DNA from: a virus
DNA: 64,000 bases
Direction: 5' to 3' (one strand)
Virus record (IMG/VR): IMGVR_UViG_3300037011_001068
Span: 1-64,000 of that record
The notes under the pieces are model-generated. The model saw only the letters and a list, made by a program, of their open reading frames with translations. It searched no databases and was not told where the DNA came from. Positions within the stretch are counted from its first letter, which is position 1. The number at the start of each line of letters is the position of its first letter. Of the stretch, positions 1-64,000 are shown one piece after another. A program made the position numbers and the translations under genes.

Positions 1-230
1 ATCTAGATCAAGGCAAGGTGAAATTCTATCCAGGAAAAGCGCCGGGAGTTAGCACACGCCTTGGAATCCATTATCTCTGCCATCCGACATGGCTTGTCGT
101 GGAATACCCGCATTTGTTACGCGGAACATTGAAAGCCTTGAAGCAAAAGCACCCTACAACGACAGAAGGAACCCTCATGCTTTTGCCAAATCAAGCGCTC
201 ATCCGTTACGATTTTTTACCGGGACCCTGA
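1..230 (+). CDS. 3' end of a phage virion (head-tail/neck) protein, truncated by the window start
   Basis: Open frame from the window edge to TGA 228-230, immediately upstream of the tail operon. Confidence 0.5.
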   Translation, partial: LDQGKVKFYPGKAPGVSTRLGIHYLCHPTWLVVEYPHLLRGTLKALKQKHPTTTEGTLMLLPNQALIRYDFLPGP

Positions 231-232
231 TC

Positions 233-1048
233 ATGATTAGAACGTATTTTGTTGGAGATCTCATTCCAAGTGGTCTAGCTTCTCCACCCCCTTCCGAGGT
301 GGTGGATGCGATTCTCATGGACATAGCAACCGGGGTCCGTGCGGAATGGCAACGGCTTGCGAGTGCGGATTCTTCATCTTTTCGCTTTGACTACTTGAAT
401 GGAATTCAAGAAGTTGAAATGCTTTCCGGCCGAGCAGTGGTCTCCCTGGTAGGAGAAATTCCACATCTTCTGGAAGATGGATCTTCGGCATTCGACCTCC
501 GAAATACGCTCCTCGGGCCCAACGTGCCTGTGAAACCCTTCGGGCAGAAGGGAAAGAGGCTTGGGAAGAAGGGGCAGTTTTATCGAGCCATTCCTTTTAG
601 GCACACAAACCCCAATGCTGGAAAGACCCTTGGGCAGCCGATGGGATCCGCATACCAGGGGCATGAAGCAATCTCCAATGCCAAGAAGCTCGGGAAATCG
701 GTGTATGGCGAAGCGAAGCAGCTCGCTGCTACCGTAGGGGCTCCCTACCAGCAAACCGTTTGGGGCGGAAAGCTTGATACCTCTTCCCTCGGGCCAGGGG
801 GCGGGCTCATCCCACTTTTAAAATCCCACCATAAGACTGACATTTATTCTGGGATGTATAAGATGCAAAAAACCTATGAAAGTGCAACCCAATCGCAGTA
901 CATGACTTTTCGCACCATTTCAACTAATGTTACAACGGGCTGGATACGTAAACCTATTCGAGCAAGGCATTATGCTGCGAATGTGGCGGATTATGCGGCA
1001 AAGATAGCGCCTACAGCTTTTTCGGCCTATTTTGGGGGTAAAGAATGA
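233..1048 (+). CDS. phage neck/tail-completion-type virion protein
   Basis: ATG 233 just after the upstream stop (ORF track 89 is over-extended); LLEDGSSAFDLR motif of myovirus neck-region proteins; position before the sheath. Confidence 0.55.
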   Translation: MIRTYFVGDLIPSGLASPPPSEVVDAILMDIATGVRAEWQRLASADSSSFRFDYLNGIQEVEMLSGRAVVSLVGEIPHLLEDGSSAFDLRNTLLGPNVPVKPFGQKGKRLGKKGQFYRAIPFRHTNPNAGKTLGQPMGSAYQGHEAISNAKKLGKSVYGEAKQLAATVGAPYQQTVWGGKLDTSSLGPGGGLIPLLKSHHKTDIYSGMYKMQKTYESATQSQYMTFRTISTNVTTGWIRKPIRARHYAANVADYAAKIAPTAFSAYFGGKE

Positions 1049-1719
1049 TCCATCGTCTTCTTTATACGACGTTACAACAGGGTGTCCAGCAATTTTTGGG
1101 CAATCTATCCCTGCTTGAGGATATTTTTCTTTGGGATTATGACTTGGAGCAAAGCGAGATGGATCTCATCAAGAAGTATTTTGTGGAACATCCTCCAGTA
1201 GTGATCAATGGGTACATGAGGAGGGATGCAGTTTTTCCTTCGGTAGCGATTGTTTTGGGGCAAGAGCAAGAGACTGACAAGTTTATTGGGGATCATGCTG
1301 GTATATTGGATGAAGAAAATGAAGAGCATAATGGGGCTGATATTAAGGGTTCAATCTGGGATTACGTTTACCATATATTCATTTATACTGAGCATCCTGA
1401 CATTACAGCATATTATTATGAGATTATGAAAGCTATCTTGATTTTGAATCTTCCGGTTTTCTATAAGTACGGACTCTTTGACGTTGCATTTTCTGGACAG
1501 GATTTGGCACCCGACGTGCAGTATCTCCCAGAACATCTTTTTGTTCGCCAGCTTCAGATGTCTTGTCGAAGGGAATCTAATCACGTTGATCAGGGATCGC
1601 GGTTAGGCAAAGCTTACAAGGTGACAGGCATTGCCATTGACAGATCGGGCAGTCCGCGCGATCCTGGCGAAGTAAAAACCCTTGTCACGCTTACTGATCC
1701 AGGAGGCACCCATGACTAA
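1045..1719 (+). CDS. putative tail terminator/completion protein
   Basis: ATGA overlap with previous gene; FPSVAIVL..E motif; position upstream of the sheath. Confidence 0.5.
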   Translation: MIHRLLYTTLQQGVQQFLGNLSLLEDIFLWDYDLEQSEMDLIKKYFVEHPPVVINGYMRRDAVFPSVAIVLGQEQETDKFIGDHAGILDEENEEHNGADIKGSIWDYVYHIFIYTEHPDITAYYYEIMKAILILNLPVFYKYGLFDVAFSGQDLAPDVQYLPEHLFVRQLQMSCRRESNHVDQGSRLGKAYKVTGIAIDRSGSPRDPGEVKTLVTLTDPGGTHD

Positions 1720-2014
1720 GGCCAAGCAGGACACCCCCGAGACCCCCTTGGAGGGTTCAACCCCTAAAAGCGATCCTGTTCTTTTTGGTGCAGCCGAGGC
1801 ACGTATGACCCCTATGCCTCAAGCTTCGCCAGTGGAACCACCCTTGGAGACAAAAGTCGCGGTTCCTTTCGCGATTTTTGCGTCTTTGAGTGGGCTCAAA
1901 GTAGACCAGATCGCAAGCTTTAGACACTTTGCCCAGAAATCGAAGCTCGGGCCCATGGCAGTTGAGTCATGGAGACTTGCGCTTCAGGAATTTCTGGCCC
2001 GGCCGTGCAAGTGA
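1712..2014 (+). CDS. small hypothetical protein preceding the sheath
   Basis: AGGAGG SD before ATG 1712. Confidence 0.55.
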   Translation: MTKAKQDTPETPLEGSTPKSDPVLFGAAEARMTPMPQASPVEPPLETKVAVPFAIFASLSGLKVDQIASFRHFAQKSKLGPMAVESWRLALQEFLARPCK

Positions 2015-2024
2015 GAGGTGACGC

Positions 2025-4331
2025 ATGCCCACGTCAATTTTTTTCAACGGCAAGCTGATCTCGGTTCCAGGAGCCTATTCGCGGGTGGATGCTTCCGGTC
2101 TTGAGCAGGTAGGTCTTGGCGCTTCGGGGATTGTGGCTGTAATTGGGTCCGCGGTTGGCGGGAAGCCCGCTTCAGCGATGTTTGAGCCAAAGGATTTCCT
2201 CCGAATTAAGAAGCCAGAGACCGCCCGCGTAATTTTTCGCTCCGGAGATCTTCGCGAAGTAGCGGACATGGTGTTTGCCCCCTCGAGTGATCCGGATATC
2301 CAAGCGGGGGCTCAAGAGCTCGTGTGCATGAAGGTGAATCCAGCTACCCAGAGCGTAGCCACGATGGCCAATGCTTATGGGAATTCCCTTTCGCTCACTT
2401 CCCTGGATTACGGGGCGTACACCGGGCAGATCAATGCATCGGTGGCGGCCGGTACGTCTAAGGGTAAGCTCCTTTCGATTGTTTTCGAGGATTCGGTGGA
2501 GTCGGTGGACGATCTTGGCGGAGACGTGATCCTCAAGGTCAAGTACGTGAAGCCGACAGGCGGCTGGGATACCATGTCCAGTCAGATCCAAGCGGATGGC
2601 TCCTTGAAGTGTCTGGCAACTCGATCTTCTGCCGGCTTGGATACCGATATCTCCGGACAGCTCTCTGGCAACATTGCGTTGCAAGTGAAATCCTCGAGCG
2701 CTTCAGACGTTGGCCTGGTGGTGACCGTATACGGGCTAGATGCCTCTAGCGCGGCAATTTCTGCCTCCTACACTTTGAGTGGTGTCACAGCAGTTCCGGG
2801 AGCCACGGTGTTCTCCAAAGTTCTCGGCGCGCGTGTAGCTGGCACCACAGTGGGTACGGTGACTGTGGAGCCTTCCGGCGGAGGTACTGCGGTGCTCACC
2901 CTGGCAGCCGGAGCGAACCCCCTCAAAGGCCTCTCCAAGGCCTCCTGCATGTATGCCAGTGGAGCGCTCACAGTGGTCGCTAGCGGAGCAAGCGCGGTTC
3001 CTCTCCTCCTCATCGGCTATAGCGCGACCGGGCTCGCACAGCTCGAGAAGCTCACCCTGAACGGAACAACACCTGTGGTCGGGACAGCTAATTGGTCAGA
3101 GGTGACTTACGTTGCGCTTGGCATGGTCTTGGTCGCGACCTCGGTAACGGTGAGCGGAATAGCGCTCCTCTCCACCGCGGCGGTGCAGAGTACAGTCCAG
3201 AAATTGACGGACTACGTGAACGCCAAGGCGGCTGGGGGGTCAGGGTTCGTGATGACTCTTGAGACTGGCTTGACCACCTTGGCAGTCATTGATTTGGACG
3301 TGACTACCGGGGCGCAAGGCGCGGTTAGTTGCTTGAGCCCAGCGGAGCCATCCTATTACGCTGATCTTTGGGCCATGAAAAATTGGATCAACCAAACTTC
3401 GGTGCTCGTTACTGCAACGAAAGCTACAGGTGCAAAAGGTGGGGCCCCTGCTAACACCGTGGCGGCAGTATTTCTGGCTGGAGGCTCTGAGGGAACCACT
3501 TCCGTCTCAGATTGGCAAAATGCGCTCAATCTGCTCAAAAAAACTCGGGTCAATTCGATTGTGGTTCTCACCGCGGATCCGGCCGTGCATATAGCGTTGG
3601 ATGCTCATTGCGCGTATATGTGCGGAGAAGGGCGATCGGAACGAGATGGTTTTGTCGGCTTGCTGAATGCGGGCCTGACCGATGTCGCAACCAAGGCTGA
3701 GATCAAAGATCAGATCGTGAGCTTGAACAGCCGGCACATTCGAGCTTTTGGACAAGCTTTTGAGCGGTACAACACGGCGGGTGATCGGCAGGAATTCCCG
3801 CCCTGCTTTCTTGCCGCTATTGCGGCAGGTATGCAAGCGGGAAGCCCGGTCGGAACAAGCCTCACCTTCAAATACGCAAACCTCCTTTCTCTTCGCCAGC
3901 ATTCCACCTGGAATCCCATGGACGATGCAGAGGAAATGGTGCAGGCGGGTTTGTGTTTTCTTGAAAGCGTGGAAGGTATTGGTCGGCGATTTGTTCGGAA
4001 CGTGACCACACATCTTTCCAGCAACATAATCGCTTACTGCGAAGGCTCGGTCAATGAAGCGGTGAACTACGCAGTCTACAATTTTAGAACCGTGCTCGAG
4101 TGGGCGGTGGGTCGCACGGGTTTTGCGGGAACGGTCAACGCTCTCAAAGCCATTGCCATCAATGCTCTTGGGCTTTTAAAAGATGCAGGGGTGATCATTG
4201 ATTCCAGATCTTTGAGCATCGAGCTCATCGTGGATGTGATGGAAGTCTCGGTGGAGATTGCAGCAGCGATCCCAGTCAATTTCGTTCCGATCACAGTGCA
4301 TCTAAACACCGTTAAACAAACGGCTGTTTGA
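2025..4331 (+). CDS. tail sheath protein
   Basis: N-terminal IFFNGK..PGAYSRVD and C-terminal PVNFVPITVHL motifs; LAGGSEG, AAIAAG and VRNVTTH motifs of contractile sheaths; 768 aa. Confidence 0.92.
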   Translation: MPTSIFFNGKLISVPGAYSRVDASGLEQVGLGASGIVAVIGSAVGGKPASAMFEPKDFLRIKKPETARVIFRSGDLREVADMVFAPSSDPDIQAGAQELVCMKVNPATQSVATMANAYGNSLSLTSLDYGAYTGQINASVAAGTSKGKLLSIVFEDSVESVDDLGGDVILKVKYVKPTGGWDTMSSQIQADGSLKCLATRSSAGLDTDISGQLSGNIALQVKSSSASDVGLVVTVYGLDASSAAISASYTLSGVTAVPGATVFSKVLGARVAGTTVGTVTVEPSGGGTAVLTLAAGANPLKGLSKASCMYASGALTVVASGASAVPLLLIGYSATGLAQLEKLTLNGTTPVVGTANWSEVTYVALGMVLVATSVTVSGIALLSTAAVQSTVQKLTDYVNAKAAGGSGFVMTLETGLTTLAVIDLDVTTGAQGAVSCLSPAEPSYYADLWAMKNWINQTSVLVTATKATGAKGGAPANTVAAVFLAGGSEGTTSVSDWQNALNLLKKTRVNSIVVLTADPAVHIALDAHCAYMCGEGRSERDGFVGLLNAGLTDVATKAEIKDQIVSLNSRHIRAFGQAFERYNTAGDRQEFPPCFLAAIAAGMQAGSPVGTSLTFKYANLLSLRQHSTWNPMDDAEEMVQAGLCFLESVEGIGRRFVRNVTTHLSSNIIAYCEGSVNEAVNYAVYNFRTVLEWAVGRTGFAGTVNALKAIAINALGLLKDAGVIIDSRSLSIELIVDVMEVSVEIAAAIPVNFVPITVHLNTVKQTAV

Positions 4332-4360
4332 GTCGCGAGATCAGAAAGGATAGGTGCGCT

Positions 4361-4834
4361 ATGCCCCAAAAAAGAAATATTATGAGTGGATCGCGGCTCC
4401 GGTTCTTTGTGGATGGTAAGCCAGTTGGCCATGCACGCGGGGTTCGCGTAACAGAAGAATACACCTACGAGCCGGCGGATGTCATGGGAAACATCGAAGT
4501 GGAAGAGTATGTGCCCACTGGATATCGCGTTCGGCTATCCTGCAACAAATTTCGCATTATTAACCAAAGTTTGAAAGCATTAGGATGGCTTCCGACAGTT
4601 GGAAGTAAACCTGAAGATCATTTACTAAATGTTCTTACTTCTGGAGACCTAGAAGCGCATCTAGATGCTTACAAAGTTAGTGATGATGGAAAAACTACTG
4701 AGCAGGTTACCATGCAAACATTTGAGCAGGTGAAGGTGACCACGCACAATTGGACAGTGGACTCTCGAGGTCTAGTGGGTGAAGACGTGGAATTCGTTGC
4801 CATCCGCACTCGAGACGAAGCGGATAAAATTTAG
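4361..4834 (+). CDS. tail tube protein
   Basis: Follows the sheath; VDGKPVG...VMGNIEVEEYVPTGY motif; about 157 aa. Confidence 0.85.
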   Translation: MPQKRNIMSGSRLRFFVDGKPVGHARGVRVTEEYTYEPADVMGNIEVEEYVPTGYRVRLSCNKFRIINQSLKALGWLPTVGSKPEDHLLNVLTSGDLEAHLDAYKVSDDGKTTEQVTMQTFEQVKVTTHNWTVDSRGLVGEDVEFVAIRTRDEADKI

Positions 4835-4913
4835 GTTTTCCACAGGCAGGTGCCTCCAAGTTGGACCCCCTCCTCACGGGTACGTCCACGGTTCCTCACC
4901 GTCATTGAGGAAA

Positions 4914-4950
4914 AGGGAGCCTTCTCTTGGTCGGAGGCTCCTCTTTTTTT
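4914..4950 (+). terminator. intrinsic terminator after the tube gene
   Basis: GGAGCCTTC-N8-GGAGGCTCC stem (one G-U pair) followed by TC and T7. Confidence 0.7.
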
Positions 4951-5016
4951 CAGCTCTTGCTCCCTTCTTGCAGCTCACCGATGCTTAAAGAAACTACTCG
5001 AGAGGATGGAAGGGCA

Positions 5017-5502
5017 ATGAACACGGAAAGAACGAGATCGCCGAAAGAAATTTTGGACCGGTTGACTCCTACCCATTTGCAGGTTCCGGATGTGACCGAA
5101 GACCTCAAGGAGGAGCTCACCCAAAAATTAGACCTTGATCAAAAGGAGGCAAAGCCAGACCCTAAAGCAGAAAAAGAGTACACGTTCCAGATCGATTACA
5201 AGGGTGGGAACGGAAAAATGTGGAAGGGGGCCTTTCGGAACCGCATTCTTTCTATCCGCGATCGGCAAGTGGTGGGCGTCATGCGTGCGCGCCTCTGTGG
5301 TGGCCTTCCCCAGGAGTCGCTGGATCCACTCACCCGAGAAATCAACCTCATGGTCTCTCACCTTGCTTTCAGCTTAGTCGAAAAGCCAGCGTGGGCGGAA
5401 GAGCTTCGCGATTTGGATGATGTTCGGCTCCTGCAAGCGATTTATGAGGAGGTGCTCTCCCACGAGGCATCCTTTCACGGCTACGGAAACGGTCCGGTGT
5501 AG
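5017..5502 (+). CDS. tail assembly chaperone (short form)
   Basis: Between tube and tape measure; KPAW motif; ends just after the TCC TTT C slip site. Confidence 0.7.
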   Translation: MNTERTRSPKEILDRLTPTHLQVPDVTEDLKEELTQKLDLDQKEAKPDPKAEKEYTFQIDYKGGNGKMWKGAFRNRILSIRDRQVVGVMRARLCGGLPQESLDPLTREINLMVSHLAFSLVEKPAWAEELRDLDDVRLLQAIYEEVLSHEASFHGYGNGPV

Positions 5503-5848
5503 AGCTGAAAAGAATTTCTGGACGACAGCCCGGCAGCTTCAGCGGTGGTGGTCCCGAAAGTACAAGCTTCCCCTGAATCATCCCCTCTGCATCGGGCAGG
5601 CTGAAGGGGAGCTTCGGCAAGAATTTATCGAGGACCTCCTTGAGCGGCGACATGACCTCGAACAGGAAATCAAGGAGACGAAAGGTGCGGATCTTTCAGC
5701 GATCGAGCGCCAGCTCCGAGGGGTACTCCGAGCTCTTGGGGAGGAGCCGGAAGAGGAGTACGATCCTCTCATTGAGCAGTGGGAAAAAGACATAGAAGCG
5801 GGCCTAGACCCTTATGTGGAGGAACCTAAATGGCCGATAAAGAAGTAA
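5474..5848 (+). CDS. tail assembly chaperone C-terminal extension (+1 frame, likely expressed by frameshift)
   Basis: Overlaps the chaperone in the +1 frame; RWWSRKYKLPLNHP motif; no obvious SD/start of its own. Confidence 0.6.
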   Translation, partial: FTATETVRCRAEKNFWTTARQLQRWWSRKYKLPLNHPLCIGQAEGELRQEFIEDLLERRHDLEQEIKETKGADLSAIERQLRGVLRALGEEPEEEYDPLIEQWEKDIEAGLDPYVEEPKWPIKK

Positions 5849-8199
5849 AGACTTCTGTAATTCTGGAAGCACAGGCCAAAGGTTTTGAACAGGCGGAGCG
5901 GCAAGTGACGGGCTTGAAGGAGTCGGCTGCTAATCTTGCTCTAGATGAAGCGTACAAAAAGGGAGAAAAAGCGGCCGATGGGATGATCAAGAGTGCCGAA
6001 GGTCTTTCTAAGGCGCTTTCGGGCCAGCAAATCTCGGTGACCAAACTCGCAGAATCCATCAAGCAAAAGCTTGAGGATATTGATAAAATCACCTACGAGA
6101 ACGCAGCCGACCAGATCAAGGAGCTGAAGGAAAATCTGTTTGGAGTAGAAAAGCAGGGCATCGCTATGGCGAAAGCGCTGCAAGAAAGTGGGGAGAAGGG
6201 ATCCGAAGAGTACCAGGAGACCAAGAAAGTGCTGAAGGCGCTTGAAGAGCAAGCGAAGACCACCCGCAAAGAAATCGAGATGCTCACCCGGGCTTTCATG
6301 CAAGCGAAGCCGGCGCAGGGCGCTCTTCTTCAGGGTTTTCTCCAGGGGGTTGGTCCGATGGCTTCCGCGTTCCTTCAGCGGGGCCCTGGCATGGGTTCGC
6401 AGTTTCTTGGGCAAATGCTGGGAACAGGCGCTCGGCGAATGGCCATGGCGGGAATCGGGATCGCAGGGTCCATGTTCACGGGTCTTGGAGGCCTTCAGCA
6501 AGGGATTGCTCAGATGCCTTATATGGGGGGCTTTTTTGCTGGCCAGCTTGGGGCAGCGGCCGGGCATGCCGGCCGAGCTTTGGACTGGCAGAAGGCCCAG
6601 CTTGAGCTCCTTCCGTATTTCGGTTCTTCTGGATTTCTGGAAAAAAGAGCAAGTAGAAAAGAAGAGGCTGAGGCGGACTGGAATCTTTTTTCTAAAAAAG
6701 AGGAGCCTCCTAAGCCAAAGTTTCCAGAGGGTGTTAGTGCAACGATGATTTTGGGTAAAGATAATAAAATGCATGCGATACCTGTGATTGATGCTGAAGT
6801 TGCAATAGGTGCTGCCAAAGATATTGCACTTGAAGAGCAAACTAGAAATGTAGGGCGTCGCGGTGAAATGAGAGCTTCTCGGTTGGGATGGGAAGCCAAA
6901 GGTGGAGCAAAACAGTTAGAGGGAATGGATTTGCGTATGTATCAAATGGATAAAGCAACTAAAGATTATGAAGCACAGCAGCTTTGGAAAGAGGAGGAGC
7001 AGCGAAAGAGGACCCAGCTTTTGCAGGAACGCCAGGGATCTTTCGGGGCAGTAGGAGGTGTGGGGCACGAATTACGTGGTCTGGATTTCTTGCAGTCCGT
7101 TCAGGAGGCAGGGCAGCTTATTCAAGCTGGAGGAGGATGGGTAGGAGAAGCAACGCGGAGGGGGGCTATCAGCACAGGTTTTGCAGCGAAAACCATGTAT
7201 GGGGTGGATTATGAGACCTCGGGTGGCTATCTTCGCGCAGCAAGGCGGGGGGGAATGATCAGCGTGGGAGCGGAACAGGATGCGGGAACGCTTCTCTTGT
7301 CTGGATTAAAAGATGCCGTAACCCTGGGGCTCACTGGTGCAGAAGTACCAGAGTATTTGCAGACCATGGTCGGGCAATTTCAACAATGGCAAACGACAGG
7401 CCTTCCCCTCAACGATAAAGGCTTTGGACGGGTTGCATTGAGCCTTTCTCAAGCGGGAATTGCAGCTCCTCGAGCAATGGAGATGACTCGAGGCATTTCC
7501 AATTATCTGCAAGGAATGGGTCAACGTGGAATTCAAAGTGGCTTGGATCTCTACATGCTCCATGCTGTGGGTGGCTATAAAGGCGGCGGTGCAGCGGGGT
7601 ATGTGGGAGCTATCACCGGCATGGAGAGTCTCAAGGGAAGCACAGAAGGGCTTACAAAGGAGAGCCCCATTGGAAAAGCGCTCCTCGGTGTGGTGCAGAT
7701 GATGGCCCTCGGTTCTCCTGCAGGCCAACAAATTTTTATGCAAAAACAGCTTGGAAAAATGGGAATTGCGGCGGGGATGGAAGAAAGTGGCTTGATCTTA
7801 AAAAATCTTACGGGTGCCAAGCTTACTTCTAAAGAGCAAATGGCAATTAATCGTGAAAATCTGCAAAGAGAGCAGGCTACACCAGAGCTTGCAGCGCTTC
7901 AGGGTAAAGATGCACTTTTGACGACCGCAAAGAAATACATCGATGAGCTCACCCCCGGTCTCAAGAAGCAATCAGAAATTCAGAATCATCAACTGGAAGT
8001 TGGAACCAGGCTTTTAACGGCGGTCCAATCATTAGAATCTTCTGCAACGAACACAAATTCTGCTTTTGCATCTCTGGCGTCAGGGCCCATCACACGGTTG
8101 TCCTCCGCTTTTGAAAGCCTTACCGGGTTGATCGATAAATTGACAAATAAGTGGTGGCAAAATACCGAGGCAGAAGCAATAAAGGTTGGTCATAATTGA
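5830..8199 (+). CDS. tape measure protein
   Basis: N-terminal coiled coil; Gly/Ala/Gln-rich helical 789-aa protein after the chaperone. Confidence 0.8.
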   Translation: MADKEVKTSVILEAQAKGFEQAERQVTGLKESAANLALDEAYKKGEKAADGMIKSAEGLSKALSGQQISVTKLAESIKQKLEDIDKITYENAADQIKELKENLFGVEKQGIAMAKALQESGEKGSEEYQETKKVLKALEEQAKTTRKEIEMLTRAFMQAKPAQGALLQGFLQGVGPMASAFLQRGPGMGSQFLGQMLGTGARRMAMAGIGIAGSMFTGLGGLQQGIAQMPYMGGFFAGQLGAAAGHAGRALDWQKAQLELLPYFGSSGFLEKRASRKEEAEADWNLFSKKEEPPKPKFPEGVSATMILGKDNKMHAIPVIDAEVAIGAAKDIALEEQTRNVGRRGEMRASRLGWEAKGGAKQLEGMDLRMYQMDKATKDYEAQQLWKEEEQRKRTQLLQERQGSFGAVGGVGHELRGLDFLQSVQEAGQLIQAGGGWVGEATRRGAISTGFAAKTMYGVDYETSGGYLRAARRGGMISVGAEQDAGTLLLSGLKDAVTLGLTGAEVPEYLQTMVGQFQQWQTTGLPLNDKGFGRVALSLSQAGIAAPRAMEMTRGISNYLQGMGQRGIQSGLDLYMLHAVGGYKGGGAAGYVGAITGMESLKGSTEGLTKESPIGKALLGVVQMMALGSPAGQQIFMQKQLGKMGIAAGMEESGLILKNLTGAKLTSKEQMAINRENLQREQATPELAALQGKDALLTTAKKYIDELTPGLKKQSEIQNHQLEVGTRLLTAVQSLESSATNTNSAFASLASGPITRLSSAFESLTGLIDKLTNKWWQNTEAEAIKVGHN

Positions 8200-8224
8200 T
8201 CTATAATTATATATAAGGTGAAAC

Positions 8225-9715
8225 ATGCCGCGAGGATTTCAAGGTAGCGAGACCACCAGGGCTCTTGTGACCGTTTATCAGCACGGGGATGATCCTATCC
8301 TTTTGAGCTCGGAGCCTGGGGAATTTGGAATTGCTGGACGAGGCGGAGAGGATGTTCGTCCAGTTGTACGGATGGTATCAGCGAGTAAAATTTTAGGGGA
8401 TCCTTCGGGTTCTTTCCAGGTGGATGTGAAGCCCTCTCGCGCAGCGGCTTCGCTCTTTCAGCGTCTTGATGGGGATGACTGGATCGATATTTCTTTTGGG
8501 AGGCATGGGCAATATTGGCACGTCTTCCGAGGGCTAATCAAAGATCTTCGGCGTTCCCAGACGGTCAACGGACGAGGCGCGACCGTGGAGTCTTTTACAA
8601 TTTCTGGAGAGGATTTTGGCTCAATCTGGATGAACAGCCCGATTTGGTTCTCCCCTTATGCCAACGACATGGTAACTGAAGCTGTATGCGCCAAAATTTT
8701 TGATTTTAAGCCAGCAATTCGAGGAGCTCCCAATGAAGCGGTGAAAGGTTACTTGAAAGGCTTTCTCGAGGAGCTTCGGAGTAACAAGGGCCCTAATTGG
8801 AATCCCCCAAATTCCATGCCTGGGATCGTGGAGGGAAGCTTTTTGAAGAGCGTTTCCTTTTGGGATGACGCGGGAGCGGGTGGCTTTCAAAATCTCCCGA
8901 AACGGCAAGCCTTCAATCCAAACTTTGGAAATGAAGATGCTCAGCTATGGCAGCTTGCCATTGAGCATTCTGATCCACTTTTTGTAGAGGTGTTCACGGA
9001 GCTTTTCGCTGAGGGAAGTCCGGTTGGATCAAAAACGCAGAAAGGAGATCCTCTTTCGCCAAAGGATTCCAAGATGACGGTGGTCATTCGGGATCGGCCT
9101 TTTCCAGTAGTCGATCCAGAAATTGCGGCGATCGGTTACAAGGCCTCCTGGGATAAGCTCCCCGTGTTTGTAATTTCTCCTCAGCAGATTGTCTCTCGGG
9201 AGCTTGTGCGTAGTGAGCGAGAGCGATTCAATGCCTATTTCGTCTCGAGCCTTTTGCAGCAGGAAGTTGCGGGTCCCTATGCTTTGAGCCTCATGGCCCC
9301 CCTGATTCATGAGAAGAGCATGCAACGGCATGGGCTTCGACGGATGGACATTCAAACCCTACAAGTGCCGGTTGATCTGCGGTTCGATCGTCTTGCTGAG
9401 GTGCAGAGGCGTATTCTTCGAGATTTTTACTGCATGAACCCTTATTTTTTGAGCGGAACAATTGATCTCGCGATAGGTCGTCCAGAAATTAAGCTCGGAA
9501 CGCGCGTTCGGGTGCTTCCTATGCGCGTGGATGAACCGGAAGAAAATTTTTATGTGGAGTCTTGGACCCATCGTTGGCAATTCGGGCAGGGAATTCGGAC
9601 CTCCCTCGGTGTAACCCGCGGATGGCTTGGGGATGACAGAGACTACCTTGGGTGCTTGCAAGAGGAGAGTAAAAATTATCGAGTGCCTACTTTTTTGGGA
9701 ACCTTTGGAGTTTAA
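8225..9715 (+). CDS. baseplate hub-like protein
   Basis: VFRGLI...ISGED, SGTIDLAIGRPEIKLG and FYVESWTH...TSLGVTRG motifs typical of hub proteins. Confidence 0.7.
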   Translation: MPRGFQGSETTRALVTVYQHGDDPILLSSEPGEFGIAGRGGEDVRPVVRMVSASKILGDPSGSFQVDVKPSRAAASLFQRLDGDDWIDISFGRHGQYWHVFRGLIKDLRRSQTVNGRGATVESFTISGEDFGSIWMNSPIWFSPYANDMVTEAVCAKIFDFKPAIRGAPNEAVKGYLKGFLEELRSNKGPNWNPPNSMPGIVEGSFLKSVSFWDDAGAGGFQNLPKRQAFNPNFGNEDAQLWQLAIEHSDPLFVEVFTELFAEGSPVGSKTQKGDPLSPKDSKMTVVIRDRPFPVVDPEIAAIGYKASWDKLPVFVISPQQIVSRELVRSERERFNAYFVSSLLQQEVAGPYALSLMAPLIHEKSMQRHGLRRMDIQTLQVPVDLRFDRLAEVQRRILRDFYCMNPYFLSGTIDLAIGRPEIKLGTRVRVLPMRVDEPEENFYVESWTHRWQFGQGIRTSLGVTRGWLGDDRDYLGCLQEESKNYRVPTFLGTFGV

Positions 9716-9717
9716 AA

Positions 9718-10803
9718 ATGAGCTCATTCGTGTCGAAAAAAATAGGACCTGGGTCTCGCCTACAAGCGGGGATTCCCAAGTCCTACCGAAGCAAGGCAGG
9801 AAAAGCGGCAGGAGGGCTACTCCTACGTGGAGTAGTCACAGCGACCTATGTATCCGATGAGGGGGGGCATCCACAAGCAGAAAATTCGATCTGTCCTCCG
9901 GTAGCGGTTTACTGCGACGTTCTTGTCTACTCCAATCTTCCGGGGCTTCGTTGGTTTGGGCTTACCCAGGTTCTCGTCGCGCAAGAACGGTCAGGCCTCC
10001 ATGATGGAACGATCTGGAAGCCTCGAGCGGCGACCGTGGATTTCACGGGAACGATTGACCCAGAGGGAGGCACCAATCCCGCGTACATCGACGGGGACCA
10101 CGTTCTCGTGGGGTTTATCGATGATTGTTTGGATCTTCCGGTGATCCTCCGGGCCATACCGCACCCAGCGCAGGACCTCGGACAGGAAAGCCAGGAGCTC
10201 GGGCATCGAACCAAGCTCAAGCTCGCCGATGGGAACCCACTTTTCTTCCGGCAGCACGGTTCTTTTTTCGGGCTCAATACCGAGGGGGGTTTTTCGGTGG
10301 ACACAACCCGGGCCCATGATGGGAAACTCGGAAGTGACGGAAAAGAACCTGCGGCACCTACGGACGGAAAGGGGGGACAGGTGTTCAGTCTTCCGCAAGA
10401 TGCCACTTTCCGAGTGATGCTCCTCGACATGGTAGACCCGGAAAACCCAGTGGAGGTCTCCTCCTTTACCCTCTCGAAAATTGGAATCGAGGAGGTAGTG
10501 GCTGATGCTGCGGCCAGCCGTAAATGGGAGCTCGCAGGCGGAGACACTCTCCTTATTCAGGGGGCGGATAGTGAGGCAGCGCTCAAGCTGGGGGATGGGG
10601 CAAAGCATGTCGCTCTGGCAGAGGCTCTCCAGAGCCTTTATGGAAGCCTCAAGATCGCTTTGGAACTTTGGGGTGGAGTAGGGGGACACACGCACCTTTG
10701 CACGGGCCCAGGGAGCCCTTCTGGCCCCCCAGTGCCTACTCTAGCAGCTCCCTCCTGGGATGCTGGGGTTGCCTCTCAGAAATTGACCGTCCCGGCCAAT
10801 TGA
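9718..10803 (+). CDS. baseplate central spike (gpV/gp138-like)
   Basis: OB-fold-type GDHVLVGFID...PVI segment; C-terminal HTH (His-x-His) metal-binding tip followed by GPGSPSGPP. Confidence 0.7.
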   Translation: MSSFVSKKIGPGSRLQAGIPKSYRSKAGKAAGGLLLRGVVTATYVSDEGGHPQAENSICPPVAVYCDVLVYSNLPGLRWFGLTQVLVAQERSGLHDGTIWKPRAATVDFTGTIDPEGGTNPAYIDGDHVLVGFIDDCLDLPVILRAIPHPAQDLGQESQELGHRTKLKLADGNPLFFRQHGSFFGLNTEGGFSVDTTRAHDGKLGSDGKEPAAPTDGKGGQVFSLPQDATFRVMLLDMVDPENPVEVSSFTLSKIGIEEVVADAAASRKWELAGGDTLLIQGADSEAALKLGDGAKHVALAEALQSLYGSLKIALELWGGVGGHTHLCTGPGSPSGPPVPTLAAPSWDAGVASQKLTVPAN

Positions 10804-10842
10804 GTGACCGTTGAAGGGTAGCAGACGAGTTTGAGGTGATGC

Positions 10843-12864
10843 ATGGGTACACTGGAAAGAATCCAGGAAAATGCGCGAGAGATTCTCGAGCAAGACAGCA
10901 AATTTCTGGAGAGGAGCCTATTTTTTTTCGAGCTTCGATTGCCTACCCGGTATTCCGTGACCGGGAGCAACCGATTTCTTTTCCCGATCATGCTTCCACC
11001 GAATTCTTATACCCTGGAAGAGCCGTTTTCGCTGGAAGTGACTCGCACCCAAGACGCGGGGCTTTACGTTGAGGAAAACGGGATCATCGAACGGAAAATT
11101 CAACTTCGAGGGCATACCGGTTTTCGACCTCGGTCGCTTACGGTAGCCAAGGGAAGTGGGGTAAATGTAGCGGTTCCGATTCATTCAGTAGAGCAGAGCC
11201 ATTCTCGTACACTTCCGATGACAGTTTATTCCCAGATTTCTGGACAACGCCACTTTCAGTATTTACAGGATTCTGTGTTTCGAGCGTATGGAGACTTGAA
11301 AAAAAATCCGGAGACTGCTAAGGACACGGCACTTATTTTCCACAATACCCATGATCAAGAAGCCTGGTGGGTAGTCCCGGAAACCTTTACGCTCGAGCGG
11401 GATTCCAAAAGTCCTTTCTTGTACCGCTATTCGATAACGCTTCTCGTGGTAGGCGCGGGAGCTCTCCTGAATATCGATTTTTCGGAAGATATTAGTATCT
11501 TTAATAAATTGAAAAATTTTGTGTCAAATATAAAAGAAGCTGTTCAATTAGCGCAGGGGGCATTAAATGATTTAAACGCTCTTTCTAATGAGGTAGGTAA
11601 ATTCGTCCGGAATCTCAGAGATATTATTTTTCAAGTTGGGGATATTTTGGATGGGGCACAGAAATTCGCTGATGGTATTTCACCTATGATTGATATTCCT
11701 CTAGCATCTTTAAAAGCTACTTTGAATCTCATAACCAATGCTGCAGCAAGCATTGAAGCATATATAGAGCATAATGAAGGATCCGCAAAAACTTTTCCGG
11801 ATACCGTAAAACAGAAATTTTATGCTATTGAAGGCGCACTTGAGAATCTTGGAACGAATTCTGCAGTTTGGGAAACACCTTATGAGACTACCATCCGAAA
11901 GATTCGAGAACAGCAAGAGGGGCGATATCGAAATGAGGTTGCAGGATGGTCTTCCTCTGCTTATGCGTTAGATTCAGCGCAAGTCCAAAAGGACATGGCG
12001 GCTAAGGGGATTGCTCTTAAGCCTGTGAGCACCCTAGAAGATGTTCGGAACCTTGGAACAGCTTACACCCCCGGCGAGCTCACAAGCTTGCAGGGGAAGA
12101 GCGTAGTCGGTCGGGCAACCCCACAATATCGATCCGCGCGATCGGTAACCGTGGCGCAGGGGGATACCTTATCCTCTCTGGCGGCACGCTACCTGGGAGA
12201 CGCGAGGCTTTGGCAGAAGATCGCGATCCTGAATGGTTTGAAGCCCCCATTTCTGGATTATCAGGCTTCTGCTCCACTGGTCGGGTCAGTGCGGATAGCG
12301 AGCGAGATCACGGGTGCTGCTAGTGGAGCAGACGAGGCTCCTTTTATCAACGCTTTGGGCCTCGGTTCGGAAATTCTGATCCCATCCAACATGCTCACTC
12401 CTAATGATTTCCCCCTTCTCCCCGTGCTGGGAGTGCAGTCTGATGAAAGCTCTGAAAACCAGTTTTGCGGAACCGATCTTCTCCTCAAGCCGGTTCAGGA
12501 TGCTACCGCTTCCAGCCGTGTTTTGTACGATGTTCCGATCGAAACTGAGCTAGGGAGCGTGGACGCACAAACGATTTCTGGGGTTCAAAACGTTATTCAA
12601 ATGCTCCAAACAAGGCTCACCACTGAGAGAGGGGCAGATACGCTTTACAAGCAGGTAGGGATCGATCGTGTGGTAGGCCTTGGGTTCAGTGGAATCGATA
12701 TCGAGCTTTTCAAATTTCGGATTGTGGAGGCGGTCATGAAAGACCCTCGAATTGCTGGAGTAAGAAAGCTCGAGGTACTTGAGGAGCTCGATCAAATGCA
12801 GGTTCGGATGGAAATCACGGTACGTGGATTTGCGGAAGCTCGAGTGCTCCGCGTGAATTTGTGA
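10843..12864 (+). CDS. multidomain baseplate protein (tube-initiator-like + LysM + gp25-like)
   Basis: LysM VTVAQGDTLSSLAARYLGDARLWQKIA; C-terminal RLTTERG...DPRIAGV gp25/GPW-like motif. Confidence 0.7.
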   Translation: MGTLERIQENAREILEQDSKFLERSLFFFELRLPTRYSVTGSNRFLFPIMLPPNSYTLEEPFSLEVTRTQDAGLYVEENGIIERKIQLRGHTGFRPRSLTVAKGSGVNVAVPIHSVEQSHSRTLPMTVYSQISGQRHFQYLQDSVFRAYGDLKKNPETAKDTALIFHNTHDQEAWWVVPETFTLERDSKSPFLYRYSITLLVVGAGALLNIDFSEDISIFNKLKNFVSNIKEAVQLAQGALNDLNALSNEVGKFVRNLRDIIFQVGDILDGAQKFADGISPMIDIPLASLKATLNLITNAAASIEAYIEHNEGSAKTFPDTVKQKFYAIEGALENLGTNSAVWETPYETTIRKIREQQEGRYRNEVAGWSSSAYALDSAQVQKDMAAKGIALKPVSTLEDVRNLGTAYTPGELTSLQGKSVVGRATPQYRSARSVTVAQGDTLSSLAARYLGDARLWQKIAILNGLKPPFLDYQASAPLVGSVRIASEITGAASGADEAPFINALGLGSEILIPSNMLTPNDFPLLPVLGVQSDESSENQFCGTDLLLKPVQDATASSRVLYDVPIETELGSVDAQTISGVQNVIQMLQTRLTTERGADTLYKQVGIDRVVGLGFSGIDIELFKFRIVEAVMKDPRIAGVRKLEVLEELDQMQVRMEITVRGFAEARVLRVNL

Positions 12865-12871
12865 GGACAGC

Positions 12872-14284
12872 ATGCCCCGTTTTGGAATCAAAAGGTACGA
12901 GCAAATCCTTTCTCAAATGCTCGCGAAAGTGGTTACGCGGACCGAGCTTTCGGACATCTCAGATACTTCGGTCGTGAAGCATATTCTTGCGGCAGCGGCA
13001 AGGCAGGACGACGAGATCTATTATCAAATGACCCTTCTCCTGGACATGTTCTCGATCGACAAGGCGGCCGGCGAGGACCTCGATGAGAGGGCGAAAGATA
13101 TTCAGCCGGCGCTCATCAGCCGGAATCCGGCGGCGAAGGCCTCCGGGAACTTGGTTTTTTCCCGGGAGACAGTTTCCGGAACCGTGGTGATCCCTGCAGG
13201 AACGAAAGGGAAGACAGCTTCCGGTCAAATATTCACGACCACGGCCGCAGGGTCCATCACCCCCACTTCCCCCGCTATCCTTCCCGGGCATGGGGTTGGC
13301 CAGGATTCGGGTCTTATCTCAGCGCTCGCGGATGTAGCGGGAATAGATGGAAATGTGGTTATGGGGACCATCATTAAATTCGCACAGAAGCCGATAGGTG
13401 TTGACGCGGTGTATAATCCAGATCCTTTTCTTTGGGGTACAGATCGCGAGTCGGATGACTCTTTTCGAGAGCGTTTGAAGCGCTACATTGCAACCTTGGC
13501 CAGGAGTACACCGAGCAGCCTGCAGAACGCAGTTTTAGGAGCTCAAGATCCGGTAACTGGTTCGATTGTTCTCTTCGCTTCAGTGGTGGAGGATCCCGCC
13601 AACCGAGGATACGTGACCGTTTATGTGGACGACGGGACGGGATCCGCAGAAGCTTACGAGGCGATAACTGGGGAAATCCTGACAGAAGCCCTTTCAGGCC
13701 CTCCTCCAGGAGCAGCAGTTGGGGGAGAAGAGGTGCTATTCACCACGAGAAAGCCCATTAAAGGGGATACGCTTTTCACGATTGCGAGCACGATTCGTGG
13801 AATTCTCACGATTGGCTCTGACTTTTTTTTGAACAGAGCGAGTGGGCAAATCAATTTCACCCCTGGGCTCACCGCGGGTGAAATTCTCACGGTGGACTAT
13901 ACGGCCTACACAGGGCTTATCGCGTTTGTCCAGAAAATCGTGGATGGGGATTTGCTGGACCCGATAAATTTTCCAGGGTATCGCGCAGCGGGTATTCTGG
14001 TTTACGTGAGAACCCCCCAGGTACTTACGCAATCAGTGACGGCAACGGTAGTGGTCAAAGACGGATACGACCATTCTGAAGTGCGAGCAAACGTCAAAAA
14101 TTCGATCATGGAGTACATTAATGGTCTTGGAATTTCTGGAGATGTTCTAGTGGCTGAAATCGTGCGAAAAGCTATGACTGTAGCTGGCGTTTATAATTTT
14201 TATTTGATCAGCCCAACTGGTGATATTTATTTGCTGGACGATCAGATCGCACGAATCACGGAAGGGAACATCATCATTAATTGA
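12872..14284 (+). CDS. baseplate wedge protein (BW2/gpJ-like)
   Basis: AAGEDLDERA, GTDRESDDSFRER, GYVTVYV and YRAAGI motifs of Baseplate_J. Confidence 0.88.
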   Translation: MPRFGIKRYEQILSQMLAKVVTRTELSDISDTSVVKHILAAAARQDDEIYYQMTLLLDMFSIDKAAGEDLDERAKDIQPALISRNPAAKASGNLVFSRETVSGTVVIPAGTKGKTASGQIFTTTAAGSITPTSPAILPGHGVGQDSGLISALADVAGIDGNVVMGTIIKFAQKPIGVDAVYNPDPFLWGTDRESDDSFRERLKRYIATLARSTPSSLQNAVLGAQDPVTGSIVLFASVVEDPANRGYVTVYVDDGTGSAEAYEAITGEILTEALSGPPPGAAVGGEEVLFTTRKPIKGDTLFTIASTIRGILTIGSDFFLNRASGQINFTPGLTAGEILTVDYTAYTGLIAFVQKIVDGDLLDPINFPGYRAAGILVYVRTPQVLTQSVTATVVVKDGYDHSEVRANVKNSIMEYINGLGISGDVLVAEIVRKAMTVAGVYNFYLISPTGDIYLLDDQIARITEGNIIIN

Positions 14285-14292
14285 GGTGCTGA

Positions 14293-14682
14293 ATGTCCTT
14301 ATCCATTATGAGCGTATTTCCAGAGACGATTTTTGAGGATGCAGGATACCTCGTAAAAATTACTGGAATTTTCGATATGACCCATCGATACCACGCGCAC
14401 ATTGGAGACACAGGAACGATCTTGGATGCGAAGATGCATTCGGGTTTGGCTGGACAAGGATTTATTTTGTACCCTTGGACTGCTACCATTCTTCGAGGGT
14501 ATACCCCACGGGTGATAAACAGCGCTCCATTGTCAGTATACGTGCAAGATCTTGAAACGCTCGAGGAGGATGTGCTGGCTGGAGCCCTGCAAGCTACCCC
14601 TCGGTGTTTTCATAAATCAGTTTTTGAGCTCCGAAAAGTTCTTCCCTCAAATTATAAAGTCGGTATCCGTGGGCTTGAATAG
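14293..14682 (+). CDS. hypothetical virion protein
   Basis: GAGG SD; in the tail operon. Confidence 0.5.
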   Translation: MSLSIMSVFPETIFEDAGYLVKITGIFDMTHRYHAHIGDTGTILDAKMHSGLAGQGFILYPWTATILRGYTPRVINSAPLSVYVQDLETLEEDVLAGALQATPRCFHKSVFELRKVLPSNYKVGIRGLE

Positions 14683-14696
14683 GAGAATTTCAGGAT

Positions 14697-14912
14697 ATGG
14701 AAATTCAAAATATTACAATTCGCTTCTTGGATATCAGAAAAGATACGCCTCCAGTTACGGTCAATTGCATGGTGAATGACTACCAGATTTTACTCAATTT
14801 GGAGCTCACGCCTGAAGATCTCGCAAAGCCCTTTTATGTAGGAGGGGCTTTTGGAGAATTCATTCCGAATCTGATTGACCGGATCACAGAAGCAGTCCAA
14901 GAAAGGGATTAG
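14697..14912 (+). CDS. small hypothetical protein
   Basis: AGGA SD; contiguous in the operon. Confidence 0.5.
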   Translation: MEIQNITIRFLDIRKDTPPVTVNCMVNDYQILLNLELTPEDLAKPFYVGGAFGEFIPNLIDRITEAVQERD

Positions 14913-14914
14913 TC

Positions 14915-16771
14915 ATGTCCTACTACGGGAAACACGTCGTTGTGAATTCAGCGGTTGATCTCAACAAAAAATTGAAAGATTTTCTTGTCTCCTGTGGATG
15001 GGTACTTGAAGGACCGACAGATACCGAGCCCCATCGAATCGCGCAAGAAGACAAGCATGCTTTTATCTTGGGCTGGTTTTTACGTTCCAATGGGGAGGAC
15101 GGGAAAAAGGATATCCCCATTCACATTGGCTGGCAAACGCTCTCAACAACGACGCGCACTTTCAAGGGAGCCACAGGTTACTTAAGCGCTGAAATCGACG
15201 CTGTAGTAACAACCATCCCACTTTTTACCGCGATTACGGGTGTAGTCTCTGGTGATGTCGTCCAGATTGGCGATGAGTGTATCAGCGTGGGAAGTATTGC
15301 TGGATCTAACCTTGTCAACTGTGTGCGTGGAATATTTAATACCACACCGGCAGCGCATGACTCTGGGGATGTTGTTGCTCGCGGAACAAGTTCTATTCCA
15401 GGTATCACAGTTTATGGGGGACGTGATCTCACAAATCCAGTCCTTTCTTCTAGCGGGACGCCAACCTGGAATTTCACGCAAAATACAAGTACAAACATCA
15501 CATTGAACACCACGAATTTCTTGGCTGCACGAAGCGCTTCAAAAGTGAATTTAGGGGGGCTCGTTCGTTTTCCGGATGGTCGAATGCGTTGGATACTCAC
15601 ACAGACAGCGCCTTCAGATAATGTCATGGCAATTACGTATGATGATTTATTAACAGCACCAGGAGCAGTGAGTGCAACTTTTCTAAGTGCAGGATGGTTT
15701 CCTCATAGCTCACGAAAAATGATAGTGGGGCCTAGTTCTGGTCTTCGATCACCTTGCGTGTATTGCACTATAAGCTCTCCGAGAGATGTTTGGTTTTACG
15801 GTTCTAAAGATGGTGTAGCCATCGTTTTCATGTCCGGGAATGGAGCTTATAGAGTTTTTTACTGGGGTACATATGTTCCATTTGCCAATTCAAATTATAC
15901 AATCGCTAGATCTACTATTGACGGAACTATTGCCAAAGGCGCAACGCAAATCAAGGTAACCGATGTTAGCCTTTTTACGGCAGGTGCTCGTTATGTCATT
16001 TTTTCCCAAAAATATCAAGATTGGTTCAATAACCGAAATTGCTATGCGTCAACCTATATGGGAGCGGCCGGCACGGGGCAATGGGCAGATTTGGATATAG
16101 ATGAGACAGCTTTCGAGCATATTGTGGTTACAGCAGTAAATCCAGAGACAAAGATTCTCACGTTGCAAAATGGTCTTTGTTACAGCTATACGGCAGATCT
16201 TACCACTGGCCCCGTAATCGGGGAAGATCCACGACCCCATTGCGGATATGCTTTTAATAATCAAACAAGTTCACAATATACACAATTTGGAGATACTGCA
16301 GTAAATGCCACGTCTACATGTTTTCATGCAAGCGCACAACCACGGATCGGAACCCACCCTTGTCATAGAACACCCTGGCGTTGCACAACGAGCGTTTTTT
16401 TCAAACCTGATGGTACTGTAGATCCTTGGAATGCTGATTTTGGTCAAAATCTTTTTGCAGTGATGCATCAATCAGGCGGTTCTCTTGGAATCGGGGTTGA
16501 TTATGACAATCGATTCAGCCGAGGGCATCTTTCTCCATTTATAGTCAAAGGGGGTGGAACAGATACTTCATGGTATAAATATGGTGGTGATGTAAATTGT
16601 TATTTTGGACTTATTACACAGGTACGTGACACAGGGAACGCTTGGGGAGGTGTTTCAGAGGATACGGTCAAAGCCATGTGGAACGGACAATTTGAAACTT
16701 TTAGACTCTTTTATTTTGATTGGTCCAATGGTTGGATTGCGATGGGTCCAGAAATCAGTCCGCCAGTTTGA
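14915..16771 (+). CDS. virion/tail-associated beta-rich protein
   Basis: IGDE..V....CVRG..TTPAAH..GDVV module seen in phage structural proteins; Thr/Gly/Ser-rich. Confidence 0.55.
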   Translation: MSYYGKHVVVNSAVDLNKKLKDFLVSCGWVLEGPTDTEPHRIAQEDKHAFILGWFLRSNGEDGKKDIPIHIGWQTLSTTTRTFKGATGYLSAEIDAVVTTIPLFTAITGVVSGDVVQIGDECISVGSIAGSNLVNCVRGIFNTTPAAHDSGDVVARGTSSIPGITVYGGRDLTNPVLSSSGTPTWNFTQNTSTNITLNTTNFLAARSASKVNLGGLVRFPDGRMRWILTQTAPSDNVMAITYDDLLTAPGAVSATFLSAGWFPHSSRKMIVGPSSGLRSPCVYCTISSPRDVWFYGSKDGVAIVFMSGNGAYRVFYWGTYVPFANSNYTIARSTIDGTIAKGATQIKVTDVSLFTAGARYVIFSQKYQDWFNNRNCYASTYMGAAGTGQWADLDIDETAFEHIVVTAVNPETKILTLQNGLCYSYTADLTTGPVIGEDPRPHCGYAFNNQTSSQYTQFGDTAVNATSTCFHASAQPRIGTHPCHRTPWRCTTSVFFKPDGTVDPWNADFGQNLFAVMHQSGGSLGIGVDYDNRFSRGHLSPFIVKGGGTDTSWYKYGGDVNCYFGLITQVRDTGNAWGGVSEDTVKAMWNGQFETFRLFYFDWSNGWIAMGPEISPPV

Positions 16772-16782
16772 GAAAGGGGCTC

Positions 16783-18369
16783 ATGATGCCACGAAAATAC
16801 CCATTGACCTCTGCCTGGTGGGCCCTGAATGGAATCAATGCAAACCTCCGTTTGTTGGGATCCAATGCGCGTGCGCCACTTTTTGATCCAGAGAGCCAAG
16901 CGCACAGTTTTTCCATTTTTGGAATTCTCCTTCCCACGTCAGTAAGTGCAATCGACGCTGGGGTTATCTCGAAATGGAATACCGTAGGGGACAAACGAAG
17001 CTGGCTAGTACGACAGAATTCTGCAAATTTAGAATTCAGTATTTCTCAAGACGGGACAGCAACGCCAGTATCAACAATTGTGAAAAGTGCATGTCTTACT
17101 GCGGGTGTGCGCTCAGCTTTTTGTGCGCGATACGGCTGGATCTCAGACGGCGCTTCCACGTTGGATCTCAATGTCGATGGCGCGGATGCCACGCAAATTG
17201 CCGACGGACATGGGCCAGTTTTTTCTTCCGTGCTCTCGGATATTCTACTCGGGGCTTACGATGACTCCACAGTTAAGCGATTGGGGGGAAATCTTTTCGC
17301 ACTTGCCCTCTGGAATCGCCGTTTGTCCGATGCAGAGCTCGGAAAGCTCATGGGGGAAGAGCTTTCTCTCCAAGACCTCGGCGCTTCCTTCATCATCGAT
17401 TTTCATAAAACGGTCGCTGCAACCTATGCAGCAGAATACCCAGGAGCGAACGAAAGCGGAGTGGTTACCTTTACCGTGGAGGGTTCTCCTACAGCCTACA
17501 GTTTGAATGACGGTTTTCTTTTTGATGGCATCGATGACTACTACAGCCTCGCCGGAACAGATCCGCTTGCTGCTAATTTCGATCCGAATTTGAATGGGAA
17601 TGAGTTTACAATCGTGGGTGAAATAACACCGCTTGTGGCAGTTTCCAGCTTTAAAACCATCTTCGGCAAATTTCTTGCAGCCGCGCGATCCTGGTCTTTT
17701 TATCAAACTGCCTCTTTGGTATTTGGTTTTCAGGTATCCAAAGACGCAAGCGGAAGCGCCTCAACCTCGGTCTCTACTACCAGCGTATCGCTAGGAAATA
17801 AGCAATTTTTCTGTGGACGCTACAAGTATATTGCAGATAACACGAGCCTTCTCGATCTTAGCGTTGATGCAGTTTCGGCAACTTCTGCCATTGCGCGAGG
17901 TCCCGTATATTCATCCACTACCATTCCCGTGCGTATCGGATCGCATGACGCGGCTTTCTGGAACGGGCGAACACACTGGCTGGCTTTTTGGAAGCGACGC
18001 CTTTCCAATGCGGAAATGCTCTCTTTACAGGCAAAAGCGCAAACACCCCAACAACTGGGTTGCTATTTTTATCTGAAATTTCCAGCAAAAGACCCGACTA
18101 CAGCATCAATTAATTCGGATATTCCCTCAGGAGCGGGTGTAATCCCTTTTACAAAGAATGGTGCTCCCGCCTATTACGTTGGAACCGCCTTAGCGTCGGT
18201 TGATAGTGTATGCTCAACGCCTGGTGAAATTACGGATCCTTTGCAGCCAGGGTATTTCAGGGAAATCATGAAAGTGTCATGCTCTTCTTTGAGCAAACAG
18301 GATCGGCCAAGAGAGCTTTCTAAGGAGGTCTCAACCCCTGCAGCATTAATCCAGAAAATGGTGCGTTAA
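16783..18369 (+). CDS. tail-associated protein with two LamG/concanavalin-like domains
   Basis: Internal duplication (RSW..Q...F.(I/V)S.D; FC.RY...D..S.LDL.VD; LA.W.RRLS.AE); FDGIDDY. Confidence 0.7.
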   Translation: MMPRKYPLTSAWWALNGINANLRLLGSNARAPLFDPESQAHSFSIFGILLPTSVSAIDAGVISKWNTVGDKRSWLVRQNSANLEFSISQDGTATPVSTIVKSACLTAGVRSAFCARYGWISDGASTLDLNVDGADATQIADGHGPVFSSVLSDILLGAYDDSTVKRLGGNLFALALWNRRLSDAELGKLMGEELSLQDLGASFIIDFHKTVAATYAAEYPGANESGVVTFTVEGSPTAYSLNDGFLFDGIDDYYSLAGTDPLAANFDPNLNGNEFTIVGEITPLVAVSSFKTIFGKFLAAARSWSFYQTASLVFGFQVSKDASGSASTSVSTTSVSLGNKQFFCGRYKYIADNTSLLDLSVDAVSATSAIARGPVYSSTTIPVRIGSHDAAFWNGRTHWLAFWKRRLSNAEMLSLQAKAQTPQQLGCYFYLKFPAKDPTTASINSDIPSGAGVIPFTKNGAPAYYVGTALASVDSVCSTPGEITDPLQPGYFREIMKVSCSSLSKQDRPRELSKEVSTPAALIQKMVR

Positions 18370-18371
18370 TC

Positions 18372-21300
18372 ATGGTTGCTATTCTCAATCATCCGACCCT
18401 GGCAGATTCGCTTCTCGCGTATTATGCGCTAGAAGGTAGTGTCCTTGATAGCTTTGATTCGCATAATGGAACCGCAGAAAAAACGATCAGCACAAACAAT
18501 TCTGGAGCACTCCGAAAAGCTATCAACCTGGATGGCGCAAGCGCAGCAGCGCAAAATATCGGGGTCTATCAATGCCTAAATTTCGCTGATCTTCTTGCAG
18601 GCTTTGCAAGCTTCTCGATTTCTTTTTGGCATAAGCCTGCAAATGCTGGATACGCTGTTTGCCCTCTGTCTATTGGCGGCTGGACTGGATCTGTGAATCA
18701 CCCAGAGACCCGGCTTTTGCTGGAGCACGCAACAGGGGCGAGCGGTGCGGTCAGTTTGAATTATTTTGGCACGGTGGGCTCGATTGCACTTGGATCTACT
18801 TTTGCGGCAGGATCCTGGCATCATTGGGTGATTACGGTGGGCTATAGCGTGCCTACCGGTCTCACGACGGTCTGCCTATACAAAAACGGTTTCCTCGCGC
18901 AGAGCTCCACGGTCAATATCGGTCTTGCGAAAACATCGACCTTGGCACTTCTCGTAGGAGCGAAGCATTACGGCGTGTCTGAACCTTTTCAGCGGATTAA
19001 TCTCGCAAATGCTGTGATCGATGAAATCGCCATTGCAGGCCGCGCATGGACTTCTGCGGAAGCTTTTGATCTCTGGCATTCCGGAATGCCTTTGCGCTTA
19101 GCTGAAGTGGTAGTTTCAGGCGCGGGGGACATTGAAGACTATATGGACAGCGCGCAGTACGCGCCAGGGTACGTTTATTATCCTGTGACTGATTTTGTAG
19201 CAGAGCCAGGAGCTAGTCAGGGGAGAATTGCTCTTTCTTGGGAAAACCCAATACGGGAAGACTTCCAACGTGTTATGCTCCGACGATCAGATACTTCTTA
19301 TCCGATGGAACCAGACGAAGGAGATCTCGTCTATGAAGGGATCGCAGAAGGTTTAGTTGATCTGGGTTTAGACTGGCATAAAACCTACTACTATTCGCTC
19401 TGGGCTTACGATATTTATGGATCAATCTCTTCGGCAACGAAAAGATCAGCAGTACCCTTCCCAGACATCACCCCCCCGGGGCCCATCGACGATTTTTGCG
19501 CTATTCCTGGGGTGAATAGAATTTTCCTGACCTGGACGAATCCTACTGACGGAGATCTCGCTGGCATCCTAATTCGACGATCGCAGGCTGGTTTTCCACC
19601 AGATCCAGAAAGTGGTGATCTCGTCTATGATGGCTTGGAAGAAGACACCATCGATGAAAATCTTTACAGCACGGATCCCTACTATTACAGCGGATGGGCT
19701 TATGATCCGGACTTCAATTATTCTCCTAGCACGATGGTTGCTGGACAAATCCTGATACCCTTAGAAGTGCAAACGAAACCTACGGGGCTTCTAGAAGCAG
19801 TCACAGGGGCGATCGGAGAAAGTGATTCTGAAATTGCTGGATTCCAACTGACTCGCACCACAGCAATGGTTTCCAAGGGAAGTGCGTTTCTCCCAGTGGA
19901 AACCACGCTTAATTGGCCAGAGAGTGGTGCGCTTGCAATTGATGGGATAAAGTATCGCTACACTTCTAAATCTCTTAGCTCGTTTTTAGGGTTGACTTGC
20001 TTTACAGGGGGAGTGGAAGAAAATGGTACGCTAATTTCTCATCGCGCACAATCAATAGTCATGGATGCTTCGCGTGAGTGGAATGCGATCGAGCAGCTCC
20101 GAAGAGCGCTTTTGGTCGATTACGCGAAAGCAGAGGATTTGAACGTGATCGGTCGAAACCTCGGGGTTCCCCGAATCCCCCTCTACTCGACTGAAGAGCA
20201 ATTTCGCGCGGTGATCAAGGCGACAGCCTACAATCCAAAAGCTACTATGCTTGGAATCAGGCTTGCGCTAGATGCCTTACTTGGGCCCGAAAACTATTCC
20301 CTGTACGAGGATCTTGTTAGCCATCCTTGCACCCTTTATGTTCGGATTGCCGGCATGGAATCCATGCTTCTCTCGGTCGGGAAAACCTACTTTACGTCTC
20401 TCGCGTGGACGGCAATTCAGGGAATCATGACCACCCTCGAGCTCGAAGATGCCCCCCTCAAAGTGGAGGGCGTGCGCCTCAAAAAGATGTCCGAGGTATT
20501 CAATCTGAAAACCGCTATCCCCTCGGCGGTGACCTATGACTACTATCCCGAAGCGCCGGCTCCAGGGAATGCCTTTTCCTATCAGGGGGGGCTCAGTGAG
20601 GGAACGAATGTCCTTTTGACCGCTGGGGAGTATACCACCATCCAGGCGCTCTCCATCGGAACAGTGTTTTACCGGATGGCGGATACCCAGGGCGCGAGGA
20701 TTACCCCTCAGAGCCGTGCGGAGGTCTCCTGGCTTGTTTGCATTCCTACGGGGGCTACCTTGAAGGCAGGGGAGCTCTCCCAGGCTTCCTTGAGCCTCTA
20801 TAACGGTTCTCGCAGCTTGAATATCGGCATGGAGAGCGACCGGACGATCGGGCTCTATGCCAATAACGTGGGGGGATTTCTAGGAGCGACCTTCGGGCCC
20901 CTCGAGCTTGATCGGTTTTACGAGGTGGCTCTGAAGCAGACCCCCAGGGGGCAGGCAGAGCTCTGGGTGGATGGTCGGAAGGTCTCCTCGGTGGGGACGA
21001 ACCTTTTTGACGCCACATCCTTTCATCGGATCGAATTTGGCATTCGAGGGGCTCCTTCTGCGGGAATGCGCCTTCGCGTAAAGCAGGTGGGAGTCTTCTC
21101 TGAAACCATTCTGGATTTCTGGAATTGTAGATTTACAGGAATGGTGGAATCAGTAAATCCAGAAAAAATCACAGCGGAGACGGCGGTATTCGTGACGAGC
21201 GATGTGGGGAAACAGATTGAACTTTCCGGAGCTATAGCGGTGAATCCTTCTGGGGGAACCAATAACGGAATTTTCTGTATTTCTGGATTACTGGGTGTCG

Positions 21301-21914
21301 CACCCACCGACACGATAACGGTCCAAGGCTACCCTCGGAAAGGCGCGCAAGTCTCTGGTGCCGAGCCCCTTCAAGTGCGGGATACCTGGGAGTCGATGGC
21401 GTTCTGTTACCCAGACGATTTGGGGAAGAGACTCGTAATTTCTGGATCGATTCATGGGAACGATGGAATCTACCTTGTGACCAAAATTCTCTTGCCGGAT
21501 ACAGGAGACGAGATCACGGGGTCTAGTAAGGCCTGGTCAAATCTTTGCGAAGTTTCGGGTGCAGATTTTTCCGGTGAGGAAGATCTCGAATACCGGTTGG
21601 ACCCTGCATTCATCGACGAGGCAGCGCTTCTACTGGAGCTCTCGGATGCGGGGATCCAAGCGGGTGATGTGTTGACGCTTCGGAGCCCTTTGTGGAACAA
21701 CGGGATCATCATGGAGATCGAATACTCGGTGATGCCCACGGCTCAATTGATGCCGATTGAGGAGCGCCTCAATACGGCGCTTACCGAGACCCCGCCTATC
21801 ACCTATCGGGTGTACCCCTTTTACTTGGCTGACCCGGAGGGGGTGGTACGGGCTTACCTGGACAACTTGACCGCGGCCGGCGTGATTGCCGAAGTCGCGA
21901 TTCTAGAGACATGA
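18372..21914 (+). CDS. LamG + tandem FN3 + baseplate (gpI-like) fusion protein
   Basis: LAYYALEG...WHHWVIT...IDEIAI LamG; two L.W.NP...RRS...YYYS.WAYD FN3 repeats; DLNVIGRNLGVPR...EEQFRAVI wedge motif. Confidence 0.7.
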   Translation: MVAILNHPTLADSLLAYYALEGSVLDSFDSHNGTAEKTISTNNSGALRKAINLDGASAAAQNIGVYQCLNFADLLAGFASFSISFWHKPANAGYAVCPLSIGGWTGSVNHPETRLLLEHATGASGAVSLNYFGTVGSIALGSTFAAGSWHHWVITVGYSVPTGLTTVCLYKNGFLAQSSTVNIGLAKTSTLALLVGAKHYGVSEPFQRINLANAVIDEIAIAGRAWTSAEAFDLWHSGMPLRLAEVVVSGAGDIEDYMDSAQYAPGYVYYPVTDFVAEPGASQGRIALSWENPIREDFQRVMLRRSDTSYPMEPDEGDLVYEGIAEGLVDLGLDWHKTYYYSLWAYDIYGSISSATKRSAVPFPDITPPGPIDDFCAIPGVNRIFLTWTNPTDGDLAGILIRRSQAGFPPDPESGDLVYDGLEEDTIDENLYSTDPYYYSGWAYDPDFNYSPSTMVAGQILIPLEVQTKPTGLLEAVTGAIGESDSEIAGFQLTRTTAMVSKGSAFLPVETTLNWPESGALAIDGIKYRYTSKSLSSFLGLTCFTGGVEENGTLISHRAQSIVMDASREWNAIEQLRRALLVDYAKAEDLNVIGRNLGVPRIPLYSTEEQFRAVIKATAYNPKATMLGIRLALDALLGPENYSLYEDLVSHPCTLYVRIAGMESMLLSVGKTYFTSLAWTAIQGIMTTLELEDAPLKVEGVRLKKMSEVFNLKTAIPSAVTYDYYPEAPAPGNAFSYQGGLSEGTNVLLTAGEYTTIQALSIGTVFYRMADTQGARITPQSRAEVSWLVCIPTGATLKAGELSQASLSLYNGSRSLNIGMESDRTIGLYANNVGGFLGATFGPLELDRFYEVALKQTPRGQAELWVDGRKVSSVGTNLFDATSFHRIEFGIRGAPSAGMRLRVKQVGVFSETILDFWNCRFTGMVESVNPEKITAETAVFVTSDVGKQIELSGAIAVNPSGGTNNGIFCISGLLGVAPTDTITVQGYPRKGAQVSGAEPLQVRDTWESMAFCYPDDLGKRLVISGSIHGNDGIYLVTKILLPDTGDEITGSSKAWSNLCEVSGADFSGEEDLEYRLDPAFIDEAALLLELSDAGIQAGDVLTLRSPLWNNGIIMEIEYSVMPTAQLMPIEERLNTALTETPPITYRVYPFYLADPEGVVRAYLDNLTAAGVIAEVAILET

Positions 21915-21923
21915 GAGGATGCC

Positions 21924-24914
21924 ATGGCCGTGGATCTCGTCAGAGTCGAATCTTTTGAGCGGGTTGACCTTACTGATTTTCAACAGATCGCCAAAGAATC
22001 TTTCCAGAAGCAAGAGGAGCAAATATTCGGTAGTTTCACGACAGACCCTTTAAAAGATCAATTCTGGATTCTTGATGGCTTCAACATGGAAAATCCCTCG
22101 GGAAAGAATCTGCAAATTTTCAAAGGTCGGGCGCTTCTTGCGCGGCGCGAGGGCGCGGAGATTTTCAAAGGTGTTCTTTCCACTGAGGGTGACGACAGTA
22201 TCACGGTGGATTTGAATACTTATGCTCCCGGAATCTACAACGTCTATATCCGATTTGAATCTGTTCCGGGGGAAAATCAGACTCGAATTTTTTGGAATCC
22301 AGACGGGACTGGAAGCGAATATGGGCGTTCGATGGCTACCCGGTATCTTGCGCGGTGGAGCGTGCGAGTGGAAGGCTCAAGTCCTGGAGCCGAGTGGATG
22401 AAAATCGGTGAAGTGGATCAAGCCACCATGGGGATTGAAGATCTTCGACAATTCTTCTTTGAAGGGATCATGCACCCAGACAACGTATGGAAGACTGGGT
22501 GGAGTGAAGATGGCGGAGGATCGGCGGACGATCGAAATCCTTCCCGCTCGCAATTTGGGATTCGGGATCTACAAACTTTTACAGCGGCTATGCGTCAGTG
22601 CATTGAGGACATCAAGGGGCGGGGACTCGGAAAGTGGTATCAGCGGGAGATCAACGGGATGAACATCGGTTTCGATGACGATCCTGAGTATCGTCGATTG
22701 GCAGTTGGGGACGAGAATTTCTCGATGAACAAGTTCTCCACGAACCCTTATTTGTACTTTGATTCTAATGATTACCTAGTTTATGACCGGTCTGCCAATG
22801 TATTCAGCAAGTACATCAATAGTACGCAAGTGACCTCTCTAAGCACTACAGCTCTCCAGCCAGGGATTGATGCTACCCAACTTGATTTGGGGGGTTCCAC
22901 GAAACGCTGGAAGGACATTTGGGTAGGGGGATCTTTGCGGAATACTCTGGATATAGTGCTCAATTCTGGAGCGAGCCTTATTCGTCCTGTCACAGCGAGC
23001 ACGCATGCGCTTGGGAATACTAGCTACCCTTGGAAGTCCTTTGCGATCGATGGAAGTGGCGCTTCCTTGACTGGCGTTGAATCACACCTTGTTCCGATGT
23101 CGGATAATGCTTCCTATGATTTAGGTCTTTCCACGAAACGGTGGAAGGATTTGTGGATCGGTGGAGCGCTCAGGAATACTTCGGATATAGTGGTGACATC
23201 GGGTTCGTCAATTTTTCGAGCTTCAGCCGTTGGGTATGGTTTGGGGACTACCACTTACCCTTGGGGAACTACTTATCTCGGGCAGCTTTACCTAAGGTCA
23301 CCCTCATCAGACGCTTATACTAATTTCTTCATGCGAAATACCTATAGCGGTGTTCCCACCGATGGTGGAACCTACTTGTTCCGGGTGGATCGCTATGGGG
23401 TATTTACCTTCTCAGGTGCATCAGAGATCTATAGCCCCCAAAGTAAAATTTTCAATGTAAAGCGCGTTCCTACAATGCTTGATCCTATCCTTAATCTAAT
23501 CCCTCAGGGGAATGGTTATATTGGGATTGGGGGAGAAAATGCAGGCGTAAGCAATCCGCTTGAATTTTTTCTTCATCTGCTTCCCAACGCTGGATACGAT
23601 ATAAATCTAGGAGGGGCAGGCAACGCTTTTGCAAAATTGTACCTCAAGACAAGCGCCGGAAATGGGATGGCGACAGATTTTATCCCAGCGACAACCTCTC
23701 TGTTTTTGGGGTCGGATTCCTACAAGTGGAGCTGGATGCATGGGGCGAGTGCAAAAATCTGGAACGCGCTGGATGGGAGCAACCTTGCTTACAATGTAGA
23801 AGTTCATCCGGGTTTGCGAATCACAGATAGTTATATGGCAGCTTTATTTTTATCGAACACTTTGGGATCTCCTACCCAAAAGGCGTACATGTTTTGCGCT
23901 TACACAGATGCTTTAGGCATCGAAGGAACTACTGACGCTTGTGAAGGATGGTCGCACTATCCTTTTATGCTCTTCCGAAAAGCTTCTGGCTCCCTTAATC
24001 CAGAATTCATCGATTGTGAGACCACTGTTCGTTCAAGAGACATTTATCCAAAAATAGATAACTATAGGAACTTCGGTAATGCTTCTTATAAGTGGAAGCA
24101 ATTTTATATCGCCGAGGCGGATGGAACCCCTAATTCAGGATGTGCGACAAATTTCTTACCCGTGAATGCAGGTTTAGATCTTGGAAAAGCAGCACGTCGC
24201 TGGGATGCTTTCCTCGGGACGCTTGATGTCACATCCTTTGGCAGTAACGCCACGCCGGACGCTACCGTGAACAACCGATTACTCGGGACCTCGGGGAGCC
24301 GCTGGTACACTGCCTATATTACCACGGTGCAAACCAACAGCATCGTGTCCCCCGACTATGGTTATGTAGAATTCCAAGATTCCATCAATCCTTACTCATC
24401 CGGATTGAAGCTTGGGGATTACTATGCTCCTTGGACCTATCTCTATGCTCAATATCTCCTGGGAGATTTTAGTGGGAGTCCTCTTTATTGCTCACGCGAT
24501 CTGGTACCCTACAGCGGTACTTGGTCTCTGGGGAGTCCAAGTGGGAAGTGGTACCAGCTCTATGTCTCGAGCACGGTTAATTGCGCTTCCATAGAATGCA
24601 GCGGGATCGTCCATGGATCCTACCTGTACCAGGATGTTGCTCCAGCCACAAAAGATCCAAACTACTATGATGTCTGGACCTACGATAGCGAAGATGATCT
24701 CGAGCTCATTCGGCAGACCGAGCTCACGGGGAGAAGCCAGGCAACCATCGTGAAGGGGATTGAGCGGAATCTTCATACCCAGAAAATTGATTCATTGCCC
24801 TGGCCCATGTTTTCGCGGGACGGGAAGAGCTTCGACATCTTCAACTCCATTCTTTTCTTGTTAGGAGCGATCAAACAGCTTCACCAGCAAGTGGAAGCTC
24901 TTGCCAAGAGTTGA
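21924..24914 (+). CDS. tail fibre/receptor-binding protein with repeated LG-x4-(R/K/P)W modules and a C-terminal chaperone-like coil
   Basis: About 11 repeats (DLGGSTKRW, DLGLSTKRW, FLGSDSYKW, DLGKAARRW, SLGSPSGKW...); C-terminal LLGAIKQLHQQVEAL. Confidence 0.75.
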   Translation: MAVDLVRVESFERVDLTDFQQIAKESFQKQEEQIFGSFTTDPLKDQFWILDGFNMENPSGKNLQIFKGRALLARREGAEIFKGVLSTEGDDSITVDLNTYAPGIYNVYIRFESVPGENQTRIFWNPDGTGSEYGRSMATRYLARWSVRVEGSSPGAEWMKIGEVDQATMGIEDLRQFFFEGIMHPDNVWKTGWSEDGGGSADDRNPSRSQFGIRDLQTFTAAMRQCIEDIKGRGLGKWYQREINGMNIGFDDDPEYRRLAVGDENFSMNKFSTNPYLYFDSNDYLVYDRSANVFSKYINSTQVTSLSTTALQPGIDATQLDLGGSTKRWKDIWVGGSLRNTLDIVLNSGASLIRPVTASTHALGNTSYPWKSFAIDGSGASLTGVESHLVPMSDNASYDLGLSTKRWKDLWIGGALRNTSDIVVTSGSSIFRASAVGYGLGTTTYPWGTTYLGQLYLRSPSSDAYTNFFMRNTYSGVPTDGGTYLFRVDRYGVFTFSGASEIYSPQSKIFNVKRVPTMLDPILNLIPQGNGYIGIGGENAGVSNPLEFFLHLLPNAGYDINLGGAGNAFAKLYLKTSAGNGMATDFIPATTSLFLGSDSYKWSWMHGASAKIWNALDGSNLAYNVEVHPGLRITDSYMAALFLSNTLGSPTQKAYMFCAYTDALGIEGTTDACEGWSHYPFMLFRKASGSLNPEFIDCETTVRSRDIYPKIDNYRNFGNASYKWKQFYIAEADGTPNSGCATNFLPVNAGLDLGKAARRWDAFLGTLDVTSFGSNATPDATVNNRLLGTSGSRWYTAYITTVQTNSIVSPDYGYVEFQDSINPYSSGLKLGDYYAPWTYLYAQYLLGDFSGSPLYCSRDLVPYSGTWSLGSPSGKWYQLYVSSTVNCASIECSGIVHGSYLYQDVAPATKDPNYYDVWTYDSEDDLELIRQTELTGRSQATIVKGIERNLHTQKIDSLPWPMFSRDGKSFDIFNSILFLLGAIKQLHQQVEALAKS
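22884..23270 (+). repeat. diverged 234-bp-period intragenic duplication in the fibre gene
   Basis: TTCCACGAAACG-TGGAAGGA...GGAATACT..GGATATAGTG in copies starting at about 22884 and 23118. Confidence 0.8.
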
Positions 24915-24991
24915 ATCTGGAAATAAAGTTATCCAGAAGCACATATATAAATAAGTAAAAAACAGCGCAAGCAAAGAAAGGAAAATTCGTC

Positions 24992-25228
24992 ATGGCAAAA
25001 GAAATCGGATCGTTCGAGATCATCATTCGTGGCACTTCTTCCGGCGGGCCCACTGAGCAATTCGTTCAGTTTCGGGTGCAGGAATCGACGGACGTGGACC
25101 TCGGCAAAAACAAGAGCCAGAAAATCGAAACCCCCGTGTTCAACAAAGTCCTCCACAATACCGGCGCAACCGGCGAGCTCTGGAAGGATTTGCTGGACGC
25201 AATTAAGACCCAAGAGGACATTTCTTGA
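24992..25228 (+). CDS. small hypothetical protein
   Basis: AAGGA SD; clean ORF. Confidence 0.55.
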   Translation: MAKEIGSFEIIIRGTSSGGPTEQFVQFRVQESTDVDLGKNKSQKIETPVFNKVLHNTGATGELWKDLLDAIKTQEDIS

Positions 25229-25248
25229 GGTAGCGAAGGAGGGAATTT

Positions 25249-25662
25249 GTGACACGCAATGAACAAAAAATAAATATGACGGAGAGCGAAGCAACCGAAT
25301 ACATGCAGGCGCTCGTGGAGGGAAAGCGCACCGTGGAGCAGCCAATGGAGGCATTTGCGCTCGAGCGCTTGAAAAAAGGGTTCCAGCGGATTCAGCAGCT
25401 CCAAAGTGCTGTCCAGCAATTTCAAGCGGACCTCCAGCGGGCGCAGGCGGAAATCCAGCAATTGATCGGAGAGCGCGGAGCGTACAGCTCGATCCTGGTA
25501 AGCGCGGAAAATGATCGGCGGCGGCTAGGAAAAGAAATTCCTCCGGAACTCATTTTTCCGCCAGGTGCTCGAGCAGCGGGAAATCCAGCGGCAATTGCGG
25601 ATTTCATTGCGGAAAAAAATCGGAAGGAGGCGATAAATGCCCCCGATGCCAGCGCCCAATGA
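25249..25662 (+). CDS. coiled-coil hypothetical protein
   Basis: AAGGAGG SD before GTG; heptad-like IQQLQSAVQQFQADLQRAQAEIQQL. Confidence 0.6.
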   Translation: MTRNEQKINMTESEATEYMQALVEGKRTVEQPMEAFALERLKKGFQRIQQLQSAVQQFQADLQRAQAEIQQLIGERGAYSSILVSAENDRRRLGKEIPPELIFPPGARAAGNPAAIADFIAEKNRKEAINAPDASAQ

Positions 25663-26008
25663 AAATAGCGGCGAAGGTGACGGCTTCGACGTGGAAACCG
25701 GGAAAATCGGCGCTAATCTGCCAGGGGACGGTCCAGAAAATTCTGGAGGAAAAGCAGAATGGGTGAGGCGCTACCTCGGCGGATTAATTTTGGACAAGCG
25801 AGGGCAATATTGGTCGATTTCCCTCGGGCGAGTGGCTTTCGTCGCGATCCTCGTCCAATTTTTTATCCGCTGGAATTTTAATCCGGACGCGAAGGAGCTC
25901 CCCGCGGGCCTGCTCGAGGTTTTCGGCGTGCTCGCAGCCTACGTGTTTGGCTCGAAAATCACTTCCCTGTTTGGCGATAAAATTAAATTAGCCAATCCCG
26001 AAAAATGA
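25637..26008 (+). CDS. putative holin
   Basis: AAGGAGG SD; two hydrophobic helices (SLGRVAFVAILVQFFI, LLEVFGVLAAYVFGSK) at the end of the tail operon. Confidence 0.55.
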   Translation: MPPMPAPNENSGEGDGFDVETGKIGANLPGDGPENSGGKAEWVRRYLGGLILDKRGQYWSISLGRVAFVAILVQFFIRWNFNPDAKELPAGLLEVFGVLAAYVFGSKITSLFGDKIKLANPEK

Positions 26009-26018
26009 AAGGAGCCGC

Positions 26019-26348
26019 ATGAGCCTCATCGCCTGGAAAAAATGGGCGTGGGTGCCGCTGCTTTTTTTGGCGGGCTTCATCGCCTGGATCATTTTCCGCG
26101 GCAGGCGTTCTCCGTTTTCTGCAGCCAAGGCGGAATTGCGCGCCATCGACGCTGAGCGCGAGGTTCTCCTCATCCAAGAGGAGAATGGAAAGGAGAAGGC
26201 CCTTCAGTATGTCAAAGAACGGTATCTCTTGAGTCTCTTGTCCCTAAAGGATAAATCCAGGGAGAGGGTGAAGGAGCTGGAAAATGACCCACCGCGGTTG
26301 GCGGCGCATCTTCGCAGGCTTATTTCTAGGCGTGATTTGGAGCAATAG
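26019..26348 (+). CDS. putative inner-membrane spanin (Rz-like)
   Basis: N-terminal TM (WAWVPLLFLAGFIAWIIF) followed by a helical charged segment; overlaps the next gene. Confidence 0.5.
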   Translation: MSLIAWKKWAWVPLLFLAGFIAWIIFRGRRSPFSAAKAELRAIDAEREVLLIQEENGKEKALQYVKERYLLSLLSLKDKSRERVKELENDPPRLAAHLRRLISRRDLEQ

Positions 26349-26742
26349 CCCCCCAGAAGCGTTTGCAGGCGATTTGAGGCGTGTGACCCCCCAAAAGGTT
26401 ACCGAGGTAGCCCTCGAGGGGTCCGAGCGCATTCTAGCCCTATCGCAAGGCCAGCCAGCGCCCTTCGCGGGGGTGCTGATGGACCTACATTCGGCGGCAG
26501 AGCTCGGTGTACGTGCCGAAATGTGCGATGAGCGCGTGGCGCTCGAAAAGAAAAATTGTAAGGAAAATGCTGACATAGAGAAAAAATACTGGGAAGACGT
26601 GCTCCGAATTGATAGAGATGCCTGCCAAAAGAAGATAAGTCTAACAAAAATTCCCTGGTACGCGCGGCCGGCGGCCGTCGCCCTCTTTTCTATCCTGGGG
26701 ACGTTGGGGGTACTACAGGTAGCGATTAATTTTCGACGCTAA
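26284..26742 (+). CDS. secreted protein with C-terminal membrane anchor in the o-spanin position
   Basis: Signal peptide ending AFA-G, no lipobox Cys; GQPAPFAGVLM motif; C-terminal hydrophobic helix. Confidence 0.5.
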   Translation: MTHRGWRRIFAGLFLGVIWSNSPPEAFAGDLRRVTPQKVTEVALEGSERILALSQGQPAPFAGVLMDLHSAAELGVRAEMCDERVALEKKNCKENADIEKKYWEDVLRIDRDACQKKISLTKIPWYARPAAVALFSILGTLGVLQVAINFRR

Positions 26743-27384
26743 AAAATTTATTTTTCAGCTCACTCCCATTTTCCCCATTTTCCACTCCACTTTTTCTCAG
26801 ATTTCCAAAAAAAGGTGAAAAATATTACGTAAAGTTTTTTTTTTCTTTAATTTCATCCTTCTGTATGTTTTAATCCAATGAGAAATTAAAAGATCATTAA
26901 ACCACAAGGATCAAGAAGGTTAATTAACAACAATACTCCTCAGGTATTAAAAACTTGTTAATTAAGCTTTACTTAATGCGCGCGAGCGCTCTGATTATTT
27001 CGCGTGCATAGACTATGCGCGTGCGCGACAACCTGAACGCGCGCACGTAGGCGCGCGCACGTTAATAGATAAAAGCTTCAAAAGGAGGGGGCAGAAAAGG
27101 GGGTGTTTTGGGGGTGGGAGGGATTTTTTGGGGAAAAATTTCTTAAAAAAGTGTTTGCATTCTTTTTTTATTTGAGTTTGAATGTCTACATAAAAACCCT
27201 TTTTTTTCTGTATTTCAGTATTTCTGGGTAAAATTTCTCGAGAAAAAAACTTTTTCCTTTTTTTAAATTTTTTTTTATTTTTTTTTCTGAAGAAAAAATT
27301 AAAATTGTGGGTAAAATTTCTCGAAAAAAAAGTCGGATGCTCTCCTTCCCTAAAACGTTAATCTAGGGCAGGAGGTGTGCGGTA
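26743..27384. other. AT-rich non-coding region; candidate replication origin/control region
   Basis: No ORF; A/T tracts, inverted repeats, CG-alternating block, G-run cluster and a 17-bp direct repeat; directly upstream of the helicase/replication operon. Confidence 0.5.
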
Positions 27385-28872
27385 GTGCTTCTGATCTCAG
27401 TTGAGAATTCTCGAGCGAAGCTTTTTGGCGCTGATGCCTTTGTTTTGAGGGTGCTAGATGCAGAGCTTCGCTATCCCTCGGTATCCATGTCTGGCATTGA
27501 GAAGGGATTCATTGAGACGGCGTGGGATGGCTGGATCCGGTTGCTTCATATTCCGAAGCAGGATTTACCATGGTTTCCAAGCGGGCTCCTTTTTCGCGCA
27601 GTGGAGGTTCTTCAGAAATTTCAGGTGCCTCATCAGGTGGTGGACGTGCGAAAGCGGCCTGACCTTGGGTTTCCGGAAGTTACGGTGTCCATTCCGCTTC
27701 GGGATTATCAGGATGAGGCAGTGCGTTTGGCGGTGAAGGCGGGTCGGGGGGTTTTATCGCTCCCGCCGCGGAGCGGGAAGACTCGGATTGCTTGCGAGCT
27801 CCAGCGGCATCTTGCGCTTCCTACCCTCTGGATTGCGCCCACGGATGCGATCGTGCGGCAAACTCAGGGGGTGATTGAGGGATTTTTTGGCGGAAATTAT
27901 GTAAAGCGCTTGGTTGGTTCTTCTCGGTGGTCTGAGGTTGTGGATGTGGCGGTAGTGGTTTGCACCGCGGCGACGGCTTATGGCCTTCCGTTTGATTTTT
28001 TTCGATCCCGGAAAGTGATCATCGTGGACGAATTTCACCATGGAGCGGCCAAGCAGTATCGTACTATTTTTGGGCAGTGCGACCATGTTTTTTACCGATT
28101 TGGCCTCACGGGAACCTATTTCCGCTCCGGTGACGATGCGCTCGCTATGCATGCCCATATTTCCCAGGTGATTTATGAGATGACCTCGGAGGAGCTCTTG
28201 CGGCGGGGTTACTTGGTCCCGTTGTTTGGTTGTTTTCTTCCATTTGAAGCCAAGAGGCTTCATGGCCTTCCGGTGAAGTCGTTTCATGGAGGCCATGGAA
28301 AGTATGGGATTCACGAGCATGAGGTTCGGAATGCTCTTGTGGTCGATGCGGCGACCTATCTAAGCGAAGCGGGGAAGCGGGTAGTGGTGCTGGTCGGGGT
28401 TAAAAGCCAAGGAGATGAGATCGAGCGGCAGCTTTTAAAAAGATTTCCCAAGCAATCTGGGACTCAGTTTTGTCCGGTGGAGTTTTTGAGCACTAATCGC
28501 CCTCGTTATGTGCAGCAGGCGGTCTTGAAGAGCTTTCTGGCTCACGAGGAGGTTCGGATCCTCATCGGGACCTCGCTACTCGGAGAAGGCGTGGATCTAC
28601 CGGATGCGGATGCGCTTGTTTATGCACGGGGTGAAAAGGCCGCGGTGAGCCTCACCCAGGGAATTTACCGCGTGTGTACCGCGGTTGAGGGAAAAAAATA
28701 CGGGCTTGTGATCGATTTTGTAGATCGCCACAACCGCTACCTGAAGGCGCATGCGCTGGAGAGGCTCCGGATTTATTGGGAGGAGCCTATTTTTGATGTA
28801 AGCGTGCTGGCGGATATGGGGGAATTTGTTCCATGGTTGCGAAAAGTGGAGGCGGAAATGTCGGCTCGTTGA
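27385..28872 (+). CDS. superfamily 2 DNA helicase (UvsW-like)
   Basis: Q motif LRDYQ, Walker A PPRSGKT, Walker B VDEFHH, GLTGT, motif V GEGVDLP. Confidence 0.9.
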   Translation: MLLISVENSRAKLFGADAFVLRVLDAELRYPSVSMSGIEKGFIETAWDGWIRLLHIPKQDLPWFPSGLLFRAVEVLQKFQVPHQVVDVRKRPDLGFPEVTVSIPLRDYQDEAVRLAVKAGRGVLSLPPRSGKTRIACELQRHLALPTLWIAPTDAIVRQTQGVIEGFFGGNYVKRLVGSSRWSEVVDVAVVVCTAATAYGLPFDFFRSRKVIIVDEFHHGAAKQYRTIFGQCDHVFYRFGLTGTYFRSGDDALAMHAHISQVIYEMTSEELLRRGYLVPLFGCFLPFEAKRLHGLPVKSFHGGHGKYGIHEHEVRNALVVDAATYLSEAGKRVVVLVGVKSQGDEIERQLLKRFPKQSGTQFCPVEFLSTNRPRYVQQAVLKSFLAHEEVRILIGTSLLGEGVDLPDADALVYARGEKAAVSLTQGIYRVCTAVEGKKYGLVIDFVDRHNRYLKAHALERLRIYWEEPIFDVSVLADMGEFVPWLRKVEAEMSAR

Positions 28873-28910
28873 AAAAATATTCTTGCGCTCGGGACGAATC
28901 CATGGGAAGG

Positions 28911-28984
28911 TCGGGCTATCTGCGGTAAGAGATTACCCAAGATCCCGAAGCCCGGTGCCACGTCCCGCACCGGGCCATTTTTTT
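28911..28984 (+). ncRNA. candidate structured small RNA plus intrinsic terminator
   Basis: Hairpin TCGGG..ATCT..GGTAA-GAGA-TTACC..AGAT-CCCGA (28911-28948), then GCCCGGTGC-N8-GCACCGGGC and a T7 tract. Confidence 0.45.
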
Positions 28985-29002
28985 GGCTAGAAGGGAGGTT
29001 TC

Positions 29003-29098
29003 ATGATGTGGCTAGAAGGCATTGACTCGTTCATGCGAATGGGGGCATCCTACGGGGACCAGTGCATACTCGACGTTGTCAATCGGGTGATTCGATGA
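29003..29098 (+). CDS. 31-aa leader ORF coupled to the hfq-like gene
   Basis: GGAGG SD; its TGA overlaps ATG 29095 (ATGA). Confidence 0.45.
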   Translation: MMWLEGIDSFMRMGASYGDQCILDVVNRVIR

Positions 29099-29361
29099 GT
29101 GGCATAAAAAGTCCAGGTGTAGGACTTGGAATGGCGTCCAGAAAATCTTTTTCTGCTCCTTCGGCCGCGGTTTTCGGAAAAGGGGCAGAATCGAATTTTT
29201 TTGCGAGAGCAGTGGGCAGGGTAGTCACTCTGAGGCTGCGGGAGGGTGTGAAATCGACGGTGAAGCTTCTCTGGGTAGATATGTATACGATCGGGATTTT
29301 GGACGACCAGGGCCAGGAAGTATTGCTCTACAAGAGTGCGGTTGCATCGATCACGCTATAG
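29095..29361 (+). CDS. hfq: Hfq/Sm-like RNA-binding protein
   Basis: Sm1-like VTLRLREGVKSTVKLLWVDMYTIGI and Sm2-like LLYKSAVASI (Hfq consensus YKHAISTV). Confidence 0.72.
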   Translation: MSGIKSPGVGLGMASRKSFSAPSAAVFGKGAESNFFARAVGRVVTLRLREGVKSTVKLLWVDMYTIGILDDQGQEVLLYKSAVASITL

Positions 29362-29404
29362 TGGCGTGTTTTTTTGGGCCGCCTTACCGCAGAAGGGACG
29401 ACAG

Positions 29405-30028
29405 ATGACATCGCTGAACGTGTCGGAAAAACTTTTCAAAGACTATTCTTATTATAGGGAGCAAACGGCATGGGTAAGAGCTCGTCGCGCTAATAATCCT
29501 TTTGTTTGCGTTTTGAAAGTTACACCAGAGCGATTGAAGCTATTCGGGGTTTTGCAGGCGTGGTGTGCAAATCGGGGGATCAATCCGCGGGAGTGGCTTT
29601 ACACTTTATTTGCTATTCGGAAATTTAATTTTCCACCTAAGCTAGAAGAGGCGTATCTTTGCAGCGAGAAGCACCTTAAGAAATTTCGCACCATTAAGAG
29701 TTTTGAGCCATTCAAGCAGCGGATTTTGGAGGAGGCTTTTACGGAGAATTCACTTTCTGGGGATCGATTTGATCCCAATAAAGACCTTCTTTTACCAGTG
29801 GAGCTCGAGAAGGCACACTATCAACGTTTGGGAAGTCCAGAAATTTGTCTGCAGCAGATCAAGGAGCAGACTTTTGGGTATCATCCCCTTAGCGTTATTT
29901 GCCGGCAGTGTAGGATCCAGGAGGCTTGCAAGAGACATTTAAAATCGATTGTGGGTTTTGATGTCCTTGCACTCCGGCTCGGGCAGATAACGCCGGAGAA
30001 TGCGCGGCGACAAGCTTTTACGAGGTGA
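29405..30028 (+). CDS. hypothetical protein with C-terminal Cys4 motif, upstream of the helicase
   Basis: C-x17-C-x2-C-x5-C. Confidence 0.55.
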   Translation: MTSLNVSEKLFKDYSYYREQTAWVRARRANNPFVCVLKVTPERLKLFGVLQAWCANRGINPREWLYTLFAIRKFNFPPKLEEAYLCSEKHLKKFRTIKSFEPFKQRILEEAFTENSLSGDRFDPNKDLLLPVELEKAHYQRLGSPEICLQQIKEQTFGYHPLSVICRQCRIQEACKRHLKSIVGFDVLALRLGQITPENARRQAFTR

Positions 30029-30031
30029 GCC

Positions 30032-31486
30032 ATGACACGCGATAATGGCTCATCCGTGCAACGGCAACCCGTTGGGTCGGTACAATTTCCATTTGGCGTT
30101 TCCTTCCAGAAAACGCTTGTTCGGCTTCTTTGCGAGGATCCGAATTTTGCCTCTGCAGTCCTTTCTTATCTGGCTTCACAGTTTTTTGAGAATGATGCGC
30201 TTTCTTGGGCTTTTGAGCGAATTTTGGCTTACCATGCAAAGTATGATGCTATTCCCCCGCTTCCCGTGCTTCTCGATGAGTCGCGGCGTGTGGATTCGTC
30301 GGTAGCTCAGATCTATCAAGCGACGCTTGAAGAGGTGCGGATCGCGGATCTTACCGCTGAGCAGTGGCTTCGTGATCAGGTGCTCGAATTTATCAGGCGG
30401 AACGTGTTTGTGAAGGCTTTCCGTGACAGCCGTGAGCAGTACAATCAAGGGGATTTTCAAGCGGCTTATGATACGATGATGGAAGCGGTGGATCGCATAT
30501 CTAATGTGCAGATTCAGGCGGTAGATCGGGAATTCTTTTTCGAGGCATTTTCTCAGCGGCAGGCAAAGCGTTTGAGCGGGGATGCAAAAGAGGATCCGGT
30601 TCCCACTGGTATTTTTGACCTTGATAAGATTTTGAATGGCGGGTTGTCCCGCGGAGAGCTGGGGATTTGGGTAGCATACCCTAAGAGGGGTAAGTCCACG
30701 CTCCTCGTGAATCATGGGGTGCAAGCTATTCGGAGAGCAAATGTGAACGTTCTCCATTTGATCTATGAGGGGAAACGACAAATGGCATCGGATCGGTACG
30801 ATGCTATTTTCGCTCAGGAGCAATATTGGCAGATTCGGCGTGGTGACATGAGCGAGGAGAGGGTTCGTGCGCTCCAATATGAATATGGAATGTATAGGCA
30901 GAAGCTTGTGATTCGTGGGTTCACGGAGCATTGGGATTATTCGGTGGAATCGATCCATGAGGAGATCCGTGGGCTCCAGAGACAATTTGGGTGGGAGCCG
31001 GCTCTTGTGATCATTGATTACGGGGATCTTTTGAAGGGCCGAGGAAAATATCGGGACAGCTTTGAGAGCCAGCGAACGGTGTATCGTGACATTAAAACCC
31101 TTGCCAATCGGGGATACGCGATTTGGACGGCGAGTCAGGCGCAGCGTCCTTCCGGAGACGTGGACATGAGCTCTGAGATTTTAAAGAGCCGCCGGGTTGC
31201 AGATTGCTATGACAAAGTTCGAGTCGCGGATTTTCTTGGCACGATTAATCAAACGCTTGAGGAGCGAAAGGCTAGGCAAATGCGGCTTTTTGCGGAGCTT
31301 TATCGGGATAATGAAGCTGACAAGGTTATTTCGGTGAAGGCGGACTTCGCAAAAATGACTATTAGCTCGGTTGTAGATCCAAGTGAAGGAATTATTCTTA
31401 ATCCAGTGCATGCTCCTATTCCTTTGGGTTACAAATCAGGGGGAACAACCGGAAAATATCCTACGCAGCGGAGGGCGCCGTTATGA
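30032..31486 (+). CDS. dnaB: DnaB-like replicative helicase
   Basis: PTGIFDLDKILNGG, Walker A AYPKRGKST, IIDYGDLL, WTASQAQR. Confidence 0.9.
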   Translation: MTRDNGSSVQRQPVGSVQFPFGVSFQKTLVRLLCEDPNFASAVLSYLASQFFENDALSWAFERILAYHAKYDAIPPLPVLLDESRRVDSSVAQIYQATLEEVRIADLTAEQWLRDQVLEFIRRNVFVKAFRDSREQYNQGDFQAAYDTMMEAVDRISNVQIQAVDREFFFEAFSQRQAKRLSGDAKEDPVPTGIFDLDKILNGGLSRGELGIWVAYPKRGKSTLLVNHGVQAIRRANVNVLHLIYEGKRQMASDRYDAIFAQEQYWQIRRGDMSEERVRALQYEYGMYRQKLVIRGFTEHWDYSVESIHEEIRGLQRQFGWEPALVIIDYGDLLKGRGKYRDSFESQRTVYRDIKTLANRGYAIWTASQAQRPSGDVDMSSEILKSRRVADCYDKVRVADFLGTINQTLEERKARQMRLFAELYRDNEADKVISVKADFAKMTISSVVDPSEGIILNPVHAPIPLGYKSGGTTGKYPTQRRAPL

Positions 31487-32496
31487 TCAACGGGTTTGAT
31501 CTTGAGGGATACTTGCAGTTCAAGGGTGCAAGGCCGGTACAGCGAGATGAGTGGGTTCTTCAGTGTCCGATTTGCGAGAAGCTGAAGCTCGCGGTGAACA
31601 TCACGAAAAAGCGCTGGCATTGCTGGATTTGCGAGACCTATCAGGCACGGTCGGATGGGAGCCGGGTAGCGACGAAAGGCGCTGGGGGGATCGTTGCGCT
31701 CATCATGCTGCTTGAGAATTGCACGCGGGAGCGAGCGGAGGCTTGGTTATCCTGGTATGGCTGGCGAGGGCAATCGCTTGGAGGGGTATCGCAGATCGAT
31801 GGTGACTTGATCGAGGATTTTCGGATTTCGGACGGTTCGAGACCTCTTCCAGAAATAGCCTATCCACCGTATACGCGATCTTTAGGTGGAGGCAATTTGC
31901 CTTATTGTCAAAAGCGTGGTATTATGGCGGAAGATGTCCAGCAATTCGGCCTTGCCTACTGTGAGGCAGGTCGGTATGGCGGGCGTCTTCTTTTTCCGGT
32001 CTTTGAGTTTCAGAGGTTGGTCTACTTTCAAGCTCGGGCCACTTGGGATCCGCAGCCGGGGGAACCTTACGTGAAGGCGTTGAATCCTCCGGTGCATTCA
32101 GGAGGGGCGGGCGCGAAGGATGTGCTCCTGAATTTGGATGTGGCGCGGAATTTTCGCAGGGTGGCGGTGGTGGAAGGGCCCGTGGACGCGATTCATACGG
32201 GGCCCTCGGCGGTGGCGACGTTTGGAAAACACATCAGTCCGGCGCAGACGATGAAGCTTCGTCAGGCGGGTGTACGGGCCCTGGACTTGATGTGGGACGG
32301 TCCCGGACCAACTGAGCCTATGGGGGCATGGCCGGAGATGATGAAGGCATCCAGGCAGCTTGCAGGGCTCTTTGATGTGCGGTTGGTTTTCCTTCCTCGA
32401 GGGGATCCCGGGGAGTATCACCGGGGGGAGCTGGAGTGGTTCCGTCGGTATCACGCGAGGCCTGCAGAGTCGGTGTCGGGGCTCGCGTATCTATAA
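31483..32496 (+). CDS. DNA primase
   Basis: Zn finger CPIC...WHCWIC; GRLLFPV...FQAR; TOPRIM VVEGPVDA...MWD. Confidence 0.9.
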   Translation: MINGFDLEGYLQFKGARPVQRDEWVLQCPICEKLKLAVNITKKRWHCWICETYQARSDGSRVATKGAGGIVALIMLLENCTRERAEAWLSWYGWRGQSLGGVSQIDGDLIEDFRISDGSRPLPEIAYPPYTRSLGGGNLPYCQKRGIMAEDVQQFGLAYCEAGRYGGRLLFPVFEFQRLVYFQARATWDPQPGEPYVKALNPPVHSGGAGAKDVLLNLDVARNFRRVAVVEGPVDAIHTGPSAVATFGKHISPAQTMKLRQAGVRALDLMWDGPGPTEPMGAWPEMMKASRQLAGLFDVRLVFLPRGDPGEYHRGELEWFRRYHARPAESVSGLAYL

Positions 32497-32511
32497 GGAG
32501 AGGAGGATTTT

Positions 32512-32775
32512 ATGGGTAGAGCAGTCAGGGAGCCTTTTTTAGGGGGTGCAGGCCGAAAAAAGACAGACACGCGGATCCCAGAGCCTCTTGTGGAGGTCCT
32601 CAAGGAGATAGCGGTGGTCTTGGGAGTTTCGATGAACGCGGTTTTTTGCCTCTCGGTAGCGAATTTTCTTCTGCAGATGGTTCCAGTGCTCCCCGGAAGG
32701 AAGCGGGCGGCGGTTTTCAAGGTGCTGGAATCTAATGTCCAGAAATTGCTAGAAGACATTCGATCGAAGCTTTAG
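32512..32775 (+). CDS. ribbon-helix-helix-like regulator
   Basis: KKTDTRIPEPLVEVLKEIAVVLGVSMNAV fits the RHH pattern; AAGGAG/GAGG SD. Confidence 0.6.
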   Translation: MGRAVREPFLGGAGRKKTDTRIPEPLVEVLKEIAVVLGVSMNAVFCLSVANFLLQMVPVLPGRKRAAVFKVLESNVQKLLEDIRSKL

Positions 32776-33017
32776 ATATTTCCCAAAAAAAGGCTAGTGT
32801 TTCCTTGAGGAAAACGGTTCTTTGATTGTGTACTCTTGAGGCATTTTGCCCTATTTTCATTCTAACCCTCCGATTCTTCATCAAAAAAATTTTTAGAATA
32901 TTTTGCTTTACAACTGCTGGGGGGTTCGTTACTGGTAAGGGGCGGGATCGTTTTTGGGATATCGCAGATAGGCATTTTGACCCCCTGCTCCAGGGGGGTC
33001 GGAAAGGGACGTGTGGC

Positions 33018-33527
33018 ATGGAGATTCCATCTTCTATTGAGACTTACATCCGGAAATTGAGTGGGCAGCTTGGATGCTACCTGGGTTTAGATGTTTCGGG
33101 GTGCGATCGAGAGGATTATGAGGCGCGGTTGCGCTTGCACGCTCTCGAGGTCCTTCGCAAAGTGCGTCCAGAAATTGCAGGGGAAGCGCTCGAAAAGTAT
33201 TTGGGGAAGGCGCTGTACTACCGTTCGATGGATTTTTTTCGCGAACGGCGCCGTTTTCCAGCGGCTAAGGATCTTGTGCCAGTTACTGATTTTATCGTGG
33301 GGTATTACGATTCTGTGGCGCGTTTGGATGCGCGGAAGGCCCTAAAAATTCTTCATGAGAATCTTTCTCCAGTGGATTGGCGTCGCCTATGGGCCGTTGC
33401 TCAAGGAGCGACAGCTCAAGAGGCGGCGAGGGGGCGGCTGAGGAGGTTTTCCTTGCAGACTCAGCGAGCCAAAATTCGGGAATCCCGGAGAAAGGCGAAA
33501 AAGATTCTGGATGCTTTTCGATGGTAG
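33018..33527 (+). CDS. sigma70/ECF-like phage transcription factor
   Basis: DREDYE..L.LH...KYL..ALYYRSMDFFR resembles sigma region 2; LSPVDWR and a basic C-terminal helix resemble region 4. Confidence 0.55.
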   Translation: MEIPSSIETYIRKLSGQLGCYLGLDVSGCDREDYEARLRLHALEVLRKVRPEIAGEALEKYLGKALYYRSMDFFRERRRFPAAKDLVPVTDFIVGYYDSVARLDARKALKILHENLSPVDWRRLWAVAQGATAQEAARGRLRRFSLQTQRAKIRESRRKAKKILDAFRW

Positions 33528-33578
33528 AGCGTTAAGGTATACAGGAAGGATGAAGTCCAGAAAATCGTGGAGGAAAAA

Positions 33579-34736
33579 ATGGGTGCTCAAACCCCCGAAT
33601 GTTACGGAATTCTTTGGGATGGCAGTCCTGAGGGAGAGTGCTTGCGATGCCAAGTCCAGGCAGACTGCTTGGATGTTTTCACTCTCCAGGAGCTTCCAAA
33701 ACTGAAAGCGAAGGCAGGACCTAATTTTTCGGTGGAGAAATTGGCAATGCTGGCGGGGGTGCCTGAGGCGGCAATAGAAATCGCTCTCCAGCGTGAGGCG
33801 CGAGAACCTGTAACTCCCCCAGGATTCGCAGCTCAGCTGGTGGGTCCTACTTCGCCTCTTCCGCACTCGCCAGCATCGTCTCAACGTGTGGATCTCGATT
33901 TTGCTGAAGAGGGATCCGAAGGAGAAGAGGAGCCTGAAGAGGAGCTTGAGGGGGAGGGTGCGCGGGGATTAGAGAAACCAGCGCATCTAGTCATTGAGGC
34001 TTTTCCGGAGAAGCCGGGGGAGCCTGAGGAAACAAAGTTTGTGAAGGAGGAGGTAATGCCCCGTAAAAGAGGGCGCCCGCGAAAGGTGCCACCGACCCCG
34101 CTTCTCGAAAAGAAGGGGGGCAAGAAAGAGAGCCCGCTGAAGCATCTTGCTACGCGGACCCCAGCGTCGGAGCTCCCTCCGGAGCCCAAGAAGTCTGCTC
34201 TGGAGGCTAAGAAGGGTACTCCGGTGGTGGGAAAAGGAAGAAAGAAGGAGCCGGTCAAAAAGCCGGAACAACTTCCCCGCCCTTCGAGGGCCCGATCTGC
34301 CAAGCCTGTGGTGGATCGGGCCGGGGACAGACAGGCATATGCCAGGAGTGTAGCGGAGCTGGCAGAAATAGCACTCAGAAAGAAGGAAGCGATCCCGCAG
34401 TGGGAATGGGGCTCGGATCACGATCAGAGCCGATTTTTTCGGGAACGGAAGAGGAGCCGGATCATTGCCCTCCTGACTCCGGGGATGAAAATCCTCCGGG
34501 AATGGGAGGGGCGGATCTACGAGGTCCTGGTCCAAAAAGACGGATACCGGTTTGCAGGCAAAAAATATCCCACCCTGTATGCAGTCAGGATTGCGATAAC
34601 GGGGAGGCGATGGACCCTGAAACAAACGAGGGATGGGAAGAGGAGCCCGGGTCTTCGCCCGACAGGGAATTGCGGGGCAGTAAGATGGTTCCAGTTGGAG
34701 AAATTTCTGGAGAAGAGAGGAGTTTCTTTGACCTGA
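33579..34736 (+). CDS. Cys4 + acidic + AT-hook + DUF2924-like DNA-binding protein
   Basis: CYG...C..C.....C; Glu-rich tract; PRKRGRPRK; TPGMKILREWEG..YEV...GYRFAGKKYPTL.A...AITG.RW. Confidence 0.7.
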   Translation: MGAQTPECYGILWDGSPEGECLRCQVQADCLDVFTLQELPKLKAKAGPNFSVEKLAMLAGVPEAAIEIALQREAREPVTPPGFAAQLVGPTSPLPHSPASSQRVDLDFAEEGSEGEEEPEEELEGEGARGLEKPAHLVIEAFPEKPGEPEETKFVKEEVMPRKRGRPRKVPPTPLLEKKGGKKESPLKHLATRTPASELPPEPKKSALEAKKGTPVVGKGRKKEPVKKPEQLPRPSRARSAKPVVDRAGDRQAYARSVAELAEIALRKKEAIPQWEWGSDHDQSRFFRERKRSRIIALLTPGMKILREWEGRIYEVLVQKDGYRFAGKKYPTLYAVRIAITGRRWTLKQTRDGKRSPGLRPTGNCGAVRWFQLEKFLEKRGVSLT

Positions 34737-34999
34737 TCGTGGATTTGCGAAAAGCGCAATTTCAGATCGTGTACTGGCCAGCTTATCCAGCGCTTTTGAC
34801 TTTTGGAAATTGTAGGATTCTTCAAGTAGGCGGTTATAGTGACTATTTCCAAAAGTACGTGAAGCTTGTACCGGAAAAAACAGGGGAGCCGGGTGTCGTT
34901 GAGGTTCTCCTCGAGGAGCTCGCAGCCTTGCCAGGTGCAATAGGTCCGGCTTTAGAGGCTCTTTTCGCGAATGCCCAATCCTTCCTCAAAAAAAGTTAG
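34685..34999 (+). CDS. hypothetical protein
   Basis: Likely start ATG 34685 within the longer track ORF. Confidence 0.45.
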   Translation: MVPVGEISGEERSFFDLIVDLRKAQFQIVYWPAYPALLTFGNCRILQVGGYSDYFQKYVKLVPEKTGEPGVVEVLLEELAALPGAIGPALEALFANAQSFLKKS

Positions 35000-35201
35000 G
35001 TGGCGCGTCCGGGTTCCAATTGTCGGCCTGGCAGAGGCGGACGTGTGGGCGCGGACGCGAGAAGAAGCGGAAGAGACCCTGCGGGGCACTTCCCCTCTTT
35101 CTGTCCTTCGGGGCTCTCTTTCGCTTCTTCGCTTAGGGTATAATTTCGAGGCGGCAACGGTGGAATGTGCAGGGGGATCTCCTGATGCCGATGCAGATTA
35201 A
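34971..35201 (+). CDS. small hypothetical protein
   Basis: Fills the gap before the polymerase. Confidence 0.45.
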   Translation: MPNPSSKKVRWRVRVPIVGLAEADVWARTREEAEETLRGTSPLSVLRGSLSLLRLGYNFEAATVECAGGSPDADAD

Positions 35202-38019
35202 TCCCCATCAATGCACTTCGGGGGCTTTGGACACCGGATCGCCCGATAAGGAAATCGTGTGGCGAATGGATCAGGTTGGGCCGATGGTTCGCTTTCTTCA
35301 GGCGAGCCCCATTTTAATTTTCGATTTTGAGACCTCTGGGCTGGCGTATTTTCGGGATGCTGCGGCTTGTGGCATTGCCTTGGCGGGAGTGGATCAGGAG
35401 GGCCAGAGGCGCTCTTATTATGTGCCTTTCAGGCATGCGACCATTTTTCGCCAGCTCCCTATCGAGGTGGTTTCCCAGGGGGTGGCGCCGCTTCTCGCGG
35501 ATCCGAATAAGCTGAAGATCGCGCACCACATTAAATTCGATGAGCACATGGCGCGGCGGGAAGGATGGCGCGTGGAAGGGAAGCGCTATGACACCATGAT
35601 TGCCGCGCACATTGCGGATGAAAATAAGCCTATAGGATTGAAAAGTCGTGCGATGAGCGATCTGCATCGAAATGATGCAGATTATTGGGAAGGTCGTGTT
35701 GATGCGGAAGTTCGACAGCTCGCAAAAAAAGAAGGTCTTGGGATCGCTGCTTATCGTGAAAAATATGGTTATTCTCAGGTGCCACTTCCGATCGTTGGTC
35801 CATACGCATGCTTGGATGTGGAGCTCACGCATGAGCTCTACAAGCTTTACGAGAAAAATGGGCTTTCTTCTTTTTATGGGCCCATTTTCAGCACTGAATC
35901 CAAGCTCACGGGAATTCTCTGCGAAATGGAGGAGGAGGGCCTTCCCATCGATGTGCCTTACGTCCAGAAATTGAGGGAAAATCTTGTGGCGGTGCAGGCT
36001 CAATTGCTGGATTCTATTTTTCGGATAATTCCTGGGAAGCGTTTTAATTTGGCGTCCGATCAGGAGCTCCGTGATTTTTTGACTTGCGATCTGCGGCTCC
36101 CTCTCCACAAATTAACGGAGAAGGAACAGCTTGCGGTGGATGCGGAGGTCCTCGAGGAATTTTCTGCAGCTCATCCAGCAATTTCATTTATTTTGCAATG
36201 GAGAGAAGCGGAAAAAATTCGGAATACCTACACCACGTCTATCCTCTCTCGGTTGGATCGGAATAATATTCTGCACCCGGATTATCAGCAAGTCGGGACG
36301 GTGACTGGTCGGCTTGCTTGCAAATCCCCGAATTTTCAAAATCAGGTGAGGGATGATGATGATCGAGCAAAGAAGCACAGTGGGAAGGGGCTCAAGGAAG
36401 GGGGTGTGGATCCCTGGTCAGTCCGGAGGGCGTATGTTAATCGTGGGCCCGGTTGGGTGCGGTTATTTTTTGACTATTGTTTACATCCTTCGACGTTAGT
36501 GGAGACGGTTGCGGGAAAGCGGGCTTTGGGAGATCTTAAACCTAGGGATAGGGTTTTCACTTGTCGGAATATGGAGATTTCGAGTGGTGAGGTTTCTCGA
36601 GCAGTTCGGATCGGGAAACTCCCCGCTTACAAGATCAATTTCGATAATGGGGAAAGCGTAATTGCTTCTGTGGATCATGAGTGGCCTGTGGCGATTATAA
36701 AAGGTCAGCAGTTTTATCAGATTAAAAGAAAGACGGAGAATCTTCAGGAGGGCCAGTGGGTATTATCTGCGAAGTTGACTGAAAAGGGATGTATATATGA
36801 TGATAGGGTTAGCTCCATTGAATATGTAGGTTTACAAGAGATGTTTGCGATCACAGTGGAGCCTGATCATAATTATATTCTTGGGTGCGGGGTGGTTACC
36901 TGTAATTCTCAAATCGAATTGAGGGTTTTGGCTCATTATTCTCAGGATCCCACTTTGGTTGAGGCGTATCTTACCGGGGAAGATATTCATTCCAGGACTT
37001 CGATGGAGGTTTTTGGGAATAAGTCTTCTCGCCAGCTCGCGAAGATTCTTAATTTCGGCCTTTGTATTGCTGGTGGGCAGAAGGTCTTGACGCGCCAAGA
37101 TGGCCTTGTGCCGATTGAGCAAGTGCAGGATAGGCATTTTCTCTGGGATGGCGTTGATTGGGTTAGACATGCTGGCCTAGTATGCCGGGGGGAAAAGGGT
37201 GTCGTGACGTATGAGGATCTCACTGCGACGCCAGAGCATTTGGTTTTTTTGAAAGGTGGCCGATCTATTCCGATCGGATGCCTTGCATCCTCTATTAGTT
37301 CTGGGCGTCTTGCTCTTGGCGCGGTTGGAGAGGATCCCGTTAAATATTTTGCAGCTTATGGGCCACACTGGTATGCGATAGAGAATTCAGGTTGTGAGAG
37401 CTGCATGAGTTGTTCGCCATGCTTGAAGACAGCAGTGGTATATGATCTTCTGGATGCTGGCCCGCGAAATAGATTTACGGTTGAGGGGAAAATTGTGTCT
37501 AACTCCTATTGTATGTCGGCGATTGGTTACAGCCGCAACGCCAAGATCCCTCAAGAAGAGGCTGAAAAGCACATGGCTCAGTTTTTTGCTCGGTATAGCG
37601 GTATTAAACCCTTTCGCGAGAAACTATGGGCGGAAGTGCAGAGTCAGCGGGGTTATTTCCAGAATATTTTTGGGCGACCCCGAAGAGTGATCGGAATTCT
37701 TTCTCCGGGACGGCAGGCTGTATCGAGGGCTCGCCGGCAGATTATCTCGACCTTGATTCAAGGTACTGCAGCCGAGCTCACGAAAGAGAGCCTTTGCCGG
37801 ATTCATGATTTTTTGCGAGCAGAGAATATTCCCGCGAAGATTGTTGCGACCGTACATGATGAGATTCAGATTGATTGCCCGGTTGGGTCCTTGTCCAGAG
37901 TCGCGCGTGAGACGAAACGATTGATGGAGGATTTTTCACAGTTTGCTCCGATTCCTATCCTCGTGGATGGGCAATATTCCACGCAGAGCTGGAGCGATAA
38001 GCAATCGCTTCCACTGTGA
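35185..38019 (+). CDS. polA: family A DNA polymerase with 3'-5' exonuclease, interrupted by two inteins
   Basis: ExoI FDFETSGL, ExoII HHIKFD, ExoIII YACLD; TGRL; motif A DY|SQIELR; motif B AKILNFGL|SY; IQGTAAE; motif C TVHDEI. Confidence 0.95.
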   Translation: MPMQINPHQCTSGALDTGSPDKEIVWRMDQVGPMVRFLQASPILIFDFETSGLAYFRDAAACGIALAGVDQEGQRRSYYVPFRHATIFRQLPIEVVSQGVAPLLADPNKLKIAHHIKFDEHMARREGWRVEGKRYDTMIAAHIADENKPIGLKSRAMSDLHRNDADYWEGRVDAEVRQLAKKEGLGIAAYREKYGYSQVPLPIVGPYACLDVELTHELYKLYEKNGLSSFYGPIFSTESKLTGILCEMEEEGLPIDVPYVQKLRENLVAVQAQLLDSIFRIIPGKRFNLASDQELRDFLTCDLRLPLHKLTEKEQLAVDAEVLEEFSAAHPAISFILQWREAEKIRNTYTTSILSRLDRNNILHPDYQQVGTVTGRLACKSPNFQNQVRDDDDRAKKHSGKGLKEGGVDPWSVRRAYVNRGPGWVRLFFDYCLHPSTLVETVAGKRALGDLKPRDRVFTCRNMEISSGEVSRAVRIGKLPAYKINFDNGESVIASVDHEWPVAIIKGQQFYQIKRKTENLQEGQWVLSAKLTEKGCIYDDRVSSIEYVGLQEMFAITVEPDHNYILGCGVVTCNSQIELRVLAHYSQDPTLVEAYLTGEDIHSRTSMEVFGNKSSRQLAKILNFGLCIAGGQKVLTRQDGLVPIEQVQDRHFLWDGVDWVRHAGLVCRGEKGVVTYEDLTATPEHLVFLKGGRSIPIGCLASSISSGRLALGAVGEDPVKYFAAYGPHWYAIENSGCESCMSCSPCLKTAVVYDLLDAGPRNRFTVEGKIVSNSYCMSAIGYSRNAKIPQEEAEKHMAQFFARYSGIKPFREKLWAEVQSQRGYFQNIFGRPRRVIGILSPGRQAVSRARRQIISTLIQGTAAELTKESLCRIHDFLRAENIPAKIVATVHDEIQIDCPVGSLSRVARETKRLMEDFSQFAPIPILVDGQYSTQSWSDKQSLPL
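36478..36906 (+). mobile_element. mini-intein 1 (143 aa) in PolA motif A
   Basis: Starts CLHPST, block B SVDHEW, ends HNYILGCGVVTCN followed by Ser; removal restores DYSQIELR. Confidence 0.92.
37063..37503 (+). mobile_element. mini-intein 2 (147 aa) in PolA motif B
   Basis: Starts CIAGG, block B TPEH, ends VYDLLDAGPRNRFTVEGKIVSN followed by Ser; removal restores NFGLSY. Confidence 0.92.
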
Positions 38020-38026
38020 GGTGCTC

Positions 38027-38527
38027 ATGCAGAATTCCTTGGATGCGGTGATTTTTCGTCTTTCGAGCCACCCACCGTTTAATATTTATTACGTGGGCGA
38101 TGATGGGATGCCTCGGCCGTGGTTCGAGGTGAAGCCGGGTATTTTGTGGGAGCTTGCGATCCAGCAAATAGGCTTAGCAACCCAGGTTGAAGCGATCGGC
38201 GCTCAGATCATGTTTTGGGGGCGGATGGTCGCGCAGGCAAAGCGTGTTTGGGATGTGGAGCAAAGGCTCTATCGTGTTTGGCGGGATAAGCGTTACCTTG
38301 ATCTTCTGGGAGAGAAGGAGAAAGGGAAAAAGCTTACGCAGGCGAACCTCGATCGGCTCATTCGATCGGAGGCGGTCTACACGGAATTTTATCGAAGGAT
38401 TGAGCGGGCAGAGGAAGCGTACAATGCGGCCGGCGCTGTTTTGGAAGGATTTAGAGCGAAGAAAGATTTGATGAAAACTGCGATTATACGGCAGCATGAG
38501 GACGGTGCTCCGCGTCTCAGCGTGTGA
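38027..38527 (+). CDS. helical protein, possible UvsY-like recombination mediator
   Basis: Position between the polymerase and SSB/RecA; KKLTQANLD..I...Y......F..KKD pattern. Confidence 0.45.
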   Translation: MQNSLDAVIFRLSSHPPFNIYYVGDDGMPRPWFEVKPGILWELAIQQIGLATQVEAIGAQIMFWGRMVAQAKRVWDVEQRLYRVWRDKRYLDLLGEKEKGKKLTQANLDRLIRSEAVYTEFYRRIERAEEAYNAAGAVLEGFRAKKDLMKTAIIRQHEDGAPRLSV

Positions 38528-38592
38528 TTGTGCTTTCGCGTTTTTGCGTTTGTACGTTAATTAATAGTGGCGTTTAACTTTGGAGGAAAATC

Positions 38593-40386
38593 ATGTATCC
38601 AGCAAATCCATGGCCACAGCAGGGCCAGCAACCGCAGCAGCCACAGCAATTTCAGCAACCGCAGCAATTTCAGCAACCGCAACAATTTCAGCAACCGCAA
38701 CAATTTCAGCAACCACAGCAGCCACAGCAGCCACAAGCAATTCAGGGTTCAGGGCAATTTGGTTCTCCGGTAGGCCCGATGGCGCCGGCAGGAATTCCCG
38801 ATTTTTTCGCTCCGAATGAGGAGCAGATTCAGGAGGAGTTTCGGCGGGCATCGGCAGAAGATCGGTTTAAAGGTCCACCCTTCGTGAAATTTTTGGGCCC
38901 GCAGGGACAGGCTAGATGGGATAAATCGGTCCCAGTGGGTCATAAAGACGATATTTTTGTGGCTTTTGCGCCTTGTTGGGGTCCTGGAAAGCCCTTGTTC
39001 AAAGTATCTCGGAGTCATTATTGGAAAAGCTTCCAGCATCCCAGAGGAAAATCTATCGGTTGCGCTGGTAAGGAGTGTTTAATTTGTAAAGCGAGGGAAT
39101 TGGCTCTCAATAGCCCGGATAATGCTGTGAAGGAGCGGGCAAAAGATATCGGTAGATCGCGTGTGCAAAATCTCTACAATGTATTTCTCCTTAAGAGTCC
39201 TCAATTGCATCCAGTAGATCCTATCACAGGGCTCATGCGACCGTTCATTCTTGGCGCTGGCAGGAATTTGCACGCTGAAATTTTTAATCTAATCGACGGT
39301 CGGGGGGGTGCAATGGCTCTCATAAATCCCAGCCATCTCCGTCCTGTGCGGATCACAAAAATTAAGAATGGTGAAGACGAGAAGGATGTTGAATATAAGT
39401 TAATTGATTACGATCCTATTGTCCTTCCACGAGAATTTTGGGGAGCACTATCGAATCTTTGGGATTTAGATGCCTTAGAGAAGCTGGTGAGTCCGGAAGA
39501 TCAAATTAAGGTGATCCAGGAGATGCAATTTCCACTTCCTCCCGGGGTTTTTCCAGGCATGTCGGCTCCTCAAGCTCCTCAAGCTCCTTCTGGATGGGCT
39601 CCTCAAGCTCCTCAAGCTCCTCAAGCTCCTTCTGGATGGGCTCCTCAAGCTCCTCAAGCTCCTTCTGGATGGGTTCCTCAAGCTCCTCAAGCTCCTCAAG
39701 CTCCTTCTGGATGGGCTCCTCAAGCTCCTCAAGCTCCTTCTGGATGGGTTCCTCAAGCTCCTCAAGCTCCTCAAGCTCCTCAAGCTCCTTCTGGATGGGC
39801 TCCTCAAGCTCCTCAAGCTCCTCAAGCTCCTTCTGGATGGGCTCCCTCCCAAACTCCTTCCCAAACTCCTTCTCAGGCTCCTTCTGGATGGTCCCCTCAA
39901 GCCCCTTCTGGATGGTCCCCTCAAGCTCCTCAAGCTCCTTCTGGATGGGCTCCTCAAGCTCCTCAAGCTCCTCAAGCTCCCTCTGGATGGGGGGCTCCTG
40001 TTCCTCCTCCAATGACTCCTCCCCCGGTGTCCTCTGGAGGAGGGGCTCCTGGGAGTTATTCTCCCCAGCCCTCGCAGGCAGGGGGGCCTGTTCCGCCGCC
40101 TGCCTACCCTATGCAGTCTCCTGGGGGTTTCGGGGATCCTTTTGCTAGTCAGCAGGCGGCTCTTCCGGGGCAAGCGATTCCGTGGCCTTTTCCTGCGGGT
40201 TTTTCTTTGCCGGACGGCAGAGAGCGTTGTTATAGTCGTTTTCATGCCGAGCATACTTTCTGCCGTCAATGCCCCGGGTGGATTCAGGCGCAATGCCAAT
40301 TGTTGGCTCGGTCTATGCTTGGTTCCGGAGGGGCGCCAAAGCCGACCTTAGAGGCGTTGCAGGCGCAGCTATCCGGCAAGGTATAA
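38593..40386 (+). CDS. phage single-stranded DNA-binding protein (gp32-like core) with low-complexity repeats
   Basis: HY...C...C..C Zn site, LYNV, ITK.K.G....VEY core; Q/P repeats; upstream of recA. Confidence 0.7.
   Translation: MYPANPWPQQGQQPQQPQQFQQPQQFQQPQQFQQPQQFQQPQQPQQPQAIQGSGQFGSPVGPMAPAGIPDFFAPNEEQIQEEFRRASAEDRFKGPPFVKFLGPQGQARWDKSVPVGHKDDIFVAFAPCWGPGKPLFKVSRSHYWKSFQHPRGKSIGCAGKECLICKARELALNSPDNAVKERAKDIGRSRVQNLYNVFLLKSPQLHPVDPITGLMRPFILGAGRNLHAEIFNLIDGRGGAMALINPSHLRPVRITKIKNGEDEKDVEYKLIDYDPIVLPREFWGALSNLWDLDALEKLVSPEDQIKVIQEMQFPLPPGVFPGMSAPQAPQAPSGWAPQAPQAPQAPSGWAPQAPQAPSGWVPQAPQAPQAPSGWAPQAPQAPSGWVPQAPQAPQAPQAPSGWAPQAPQAPQAPSGWAPSQTPSQTPSQAPSGWSPQAPSGWSPQAPQAPSGWAPQAPQAPQAPSGWGAPVPPPMTPPPVSSGGGAPGSYSPQPSQAGGPVPPPAYPMQSPGGFGDPFASQQAALPGQAIPWPFPAGFSLPDGRERCYSRFHAEHTFCRQCPGWIQAQCQLLARSMLGSGGAPKPTLEALQAQLSGKV
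38614..38736 (+). repeat. coding tandem repeat (QQPQQF; 9/18-bp units)
   Basis: CA(G/A)CAATTTCAGCAACC(G/A) x4 plus CAGCAGCCA units. Confidence 0.9.
39565..39990 (+). repeat. coding tandem repeat (APQ)n-APSGW x11
   Basis: GCTCCTCAA units interspersed with 11 copies of TCTGGATGG. Confidence 0.95.
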
Positions 40387-40389
40387 TTG

Positions 40390-41502
40390 ATGGGAAAGCA
40401 GAAAAAGATCTCGAGAAAGCCGGTTTGGGCTGGCAAGAAAAATCGGCCTTCTCGAGAGCCCGTAAAATCTGGACCTAAAATTAAGTCAGATCCGCGTAAA
40501 GAATATGATGAGCGGATTAAGAGTGCAGGGGTGCGGGTTTTGGCTTTAGAGGATCCGGACTGTCTAGCGCATGTTCGGGACCATATTTCCACTCAATCTT
40601 TGGAGCTCGATCGGCTGATCAATGGCAAAGGTATTCCCACGGGGAGAGTTACTGAAATATATGGTCCGGCGCATATTGGGAAGAGTACGATAATGGATCA
40701 TATGTTTGCGGAGGTTCAAAGGCGCGATGGGGTTGCCGTGCTTATCGATTCTGAAGGGGCTCGCGATGTGAATTACTCTCGAGCGATCGGCGTGAATCCT
40801 GCAACTTTGAAATACCTGGAATTTGAGCCAGAAAATTTGCATATTGAGGCGGTGATTCAAGCGATTTATGCAACGATTGAATTCTGGTCTTCCAGGGATC
40901 CAGATCGGCTTGTGCTTATTGGCTGGGATGCTCTTGGCGGTACATCTACACGGGATGAGCTTGAAAAGCGTTTGGAGCGAGATTCGAGGCCTGCGATGGC
41001 TGCAAGCATCATGCGAAAGGCTTGCAGGCAGATACCGCCGAAGCTTGGAAACACGCGGATTGCGGTTGTGATCAGCAATCATGAGTATCAGCATCTTGAT
41101 CTAGGTGGACGGGTAGGGGTACGGAGAGAGACCTACGGGGGGGAAGCAGTACGTTTGCTTTCGTCCATCCGGGTTCAGCTTTTTCACGGTGGGTGGATCA
41201 AGCGGTCAGACGGGGTTGTCGTTGGTCGTGAAATCGGTGCGAAACTCATAAAAAATAGGCTAGGGGATCCTTGGGGGGAAGTACGTTTTGCGCTGATTCC
41301 CTCTATTGGAGTGGACAACTTATGGTCCATTTATGAGAGGCTTAAGCACAAGCGCATCATTGAAGTAAAAGGTAGTTGGAGCGCTATTAATTTGGATGGG
41401 AAGGTTATTAATTTCCAAGGTTGGTCCGGCTTGATTGAGCAGTGCAAGGCGGATTCAACCCTTTTTCCGCGGCTGGTATCGGTGTACCGCGCGGCAGGGT
41501 GA
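40390..41502 (+). CDS. recA: RecA-family recombinase
   Basis: ISTQSLELDRL..G.GIPTGRVTEIYGPAHIGKST, IDSE, ETYGGEA, KNRLG. Confidence 0.92.
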   Translation: MGKQKKISRKPVWAGKKNRPSREPVKSGPKIKSDPRKEYDERIKSAGVRVLALEDPDCLAHVRDHISTQSLELDRLINGKGIPTGRVTEIYGPAHIGKSTIMDHMFAEVQRRDGVAVLIDSEGARDVNYSRAIGVNPATLKYLEFEPENLHIEAVIQAIYATIEFWSSRDPDRLVLIGWDALGGTSTRDELEKRLERDSRPAMAASIMRKACRQIPPKLGNTRIAVVISNHEYQHLDLGGRVGVRRETYGGEAVRLLSSIRVQLFHGGWIKRSDGVVVGREIGAKLIKNRLGDPWGEVRFALIPSIGVDNLWSIYERLKHKRIIEVKGSWSAINLDGKVINFQGWSGLIEQCKADSTLFPRLVSVYRAAG

Positions 41503-41505
41503 TGC

Positions 41506-41757
41506 ATGCCTCTTTATCAGTTTGAGTGCGAGTGCGGAAATTCCTTGGAAGACCTCCGTTCGATGAAGGAGCGAAATGTGCCTATCCTCTGCAAGGAGTG
41601 TGGGCGGGTGATGTCGCGCGTGATGTCCTCGTCGAATTTTGGAAAGCCCGCTTATCGGATGACGGCAATTCTGGAGGACGGGCGGAAGGTGCAGGGAAAC
41701 TTCGGTCAGAGGCCGAAGCTGGAAGCCTCCATGCGATCGAGCTCAAGGGTGAAGTGA
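41506..41757 (+). CDS. FmdB-family zinc-ribbon protein
   Basis: MPLYQFECECG...CKECG..MSRVMS. Confidence 0.8.
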   Translation: MPLYQFECECGNSLEDLRSMKERNVPILCKECGRVMSRVMSSSNFGKPAYRMTAILEDGRKVQGNFGQRPKLEASMRSSSRVK

Positions 41758-42737
41758 TGATGCTTGTATTTTCGGATTTGCATTTGCGGGAAGAGACCGC
41801 AGAAGTTGTCTTTAAATCTGTACTTCCGGGTATCTTGCAGGCTGCAATTAAGCGTAAAATCATGGTTATCGCCTGCTTGGGGGATTTTTATCATCTGCGT
41901 TACCGTATTTCTGTATTTCTGCAAAACAAGGTGGCGGAGTGGCTTCGGGAGACGGGGAAGCGGGGCATTCATGTGGTGCTTCTTCCGGGGAACCATGATC
42001 AAGTGGATAGCCATGGTCGCCATGCGCTCGAGGTGTTCCGAGAATTCCCGCATGTCCATGTGATCGATGAGCCGAAAAGCCGGGATGATGGGCTCTGGAT
42101 TCCTTACCGGCAGGACCCGGAGGAGCTCGAGTGCGCGTTTAAGATCAAGAAGCACCCTTACCAGGACCCGGTAGTGTGGATGCATCATGGGGTTCGAGGG
42201 GCGCTTATGAATGCCAGAAAGAAAGATGAAGATGGGATTGATCCGACGTTTTTTGAGAAGCGTAAAGTTCAAGTGTTTTGCGGGCATTATCACAAAAGGC
42301 AGAAGGTCGGGGTGGTGCAGTACGTTGGAAGCCCCTATCAGACGCGAGCGGATGAGGCGGGGGATCCCAAGGGCTTCATGATCCTTTCCAAGCAGCATGG
42401 GGTTGAATTTGTGGATACTGCTTGGGGACCTCGGTTTCATGTTTTCCGCTTTGAAGCGGGGAAGCCCTTTCTCCTCGAGGGAGTGGCTCCGGGAGATGAA
42501 GTGAGGGCTGTGGCTGGCCCGGGGGTTCTGCCGGAGCAAGTAGGCCAATTTCTTCAGAGTCAAGGAATCCAGAAATTTGTTGTGTCGGCGGAAATGGAGG
42601 CTTCTGGATCTCGGCTGCAGGTACGGCCCGGGGCAACAATCCTGGATTATGCTGAGGCTTACGTCAGGGAATTCCGCGGGCAGTTGGATGCTTCATTTTT
42701 GATGGAGGTGTTGGAGGGATTCGCTCGTGAAATTTGA
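41757..42737 (+). CDS. sbcD: SbcD/Mre11-like metallophosphoesterase nuclease
   Basis: SDLH, GDFYH, PGNHD, GHYH, YVGSP. Confidence 0.9.
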   Translation: MMLVFSDLHLREETAEVVFKSVLPGILQAAIKRKIMVIACLGDFYHLRYRISVFLQNKVAEWLRETGKRGIHVVLLPGNHDQVDSHGRHALEVFREFPHVHVIDEPKSRDDGLWIPYRQDPEELECAFKIKKHPYQDPVVWMHHGVRGALMNARKKDEDGIDPTFFEKRKVQVFCGHYHKRQKVGVVQYVGSPYQTRADEAGDPKGFMILSKQHGVEFVDTAWGPRFHVFRFEAGKPFLLEGVAPGDEVRAVAGPGVLPEQVGQFLQSQGIQKFVVSAEMEASGSRLQVRPGATILDYAEAYVREFRGQLDASFLMEVLEGFAREI

Positions 42738-44766
42738 ATACCTGGAGCTCGAGAATTATGGCTCTTTTTTTGGCAAGCATCGGTTGGACCTCGCGGACCG
42801 GGGGCTTCTTCTTGTGTCTGGGGATAACCGGGATGACCCCCGCACCAGTTCCAATGGGGCGGGGAAGAGCACGATCTTCGATGCGCTCGATTGGGCCCTC
42901 TTTGGCGCGGTGCCGCGGGGGGATCGGGTGGAGTCGGTGGTCAATGCCGAGGCTTCTGAGTGTCGGGTGCGGGTCGGGATCAGGACTGATAGTGGTGAGG
43001 CTCTCGTGGTGGAGAGGACACGGGTGGAGGGGGCTACCGGGCTTGCGCTCTGGCAAGGTGGCCAGGAGGTTCGTTGTCTTGATGTCACAGAAACCCAGAA
43101 CGTCCTTGAGCAGAAGCTCGGTCTTGACCGGGAGGTTTTCCACGCCGCTGTTCTCTTTTCCCAGGGCGATCTGACTCATTACGCGGATGAGACGGATGCC
43201 GGGAAGATGGACATCCTCACGCGGATTCTCCAGTTGGGTGTGATTGACCAGTTGCAGGGGGTGGCAAAGAAGCGTCTTGCCGCCTTGGAGGAAGAGCTCC
43301 TGGAAGTTGATCGGGTACTTGTGGATATCCGCGGGCAGATTTCTGGATTGGAGAGTGCTGGAGTGGCAAGCCAGGCGCAGGCCTGGGAAGAGCAGCGGCA
43401 GAAGGAGCTCGCTTTTGTCCGGGCGGAGATAGTTCGCCGGCAGCAAGCCATTCAGCAATTGCCGGTGTCCACCGGTTTGTCCGCGGGGGCCATCCGGGCG
43501 GAAATGGAGGCGCTTCAGAAATCGGGGGCAGCCTACGGTTCGCCGGAAGAGCGTTCGGCGCTTTTGGCGGCCGAGCAGGCGGTGGCGGAGTGGAAGGCGG
43601 AGCTCCGGCAGCGGGACCAGGAGATCGGGATTATCCGGGGCGAGATGGAACGGTTTCGCACTTTCAAGGGGGAGGTTTGCTCTTTATGCGGGCAGCCGGT
43701 GACGCAGGAGCATTTGGGGCGTGAGTATGCCTTGAGAGGGCAGAAGCTCCAGGGCCTCCTGCAAGCTAAGGGGGAGGCCGAGAGTACCCTGGGAGCCTGG
43801 GAAGCCCGCTTGGGGGAGCTCAAGGCTTCAGAGCAGGCAAAGAATCGAGCTTTGCAGGAGAGGATAGCAGCCGAGCGATCGAAGCTCTATGTGCTCCAGG
43901 AATCCCTCCGGAAGGCCGAGGCGCTCGAGCGTGAGGGGATTGAAGCGCAGCGAGCGTTCCAGGCAGAGCGGGACAAGGCGGAGGAGGTTTTCAGGCGGGT
44001 GAATCCTTTCCAGGCGCAGCAGGCGGAGCTCGACAAGAAGCGGCAGGAACTTGAGTGGAGGCTCAAGACTACGGAACATCTTTTGGGGCAACAGATGCTC
44101 CTGAAGGAGCATATCTTCTTTTGGGTGAAAGCCCTCGGCGCTAAGGGGCTCAAGAGTTACATCCTGGACCAACGTCTCCAGGAGCTCTCTGACGCGGTGA
44201 ACGGGTGGCTGGCGCCTTTGACCGGGGGAGCTATGTGGTGTCGGTTCGATAGCACGAAGCAAACGAAGACTCGGGGCGTTCAGAATTCCCCTACTCTCCG
44301 GATTTTTCGGTGGGAGGGCGATGGAGTGGTCGCAGAGCGTGGGTACAAGAGTTGGAGCGGTGGCGAGAAACAGAGGATTTCTTTTGCCGTGGATTTTGGG
44401 CTTTCGCGGCTCCTTGCACGGCGGGCCAGAAATCAGTATGACTTGCTCATTCTTGATGAGGTATTTAAACATCTTGATTCATCGGGGAAAGAAGCGGTAG
44501 TAGAGATGTTGCATGCTATCGCGCAGGAGAAATCGAGCGTTTTTGTTGTTGAGCATGATCACGAGCTACAGGGGAGCTTTGAGCGTGTGATGGTGGTCCA
44601 GAAAATTAAACGTCGCAGTCAGATCAAGGAGGGATCCGATGGGATCCAGATCAAAGCGAAAAAAGCAATCAAAAGAGCGCCCGTCCACCATGTATCTGGT
44701 GAAGCCCTACCAGCGGGAAAATCTTGCAGAGCCCCCCTCCGAAGAGCACCCATTATCGGCGGGTGA
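42727..44766 (+). CDS. sbcC: SbcC/Rad50-like SMC ATPase
   Basis: NGAGKST, FSQG Q-loop, zinc hook CSLCGQ, SGGEKQR, LILDE, VEH. Confidence 0.92.
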   Translation: MKFEYLELENYGSFFGKHRLDLADRGLLLVSGDNRDDPRTSSNGAGKSTIFDALDWALFGAVPRGDRVESVVNAEASECRVRVGIRTDSGEALVVERTRVEGATGLALWQGGQEVRCLDVTETQNVLEQKLGLDREVFHAAVLFSQGDLTHYADETDAGKMDILTRILQLGVIDQLQGVAKKRLAALEEELLEVDRVLVDIRGQISGLESAGVASQAQAWEEQRQKELAFVRAEIVRRQQAIQQLPVSTGLSAGAIRAEMEALQKSGAAYGSPEERSALLAAEQAVAEWKAELRQRDQEIGIIRGEMERFRTFKGEVCSLCGQPVTQEHLGREYALRGQKLQGLLQAKGEAESTLGAWEARLGELKASEQAKNRALQERIAAERSKLYVLQESLRKAEALEREGIEAQRAFQAERDKAEEVFRRVNPFQAQQAELDKKRQELEWRLKTTEHLLGQQMLLKEHIFFWVKALGAKGLKSYILDQRLQELSDAVNGWLAPLTGGAMWCRFDSTKQTKTRGVQNSPTLRIFRWEGDGVVAERGYKSWSGGEKQRISFAVDFGLSRLLARRARNQYDLLILDEVFKHLDSSGKEAVVEMLHAIAQEKSSVFVVEHDHELQGSFERVMVVQKIKRRSQIKEGSDGIQIKAKKAIKRAPVHHVSGEALPAGKSCRAPLRRAPIIGG

Positions 44767-45208
44767 GCCATTTTTCGTTCGCGGTGAGATCGATGGGGCT
44801 ATTATTGTGAGCGTACCAGAGACTATCAGTAGGTCTTCCGCGGAAAATCTTCATAAGGCGTTTGCAGACACTTTTCCGGGGAAGCCTGTTCTTGTCCTCA
44901 CACACAACGTACAATTTCTTGAATTGCGAAGGCTCACCGAGCAGGAGGAACAAAAGGTCAGGGCTTTCGTCCAAAGGAGCAACTCTGATGCCAGAGGGCT
45001 TGAAAAGAACGCCGATTCCCCTGCAGAAAAAGGATTGGGCGCTCAATCCGTCTCAAGTGGTGCTGGGGATAGACCCGGGCTTCGGGTCGTTGGGGATGGC
45101 GGTTTTGGAGGCGGAGCCCGGGAAGAAGCCTCGAACATTAGCAGCGCGCGTGGTGAGCACGGCGAGGGCGAGCAAGAAGCAAATCAAGGATTTTCGGGTA
45201 ACGAATGA
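44639..45208 (+). CDS. hypothetical protein overlapping sbcC and ruvC
   Basis: AAGGAGG SD before ATG 44639. Confidence 0.5.
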   Translation: MGSRSKRKKQSKERPSTMYLVKPYQRENLAEPPSEEHPLSAGEPFFVRGEIDGAIIVSVPETISRSSAENLHKAFADTFPGKPVLVLTHNVQFLELRRLTEQEEQKVRAFVQRSNSDARGLEKNADSPAEKGLGAQSVSSGAGDRPGLRVVGDGGFGGGAREEASNISSARGEHGEGEQEANQGFSGNE

Positions 45209-45647
45209 TGATCAGCGGCGTGTTTCTGAAATTTACTATGCGTTAGAGGGTGTCTACAGCGAATTTCACCCCGGTTCTGTTGGCGTGGAAGCGTATAACC
45301 CTTTTCGGAAGATGGGAAAGGGCGCTGGACCTCGGCAAAGCACAATTTCTGGATGGAAGGCGGGTGGTATTTATTTTGGCGTGAATTTTTGGGCTTTATC
45401 CCGGCATCTTCTCATTACGGCATTTTTGCCGATGGATCTGAAAAAGAGATTTTGTGGGAAAATTTCCGCGTCAAAAGAAGAGGTGGAGAAGGCGCTTTAC
45501 AGCCAGGTGGATGGGCTTTACCCTGTGATCCAGCAATTGCCGGTGACCAAGCGGGAGCACGCAGCAGATGCCGCGGGGCATGCTGTTCTCGTCCTGGAAG
45601 AGGTGTGGCGCATGCGGCAAATGCTTGGTTTAGGAGGTGCCGAGTGA
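44988..45647 (+). CDS. ruvC: RuvC Holliday junction resolvase
   Basis: VLGIDPG, VGVE, P..LKK..CG..SASKEEV, HAADA; AAGGAG SD. Confidence 0.88.
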   Translation: MPEGLKRTPIPLQKKDWALNPSQVVLGIDPGFGSLGMAVLEAEPGKKPRTLAARVVSTARASKKQIKDFRVTNDDQRRVSEIYYALEGVYSEFHPGSVGVEAYNPFRKMGKGAGPRQSTISGWKAGGIYFGVNFWALSRHLLITAFLPMDLKKRFCGKISASKEEVEKALYSQVDGLYPVIQQLPVTKREHAADAAGHAVLVLEEVWRMRQMLGLGGAE

Positions 45648-45973
45648 TTTTTTTATTGAACACTGAATTGGTCCTGTCTGAAATTTTGGAGCTTGCCTTG
45701 TTGAACGTTTCAAAGGCGCTTGATGTACCGAAATCGAAGGTGCGTATCTCCCTGAATTTCTCGGATGGGAAGCTTGTTCCAGATTTCAGGGTGGACAAGG
45801 ATTTTTCGGATGTGCTCGAGCAGCAGAAGGCGGAAGAGGCGATTCGGGCCATTTGGCTTGAAAATATGAAGCCGGAGCTCACGACGCGATTTCGTGGGCT
45901 TAAGGAGCGGCGTTATGTTGACCGAAGAGACAAAGCCTCGGAGGCGGCGTCCAATCCATCCGCCGAAGGCTAA
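45644..45973 (+). CDS. hypothetical protein
   Basis: AGGAGG SD; GTGA overlap with the ruvC stop. Confidence 0.55.
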   Translation: MIFLLNTELVLSEILELALLNVSKALDVPKSKVRISLNFSDGKLVPDFRVDKDFSDVLEQQKAEEAIRAIWLENMKPELTTRFRGLKERRYVDRRDKASEAASNPSAEG

Positions 45974-46706
45974 GGCAGCTCCCAGAGTCACTCTGGCGCC
46001 GGATGCGGTGCTCGAGGCACGCCGGATAACACGGGGCACTCAAGAGCAGCCGGAGTGGGTGCTGGATGGGACCTCGGAGAATCCAGAGGATTCGATTTCC
46101 ACCGCCTGGCTGCGGCAGCTTGCGGGGATCCAATATTCTACTTCGCAGGCGGGAATCACCGTGCCGGAAATGAGTCGTATGCCTCCGTTTGACCATGTGT
46201 CGATTCGGACGCTCGAGGGATGGTGCGCGTATGATCATTGGGAGGATAAGCGGAAAGAGTATTTTGCTCGGCTGCGAGATCAAATTGAGCAGCGGCTCGC
46301 AGCGTCAGTGGTGGAGACGCGTGTCCAGCATTTGCAGCGAATCGACAGCATTGCCGAAGCCATTATAGCTGACATTGAGAGCAAAGAGGTTGGTTACAAG
46401 AGCAGGGAAGGCATGATCACGGCTCTAGTAAAATTGCTGGAGGTTGGGGATCGCATGCGTGAAAAGGTTGCTGCTCGGATAGCTCCTAAGCTCGATTGTG
46501 CGGGTGTCCTCACCCTCACAGCAGAGCTTTCCGAAGATGAAGCTCGTGCTGCAGCCAAGTTGATTATGAAGACTCGGCGAGAGAAGCTTCGGGCGGGGTT
46601 ACCTAGTCCAGAAATTCGAGAGCAGGATTCTGGGGAACCAGGCCGTTCTAAAATGATCCGTCGTCCGGTATGCGATGGTAAGAATAATGGCGAAACGGTG
46701 GAGTAA
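45915..46706 (+). CDS. HTH protein, possible terminase small subunit
   Basis: VSIRTLEGW....HWEDKR HTH followed by coiled helices. Confidence 0.4.
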   Translation: MLTEETKPRRRRPIHPPKAKAAPRVTLAPDAVLEARRITRGTQEQPEWVLDGTSENPEDSISTAWLRQLAGIQYSTSQAGITVPEMSRMPPFDHVSIRTLEGWCAYDHWEDKRKEYFARLRDQIEQRLAASVVETRVQHLQRIDSIAEAIIADIESKEVGYKSREGMITALVKLLEVGDRMREKVAARIAPKLDCAGVLTLTAELSEDEARAAAKLIMKTRREKLRAGLPSPEIREQDSGEPGRSKMIRRPVCDGKNNGETVE

Positions 46707-47394
46707 AAAGGAAGAGAATCAGTTGTTGCAAGGTGCAGGAGTTTATGGGCTTTCTTGGTTCCAGAGACACACTGAGAGCGCCTACTCCTGGCCGAATGCT
46801 CCGAAAGGAAGATCGTACAAAGCGCTGTACTCTAAGGCTCGCCGGCTTTTTGGTCTTGGCGGATTTTCCAAAGGGAGCTATTCGCTGTCCAAGGCTTGTC
46901 GAATGACGGGATACTCGAAAACGCAATTGCGACGGGCTCAAGCGGCGTTAGGCCAAAAATGGAAGCGGCTGTCTTCCACGGGGAGCTACCTGATTTTTGA
47001 GGAGCAGCTAGGGGAGCTGTCTGATTGGCTGGGGAAAGACTACTGGTATCGGAAGGGGCGTCTTTATTGCTGTTCATGGTGCCACACGGAAAAGAGGGCG
47101 CATAGAAGCCAGGGGCTTTGCTCTAAGTGCTATTCCAAGTATGCAGCGCGGTTACGTCGAATGGGGGTTCCTTTGCGCGCTGAGGATTTGCTGGACTACT
47201 TGAATGCTCATGAGAATGCTGGTAAGGTGCCACAGGCTGTGAAAACAGCGCTGGAGAAGAAAATAGCCATACCGGAGAAGGAGCTTTTGACGTTAATAAA
47301 ATCGTGGAGAAATCATGCTCGTTCACTTGAAGATGGACGATTCGGATTTCGATCTATTGATTCGGGCCTTGAGTGCAGGGAGGTTATCAAGTGA
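46687..47394 (+). CDS. DNA-binding protein (Myb-like start, HTH, CxxC-H-CxxC)
   Basis: RWSKKEENQL; SLSKACRMTGYSKTQL; CSWC...H...GLCSKCY. Confidence 0.55.
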   Translation: MAKRWSKKEENQLLQGAGVYGLSWFQRHTESAYSWPNAPKGRSYKALYSKARRLFGLGGFSKGSYSLSKACRMTGYSKTQLRRAQAALGQKWKRLSSTGSYLIFEEQLGELSDWLGKDYWYRKGRLYCCSWCHTEKRAHRSQGLCSKCYSKYAARLRRMGVPLRAEDLLDYLNAHENAGKVPQAVKTALEKKIAIPEKELLTLIKSWRNHARSLEDGRFGFRSIDSGLECREVIK

Positions 47395-47684
47395 TTTTAC
47401 CGAGAGAGAGGCAGCCACGCTCAAAAAACTCGCTGAACGTTTGTTCCAAGAAAAAGAGGCGCAAGAAAATAGATCATTTGGCGATAGCAAGTAAATTTTT
47501 GAATTTATCTTTGCGGGATTTTAGGGATGAAGGGCTGGAGTCTTACGATATAATGCTTATTTTGCATTATGTTTTGAAGTTAGCGCAGGGAAGTTGCCAG
47601 GATCATGCGATGGTAGCAGCGGCGATTATGGAGGTGGAGGCTACCTTTGCGCTTTTCCATAATACGGCGGGAGATCCGGCTTGA
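47391..47684 (+). CDS. hypothetical protein
   Basis: GGAGG SD; GTGA coupling. Confidence 0.45.
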   Translation: MILPRERQPRSKNSLNVCSKKKRRKKIDHLAIASKFLNLSLRDFRDEGLESYDIMLILHYVLKLAQGSCQDHAMVAAAIMEVEATFALFHNTAGDPA

Positions 47685-48712
47685 GTCTTAGTATCAAAAA
47701 GGCTATACAGCGTGTGTATAAAGTTACTGGAAGCGTGAAAGAAAAAAGTTCCATGTTTCGATGTATGCGATTTCTTCCAGGTTCCGAGAAGAATCCTCCT
47801 TTTTTGTACGGGACAGATGGGTTGATTTTTTCGATTGTTGCCTTGGATAGGAATGTACCCCTTTTGCTTTTGGATGGTCATCTATTAGCGAAAGTGTCAA
47901 AAGATCCTGGAGAGCTAGAGCTTATTGAGACAGGGTATGGTCTTGTTCAGATCAAGAGCTCCACGGCAACGTATGCGCTTGAGAGCATCGATGAAAAGCG
48001 CTATCCTTTTTTTCCTTACTGGCCAGAGAGCGGGTTTGTTTTTATGGAAGCTTGGGATCTCGTTCGGAAAGTATTTTACGCTGCAGCAAAGGCAAAAGAG
48101 GCTTCCCACTTGGCGTTTGTGCATTTTGCTTCCCATTACGTGGAGGCGACAGATCAGGCACGTATCGCGCGGGTGGGTGTCGAATGGCCTTATTCAGGGG
48201 TGGTTCCCTCGGCGGTTTTTCGGTCTTTTCCCGAGGGCTTTGTTCAGGTGGCTTTCACGGAGGAACACGCTTTTTTTTCGGTGGGCGATGAAATGCGAAT
48301 CGCTCCATTATTTCGTGGATCTTTCGTGGTAACGGACAAGCTCTTACCAGCGAATCATGCGGGGGCAAGAGTGCTTCTTTCGACCTCGCAATTTCAGCAT
48401 GTGGTGAGCCAGGGGCAGTTGATTGCTGAGCGTGGTTTTATTCATCTTTACTTCAGTGCAGATTGTGTTAATGCAGAATGCTGGGGACGGGATATCGCAC
48501 GGAAGGTGTTCATCGGATCGCTCCCTGTTTTGCATGCGAAAGACGTGGGGCAGCCAGTGAAGATTCTCGTCGATGGGCGTTACCTGAAAGAGGCTTTGAG
48601 GCCTGTAGAGACTCCCAACGTTCAGATCTGTTTTTCGGAGGATCCTGTGATCCCTTTACGGATCGAGAGTGGTGCTTACGTGGCATGCGTTTGGCAAATG
48701 CTGGACCAGTGA
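47681..48712 (+). CDS. beta sliding-clamp-like protein
   Basis: 343 aa; GTDG, ATDQARIA, ILVDGRYLKEAL and PLRI motifs of DnaN-like clamps. Confidence 0.65.
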   Translation: MSLSIKKAIQRVYKVTGSVKEKSSMFRCMRFLPGSEKNPPFLYGTDGLIFSIVALDRNVPLLLLDGHLLAKVSKDPGELELIETGYGLVQIKSSTATYALESIDEKRYPFFPYWPESGFVFMEAWDLVRKVFYAAAKAKEASHLAFVHFASHYVEATDQARIARVGVEWPYSGVVPSAVFRSFPEGFVQVAFTEEHAFFSVGDEMRIAPLFRGSFVVTDKLLPANHAGARVLLSTSQFQHVVSQGQLIAERGFIHLYFSADCVNAECWGRDIARKVFIGSLPVLHAKDVGQPVKILVDGRYLKEALRPVETPNVQICFSEDPVIPLRIESGAYVACVWQMLDQ

Positions 48713-48726
48713 TTGGAGGCCTAGAA

Positions 48727-49830
48727 ATGGATGCAAAAGAGTTTTTTGGGGAGCTCACGGAATTTTCTAGACGAGTGTTTAAGAAGCTTCGCGTTGGAAA
48801 TCAGAGTCCGTGGGGAGGTGTGCCTATGAAAAATGGCGCACCTAAAGGGGTCATTCTACATGGAACCTCGGCGCCGGAGCCTTTGGGATCGATCGGTTGG
48901 TTCATGAAGCAGGAGCTTCGATCGAATGTTTCTGCTCATGTCGTGATCGGTCAGGATTGGCCGGCTGGCTATCAGGATCTTGCGAAAGATCTTCCTTTAA
49001 TTCATGAGTTGCCGGCCATGATTGTTGAGTGCATGCCGTGGAATCTTGTCGCGCAGCATGCTACCTGGACCAATGCTACCTGCTATGGCGTTGAGCTTGT
49101 GAGTCTCGGAGAAATCCGGAATTTTAGTGGGCAATGGCGCGATTGGCGCGCCAACTGGACGAAACCTTACCCGAGAGAAGATCCCCCGGTTTTTTCTTGC
49201 GGCCGCTATTGGGATCCTTACCCTTTGGGGCAATTTGAAACGACGGTTGCTTTGCTCCGGAACTTGCGAGAGCTTGCACCCTTGGAGGAAGTTTGGGTTC
49301 TCGGTCATGAGCAGGTGCAGGGGGTTTCTACTAACGTGGCTCTTGGGCGGGATAAACGCGATCCAGGGCCCCACTTTAATCTTGCGCTTTTGCGGGGGGC
49401 GGTATTTCACGGCGTTTCTGGAAATCTGGATGACTCGAGCGTGAGCACTCCTTATTTCAGTAGCATGGATAGATATAGGAATCATACGGTATGCTCTTGG
49501 GCGAGAACATATTGGCAGGCGCAGGTAGCAGCGGGAGAGGCATTCGATGGTTTTGTCGAAAGGTGCTGGTGGGAGCTGGAAAGGGAACTTTGGCAACCTG
49601 ATTTTGTGAAAGGTAAACTGTCGTTCACCCCGCTTGGAAGGGTGGCTCTCTCTCTTCTTGGTTATCATGTATATTCGATTCCCGTGCTTGATATGCAGCC
49701 AGAGGATTTAGAATCGGTGCGGATTTTTCAGCGGATGGCTGGATGTACCGTCGATGGGGATCCGGGTTCAGAGACCCGGGAGGCGCTCTTGAGCAGGCTC
49801 CTTGATCGTGGCTGCATCGATCGCAGTTGA
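48727..49830 (+). CDS. N-acetylmuramoyl-L-alanine amidase (endolysin) with C-terminal peptidoglycan-binding domain
   Basis: VILHGT, VSAHVVIG, AQHA, GVEL, LGHE, KRDPG; VRIFQ..AG.TVDG.PG.ET. Confidence 0.85.
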   Translation: MDAKEFFGELTEFSRRVFKKLRVGNQSPWGGVPMKNGAPKGVILHGTSAPEPLGSIGWFMKQELRSNVSAHVVIGQDWPAGYQDLAKDLPLIHELPAMIVECMPWNLVAQHATWTNATCYGVELVSLGEIRNFSGQWRDWRANWTKPYPREDPPVFSCGRYWDPYPLGQFETTVALLRNLRELAPLEEVWVLGHEQVQGVSTNVALGRDKRDPGPHFNLALLRGAVFHGVSGNLDDSSVSTPYFSSMDRYRNHTVCSWARTYWQAQVAAGEAFDGFVERCWWELERELWQPDFVKGKLSFTPLGRVALSLLGYHVYSIPVLDMQPEDLESVRIFQRMAGCTVDGDPGSETREALLSRLLDRGCIDRS

Positions 49831-49897
49831 CGAAAAGCTTTCTTCTTTTCAGTACATAAAGAAAAAAAGATTTCTTGATTTCAATGCTTCTTTTTTC

Positions 49898-49926
49898 TTG
49901 ACATAGGAGGCAATTTGCCTCATACT
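49898..49926 (+). promoter_or_regulatory. sigma70-type promoter with spacer operator palindrome
   Basis: TTGACA-N17-CATACT; GAGGCAATTTGCCTC at 49907-49921; A/T-rich upstream element. Confidence 0.8.
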
Positions 49927-49969
49927 GAGATCAAGATCGGAAACAGGGTAAAAACCAAAGGAGAAGAAA

Positions 49970-50365
49970 ATGACGAAGTTCAGTTTGACGTTCAGTATTT
50001 CAGGAATTCCGGCAATCTTTCGGGTGTTGAATCACACATCGCAGAAGGACAAGATCGTGGTCAAGGTTGAGAAGGATCTGGCCATGTATACCCTCGTTAA
50101 GGGTGTCCTTGCGGAAGCGGGGGCCAACTCCATGGCGAGTTGGGAAGGAACCCACTTTTTCATCGTGGAGTACATCCGGGCGGAGTTCTTCCAGGCAATG
50201 GGTCAGATTCAGGAGCGTATGACCCAGCGGGAGGGGTCCCAGGAGCCTCAGGAGACTGAGAAGAAGCCCCAGGAGGCTGGAGAGACCTCGGAAGAGGAGC
50301 CTCAGGAGGCTAGTGGGGTGTCGGCAGAGGAGCCTCTCCTTCTTTCCCCGCCGGGCGATTGCTGA
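49970..50365 (+). CDS. hypothetical early protein with acidic tail
   Basis: AAGGAG SD; first gene after the promoter. Confidence 0.65.
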   Translation: MTKFSLTFSISGIPAIFRVLNHTSQKDKIVVKVEKDLAMYTLVKGVLAEAGANSMASWEGTHFFIVEYIRAEFFQAMGQIQERMTQREGSQEPQETEKKPQEAGETSEEEPQEASGVSAEEPLLLSPPGDC

Positions 50366-50421
50366 AGGGGATGGTAGGGGGGGGTTGGGCCCAAGGGGGC
50401 CTTTTTTGATCGGAGGATATC

Positions 50422-50646
50422 GTGACTTTACGAGAGGCTCTTGAAATGCCAGGAATAGCGGTTCATACCTCGGGGAGGTATCTTTTGGACCGGCAGATTA
50501 TCCCTCGGAGGTACATTTTCCTCGATTACATCGATCCCGAGGGGCCGGGGGGTTGGAGCAGCGCAGAGAATTTCGTCGGGGTTCGTTTCGCGTCAGCTCC
50601 CCCGGAGTTTCCGGAGGAGGACTGGATTCCGATTGATGAGTCATGA
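50422..50646 (+). CDS. hypothetical protein
   Basis: GGAGG SD. Confidence 0.55.
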   Translation: MTLREALEMPGIAVHTSGRYLLDRQIIPRRYIFLDYIDPEGPGGWSSAENFVGVRFASAPPEFPEEDWIPIDES

Positions 50647-50667
50647 CATAAGGGGGATGGAGGCATT

Positions 50668-51627
50668 ATGCTGCGATTAGATCAAGACAAGGTTCGGGGG
50701 GTGGTGTTCGGGGTGGCAGTGGGGGATGCAATCGGATACCCTGTTGAGTTTCTTTCCAGAGATCAAATCCGAGAGGTTTGTGGGGGTTCGCTTCAGGGAT
50801 ACCTTCGTCTGGTGGATGGGGTGGCGGAGTATTCCGACGACACTCAGATGTTTTTGGCTGTTCTCCGAGGCCTTCTGAGGGCTATTGGGGGCAAGCTCTC
50901 GGTGGATTGGGATAGCATCCACCTGGCGGTGGCTGAGGAGCTTATTGCTTGGGGGAAATCTTCAGAGAATAACCGGGCTCCAGGAGCGGCGTGCATGTTC
51001 GGGGTCCATAACCTAGCCACGGGGGTTCATTGGAGGGAGGCTGGGAAGGTGCATGCTGGTGGGTGCGGGGCAGCCATGCGCTCCATGGCCTACGCTCTGG
51101 TATTTGATGTTCAGGCGGCCTGGGAGACCGCCAGGGCGCATGCAGCCATGACCCATAGGTCTCCTTCAGGGGAAGCCTCTTCGGCAGCGGTAGCAGCTAT
51201 CACAGGGCTTCTCCTGCGGGGCAAGAAACCTACGGACGCCTGTCTTCAGGGTCATATTATTGCGCGGCGCATTGATCCTTTGACCGGGCAGCTCATCTGG
51301 GAGGCGATCGAGGCATCGCAGGAGATTCTTGAGGGGTCCTTATCGGGGGTGGGCCCTCGGATGGTGGAGCTCCTGGACAAATGGCGGGGCTGGACGGGCC
51401 ATGAGGCGGTGGCCGCCTCGGTTCTGTGCTTCTTGGTTTCTCGGTCTTACCGCGAGGCTGTTCTGTGGGCGGTGAACAGCTCCGGGGATTCGGATTCTCT
51501 GGGGGCCATAACGGGGGCTTTCGCGGGGGCCCATTGGGGCTTTGCTTCTATCCCGCATGCTTGGGTGGGTAGGATCGAGAATCGATTAGGGTTAGAGAAG
51601 ATAGTGGAGTCCGCTTGTGAGGGGTGA
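50668..51627 (+). CDS. ADP-ribosylglycohydrolase (DraG/ARH family)
   Basis: GVAVGDAIG, YSDDTQM, GCGAAMR, TH, GDSDSLGAITGA..GA. Confidence 0.92.
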   Translation: MLRLDQDKVRGVVFGVAVGDAIGYPVEFLSRDQIREVCGGSLQGYLRLVDGVAEYSDDTQMFLAVLRGLLRAIGGKLSVDWDSIHLAVAEELIAWGKSSENNRAPGAACMFGVHNLATGVHWREAGKVHAGGCGAAMRSMAYALVFDVQAAWETARAHAAMTHRSPSGEASSAAVAAITGLLLRGKKPTDACLQGHIIARRIDPLTGQLIWEAIEASQEILEGSLSGVGPRMVELLDKWRGWTGHEAVAASVLCFLVSRSYREAVLWAVNSSGDSDSLGAITGAFAGAHWGFASIPHAWVGRIENRLGLEKIVESACEG

Positions 51628-52493
51628 CCCTTCTCCTTTTAAATCTTTCCAGAAAGTCCAGAAATACGTTAAATAGGGGTATGGATGTGCTGTGCAAGCA
51701 TTGCGGTAGGCGCGGTATTTTCATTTACTCCACGAGGTTTGGAGGATCTTTTCACCAGGAATGCTGGGAGGAACTTTTGGAAAATTGGAGGCGTGGGGAG
51801 AAAGTCAAAGAGGAGTGGGGGAAAGTGGTTAGGCGTCCAGTCTTGCGGCGGACGCCTGTGGAGAGGTGATTGTGGTTAAGGTGCATCCCGAAAAATTTCG
51901 AGTGTCTGTTTATACGGACGGGCATTTTTTTTATTTTTACGAGAGCTCTTTTACATCTGGCTCTGAAGGTTTTCTCGCTCCTTCGGTTGTGCAGCTCGCG
52001 CAATCGATGCGGGTGGAGGGCCTGGATTTAAAGCAGGTGGTGGTGCTCAAGAACAACAGGACGGCGGTTTCATTTTTTTCCTGGTTAGCTGGATTATTGG
52101 AAGAGGCGCTGGGGATTAGCGTTCTTCCGATGCTTGATTCGGGGAGTGCTGATGAACGGTGTAATTGCCCCCAATGCCAAGCGCATTTTGCATCTATGAT
52201 GCGTGGCGTGGGGAATGGCGTAGTGCAGTGAGTGGAGAGTGGATATGCGGGTGGCTGCTCGGAGGGTGCTTATGGGAGAGCTTGAGATAATCGAGATGTC
52301 GGGTCTTCAGGGTGAGCTCATCATGCATGCGTGGGTGGATGATGTGATCTCGCTAGAAGCATGCATCAAGGCGGCCCTCAATAATACACGTCCGAATGGG
52401 CATTTTCGCGTGTTGCTGGATGGGCGAGAGATTACGCAAGATGAGTACGCTCAGTGGCTTTTCCGAGATAGCGCAATGCCTGTTTCCTTTTGA
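51624..52493 (+). CDS. three coupled small hypothetical genes (51624-51869, 51866-52231, 52239-52493)
   Basis: GTGA couplings; CxxC motifs in the first two. Confidence 0.5.
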
Positions 52494-52586
52494 GGTTTTC
52501 CGACCCGAGGCGGAACCTTCGGGGTGCTCTTTAAAAATGCTCCATGTTGCACAATCAGCCGTGGCCCCGGGTGACGGGGCATTTGT

Positions 52587-52663
52587 GGGCATGGCTGGCG
52601 CGGCTGACAGGACGGGGAGTGCCCCCTTAATGCAGCCGGAGGGTTCGATTCCCCCCTTGCCCA
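52587..52663 (+). ncRNA. tRNA-like RNA lacking a D-stem and a canonical anticodon arm
   Basis: Acceptor GGGCATG/CTTGCCC-A; T-arm GAGGG-TTCGATT-CCCCC; central GGCTG(A)CA/TGCAGCC helix. Confidence 0.55.
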
Positions 52664-52695
52664 CTGTTGATCCAGAAATTTGAAGGAGGTAGCAA

Positions 52696-52818
52696 ATGAC
52701 CAAGGATAGCAGGGATTCTGAGATACGTTGCTCCGGATGCTATAGCGTTCTTCAGATTGTGCGGGTGGTTTCAGGCGTATCAATTATTCAGCCATGCCCT
52801 GTTTGCTGGGAGAGGTAA
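52696..52818 (+). CDS. 40-aa zinc-finger peptide (not in the ORF track)
   Basis: AAGGAGGT SD; CSGC...CPVC. Confidence 0.6.
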   Translation: MTKDSRDSEIRCSGCYSVLQIVRVVSGVSIIQPCPVCWER

Positions 52819-52824
52819 TCATGC

Positions 52825-53677
52825 ATGGCAGCCGAGGCGCTTGAAAAAATAGATGCTTCTTTGCGAGTGCTTGAAGAGTGCGTGATTTATCGTTGGGCTG
52901 AGATAGAAGGGCTTATCATAGAGGATCTAAGGCGCCAGGGGCTCTCTCTGCTACCTGGCTCGTTTTTTATCATGCAGGGATACCAGCAGATTATGGCGAT
53001 GGTGGCTCCTACGGATCAGCTTAAGGTTAAGGCTATAGATCGGATGCAGGGTATGAGTGTGATTGCAAGTCCAGAAATTGGGTTGGAGGCTTTGCATGCG
53101 GAGCAGGCAACTCCGTTGACGGCAGAAGAGCTGGCGGATGGTCGAAGTGAGGATGAAATGAAGCGTGTAGAAGAGCTGGCGAATTTATTCTGGGATCCAG
53201 AAATGAAGGGAGGAGGCTCCTTTGAAAAATCGTAGTCAGGAGGCTTGTGAAGTATGTGGAATCGATCTTTTGTCGAATGAAAAAAAGAAGTGCTGCATGT
53301 GCCGGCGTGGAGACTCCTACCCACCCGTCATAAAGCCGCTAGTGAATGTTACAGGGCATTTTTCCCTGCAATTTGAGCTACAGGTGCCTGATGGTGTGGA
53401 CGATGAGACGATCCAGCAAATCATCGAAGCGCGTCTCTGCGAGGAGTGGGTGGAATTGCCGAGGGGTGGCGCTTTTGGTTCAGCGAGGCTCCATGTTTTT
53501 CGGCAGGATCCATTTTTGCTGGTGTTGGGTGAGGATGGACGGATGGAGAAGCCGAAAATATGGGAGGATTGCCGATATAGCCGAGCGGTGAAGCGGGCGG
53601 TAGCGCTCTACATGTGGGGGCCTACGTCAGAGGGGATATCGGCGTCTGGAGATCAATCCAGCAATTTGGAAAAATAG
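52825..53677 (+). CDS. two hypothetical genes (52825-53235, 53222-53677)
   Basis: SDs present; the second has CxxC...CxxC. Confidence 0.5.
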
Positions 53678-53719
53678 GATTGGTTGAGTGGAAAGTAATT
53701 TCTGGATCGAGGTTGTAGG

Positions 53720-54033
53720 ATGAGCATATCGGCAGTAACAGAAGAGCAGAATGTCGATGAGCTCCTGGAGGTGCTCGAGGCTTCGGAGTCGGAAGGGGTG
53801 GAGACGCCAGAGGAGACGGTGTTTCGGTTTGAGGTGCAGGAGATTGTGCGGAGGGCTATTTTGGATTTGGATTTTCGATCTTGGTACGTGATCGTTAGGA
53901 GGTTTGGAATGTACGGGATGAGGGAGAAGCTCTTGATGTGCAGAAGGCGCGGGTAGCGCAGATCGAAGTCAAAGCATTCCGGTTTCTTAGGTGTCCACAA
54001 CGATCGCGCCCTCTCAGGTGTGTTTTTGAGTAG
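53720..54033 (+). pseudogene. stand-alone RpoD (sigma70) region-4 homologue broken by a frameshifting deletion
   Basis: Frame 1 TPEE...VIVRRFG; other frame GEALDVQKARVAQIEVKAFRFLRCPQRSRPLR matches RpoD [25 protein letters not shown]. Confidence 0.75.
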
Positions 54034-54059
54034 TCCAGCAATTCAGAAAGGGGCAGTAC

Positions 54060-54329
54060 ATGGAGTTTATTCGTTGTTTTAGGGTAGTTCCTTGAGGGCT
54101 CGAGCCGTTCGAGGCTGTGGAGGAGGATGCGGAATTCGGCTGTGAGGGGGTGATCGATGATGGGGCTCCTGCGGATCTGATAATTCTTGAACGACCCGTT
54201 AATGGGAATATTTGGGAAGAGATATCGAGGAAGGAATTTCTGAATCCGAAAGAGGCCAGCTATTTTTTAATAGAGCTCGTTGCTGGCAAGCGCCTTTGGG
54301 AAGATCAATCCAGCAATTTGAAAAAATAG
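54060..54329 (+). pseudogene. hypothetical gene with in-frame TGA at 54093-54095
   Basis: SD and ATG 54060 in frame with track ORF 54117-54329. Confidence 0.45.
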
Positions 54330-54338
54330 GAGGTAGCC

Positions 54339-54533
54339 ATGCCGGAAGTAGTGGAAGAGGTGGATTATCTGGATGCGTGCGAGAGCTATCTTGGATGGTG
54401 CAAGGTATGCAAGGCCTTTACACGCTACAATACCGAGCCGGACGCGGGGGATTACGATTGCGAGAAGTGTGGGAACACGGATTCGGTGATCGGGGCTGAG
54501 CAGGCGCTTATCACGGAAGAAATCATTTTTTAG
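54339..54533 (+). CDS. small zinc-ribbon protein
   Basis: AGGAGGT SD; GWCKVC...EPDA..Y.CEKCG. Confidence 0.7.
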   Translation: MPEVVEEVDYLDACESYLGWCKVCKAFTRYNTEPDAGDYDCEKCGNTDSVIGAEQALITEEIIF

Positions 54534-54561
54534 TCCAGCAATTTTTACCTAGGAGGCGATT

Positions 54562-54897
54562 ATGGAAGAGCGGAAAAAGGGTTCGTTGACTGAAGCTGGG
54601 GTTTTTCGGATTTTGCGGGATAAGGGTTTGTTGGTTGAAGCCAAAGATTCGCGGATTCCATGGGACGGGGAACTATTGATTGAAGCCAAAGCTGCTTGGA
54701 TTTTGCATGACAGGGATGTTTTAAATTGGCGGGGCAAGCTTGCGCGGAGGCTGCAGTATTTTTTAAAGGAAAATGCCGGGGTGAAAATCAGCTACCGCAT
54801 GGCGGTGCAAGCGCTAGGATCTGTCTTTGGGCTGGACCAGTATTTAAGGAAGGCGATTATTGATCGTCTTCACGAGGCTAAGAAATCCAGCAATTAG
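54562..54897 (+). CDS. hypothetical protein
   Basis: AGGAGG SD. Confidence 0.6.
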   Translation: MEERKKGSLTEAGVFRILRDKGLLVEAKDSRIPWDGELLIEAKAAWILHDRDVLNWRGKLARRLQYFLKENAGVKISYRMAVQALGSVFGLDQYLRKAIIDRLHEAKKSSN

Positions 54898-54914
54898 TTT
54901 CGTGGGAGGTTTTT

Positions 54915-55139
54915 ATGAAAAGCAGTAGGGTTCAGGATGTGGAGCCAATAGCATGTGATTGGTGCCGTTGGGTAGAGTGATTATCGGGCGGGAAGAATTG
55001 TTGCGAGAAGGTGGAGGGGTGTTGGCTTGAGGATGCTCCCCCACCTTGTGGAGGCAGGTATTTTGATAGCTCCGGAATGTGGGATGATTTACGAAGTTCA
55101 GGGTACATGCGGGATCTTTTATCTCGGATTTTTCGCTAG
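54915..55139 (+). pseudogene. Cys-rich small gene with in-frame TGA at 54978-54980 (paralogue of 58208-58399)
   Basis: GGAGG SD; CDWC...*...CC...PPPCGG versus CLTC...C...PPPCGG. Confidence 0.6.
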
Positions 55140-55207
55140 AGAAAAAGAATCCAGCAATTGAATTTTCTAAATCAGGAGTGTGGTCGAATTTTCGATCGGA
55201 AGGTGCG

Positions 55208-55648
55208 ATGCATATCATTGAAAATCCACTAGATGGAAGCGCGGAAATCAAGTTTTTAAGAGCAGAAAATGGTGCCCCAATTACGGATGTTCGCTGTCCG
55301 GTCGGGTGTGGGGATTGCTGCAAGTATTGGGTTGCAATTAAGGAGCTCCAACATTTTGTGGTGGGGGTGTCCATCCGAAAAAATAAATGCCCCGCACTCC
55401 GAAAGTACGGGTGCAGGTTGAAGCGCTCGAAAATGCCACCGGTGTGCCGAGGATACCTCTGTGAGCTCGGGATGCTCGCGTATATGGGGCTTGTGAATCA
55501 AGAGGAGATTTCTCAGACGGTGGCGGCGCATGCTCAGAACAGAGCTGCTCAAGAGCTTAAGAAGGTATTTCCTGTGGAAATGCGGGATATCGCGCGGGGG
55601 GCAATTAGTTTAGATGAGTTACGATCAAAAATACGAGAATATCGGTGA
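55208..55648 (+). CDS. YkgJ-like CxxCxxCC metal/Fe-S cluster protein
   Basis: CPVGCGDCC...CPAL...GC....PPVCRGYLC. Confidence 0.7.
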   Translation: MHIIENPLDGSAEIKFLRAENGAPITDVRCPVGCGDCCKYWVAIKELQHFVVGVSIRKNKCPALRKYGCRLKRSKMPPVCRGYLCELGMLAYMGLVNQEEISQTVAAHAQNRAAQELKKVFPVEMRDIARGAISLDELRSKIREYR

Positions 55649-55881
55649 GGGAGGAGTGTGCTGTGGAAGAAAGAAATCCAGAAATTGAGGTAGCGACCGA
55701 AGGGAAGAAGCTGCGGACATGCTTTTTGTGCAAGGTGGAAAAGCCTCTCGCTGAATATTATTCCCGCGCGGGGGCGCGGTACGCTTACAGCGTGTGGTGT
55801 AAGAGCTGCAGGCGCGTGAAGGCAGTAGAGTGCGTGAGGCATTTGCGGTTGACCAAAGAGGAGGTGCTCGAATGGACGTGA
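55645..55881 (+). CDS. zinc-finger protein (HNH/endonuclease VII N-terminal-like)
   Basis: CFLCKVEKPL.EYY......WCKSC. Confidence 0.6.
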   Translation: MREECAVEERNPEIEVATEGKKLRTCFLCKVEKPLAEYYSRAGARYAYSVWCKSCRRVKAVECVRHLRLTKEEVLEWT

Positions 55882-56611
55882 CTTCAGAGATGCGATGGCG
55901 GCCGATGAGTAAAGCCCCCCGGTCATGCATCTTGCTCGGGTGGGATGGGCTCGTGACGGAAGGGATCCGGGGTGAGGACGGGCGGTGGTGCGTTCGAGGC
56001 GCGTATTTTCCGGAGCAAGAATTTCGGGCTTGGCTGCCTTTCCCAGAGGTCTTTCCTTTTTTTCCATGGGAGCCGGCGCTTGGCATTCAGAAGAGCTCCG
56101 AGCAGCCTGTTTTTATCTCTCTCATCATCGAGGCGTTCTCCCGAGAGCTCCAGGTGCGCTTCAGCGGGAGGGTCCTTGGGATGGTCGTGGAGGAGAGCCT
56201 CTGGGAGAAGCTCCGAGCGGAAATACCAGTGGCTTGCTTGGGGGTGGAGACCCGGGTGAGTATTCGTTCGCCGGTCTCTCTTCTAGAGCTTTCTGGGGTC
56301 CTGATCAATACTGAGGTGGGCCCGGTGCGGGTCGTTCGGGAAAGCGAGGGGAGGTGGCCATGAGGTTCACGATTGATGTGGTGGCGAAGTGCTCAGCGTG
56401 CGGGGGGCTCATGGAGGTTCGGGACATGCAGCCGGATATTCAGGGGTGCGCGGTGTTCACGGTGGACAATTGCCAGGTGTGCCGAATCGCGCTGGAAAAA
56501 GAGACACGCGAAGGTGTTATCCAGAAATTTTTTGGTCGTAGGTCTAAGGCTTTGACTAAGGTCTCAACGAAATGCGGTAAGAAGCGGGGAACCAAGCGAG
56601 CGAAAGGATAA
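55872..56611 (+). CDS. two hypothetical genes (55872-56363 with a DUF551-like WRPM...AWLPFPE N-terminus; 56360-56611 CxxC protein)
   Basis: Coupled starts and stops. Confidence 0.5.
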
Positions 56612-56615
56612 TTTC

Positions 56616-57064
56616 ATGGGTGAAAAATTGGGTCCTGGTCCGACAGGTGATTTTTCGGACGGTAAATTACAGGAGGGTGACGAGGGTGGGATTAACCTGA
56701 CGATTGCTGCTTGCAAAGGCAGGGTGCTTCTCGAGTTTGGATGCTCGGTGCAGTGGCTTGGATTTGAGGTACATCAAGCAAGAGAGGTTGCTGAAGCGCT
56801 CTTGAAGCAAGCGGCGAATGCAGAGGATCAGTTGCGGGTGGAGGTGCAACAATGCTTGAGAAATTAGATGATCAATCCTCTTTCCTTATGGGGGTAAATT
56901 TGCAGGAGGGGAAAATTTGCCTCGATTTTGGGAAGCTTGTTCAGTGCATCGGATTTTATCCAGATCAGGCGGTAGCATTGGCGGATGCGCTGCTTGAAAA
57001 GGTGCAGAAAATAAGGGAATTTGAATGCCCTTCAGTGGAGCAGAAAGGCGGGTTGCTGTCATGA
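56616..57064 (+). CDS. tandem paralogous small proteins (56616-56867, 56852-57064)
   Basis: Shared G.(V/I).L.FG..VQ..GF...QA...A.ALL. Confidence 0.6.
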
Positions 57065-57720
57065 GTGACAACGGGGATAAATTGCTGGATTCAGAGATCA
57101 AGCTTGAGCCTGCGGTGCTGACAAAAGACGGGGGCGTGACGGTTGAGTACATTTACGAGCGGACTTGGACGGCGCTTAATCGTCTGCGGTCATGGGCTCA
57201 GATGATCTCTTGTAAATTGCGCCCCCCTGATAAGGAGGGCAGCGATAAAATTTGTGACGGCATGGAAGATTTTTCGTATATACAAGATTCCATTGATGCG
57301 CTTGCATTATGGGATATTTTTGCTGAGCTCCGTATACATGAGTGTCGTTCTGGGGTTGTGTGGAAGAAAAAAGTGGAAGGTGAGGAAGAGCGAATTTCCG
57401 CTGGGGCTATGGAAAGGCGCATTTCCGAGCTTGCGGCCAAAGGCCCTTGTTCCGATTTTCTCAGATTCGATCTTGAGCAGGAATTTTGGCAGAAAATCCT
57501 TGGTGGGGAAGCGGCCGCGGAATCGGTGCTTCGGGTGTCACGAGCGGCAGTGGACTTTCGATTTGCCATTGAGGCGCTTTGTGCGTCTTCGCGGGAGCGC
57601 TCTCTTGCGATTACTAAGCTCGAGGAGGCGGTTTTGTGGGCGCGAGAATACGTGCTCAAGCGGGCATTGCAGGAGGCTTCATGCGGGGTGCTTCGTGGTC
57701 TATCTTCCCAGAAAAAGTGA
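57061..57720 (+). CDS. protein with C-terminal Acb2/Tad1-like helical hairpin
   Basis: IEALCASSRERSLAITKLEEAVLWA. Confidence 0.55.
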   Translation: MSDNGDKLLDSEIKLEPAVLTKDGGVTVEYIYERTWTALNRLRSWAQMISCKLRPPDKEGSDKICDGMEDFSYIQDSIDALALWDIFAELRIHECRSGVVWKKKVEGEEERISAGAMERRISELAAKGPCSDFLRFDLEQEFWQKILGGEAAAESVLRVSRAAVDFRFAIEALCASSRERSLAITKLEEAVLWAREYVLKRALQEASCGVLRGLSSQKK

Positions 57721-57756
57721 GTGGTTCTCTTCGATTGCAATCCAGAAATTTCGGGG

Positions 57757-57785
57757 TTGATTCATGGGGCAATTTGCCTCATAAT
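57757..57785 (+). promoter_or_regulatory. sigma70-type promoter with operator variant
   Basis: TTGATT-N17-CATAAT with GGGGCAATTTGCCTC in the spacer. Confidence 0.7.
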
Positions 57786-57802
57786 TGGGCAGGAGGTTGT
57801 GC

Positions 57803-58192
57803 ATGATACGCTACATTGATCGAGCCGTGATTTATTATCTGGATTGGGTAAGGGCTCAGGTGGAGGTTCCGGAGGCCTTCCAAGAGAGGGGTGTAGAGCC
57901 GCTAGATCCCGTGTTCTATTTTCCGGCGTATGAGGAATTTCCTGGACCGTGGGATATTTTTCTTTATGCAAATAAGATTTTCTCTTTCCTCAGCGATCCC
58001 ATCTACATCAATCCGAGAAAGATTCGATCCATGTCGGTTGGGGATCTGATTGCGCTCAAGTTTCGGAATGGCGAGACGGATGCCTTGCTTTGCGGCCTTA
58101 CCGGGTGGAAATCCCTGGAAGGTAGCGGGTGGTTCGATCGGTTGGCAAATGGCGGTGGATTTAACTCCGCAGATTACGTTTGCACGCTTTGA
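57803..58192 (+). CDS. YodL-like domain protein
   Basis: AGGAGG SD; IRSMSVGDLI.......C...GW. Confidence 0.55.
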   Translation: MIRYIDRAVIYYLDWVRAQVEVPEAFQERGVEPLDPVFYFPAYEEFPGPWDIFLYANKIFSFLSDPIYINPRKIRSMSVGDLIALKFRNGETDALLCGLTGWKSLEGSGWFDRLANGGGFNSADYVCTL

Positions 58193-58207
58193 AAGTGAGG
58201 TAAGAAG

Positions 58208-58399
58208 ATGTCATTTGAAAGTGAAATTGTGAAGTATTGCTTGACGTGCCAAAATATAATTGCTGGACGCGATGGAAATCGTTGTGCTGTGCATCAAAAT
58301 CTTTTGATTTTTCCTGATGACGCGTTAAAAGTGCCTCCACCTTGCGGTGGAAAAAGCTGGGTGATTCAGTCAGCCTTGGAGCTATTATGGCTAAAATAA
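58208..58399 (+). CDS. small Cys-rich protein
   Basis: CLTC...C...PPPCGG. Confidence 0.55.
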   Translation: MSFESEIVKYCLTCQNIIAGRDGNRCAVHQNLLIFPDDALKVPPPCGGKSWVIQSALELLWLK

Positions 58400-58701
58400 A
58401 TGTGCTGGTGTTCGAGGTTGGGAGGGTAGGCGTGATTCGGGAGATTGAAAATGAGCTAAGCAGCTATCAGGAGGTGGTTGGGGGAGATATCGAAGGCTGG
58501 GGTTTCCCGGCAGCTATGGGCTACGCGGTGATATGTCGCGATTATGGGCGGTATGAGTGCCCTCCGAATCGGGTGATTCACGGGCTTGACATGATCTATG
58601 GCCCTTTCATGATCGTGAAGGTGGACTCTTCAGGGGACGAGGTTTCTATGAGTAAAACGGAAGCGGTTTTTATCCTGAAGTTTTTTTTACAGGAGGGGTA
58701 A
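58387..58701 (+). CDS. DUF3846-like protein
   Basis: REIENELSSYQEVVGGDIE...PPNR...IYGPF. Confidence 0.7.
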   Translation: MAKINVLVFEVGRVGVIREIENELSSYQEVVGGDIEGWGFPAAMGYAVICRDYGRYECPPNRVIHGLDMIYGPFMIVKVDSSGDEVSMSKTEAVFILKFFLQEG

Positions 58702-58711
58702 GGAGAGGGTC

Positions 58712-59418
58712 ATGCTGAAGGACGCAAGGAAGCATTTAAAGACGTTGGGGGGCCTTCTGGGGGGTCCAAATCATGGTGCTGCGGTTGGCACCATGGCCAT
58801 GGCAATGGAAGAGCTCTTGGAGGCTGTGGAGGCTCAGCAAGCGTTGTATGAGAAGATTTGTAAGGTGGAATTTCTTTTTCAAGACCTCGACCGGCGGGTG
58901 CAGGTACTTGAGAGTGGGGAGCTTGAGGAGGGGATCTGCAAGATAGAGGATAAACTCGTTGCCAGGATCAAGGATCTAGAGCAGCGGTTGGCTGCTCTGG
59001 AAGGTTTGCATATCTAAGGAGGTGAGGAATGCTGACGGATAGGCCTAAATGCGTGTACTGTGGGCGTGCTCTCTCCAGGTACACTCGAGGGTGGGTCCTT
59101 CGGGTTAACCGGCAAGAGGATGAGCCGATCGTGGGGCAGCAAGGGGTTCTTGAAATTCTCAAGGTGCGAGAAAATGCCTATGGAAAATTCATACGTTACT
59201 GGAAGGGGGAACACGGTTTTCACGGGGATGGTTATTTTTGCTCTCAAAAATGCTTGCATGCATTTGCTTACGTTCTACTGGAATTTTTGGAAGTCAGCGC
59301 TGGAGATCATGAGTGGGATATTTCACGGGCGCTATTTATCGCGATTCGGGAAAAGCGAATGCCTGAGTTTATTCGGGAGGTTTGCGCTAAGGTGCGGAAG
59401 GAAAAAAATACTCCTTGA
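58712..59418 (+). CDS. two hypothetical genes (58712-59017 coiled coil; 59029-59418 with CxxC...FCS..C)
   Basis: Strong SDs (AAGGAG, AAGGAGGT). Confidence 0.6.
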
Positions 59419-59444
59419 CATCGTAATACGATTCGTAGTATGAT
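59415..59444 (+). promoter_or_regulatory. sigma70-type promoter with overlapping inverted repeats in the spacer
   Basis: TTGACA-N18-TATGAT; TCGTA/TACGA/TCGTA pentamers. Confidence 0.7.
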
Positions 59445-59483
59445 TAGATCATGGGTCAAGGAGACCCAAAAAGGAGCGGAAAA

Positions 59484-60001
59484 ATGAAATGCGAATTTTG
59501 CTTGAATAGCGGAAAAATAGACCCTGATGATGCACTAGAGGCCGTTGAGAAGGTGTGGATGCATCGTCCATTCAGCACTCCCGATTGCCGATGGGTGCAT
59601 CTCTGCCAGGAGTGCATGGACCAAGGGGCCGAGGATGAGGTGGACGAGAAATGCCCGTGTGGGCATGACTATAAGGAGGAGGGTCCATGACCACAAAAGA
59701 AAAACAGGTCCTATGCAAGGCTGAGGTCGTCTGGACACAGGCCTGCGATGCCTGGGAGGATGCCAGAGTGATATGGCGGCAAGAACGTGCGGACTGGGAT
59801 GAGGCCAGAGTGGTATGGCGGCGAGCACGTTCCGCCAGGAGAGATGCAGGGCCCTGTCTAGAGGCAGAGGCCGCTTGGCGTCTAGCCCGGGGGATTTGGG
59901 CCCAGGTTTGCGACGCTTGGGTTGGAGCTGATGCCGTCTGGATCGAGGCCGAGACTGCCCTGGCCGAGGCCGAGGCCATCTGGATCGGAGCCGTGTTGTG
60001 A
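59484..60001 (+). CDS. two small genes (59484-59690 Cys-rich; 59687-60001 Trp/Ala heptad repeat)
   Basis: AAGGAG SDs; ATGA coupling. Confidence 0.55.
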
Positions 60002-60204
60002 CTGCCCGTGACGTGGTATGCGTTCGGCTCTCTTCCAAGGAGCGCTCGATCCTCGAGCGCCACGGGAGACAGCTCGCCGACCAGCTTCGGCGAGATCTCC
60101 ATCTCATTTATGTGATCGAGGAGGCGGAGCGCAAAAAGAAGGAGAAGGGCGCTAGTAAATCGAGTTTGACTATCCAGGAGCTTCGGGATCTCCTGGATTT
60201 TTAG
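59998..60204 (+). CDS. ribbon-helix-helix-like regulator
   Basis: VVCVRLSSKERSILE....LADQLRRDL. Confidence 0.5.
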   Translation: MTARDVVCVRLSSKERSILERHGRQLADQLRRDLHLIYVIEEAERKKKEKGASKSSLTIQELRDLLDF

Positions 60205-60219
60205 GAAAAGAGGTGAAGG

Positions 60220-60450
60220 ATGAACACAAAAGCGGAAGGTGACGCTATTGCAGAAGAAAGAGCAGAGTTTTTCAGGAGAGCGGAAGCGGAAGCTATTGCA
60301 GAAGAAAGAGCAGAGTTTTTCCTGAGAGCGGAAGCGGAGTATGACCGCACGCACCCTCCCATTCCCGGGCCGGGTCCGAGGGAGCGGCTCATTGTGGGGC
60401 GTCGTGCGCTCCCTACGGGGGATGGTGTGTCCGCGCAAACGAGGGATTGA
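60220..60450 (+). CDS. small protein with a 48-bp in-frame tandem duplication
   Basis: 60244-60290 and 60292-60338 nearly identical (AIAEERAEFFxRAEAE x2). Confidence 0.6.
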   Translation: MNTKAEGDAIAEERAEFFRRAEAEAIAEERAEFFLRAEAEYDRTHPPIPGPGPRERLIVGRRALPTGDGVSAQTRD

Positions 60451-61442
60451 TGGCTATGTCACATACAAGACCAGTTGAGCTCATGCGAGCAATGGCAGAG
60501 AAATATCCCAATGCATGGAAGGAGTATGCGGACTTTCGGGCGCGTAAAGGCTCCCCAGATTTCGATGATTGGCCATCGTGGTGCTGGGTGCCCCTTCATG
60601 GCGCTTATGCGATCATTTCTGGAGGGGGTGATGAAAAAGTGCCAGATACAATGTTAAACGACGTATCAATCCTTGGGGCTGTTGCGGCCTGGAGGCAAAC
60701 CCAAGGTGTTTATCATATTGATGTTGATCTAGCATTAGAGCTTCTTGAAGTTCCATTCTCTGGTGAAATTCCTTCCGAGGTTCTTTTTTGCCTTCCGGAA
60801 TGGTGTGTGTATGTTGAGCTAAGTGAAGAGGTTTCTTTTTTTGCTCATCTCGATTGGGATGTCAGTGAGCAACATGCAGAGTTACGGGTTGTTTTATTGA
60901 GGAGCGATCGTAAACCTATGCCTATTGTTGCTCATATTTATTCTAAATCAACAATTGAGGAAATGGTCATTGGCACGGAGAGAGAAATAGAGAAGTTGGG
61001 TCTCATGGTTGATGCGGTTAGAAATTTACGCGATCACATCATTTGTACTTTGCGTACTATTATTCCTGTGCTTCTTTATCTCTGTTCAGATAAGCCTGAT
61101 ATAATCGATCGTGCTGGAAAGAGGAGAAAGCCGGGTCCTCCTCCACCTGTATCAACCGCTACTGGACATAAGTTCTTTCCGCCTGCAAATCCAACGCAAT
61201 GGGATGTTGGATATAAGGTAGGAGCGGTGTTAAGAAGTCACAAGGCAGCAGAGTCAATTCGAGGAGAGGGAACGCATGCGTCACCGAAGCCCCATGTCAG
61301 GCGAGCGCATTGGCACTCTTACTGGACAGGCCCTCGGGACGATCTTGAGAAGCGAAGTATCGTGCTGAAATGGATACATCCTCTCCTGGTAGGAGGCGAT
61401 AAGATCATTCCCACGGTTTATCAGGTAAAGAAGGATCCTTAG
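60450..61442 (+). CDS. AcrVA2/FinQ-like family protein
   Basis: WPSWCWVP, WR.TQGVY, LPEWCVYV, LLYLCS, WDVG, PHVRRAHWH.YWTG...KWI.P. Confidence 0.72.
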   Translation: MAMSHTRPVELMRAMAEKYPNAWKEYADFRARKGSPDFDDWPSWCWVPLHGAYAIISGGGDEKVPDTMLNDVSILGAVAAWRQTQGVYHIDVDLALELLEVPFSGEIPSEVLFCLPEWCVYVELSEEVSFFAHLDWDVSEQHAELRVVLLRSDRKPMPIVAHIYSKSTIEEMVIGTEREIEKLGLMVDAVRNLRDHIICTLRTIIPVLLYLCSDKPDIIDRAGKRRKPGPPPPVSTATGHKFFPPANPTQWDVGYKVGAVLRSHKAAESIRGEGTHASPKPHVRRAHWHSYWTGPRDDLEKRSIVLKWIHPLLVGGDKIIPTVYQVKKDP

Positions 61443-61468
61443 GAGTTTCTGGATCGGGAGCCTAGGGA

Positions 61469-61765
61469 TTAGAGATTCTTTTCCACGATACATTCAATAA
61501 TGGATACCATGGGGACTCCTTTCTCCGCGGCTGCTAAGCGCAGCCGTTTATGGAGCTCGGCAGAGATATCGAGCGTGACCCGGCGGACTTCGCGTTTGCT
61601 GGGTTTTTTTTGTGGAGAAGAATTTATGGACGAGAATTTGACCTCTTCGGGTTTTGCGAGTGCTGCGGGCTCTGCGGGCTCTGCGGTATCCAAGGGAACC
61701 TCGGTGCCTTGCACCCAGGAGTCGGCGGAGGCCTTCGGGGGGATGATGATTTTTTTCTGGGTCAT
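61469..61765 (-). CDS. ParG-like ribbon-helix-helix partition protein
   Basis: [26 protein letters not shown]; flexible N-terminus; overlaps the parA stop. Confidence 0.8.
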
Positions 61766-62400
61766 GACATGTACCCTTTCACGATTTCTGAGAGTACGGC
61801 GAGGATTTCTTGGGCGGCCTTGTTGTCGTCGGTCAGCGGTTGCTCCAAGACCGTGCTTCCAGAGCTCGCGGTTTCAGCAAAGCTGACCCGCTGGCAAATA
61901 GAGGCTGCAAGGACAGGGAGCTGGTATTCCGCGAGAGCGCTTGCCACGTCTCGTCCAATTGCGGTTCCGACGATTTTTCTGTTCACCACGAAGGCGCATT
62001 TCATTTTGGGGTTGTAGATGGCTGCTTCTTTGGCGAGATTCACTACGTCCTGAGCGGCCCATACGTCGTAGGGGGAGGGCTGGACGGGGATCAAGATGAG
62101 GGCGGAGGCGAGCATGGCGCTCCGCACAAGTTCTGTGGTCCGTGGGGGTCCGTCCACGATGACGTGATCATACCCTTTTGCGATGCCGTCGAGGTCTCGG
62201 TGGAGGACCGGTCGATCCATCGCGACGACCGAGAAGAGGGGCGCGATTTGGCGGGTGGCGAGCCAATCCCGGGCGCTCCCTTGGGGGTCCGCGTCCACGA
62301 GGAGGACTTTGTGGTGCCGGAGCGCGAGCCCGGTTGCGAGGTGGAGAGCGACGGTGGTTTTTCCGACGCCTCCCTTTTGGTTCAAAATAGCGATGTGCAT
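61762..62400 (-). CDS. parA: ParA/ParF type Ib partition ATPase
   Basis: AAGGAG SD then [16 protein letters not shown]; DADPQGS; VDGPP; PVQPSPYD. Confidence 0.95.
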
Positions 62401-62410
62401 GATTACTCCT

Positions 62411-62459
62411 TTCAGTGGTACAGTAAATCCAGAAATCCAGTATTCTGGATTTCCGGGTG
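62411..62459. promoter_or_regulatory. 8-bp-period repeat array upstream of parA (candidate operator/centromere)
   Basis: TTCAGtgg TACAGtaa(a) TCCAGaaa TCCAGtat TCTGGatt TCCGGgtg; includes inverted repeat GAAATCCAG-TATT-CTGGATTTC. Confidence 0.65.
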
Positions 62460-62502
62460 CTAGGTGTATCGGAGCGCGTTCTTGGAAGCAAGGAAATAAT
62501 GC

Positions 62503-62531
62503 TTGACATAGGAGGCAATTTGCCTCATAGT
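62503..62531 (+). promoter_or_regulatory. sigma70-type promoter with operator palindrome, divergent from parA
   Basis: TTGACA-N17-CATAGT; 28 bp identical to the 49897-49924 promoter. Confidence 0.8.
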
Positions 62532-62556
62532 GAAGGATGAGGTAAAGGAGGCGACC

Positions 62557-63203
62557 ATGAAGCGGTATCGGACGATTGAAGAGGTGACGGTCCAGCGGTG
62601 GTATTACGTGGCGGATGGCGCTGTGGACCATATCTGTCAGCAGTCGGAAGTGATGGGCCCCTACTCGTGCCGGCCGGACAAGTCGGAAGAGATGGCTATT
62701 CGGTGGGTGGATGCGGATGGGTATCTCTACATTGAGCAACCTCAGTATAAGTGGAGGATCGTGGCTCGTTACAAGCAGTGGATTGGGAAGAGCGATCCAA
62801 GTAATTTTGGACAGTTTTTTGTCTATTCTAATGATCCTTCGTGGTTGCACGAACACGCGAACAAGTTAAAATCTCGCGGACACAAAGTATACCGAATAGA
62901 GAAGGTTCTTTACATAGGAAGAGGTGTTTCATGAAACGAGAACAGGCGAAAAAGATGTCGGGTGTGCATTTAGAGGAGTATCTGGATGCGTTTCACCAGG
63001 AGACTTCACTGCGATTATCAAAGGCGGAGTTTCAGCGCGTGCTGGAAGAATTCTTTTTCCTAACATTTGATGCTTATGTTGGCGGAGAGGGGGATCGAGC
63101 GGAGGCTTGGGATAAGTTCGAGAAATGGTTATGGGGAAAAAATACGAATATATCGCCGATTGCGGTATTTCGGGCAGTGGATAATGTGGATTCCTACACG
63201 TAA
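62557..63203 (+). CDS. two hypothetical genes (62557-62934, 62931-63203)
   Basis: AAGGAGG SD; ATGA coupling. Confidence 0.6.
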
Positions 63204-63222
63204 AACGTAAAGGAGGTTTCTA

Positions 63223-63471
63223 ATGACATTGAAAGAAATTTTGAAGCACGCACGCATGCTGGCTTTTGCGGGTGCGGAAAGCCTGCAATCGTTGGATGAA
63301 GTTGAGATGCTCGGTGATTAGCATTTGGAAATTTTGGAGCTTGCGGTGGAGGACCTCGGACGCGCGAAGGAGGAAATCGAGGTTCTTCTGGGGAGGATTC
63401 GGAAAGAATGCGAGGGCGCTTTTACCGACGCGGCAACGCGGACTGGAATGTACGATCGCGACGAGGGTTGA
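63223..63471 (+). pseudogene. helical small gene with in-frame TAG at 63319-63321
   Basis: AAGGAGG SD; the frame continues 49 codons past the TAG to a TGA just before the next ATG. Confidence 0.55.
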
Positions 63472-63475
63472 GGCT

Positions 63476-64000
63476 ATGCGGATTGATCTTCACATCCACA
63501 CCCAGGGAAGCGATGGCATCGGGAGGCCTTCGGAGATTGCCGAGGCGGCGGTCCGGGCTGGGCTCGAGGGGATTGCCATCACGGACCACCATCGCACACG
63601 GACTAAGGCGGGCGAGCAAGTGGCGGAGGCGTGCCGGGCGCGAGGCCTTCTCGTGGTCCGCGGGGCGGAGTATTCGGCAGCCGAGGGGCATGTTTTGGTT
63701 TTCGGGGTGGCAATGGAGGACCTCGCTTTTGGGTTCTATGCCCCCATGCAGACCGTGATTCAGCGGGCATGGGAAGCCGGTGGGGTGGCTATCCCGGCTC
63801 ACCCCTACCACGGATACCGTTCTTGCCTTGGGAGTGGTCTAGCGGCCCTCTCTGGCCTTGTGGCGGTGGAGACCTTCAACGGCCAGGTGGAGACTCGTTC
63901 CCCGGAGGAAAATTGGATGGCTCGGGTGGCGGCGCAGGCGATGGGCCTTCCAGGGGTGGGCGGGAGCGACGCTCATTTTCCTCTGGCTGTGGGGCGATGC
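63476..64000 (+). CDS. PHP-domain phosphoesterase (partial; runs off the window end; not in the ORF track)
   Basis: MRIDLHIHT..SDG, IAITDHH, GAEYS...GH, PAHPY, VETFNG, GGSDAHF. Confidence 0.9.
   Translation, partial: MRIDLHIHTQGSDGIGRPSEIAEAAVRAGLEGIAITDHHRTRTKAGEQVAEACRARGLLVVRGAEYSAAEGHVLVFGVAMEDLAFGFYAPMQTVIQRAWEAGGVAIPAHPYHGYRSCLGSGLAALSGLVAVETFNGQVETRSPEENWMARVAAQAMGLPGVGGSDAHFPLAVGRC

Follow-up and report, generated by a model that had tools for sequence, protein, structure and literature searches.

The 64-kb window analysed here is the first part of a 105.8-kb single contig from an uncultured tailed phage (G000), and the short word TCCAGMAATT recurs along it in both orientations (Table 1). 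A dispersed TCCAG(A/C)AATT network had been proposed in the first-pass annotation; all 41 of its 41 coordinates and strands are exact matches, and the enrichment turned out stronger than first stated, with 0.39 copies expected in the window and a maximum of 2 in 100 dinucleotide shuffles. Of the 8-mer core TCCAGMAA the window contains 81 copies (7.4 ± 2.7 expected), 40 of them lacking the final TT. Across the whole 105,756-bp contig there are 64 10-mers, 44 on the + and 20 on the − strand, and 139 8-mers. The window also carries parA and a gene for a ParG-like ribbon-helix-helix (RHH) partner, preceded by an operator-like array. The true start of parA is at 62400, a longer 364-aa ORF being an over-extension.

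Table 1. Word sites, partition module and other features of the 64-kb window.
Feature	Coordinates	Strand	Remark
word TCCAGCAATT	1085..1094	+	exact match
word TCCAGAAATT	3196..3205	+	exact match
word TCCAGAAATT	5513..5522	-	exact match
word TCCAGCAATT	8329..8338	-	exact match
word TCCAGAAATT	8599..8608	-	exact match
word TCCAGAAATT	9115..9124	+	exact match
word TCCAGAAATT	9481..9490	+	exact match
word TCCAGAAATT	10901..10910	-	exact match
word TCCAGCAATT	12750..12759	-	exact match
word TCCAGAAATT	14131..14140	-	exact match
word TCCAGCAATT	19832..19841	-	exact match
word TCCAGAAATT	21437..21446	-	exact match
word TCCAGCAATT	25412..25421	+	exact match
word TCCAGCAATT	25454..25463	+	exact match
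word TCCAGAAATT	29836..29845	+	exact match
word TCCAGCAATT	31937..31946	+	exact match
core RHH	32497..32772		reading residues checked against dialect
word TCCAGAAATT	32738..32747	+	exact match; best partial dyad, right half 5/6
word TCCAGAAATT	33167..33176	+	exact match
word TCCAGAAATT	34702..34711	-	exact match
word TCCAGAAATT	35963..35972	+	exact match
word TCCAGCAATT	36002..36011	-	exact match
word TCCAGCAATT	36174..36183	+	exact match
word TCCAGAAATT	42568..42577	+	exact match
word TCCAGAAATT	45344..45353	-	exact match
word TCCAGCAATT	45529..45538	+	exact match
word TCCAGCAATT	46432..46441	-	exact match
word TCCAGAAATT	46607..46616	+	exact match
word TCCAGAAATT, between small accessory genes	52671..52680	+	exact match
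word TCCAGAAATT	53070..53079	+	exact match
word TCCAGCAATT, gene junction	53657..53666	+	exact match
word TCCAGAAATT	53697..53706	-	exact match
word TCCAGCAATT, gene junction	54034..54043	+	exact match
word TCCAGCAATT, gene junction	54309..54318	+	exact match
word TCCAGCAATT, gene junction	54534..54543	+	exact match
word TCCAGCAATT, gene junction	54886..54895	+	exact match
word TCCAGCAATT, gene junction	55150..55159	+	exact match
word TCCAGAAATT	55677..55686	+	exact match
word TCCAGAAATT	56520..56529	+	exact match
word TCCAGCAATT	57080..57089	-	exact match
word TCCAGAAATT	57741..57750	+	exact match
word TCCAGCAATT	58258..58267	-	exact match
8-mer core copy, just 3′ of RHH gene	61446..61453	-	8-mer scan
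ParG-like RHH partner, 98 aa	61469..61765	-	ATGA overlap with parA
parA, type Ib ParA-family ATPase, 212 aa	61762..62400	-	G000-specific accessory gene
parA operator-like array, units ATCCAGAA / TACTGGAT / TTCTGGAT, 8-bp register	62427..62450	-	directly upstream of parA
span of all 81 window 8-mer cores	1085..62435	.	series runs on to contig end 105,756

The word is asymmetric (R-TCCAGMAATT-K) with sharp boundaries, not the 16-bp dyad of which it had been taken to be one half. Substitutions are almost never tolerated at positions 1-8, T is preferred over A at position 9 and over C at position 10, a purine precedes the word in 54 of 64 cases (position -1) and G or T is found at position +10 in 47 of 64; beyond these two flanking positions no conservation was seen around the 10-mers. 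Perfect dyads number zero and partial right halves are only faintly in excess, at least 4/6 being matched at 11 sites versus about 4 expected. Sites populate all three frames, sense and antisense, and persist in excess under a codon-preserving shuffle, which had been set as the refuting test (10-mer, 64 observed versus 13.8 ± 1.7; 8-mer, 139 versus 32.5 ± 3.9). The view that this is no amino-acid motif is thus borne out, and the data point to a DNA-level signal under selection.

Along the G000 chromosome the word appears about once per 750 bp, with Poisson-like spacing on the whole contig (CV about 1). Its sites are indifferent to gene boundaries, transcription direction and strand, their non-coding share equals the non-coding fraction of the genome, and neither GC skew nor gene direction accounts for the varying strand ratios. 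Within the accessory gene block of G000, junctions outside coding sequence are ~2.4-fold enriched in the 10-mer. Sense:antisense ratios in five genomes (77:50, 54:71, 69:63, 18:41 and 12:13) lack the orientation bias that defines stoperators, so that this analogy of the first-pass annotation fails (PMC6550527).

The relatives of G000 form a large clade of uncultured phages with genomes of ~105–110 kb, many of which carry dialects of the word, including TTCCAGAAA, TCCAGACT and the palindromic TTCCGGAA, with TCC[A/G]G[A/C] as the core common to related phages. Dialects map onto the 12-protein core tree, and the genomes bearing them range in G+C from 0.52 to 0.67. Among the matches listed, viral contigs of high G+C in which the TTCCAGAAA dialect is dense are clade members alone. 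Five members with core genes (G002, G018, G019, G020 and G021) contain no such word, and, depending on the clade member, TCCGGA shows about 9-fold enrichment or is missing altogether. Duplex site density is 1.15-1.46/kb in G000, G001, G013, G017 and G016, the palindromic dialect of G016 (1.41 duplex sites/kb) being nearly as dense as the asymmetric ones; such equal density is unexpected for a strand-specific reader, for which half the number of sites would be enough when they are palindromic.

Site positions are conserved as well. Between G001 and G013 (70% nucleotide identity) 60 of 88 sites are retained in place versus 9% of background 8-mers, and closer relatives retain 15/16 and 11/12. As the first-pass annotation had suggested checking, the motif is kept at synonymous positions, third-codon identity reaching 0.82 in sites versus 0.51 outside (Fisher p about 1e-20). 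These comparisons place individual sites under purifying selection. Where the dialect changes, from G000 to G001, position is common to only 6 of ~70 sites.

The array in front of parA, previously described as sharing the core of the word, is real: its units keep an 8-bp register and a common core, and it is the only locus in the whole G000 genome with at least three ATCCAG/CTGGAT hexamers inside 30 bp. Of the three units just one (TCCAGAAA, 62428-62435, + strand) is a genuine copy of the dispersed word, the other two not being word instances. The ParG-like RHH had been the favoured reader, its binding to the dispersed sites making a distributed centromere or a silencing coat. The array fits that idea, as do the quite different operator repeats of homologous modules of this ParA/ParG-like type on plasmids of Aeromonas and Xanthomonas. 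As primary cause it is nevertheless highly improbable. The G000 protein matches the plasmid partners in architecture and has the same beta-strand residues in spite of their different operators, and RHH proteins normally need adjacent repeats, whereas here each dispersed site stands alone and the spacing is not fixed. Moreover, homologues of parA, of the RHH gene and of the entire 51.6-63.2 kb accessory block are missing from G001, G013, G014 and G016, where the word family reaches a density equal to or above that of G000; G017 and G022 likewise have the word family and no parA/RHH homologue. Because word-bearing relatives lack the module, the ParG-like protein cannot explain the word. On this gene distribution the partition protein is evidently not its creator. 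The acquired type Ib module would instead have an operator made of the pre-existing core, and therefore the partition protein may secondarily use the word; such co-option, in G000 alone, is plausible if rather doubtful.

A search for the reader returned no gene or domain tracking the word, be it by tblastn presence/absence, by iterative HMMs over 13 genomes or by domain windows of giant proteins. Two DNA-binding candidates were examined, the core RHH (32512) and a TerS-like protein (45894-46706), and in neither do the putative reading residues co-vary with dialect; the DNA-facing residues of the core RHH are identical across phages of differing dialects and motif-less phages. Scanning of the proteins turned up neither a methyltransferase nor a Vsr-like gene.

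A word imposed by the host, acting like Chi on RecBCD/AddAB, as an uptake-like tag or through some other conserved host factor, is unlikely, yet has to be taken seriously. Phages would then gather the dialect of their own host and motif-less relatives would use an inhibitor; the statistics are USS/DUS- and Chi-like (a short, sharply bounded word scattered at random over both strands, with dialects), the word is tracked by no phage gene, and host Chi can be over-represented in phages (PMC3784561). However, equal abundance in a cellular chromosome, which would point to a host signal, is not what we find: maxima in cellular genomes are 0.16-0.25/kb, at most about 5-9 times the reversed control, against 1.3/kb in the phage (~190 sampled genomes and a collection-wide pair scan, among the matches listed). 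Very similar cores across the G+C range given above imply very different hosts, and a palindromic dialect at equal duplex density is unexpected with a strand-specific host reader. Chi in phages lies far below the word (0.2/kb, O/E 2-5) and clusters in the region from ori to cos. Phages of this clade have a RecA/Mre11/Rad50/RuvC set of their own, and among lambdoids it is phages of that class in which Chi is avoided (PMC3784561). The phage's own strand-specific enzymes, with sites serving as words for the DnaG-type primase (31483-32496) or as a private Chi for its helicase-nuclease, are a quite improbable source as well. Both strands are populated, as needed because replication would be recombination-driven, a spacing of about 1.5 kb on each strand approximates Okazaki-fragment length, and primase and helicases are core proteins whose specificity could drift; against this stand the full rather than half density of the palindromic dialect and strand ratios unrelated to GC skew or gene direction. 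We know of no DnaG-type primase needing 8-10 nt.

We give similarly little credence to the silencing of a plasmid prophage by a global repressor, of the stoperator or P1 C1 kind, acting at a network of many dispersed operators. Site numbers in the dozens to hundreds, the asymmetry of the sites, a motif that drifts as genomes diverge (as it does in Cluster A), the partition module of G000, the classification of G013 as a provirus and the junction enrichment of the 10-mer would suit it. But orientation bias relative to transcription is found in no genome, the core word has no intergenic preference, density is about 5-fold above that of stoperators, the word occurs in DTR genomes whose modules for replication and recombination are lytic in style, and no repressor gene co-occurs with it. 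Molecular drive, in which biased mismatch repair or gene conversion (VSP-like) plus a methyltransferase at TCCGGA-type sites writes the word, seems very remote. The TCCGGA core belongs to the classical type II targets and yields TCCAGA by a CpG-to-CpA transition, and the all-or-none behaviour of TCCGGA among clade members is suggestive; still, conservation extends to all eight positions and not the C/T position alone, the scanned proteins include no methyltransferase or Vsr-like gene, and many other palindromes are totally avoided too, so that zero TCCGGA counts amount to ordinary restriction avoidance. Known VSP effects are also far weaker.

Very probably, then, the word is read by a sequence-specific factor, and we tentatively favour a self-mark on duplex DNA, inherited vertically and blind to orientation, with a core phage factor as its candidate reader. 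This factor would bind the duplex word in either orientation and, once bound, mark or coat phage DNA as self. Its function would depend on density, as in DNA selection for packaging, shielding or compaction, and not on gene-by-gene regulation, the word being maintained site by site through purifying selection whatever the gene, frame, strand or transcription. With no accessory gene tracking the word, a core protein of drifting specificity is the likeliest reader, and it would therefore have lost or relaxed this specificity in G002 and G018-G021. If this is true, a single lineage-wide private DNA word has been drifting into dialects along the phage phylogeny; dialects tracking that phylogeny could equally reflect host co-phylogeny.

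Among known systems, type Ib RHH partition (TP228 ParF/ParG-parH; pSM19035 delta/omega) resembles the G000 module in its small ParA, its overlapping RHH partner and its upstream array of short direct and inverted units in 8-bp register. The centromeres of those systems are local arrays of adjacent repeats, unlike the scattered single units of the word, which also occurs in relatives without the par module; to our knowledge, genome-wide scatter of single units has no precedent in type Ib RHH partition. Neisseriaceae DUS dialects and Pasteurellaceae USS are closer in their statistics (9-12 bp, about 1/kb, both strands, mostly genic, random placement), in lineage-specific dialects maintained against drift and in the logic of a self-tag. 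They are features of cellular chromosomes read by the competence machinery, whereas the carrier here is a phage lineage, with no word-rich cellular genome among those sampled and the matches listed. HIP1 (GCGATCGC) of cyanobacteria, a host-genome feature tied to a cognate methyltransferase and of unresolved function, is likewise an 8-bp word at about 1/kb in mostly coding DNA, palindromic as in the G016 dialect; most phage dialects are asymmetric, and a methyltransferase was not found among the scanned phage proteins. Chi in lambdoid phages is host-defined, strand-specific and avoided by phages with their own recombinases (PMC3784561). It too is a short word whose presence, not position, helps phage DNA and which is missing in some relatives, although the word described here is uniform, orientation-blind and at O/E 10-100, in contrast to the low, ori-cos-concentrated excess of Chi. 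Cluster A mycobacteriophage stoperators are 13 bp long, number about 25-35 per 50 kb, lie mainly in one orientation relative to transcription and have a known cognate repressor gene of the L5 gp71 type (PMC6550527, PMC9283540). The phage word, at about 1.3/kb and with neither orientation or intergenic bias nor a co-occurring repressor, departs from them in these respects; what the two share are dozens of sharp asymmetric sites genome-wide, some of them intragenic, with motif drift between relatives, and some Cluster A members are plasmid prophages with par loci.

All 41 matches to TCCAGMAATT that the first-pass annotation had placed in the window were recovered exactly, in coordinates and strands alike, whereas dinucleotide-preserving shuffles gave a mean of 0.39 and never more than two. 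The word, whose duplexes in the phage under study (G000) are TCCAGAAATT and TCCAGCAATT, reaches the end of the full 105,756-bp contig with 64 copies (44 on the plus strand and 20 on the minus strand), and its 8-mer core, TCCAGMAA, is found 139 times on the contig, including 81 times in the window, where 7.4 +/- 2.7 are expected. The enrichment persists when codons are preserved in the shuffle, both for the 10-mer (64 observed versus 13.8 +/- 1.7) and for the core (139 versus 32.5 +/- 3.9), and the sites are spread over every reading frame, on sense and antisense strands alike.

Single-substitution analysis depicts a sharply bounded word in which positions 1-8 (TCCAGMAA) are nearly invariant, position 9 holds T more often than A, and position 10 holds T more often than C. 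A purine precedes the word in 54/64 copies and a G or T follows it in 47/64, with no conservation of the flanks beyond these directly adjoining bases. The 16-bp dyad of which the word had been considered the conserved half does not stand as a unit: perfect copies number zero and partial right-half matches are only in faint excess over expectation. Querying the literature with the motif letters returned only primer noise. A second over-represented word, GGAGCTTGAGG, proved unrelated to TCCAGMAATT, being part of a coding tandem repeat in the gene of a core protein; the 24-42-bp units of this repeat, which encode an APQAPSGW-type proline-rich linker, account for the second most over-represented 11-mer.

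Features of the phage contig (window coordinates unless marked as contig; L291 and L292 are stretches of the rest of the contig)
Feature	Coordinates	Strand	Length	Remarks
parA	61762-62400 (start 62400)	-	212 aa	type Ib ATPase without N-terminal HTH
RHH partner	61469-61765	-	98 aa	downstream of and overlapping parA; weak RHH_10/HicB matches
Operator-like array	62427-62450	-		three 8-bp units, ATCCAGAA, TACTGGAT, TTCTGGAT, directly upstream of parA
Over-extended parA ORF	61762-62856	-	364 aa	operator falls inside the spurious N-terminal extension
Core protein with tandem repeat	38593-40386		597 aa	repeat at 39564-39991
Core RHH protein	32497-32772			small; between primase and DUF2924 genes; missed by Pfam
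TerS-like protein	45894-46706			fast-evolving; weak small-terminase PHROG match; HTH-like block
Family A DNA polymerase	35167-38019			intein-type insertion (Intein_splicing/Hint)
Large terminase	contig 64128-66689 (L291:1128-3689)			intein-type insertion (Intein_splicing and LAGLIDADG_3)
Four giant proteins	contig 67757-91273 (L291, L292)		2068, 1136, 1510 and 2116 aa	ddrB-ParB, LPD1 and DUF5661; SNF2 helicase; InPase and nucleotidyltransferase; no known domain, respectively
Hfq-like protein	29062-29361			Hfq_1 and Hfq matches slightly under Pfam cut-offs
Clamp-like protein	47681-48712		343 aa	weak match to beta sliding clamp C-terminal domain (E 4.5e-4, below cut-off); kept in most complete relatives
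ADP-ribosylglycohydrolase	50668-51627			E 9e-61; common to G001 only
Acb2/Tad1 protein	57025-57720		231 aa	Acb2/Tad1 hairpin domain (E 2e-7); in G000-specific accessory block

Pfam and PHROG identify G000 as a phage of the myovirus type, whose replication and recombination genes follow the T4/SPO1 style. Matches cover structure (tail sheath, tail-tube initiator, baseplate J, portal and a large terminase with an intein), replication (SF2 helicase, DnaB, primase and a family A polymerase with an intein) and recombination (RecA/UvsX-like, Mre11-like, Rad50/SbcC-like and RuvC proteins), together with giant polyvalent proteins, whose domain content is shuffled among relatives. The terminase insertion (about residues 100-400) is absent from all relatives. 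No tRNAs were found in the window, and the 231-aa Acb2/Tad1 protein is, judging from its domain match, a candidate sponge for cyclic-nucleotide defence signals. A blastn search of a cultured-phage collection returned no nucleotide relatives; the closest DnaB matches are in SPO1-like Bacillus phages, at ~28% identity. Among sequencing runs, G000 DNA occurs only in sediment metagenome contigs and no RNA run is listed. Relatives of the sheath protein number 76 in IMG/VR and more than 360 in a large protein collection, on contigs many of which measure 103-113 kb, some with terminal repeats.

Unbiased k-mer ranking of the genomes of these relatives, a clade of uncultured phages of ~105-110 kb, revealed variant words, or dialects, in seven of them, and further variants (TCCAGACT, TTCCAGAG and TCCAGAAT) on partial contigs. 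The original observation thus holds and widens into a phenomenon of the clade. On a core tree of 12 concatenated proteins (4,582 columns), the dialects track phylogeny: TCCGGA-type words belong to the pair G014/G016, TCCAGA-type words to G000 together with G001/G013, and the low-GC pair G018/G019 is without the word. The density of duplex sites is strikingly constant from one independent dialect to the next (1.41 per kb for the palindrome, otherwise 1.31, 1.24, 1.46 and 1.15 per kb), with spacing statistically Poisson in every genome and no clusters or favoured spacings. The 55.7-kb contig of G017 (stretches L406-L408) presents a second strongly over-represented word, TACCACAT, with 32 copies versus 1.3 expected. 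Two other viral contigs, G004 and G005, seemed mildly enriched but were discarded, since the same ranking puts other words on top.

Words of the clade relatives of G000
Genome	G+C	Word	Copies
G001	0.554	TTCCAGAAA	112
G013	0.585	TTCCAGAA	141
G017	0.573	TTCCAGAA	64 in 56 kb
G022	0.655	TTTCCAGACT	30 (TTCCAGAC core), 70-kb contig
G016	0.668	palindrome TTCCGGAA	155 sites
G014	0.642	TCCGGA	319 sites
G015	0.64	weaker TCCAGC-type word	50 (TCCAGCAA)
G002, G018, G019, G020, G021	0.33-0.68	no word	

Individual sites are under selection as well. Along 69 kb in which G001 and G013 align at ~70% nucleotide identity, 60/88 instances of TTCCAGAA are kept in place, compared with 9.1% of other 8-mers in the same alignments, and against the closer relatives L189 and L214 retention rises to 15/16 and 11/12 (background 11-12%). 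At third codon positions alone, identity reaches 0.82 within sites as against 0.51 elsewhere (Fisher p ~1e-20). When G000 is compared with G001, which uses another dialect, no more than 6 of ~70 sites in 33 orthologous genes coincide, a figure that still exceeds the chance bound of 0.13. Sites are retained within a dialect and rewritten elsewhere upon a dialect change.

The proposal that the array upstream of parA shares the word core was borne out, one of its three units being a true word instance. No other place on the contig has three ATCCAG/CTGGAT hexamers within 30 bp, and the array is the putative operator/centromere of a type Ib ParA/ParG-like module. ParA gives Pfam AAA_31/CbiA/ParA matches and is 58-67% identical to annotated plasmid ParA proteins; the C-terminal block of its RHH partner aligns by eye with 77-78-aa partners on two plasmids (L422 and L423). 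Homologous Aeromonas and Xanthomonas plasmid modules have the same ParA plus RHH architecture with upstream repeats of another type, read by eye as ATTACA and TTTCTGT motifs, and the operator-word match is therefore specific to G000. The larger idea, that the ParG-like RHH is the cause of the network, fails among the relatives. Six of them carry the word family without the module, and the whole 51.6-63.2 kb block, parA and RHH included, has no homologue in the word-bearing relatives, so the par module cannot be why the word exists. The ParG-like protein may have co-opted a pre-existing word in G000, at most exploiting it.

None of the genes and small ORFs of G000, nor any 200-residue window of its giant proteins, occurs in every genome that has the word while missing from every genome that lacks it, and no methyltransferase was found among the proteins scanned. 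Two candidate readers were considered and rejected. The core RHH protein is conserved in all complete clade genomes, with a beta-strand of the form R-I/K-K-T-D-x-R-x-P; its DNA-facing strand residues are identical across different dialects and word-less phages. The putative recognition residues of the TerS-like protein differ between G001 and G013, which use the same dialect; its AlphaFold model (pLDDT 66) has no significant fold match in the PDB, where no sequence relatives were found either. That palindromic and asymmetric dialects reach equal duplex density suggests an orientation-blind, double-strand reader over an enzyme that acts on one strand, be it a primase or a nuclease that reads Chi.

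In G000 alone, the full 10-mer is ~2.4-fold enriched at the junctions of the small accessory genes at 52-58 kb. This excess is most simply explained by selection for density, since the word can be written at least cost in non-coding junctions. Overall, 4-9% of sites touch non-coding DNA, equal to the non-coding fraction of ~5%. Cluster A-type stoperators, an analogy raised by the first-pass annotation, lie mostly in one orientation relative to transcription (PMC6550527), a bias absent here in five genomes, with sense:antisense counts of 77:50, 54:71, 69:63, 18:41 and 12:13. Nor does any gene or domain track the word in 9-13 genomes as a cognate immunity repressor co-inherited with its sites would. 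The lack of intergenic, orientation or spacing preference makes promoters, operators and RNA signals unlikely, and stoperators too.

A scan of cellular genomes, one per prokaryote species, for inverted copies of the 10-mer lying close together listed at least ~120 scattered matches, roughly at chance level among those listed; recurrences in Nostoc, Gracilibacteria and Lacinutrix were dismissed, at only 3-4 times the reversed-word control and 0.18-0.25 per kb. These are the richest cellular genomes among those sampled. Phage-like density was found in none of 101 Desulfobacterota (maximum 0.16 per kb) or 61 Chloroflexota (maximum 0.06 per kb; this sample includes the unpublished genome G165, on which no claim depends). 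Among the matches listed in a TTCCAGAAA pair scan of viral contigs, most are AT-rich contigs and tandem repeats, and the GC-rich dense ones are this clade's members only. A Desulfobacterium MAG (G026, reached via the stretch L029) has TTCCGGAAAAT-type 11-mers at ~9x the reversed control (122 versus 13), often as overlapping palindromic pairs, which may be a transcription-factor site; their density, 0.03 per kb, is far below the phage's. If the host defined the word, it would be hard to explain why phages that differ so widely in G+C have its core in common. Chi has an O/E of 2-5 and 0.2 copies per kb in lambdoid phages, clustered between ori and cos, and phages that bring their own recombinases avoid it (PMC3784561). 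The word here is much denser, uniform and orientation-blind, and these phages have a complete set of recombination genes. The strands share the sites almost 50:50 in G001 and G013, with no regional polarity, and duplex density does not differ between the palindromic dialect and the asymmetric ones, which does not fit the strand-specific action of Chi. Together, the scans of cellular genomes and viral contigs, the shared core across G+C and the contrast with Chi favour a phage-encoded reader.

ACTAGT, AGTACT, TTCGAA, CGTACG, GTCGAC and TGCGCA, for each of which 23-26 sites would be expected, do not occur in G000 at all, and each relative completely lacks many palindromic hexamers, in a different set. 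The total absence of TCCGGA from G002 and G015 is not special, this being one of many wholly avoided palindromes. Such avoidance indicates strong restriction pressure on DNA that appears unmodified, because so many restriction sites are wholly avoided. Other palindromes are enriched 3-4.5-fold in G000, namely GAGCTC (119 sites) and CTCGAG (81).

In the reading that the data support best, the word is private and inherited vertically, and a postulated core phage factor reads it on duplex DNA; its function would depend on density, for example marking phage DNA as self so that it is packaged, shielded or compacted. A fuller version, which we offer tentatively and hold to be rather doubtful, is a clade self-tag: a private, evolvable duplex word of 6-11 bp, with a set-point of ~1.3 sites per kb, recognised whichever way it faces by a core phage machine (for instance a packaging or DNA-shielding apparatus) that would tell phage from host DNA, drifting into dialects and open to co-option by new modules such as the parA/ParG cassette. 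It would be the viral analogue of the uptake sequences of bacteria.

Words repeated across a whole genome are familiar from bacteria (uptake sequences, Chi and HIP1) and, in one temperate phage group, as oriented repressor sites. The word of this environmental phage clade is blind to orientation and to genes, constant in density and under measurable purifying selection at silent sites, and its dialects shift from branch to branch of the phage tree. Should the phage encode the reader, viral DNA would have a hitherto undescribed kind of self-identification system, which would help to explain how large phages whose DNA is unmodified tell their own chromosome from that of the host. The data also provide a clean natural experiment on the co-evolution of DNA-binding specificity with ~140 target sites, and a possible case of a resident word adopted as operator by a partition module. 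USS/DUS belong to the chromosomes of naturally competent bacteria, whose uptake machinery reads them; the word is carried by a virus record, with no cellular carrier in the genomes sampled. Like USS/DUS, it comes at about 1 site per kb, on both strands, in random placement and in dialects.

Follow-up and report, generated by a model that had tools for sequence, protein, structure and literature searches.

Hfq was discovered as a host factor for an RNA phage, and it speeds or tunes the pairing of U-tailed small RNAs. In Staphylococcus aureus, RNAIII carries UCCC hairpin loops (H7, H13, and the 3' H14) that bind G-rich ribosome sites, and related cases are other UCCC-motif sRNAs and the anti-Shine-Dalgarno (anti-SD) loop of Escherichia coli CyaR (PMC2837412). 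The terminators of Hfq-binding sRNAs typically end in at least seven T (PMC5558911). Among phage proteins, the T4 GoF(D25Y) variant, which has an LSm fold, makes RNA more stable when it bears the leader of gene 41, the replicative helicase gene (PMC12152347). Like the protein described below, GoF, MotB.1, and Frd.2 of the Tevenvirinae (PMC12152347) are phage-encoded and have an Sm/LSm fold, and the GoF mutant links such a fold to replication-gene expression. However, we saw no sequence relation between these and our protein, for which PHROGs also returned no match, and all three are early genes located outside a fixed replication block that resemble Hfq less than the phage Hfq-like family does. 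Our literature search found no paper describing a phage-encoded Hfq, the nearest being a 2025 report on LSm-like T4 proteins.

The window analysed here, a stretch of 64,000 nt, belongs to a 105,756-bp IMG/VR virus record (~98% complete) from an uncultured sediment phage in which tail sheath and baseplate genes are present. The features that concern us are as follows.

27385-28872, plus strand: SF2 (ResIII/DEAD-type) DNA helicase (Pfam ResIII 1.7e-15, Helicase_C 1.7e-6; PHROG 16 DNA helicase 1.1e-57)
28911-28948, plus strand: GAGA (GNRA-type) loop hairpin in the helicase 3' untranslated region (MFE fold)
28950-28984, plus strand: terminator-type stem-loop and T7 from a terminator scan (stem 28950-28958/28967-28975, loop CACGTCCC at 28959-28966, T7 at 28978-28984)
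28990-29098, plus strand: strong SD sequence GAAGGGAGG (28990-28998) and 31-codon ORF (29003-29098), its TGA overlapping the ATG at 29095 (ATGA)
29131-29361, plus strand: Hfq-like (Sm-fold) protein of 76 aa (Pfam Hfq/Hfq_1, family profile, AF2, Foldseek); the alternative start at ATG 29095 gives 88 aa
29352-29375, plus strand: weak hairpin (7 pairs, 3-nt loop, spanning the stop codon) and T7 after the Hfq-like gene (terminator scan)
29395-29407, plus strand: p207 translation initiation region, with GGGACG at 29395-29400 (complement of the hairpin loop) and ATG at 29405
29405-30028, plus strand: p207, 207 aa, between the Hfq-like gene and dnaB; conserved, and present at all loci of the clade, including those that lack the Hfq-like gene
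30032-31486, plus strand: DnaB-type replicative helicase (Pfam DnaB_C 4.9e-12; PHROG 19 1e-52)
31483-32496, plus strand: DNA primase (PHROG 47 DNA primase 9e-29)

The same block, in the order SF2 helicase, hairpin with U-run, p152, Hfq-like gene, p207, DnaB, and primase, recurs at more than 20 loci of a clade of uncultured myoviruses with ~100-kb genomes. Relatives were drawn from IMG/VR, where 80 of roughly 570 DnaB relatives were taken in, and DNA and protein searches of the phage GenBank collection gave no match. The SF2 helicase is the first gene of the block, and its relatives (44-58% identical) occupy the same place at all loci. While the initial annotation was right in setting the Hfq-like unit between this helicase and dnaB, it overlooked that p207 intervenes before the latter. 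Always directly upstream of DnaB, p207 is all-helical with four invariant Cys (23 invariant columns in alignment A2; AF2 pLDDT 84), and it had no match in Pfam or PHROG, no sequence match in the PDB, Foldseek hits in the PDB and BFVD only at E >0.05, and a VIA-wide Z of at most 4.3. Three DNA runs covering the region yielded near-identical low-depth contigs with no useful variation.

Profile searches and modelling show that the ORF at 29131-29361 encodes a genuine, if divergent, Hfq-type protein with an Sm fold. Its only Pfam matches, Hfq_1 (4.5e-5, 23.9 bits) and Hfq (1e-4, 22.3 bits), both fall below the 27-bit gathering threshold (PF17209 / PF21979), though the family member P0005 passes it at 29.3 bits against Pfam Hfq. 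Run against the PDB, the family profile returned Hfq structures only (M. jannaschii Hfq at 4.5e-7 and Caulobacter Hfq at 2.4e-5). The AF2 model (mean pLDDT 81, with 91-97 in the core) consists of a helix (H31-39) and five strands, and its top Foldseek matches were all Hfq (TM to target of 0.77-0.88, rmsd of 1.0-1.3 Å), with which the protein shares 16-27% sequence identity. Here, the best profile and fold matches were M. jannaschii Hfq (MJ1435; PDB IDs: 2QTX, 4X9C, and 5DY9) and the bacterial Hfq of Caulobacter (PDB ID: 6GWK), Aquifex (PDB ID: 5SZD), and S. aureus (PDB IDs: 1KQ1 and 3QSU). Like Hfq, the family members are small (~70-80 aa) and have a single helix and five strands in addition to a basic tail at the N-terminus. 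Moreover, a model of four copies, the most that the modelling takes, gave a self-association mark of 0.56 against 0.00 for the best of three controls, a pass that likeness to solved Hfq rings may explain. Of proteins solved as one-chain pairs, 20 of 30 attained this mark, compared with 1 of 23 single-chain ones. At least 74% of contacts are shared between the runs, with a partner pLDDT of at least 68, and the predicted subunit contact, which pairs strand 4 with strand 5 and also includes the N-helix, is of the Sm type and resembles the solved Hfq rings.

While the fold is that of Hfq, the residues that bind RNA are less well kept. The Sm2 box of this copy reads Y-K-S-A, as had been noticed at the outset, in place of the Hfq consensus [YF]-K-H-A-[IV] with His57 of the proximal uridine/3'-end pocket. 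Within the family, the Lys is invariant, as in Hfq, and the residue that follows can be H, S, D, E, Q, N, A, or R. The His-to-Ser change is on this comparison not special to the phage, and the Ser does not appear to be a targeted change because the His position is free to vary throughout the family. In the proximal pocket, as aligned to the Aquifex and M. jannaschii proteins, the Tyr (at the F/Y42 position) and Lys are kept, whereas Gln8 is replaced by Glu, and the Gln41 position holds Arg across the family and Met in this copy. The aromatic residue at position 25 of the distal-face A-R-N pocket (Tyr/Phe in Hfq) is likewise not kept, being Arg here and R, V, or A in relatives. The family also has W-V-D-R-Y for the (S)FDQF of Hfq, so that the residues that it does keep (L, W-V-D, and K) differ from those of Hfq. 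This copy itself departs further in being without three basic residues that most relatives keep, namely the K in LKG, the R in WVDRY, and the H in YKH.

Departure from the Hfq RNA-binding residues, together with an Sm fold and a modelled ring-type interface, would suit an anti-host protein that poisons host Hfq by co-assembly, as the initial annotation proposed under the name of mixed rings, or that soaks up host small RNAs. We consider this extremely unlikely, given that the gene has its fixed place in the replication block and not among early host-takeover genes, that the family is phage-only and so little identical to Hfq, with a different set of kept residues, and that its His position varies freely. 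Furthermore, Pfam Hfq found no match in two bacterial MAG chromosomes carrying related replication modules, neither of which is a proven host.

Because the homologues begin M-E-A-R-K, aligning with M-A-S-R-K at ATG 29131, and a length of 76 aa is also what the public gene call gives, the 88-aa form originally assigned to this Sm-fold protein is doubtful, and the gene probably starts at ATG 29131, rather than at the ATGA overlap. Every Hfq-like gene found is directly upstream of p207 and DnaB, with the genomic contexts of five remote homologues (P0004-P0008) reached through pattern scans only. No relatives turned up when 185,579 species genomes were scanned by pattern, and a word-index search with the protein returned only the protein itself. 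Unlike Hfq, which is cellular, the family thus appears to be small, restricted to phages, and located within their replication modules. Since its distribution over the DnaB tree is patchy, with at least five gains or losses of the gene (L030 and L034, for instance, differ), it is an accessory, often lost member of the fixed replication block.

Such a setting could also mean that the Hfq-like ring is an accessory of the replisome or of DNA transactions, acting on ssDNA, primer RNA, or an origin R-loop, or docking on p207, DnaB, or primase, with the hairpin being just the helicase terminator. The gene is strictly inside the replication block beside p207, DnaB, and primase, the family tail is basic, the canonical RNA faces of Hfq are not kept, and the RNA pairing described below exists without the gene; E. 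coli Hfq has also been reported to act in DNA transactions (reviews PMC4963395, PMC12029325). Nonetheless, loss between relatives as close as L030 and L034 speaks against a core replisome part, and the covariation of loop and ribosome site is left unexplained by this role, though without conflict. We regard it as possible, if rather doubtful.

Between the hairpin and the Hfq-like gene, relatives have the SD and ATG of p152, a gene of 140-170 aa, directly after the T-run. In our phage, the p152 profile made two weak, collinear matches in the frame of the 31-aa ORF, continuing through stops (E of 0.013 in a six-frame search of 450 nt), while neither the ORF (against Pfam and PHROG) nor p152 (against Pfam) had other matches. 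Based on this, the ORF is probably a decayed remnant of a lost p152 gene and not a purpose-built leader, as it had been labelled. The ORF at 29003-29098 and the ATGA at 29095 are indeed there, but the translational coupling drawn from them is doubtful if the gene starts at 29131.

The stem-loop at 28950-28975 lies in an element that begins 78 nt past the helicase stop, and it comprises 9 bp (8 of them G-C) and an 8-nt loop, with the T7 beginning 2 nt past the stem. Its predicted energy is ~-19 to -21 kcal/mol, and the probability of the loop being unpaired is ~0.95. A GC-rich stem-loop, a direct U-run, and a position past a stop codon are what define an intrinsic (Rho-independent) terminator, and all three are found here. 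Nearly all relatives have an equivalent hairpin and T-run 90-135 nt past the helicase stop, in which the stems differ and the loops are C-rich; stems and loops were taken from per-locus folds, and MAFFT failed to register hairpins of differing stem lengths. The comparison shows, at the level of sequence, that the hairpin with U7 at 28950-28984 is a clade-wide terminator-type element closing the helicase unit. Nowhere else in the 105.7-kb genome is a GTCCC-loop hairpin followed by a T-run. The structured U-tailed RNA of the initial annotation is borne out to the extent of this positionally conserved stem-loop with its T7, but not beyond it. The GAGA hairpin is present as described within 28911-28948, though relatives have other hairpins there with no shared sequence, and the 130-nt region at 28873-29002 folds no better than its shuffles (z = -0.98). 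No Rfam family matched at the hairpin region, and a sigma-70 scan found no promoter-like site near 28.9 kb, though sigma-70 may not be the promoter type of the host. Elsewhere, one weak Rfam match to osmY fell below threshold. Upstream of the hairpin, a GGGAC that could serve the loop as a pseudoknot or kissing partner was seen by eye in some loci only, and the idea was dropped.

The loop bases CGTCCC (28961-28966; CGUCCC in RNA) are complementary to the p207 ribosome-binding site GGGACG (29395-29400), at -10 from the start, and no other 6-nt complement of the strict loop occurs within 1.9 kb downstream. GGGAC occurs at just 2 of 92 crude ORF starts of the phage and so is not a general ribosome site there. 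Across 24 loci (17 discovery and 7 validation), the mean Watson-Crick run was 5.33 when each loop was compared with its own p207 start and 4.47 when compared across loci (permutation p = 6e-5 for all 24, 8e-4 for the discovery loci, and 0.094 for the validation subset alone, n = 7). The p207 start is the unique best complement within 1-2 kb at seven of the 24 loci, these being L005 (8 nt), L009 (10 nt), L014 (9 nt), L015 (7 nt), L030 (7 nt), L034 (6 nt), and L044 (8 nt), of which L030, L034, and L044 were fetched after the pairing idea had formed. A compensatory change from GTCCC/GGGAC to ATCCCC/GGGGAT is found in L009 and L017, and G-U intermediates in L016, L004, and L107. Hence, the comparison across loci shows that the hairpin loop and the p207 ribosome site are complementary and that this match co-varies between phages, though related loci share ancestry and part of this co-occurrence is inheritance, not independent compensation. 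The hallmarks of an anti-SD regulatory RNA, a seed that is unpaired, complementary to the target's start region, and kept by compensatory change, are thus seen, with the match itself present in about half of the loci only. The match is absent in L002, L003, L013, L022, L023, L025, L032, L036, L040, and L041, and in L007 the loop complement sits at the Hfq-like start instead.

With half of the loci lacking a match, only 6 nt of it in our phage, and this Hfq-like copy being short of several conserved basic residues, the complementarity might simply reflect chance and base composition (C-rich loops and G-rich sites), in which case the terminator would be ordinary and the Hfq-like gene a drifting passenger. 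This is very unlikely, in that the across-locus permutation controls for composition and still gives p = 6e-5, and a 30-nt target in ~1.8 kb holds the unique best site at 7 of 24 loci. The rarity of GGGAC at the other gene starts argues likewise, as does an Hfq-like ORF that is intact, with its invariant residues kept, in ~20 deeply diverged loci. Alternatively, the match could operate at the DNA level, as a pair of inverted sites, both bound by the same protein (an initiator, a repressor, or perhaps p207), that flank the p152/Hfq-like segment. Origins and operators are common in replication modules, and co-varying reverse-complement copies are also to be expected from one co-evolving protein. 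Still, one copy is invariably found in the unpaired loop of a strong hairpin that directly precedes a coding-strand T-run, the other just as invariably covers the ribosome site (-14 to -4 from the start), match length and register vary by locus (5 to 10 nt) as those of a fixed protein site would not, and several imperfect positions are G-U, which pair in RNA only. A DNA-level origin of the match is accordingly improbable in our estimate.

The loop/site pairing is also found in phages without the Hfq-like gene (L017, L021, L034, and L107), and no dependence on the gene was detected (9-10 of 16 loci with it versus 3 of 8 without); therefore, the RNA element does not need the Hfq-like protein. 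The RNA and chaperone module on replication genes that had been suggested gains indirect support from the co-varying complementarity, which the initial annotation had not noticed, but this support is limited in that the chaperone is not required and the leader is a probable remnant. In our phage, the GG of the p207 site is predicted to be locally paired, and folding long sequences of the untranslated and p207 regions together as a duplex gave no useful information.

The account we favour, to which we would give about an even chance, is that the hairpin is a terminator with an anti-SD loop that lowers p207 translation, perhaps with help from the Hfq-like ring, and that the 31-aa ORF is a p152 leftover. 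The loop would act in cis on read-through transcripts or, alternatively, in trans, with the helicase mRNA contributing it as part of a stable, U-tailed 3' end, and the supply of p207, just ahead of DnaB, would in this way be tied to transcription of the early helicase unit. As a weaker suggestion, the ring, encoded between the pairing partners, may bind the U-tail or the hairpin and speed or tune their pairing. By analogy with Hfq, such a helper role is plausible, yet unproven because pairing also occurs where the gene is lacking. Stretched further, the locus could form a self-contained riboregulatory circuit, in which the U-tailed 3' hairpin of the helicase mRNA is set against the gene ahead of DnaB, with the phage's own Hfq-type matchmaker between them, and which could work in hosts that may lack Hfq; we think this rather unlikely.

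Set beside RNAIII and CyaR, the putative element shares an unpaired C-rich loop (CGUCCC) on a stable hairpin with complementarity to a G-rich ribosome-binding site. Unlike theirs, however, the phage loop belongs to a terminator-type hairpin that follows a protein-coding unit farther upstream in the same operon block, would have one neighbour target 0.4-0.8 kb downstream on the same strand, and may act in cis. Its GC-rich hairpin followed by seven U, its short seed for a start region, and the Hfq-type gene at hand recall Hfq-dependent sRNAs, but the seed is in the terminator loop and not in a 5' single strand, and the phage protein, unlike E. coli Hfq, is without the His that contacts the RNA 3' end. 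What seems new is the positional conservation of a hairpin with U-run, the complementarity of its loop to the p207 ribosome site, and the covariation of the two between loci. The locus raises the question of whether certain phages carry an RNA matchmaker of their own for timing replication proteins, and the family shows that the YKH-box His is dispensable in a natural Hfq-like lineage. Despite the uncultured host, the covariation gives precise mutations for a reporter.

A second hairpin with T7, at 29352-29375 after the Hfq-like gene, had gone unmentioned in the initial annotation. It is specific to this phage, the gap between the Hfq-like gene and p207 being only 0-26 nt in relatives and leaving no room for it.

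The short elements read earlier between the SF2 helicase gene (27385-28872) and the Sm gene, namely a GAGA-loop hairpin, a T7-tailed stem-loop, a 31-codon ORF, and an ATGA overlap, are all present in the sequence as described.

Features of the intergenic region and its surroundings (window positions; strand where assigned)
Within 28911-28948: hairpin with a GAGA loop, read from sequence
28950-28975 (+): G+C-rich stem-loop of 9 bp (loop CGTCCC at 28961-28966), with T7 two bases on at 28978-28984
29003-29098: 31-codon ORF, with a strong Shine-Dalgarno sequence just 5'
29095: ATG in an ATGA overlap with the stop of the 31-codon ORF, frame open to 29361
29131-29361 (+): Sm-fold (Hfq-like) gene, 76 aa
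29352-29375: second, weaker hairpin and T7, 3' of the Sm gene
29405-30028 (+): p207, a gene of 207 aa between the Sm gene and dnaB

The initial annotation had the 31-aa ORF coupled by ATGA to an 88-aa protein. The overlap and the open frame stand, but ATG 29095 is probably not the functional junction, because the homologs start with M-E-A-R-K or similar, which aligns with M-A-S-R-K at ATG 29131, and the public annotation likewise gives 76 aa. Nor does the ORF have the look of a leader. In the relatives, it is p152 (a gene of 140-170 aa) whose Shine-Dalgarno sequence and ATG come directly after the hairpin's T-run. The end of p152 overlaps the start of the Hfq-like gene there, and p152 is absent from the window. 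Here, a p152 profile matched weakly at two collinear places, both in the 31-aa ORF's frame, and read on through three stops (E 0.013, with only 450 nt searched), though this is not independent evidence, as the last part of the match overlaps the conserved Hfq-like start. From these matches and the layout in the relatives, the 31-aa ORF is likely a decayed p152 stump with its ribosome site kept. Separately, within the part of the Hfq-like gene that encodes the disordered N-terminal tail, there is a hairpin at 29151-29202 (-17.8 kcal/mol) with T7 after 5 nt, which may be a coincidence since the T-run encodes a conserved N-F-F, and TCCAGAAAAT at the gene start (29134-29143) is a one-off variant of the 10-mer TCCAG(A/C)AATT.

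A Pfam search with the Hfq-like protein returned only Hfq_1 (4.5e-5) and Hfq (1e-4), each under the 27-bit cut-off. Among 1.8 billion cluster representatives, only five remote relatives were recovered (40-46% identity), each matching Hfq models only, with one of the five passing the Pfam cut-off. The top match of the family profile, at full length, was M. jannaschii Hfq (4.5e-7), followed by the Caulobacter and Aquifex proteins, and a 19-member profile gave the same order. The AlphaFold2 model comprises one helix and five strands, with a core pLDDT of 91-97 and a disordered stretch of 30 N-terminal residues, and the top Foldseek matches were all Hfq structures (TM to target 0.77-0.88). The Sm fold originally proposed is borne out, and the product of ORF 29131-29361 is, as judged by profile and model, a true Sm/Hfq-fold protein. 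A four-copy model scored 0.56 versus 0.00 for the best of three controls, although this pass may reflect likeness because Hfq rings are solved; among proteins of known structure, 20 of 30 one-chain pairs attain this mark, compared with 1 of 23 single chains. Agreement between runs covers at least 74% of contacts, with a partner pLDDT of at least 68, and the interface sets strand 4 against strand 5 of the neighbor, plus the N-helix, the contact known from Sm rings.

Across the 19 aligned members, the invariant residues are L, the W in W-V-D-R-Y, and the Sm2-box K, while the E of P-E-S, V, D, and G are nearly so. The window does carry Y-K-S-A instead of the YKHA of Hfq, as had been pointed out, but this is no distinguishing mark: the residue after the Sm2 lysine may be H, S, D, E, Q, N, A, or R, so the serine is ordinary variation. 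The position of the Hfq distal-face aromatic is occupied by R, V, or A, and the window copy is without three basic residues kept by most relatives. In layout, the archaeal M. jannaschii Hfq is the closer counterpart, with its basic N-tail and no C-tail. Judging from sequence, the description that suits the family best is that of a separate phage-borne branch of Hfq-type Sm proteins. In two related loci, L025 (3675-3980) and L035 (2613-2837), the otherwise invariant W-V-D-R-Y and Y-K-H segments are strongly altered (W-V-A-P-Y with N-K-A-Y, and W-V-A-T-H with F-K-R-G), and these copies may be decaying or re-purposed. Our literature search found no paper on a phage-encoded Hfq; the nearest paper it found concerns the LSm-like T4 proteins, one mutant of which stabilizes RNA bearing the leader of helicase gene 41 (PMC12152347).

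Pattern scans yielded 13 loci with the Hfq-like gene, and scans with p207 and DnaB added many more of the same clade. The order in every case is SF2 helicase, hairpin with T-run, p152 (usually), Hfq-like gene (optional), p207, DnaB, and primase. The earlier placement between helicase and dnaB holds for the block, except that p207 intervenes before dnaB. No Hfq-like gene was seen outside the block among the loci found by pattern scans, and a pattern scan of 185,579 species genomes found no relative. On the DnaB tree the gene is patchy, with well-supported branches requiring at least five gains or losses, and is therefore accessory and no core replisome gene; even the close DnaB sisters L030 and L034 differ in its presence. 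The p207 protein is all-helical with four invariant cysteines and has no match by sequence or fold; by position alone, always next to DnaB on its 5' side, it may be a loader or initiator. In several relatives (L002 at 2179-4719, also L013, L017, L022, and L024), an insert of about 1 kb, in frame and intein-like in appearance, interrupts the helicase gene; the L002 protein has 846 aa versus 495 aa, and the tblastn matches in these relatives come in two pieces.

In nearly every locus, a strong hairpin with a T-run behind it stands 90-135 nt past the helicase stop, with stems quite different in sequence and C-rich loops. The loop motif (C/T)GTCCC occurs in the window and in L004, L005, L007, L014, L015, L016, L044, and L107, with variants elsewhere, and a GTCCC-loop hairpin with T-run occurs once in the whole 105.7-kb genome. 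Of the structured U-tailed RNA suggested at 28.9 kb, the sequence has this conserved T-tailed hairpin; the 130-nt intergenic stretch matched no Rfam family and folds no better than shuffled sequence (z = -0.98). Seven or more U in the terminator are a hallmark of Hfq-binding small RNAs (PMC5558911).

The reverse complement of the hairpin loop overlies the p207 ribosome-binding site.

Hairpin loops and complementary p207 sites in the window and related loci
Window: loop CGTCCC, site GGGACG, at -10 from the ATG
L005: loop CCTGTCCC, site GGGACAGG
L044: loop TGTCCCTT, site AAGGGACA
L015: loop TGTCCCT, site AGGGACA
L014: loop CGTCCCC, site GGGGACG
L009: loop TCTCATCCCC, site GGGGATGAGA
L017: loop TATCCCC, site GGGGATA
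L016: loop ACCCGTCCCC, site GGGGATGGGT, one G-U
L107: loop TGTCCCC, site GGGGACG, one U-G

An automated test paired the loop plus 2 nt on each side with p207 positions -24 to +6 in 24 independent loci, and gave a mean Watson-Crick run of 5.33 for own pairs versus 4.47 across loci. The permutation p was 6e-5 for all 24 loci, 8e-4 for the 17 discovery loci, and 0.094 for the seven loci fetched after the idea arose. About half of the 24 loci have no match. Within 1-2 kb downstream, including all other block gene starts, the p207 site is the only best loop complement in 7 of 24 loci, and it is the unique best one in three of the seven later loci. Both the permutation test and these unique-site counts make chance and composition an unlikely source of the complementarity. 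GGGAC is found at 2 of 92 crude ORF starts and is no general ribosome site in this phage; over the whole genome, the GTCCC counts are 22 (+ strand) and 92 (- strand), so on the coding strand GGGAC outnumbers GTCCC fourfold, yet it is rare at gene starts. A further reading, by which a single protein recognizes both sites as inverted copies in the DNA, is quite improbable given the loop placement of one copy, the variable register and length of the match, and the G-U positions. In L007, also without p152, the loop complement is at the Hfq-like start instead. A second complement stands right after the T-run in L107 (AAGGGGAC, about 2445-2452) and L007 (GAAAGGGA, 5954-5961). It could pair with the loop as a pseudoknot, or else represent a second target, the ribosome site of the next gene.

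At the level of sequence and model, we take as established the predicted fold, the constant gene order, the conserved terminator-type hairpin, and a loop-site complementarity that co-varies, and infer that the loop would be an anti-Shine-Dalgarno element lowering p207 translation. It could work on read-through transcripts; alternatively, the helicase message might have a stable U-tailed 3' end through which the loop acts in trans. C-rich loops that bind G-rich ribosome sites have good precedent in Staphylococcus aureus RNAIII, its 3' hairpin 14 included (PMC2837412). More tentatively, the putative Hfq-like ring, encoded between both partners, might bind the tail or hairpin and aid pairing, though strict dependence on the gene is disfavored because pairing is present in L017, L021, L034, and L107, all without it. 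It is rather unlikely that the protein serves the replisome directly (by binding ssDNA, a primer or R-loop, or a protein partner), with the hairpin a plain terminator. As for the suggestion that mixed rings poison the host Hfq, nothing speaks for it, and two MAG chromosomes with related modules, of candidate rather than proven hosts and without the Hfq-like gene, have no Pfam Hfq match.

The IMG/VR record, of which the window is the first 64 kb, is 105,756 bp and about 98% complete (CheckV). Near-identical DNA is present in three sediment metagenome runs, and the GenBank phage collection held no similar sequence. From its tail sheath, baseplate, and tail-lysin genes, the phage is classed as contractile-tailed. 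In a family-A-type DNA polymerase (35167-38019; PHROG 17, 2.7e-95), roughly residues 442-604 form an insert that matches terminase PHROG phrog_15 and looks like an intein or homing-endonuclease insert, and a 389-aa protein 3' of the primase (33567-34736) has a DUF2924 domain (5.8e-12). The two MAG chromosomes are closed and carry related replication blocks inside, being those of a Latescibacterota (L107, CP070677.1, 3.59 Mb) and a Myxococcales (L110, CP070713.1, 3.25 Mb), with DnaB identities of 53% and 40%, respectively; this placement hints at hosts, and perhaps also at a temperate or mis-assembled state.
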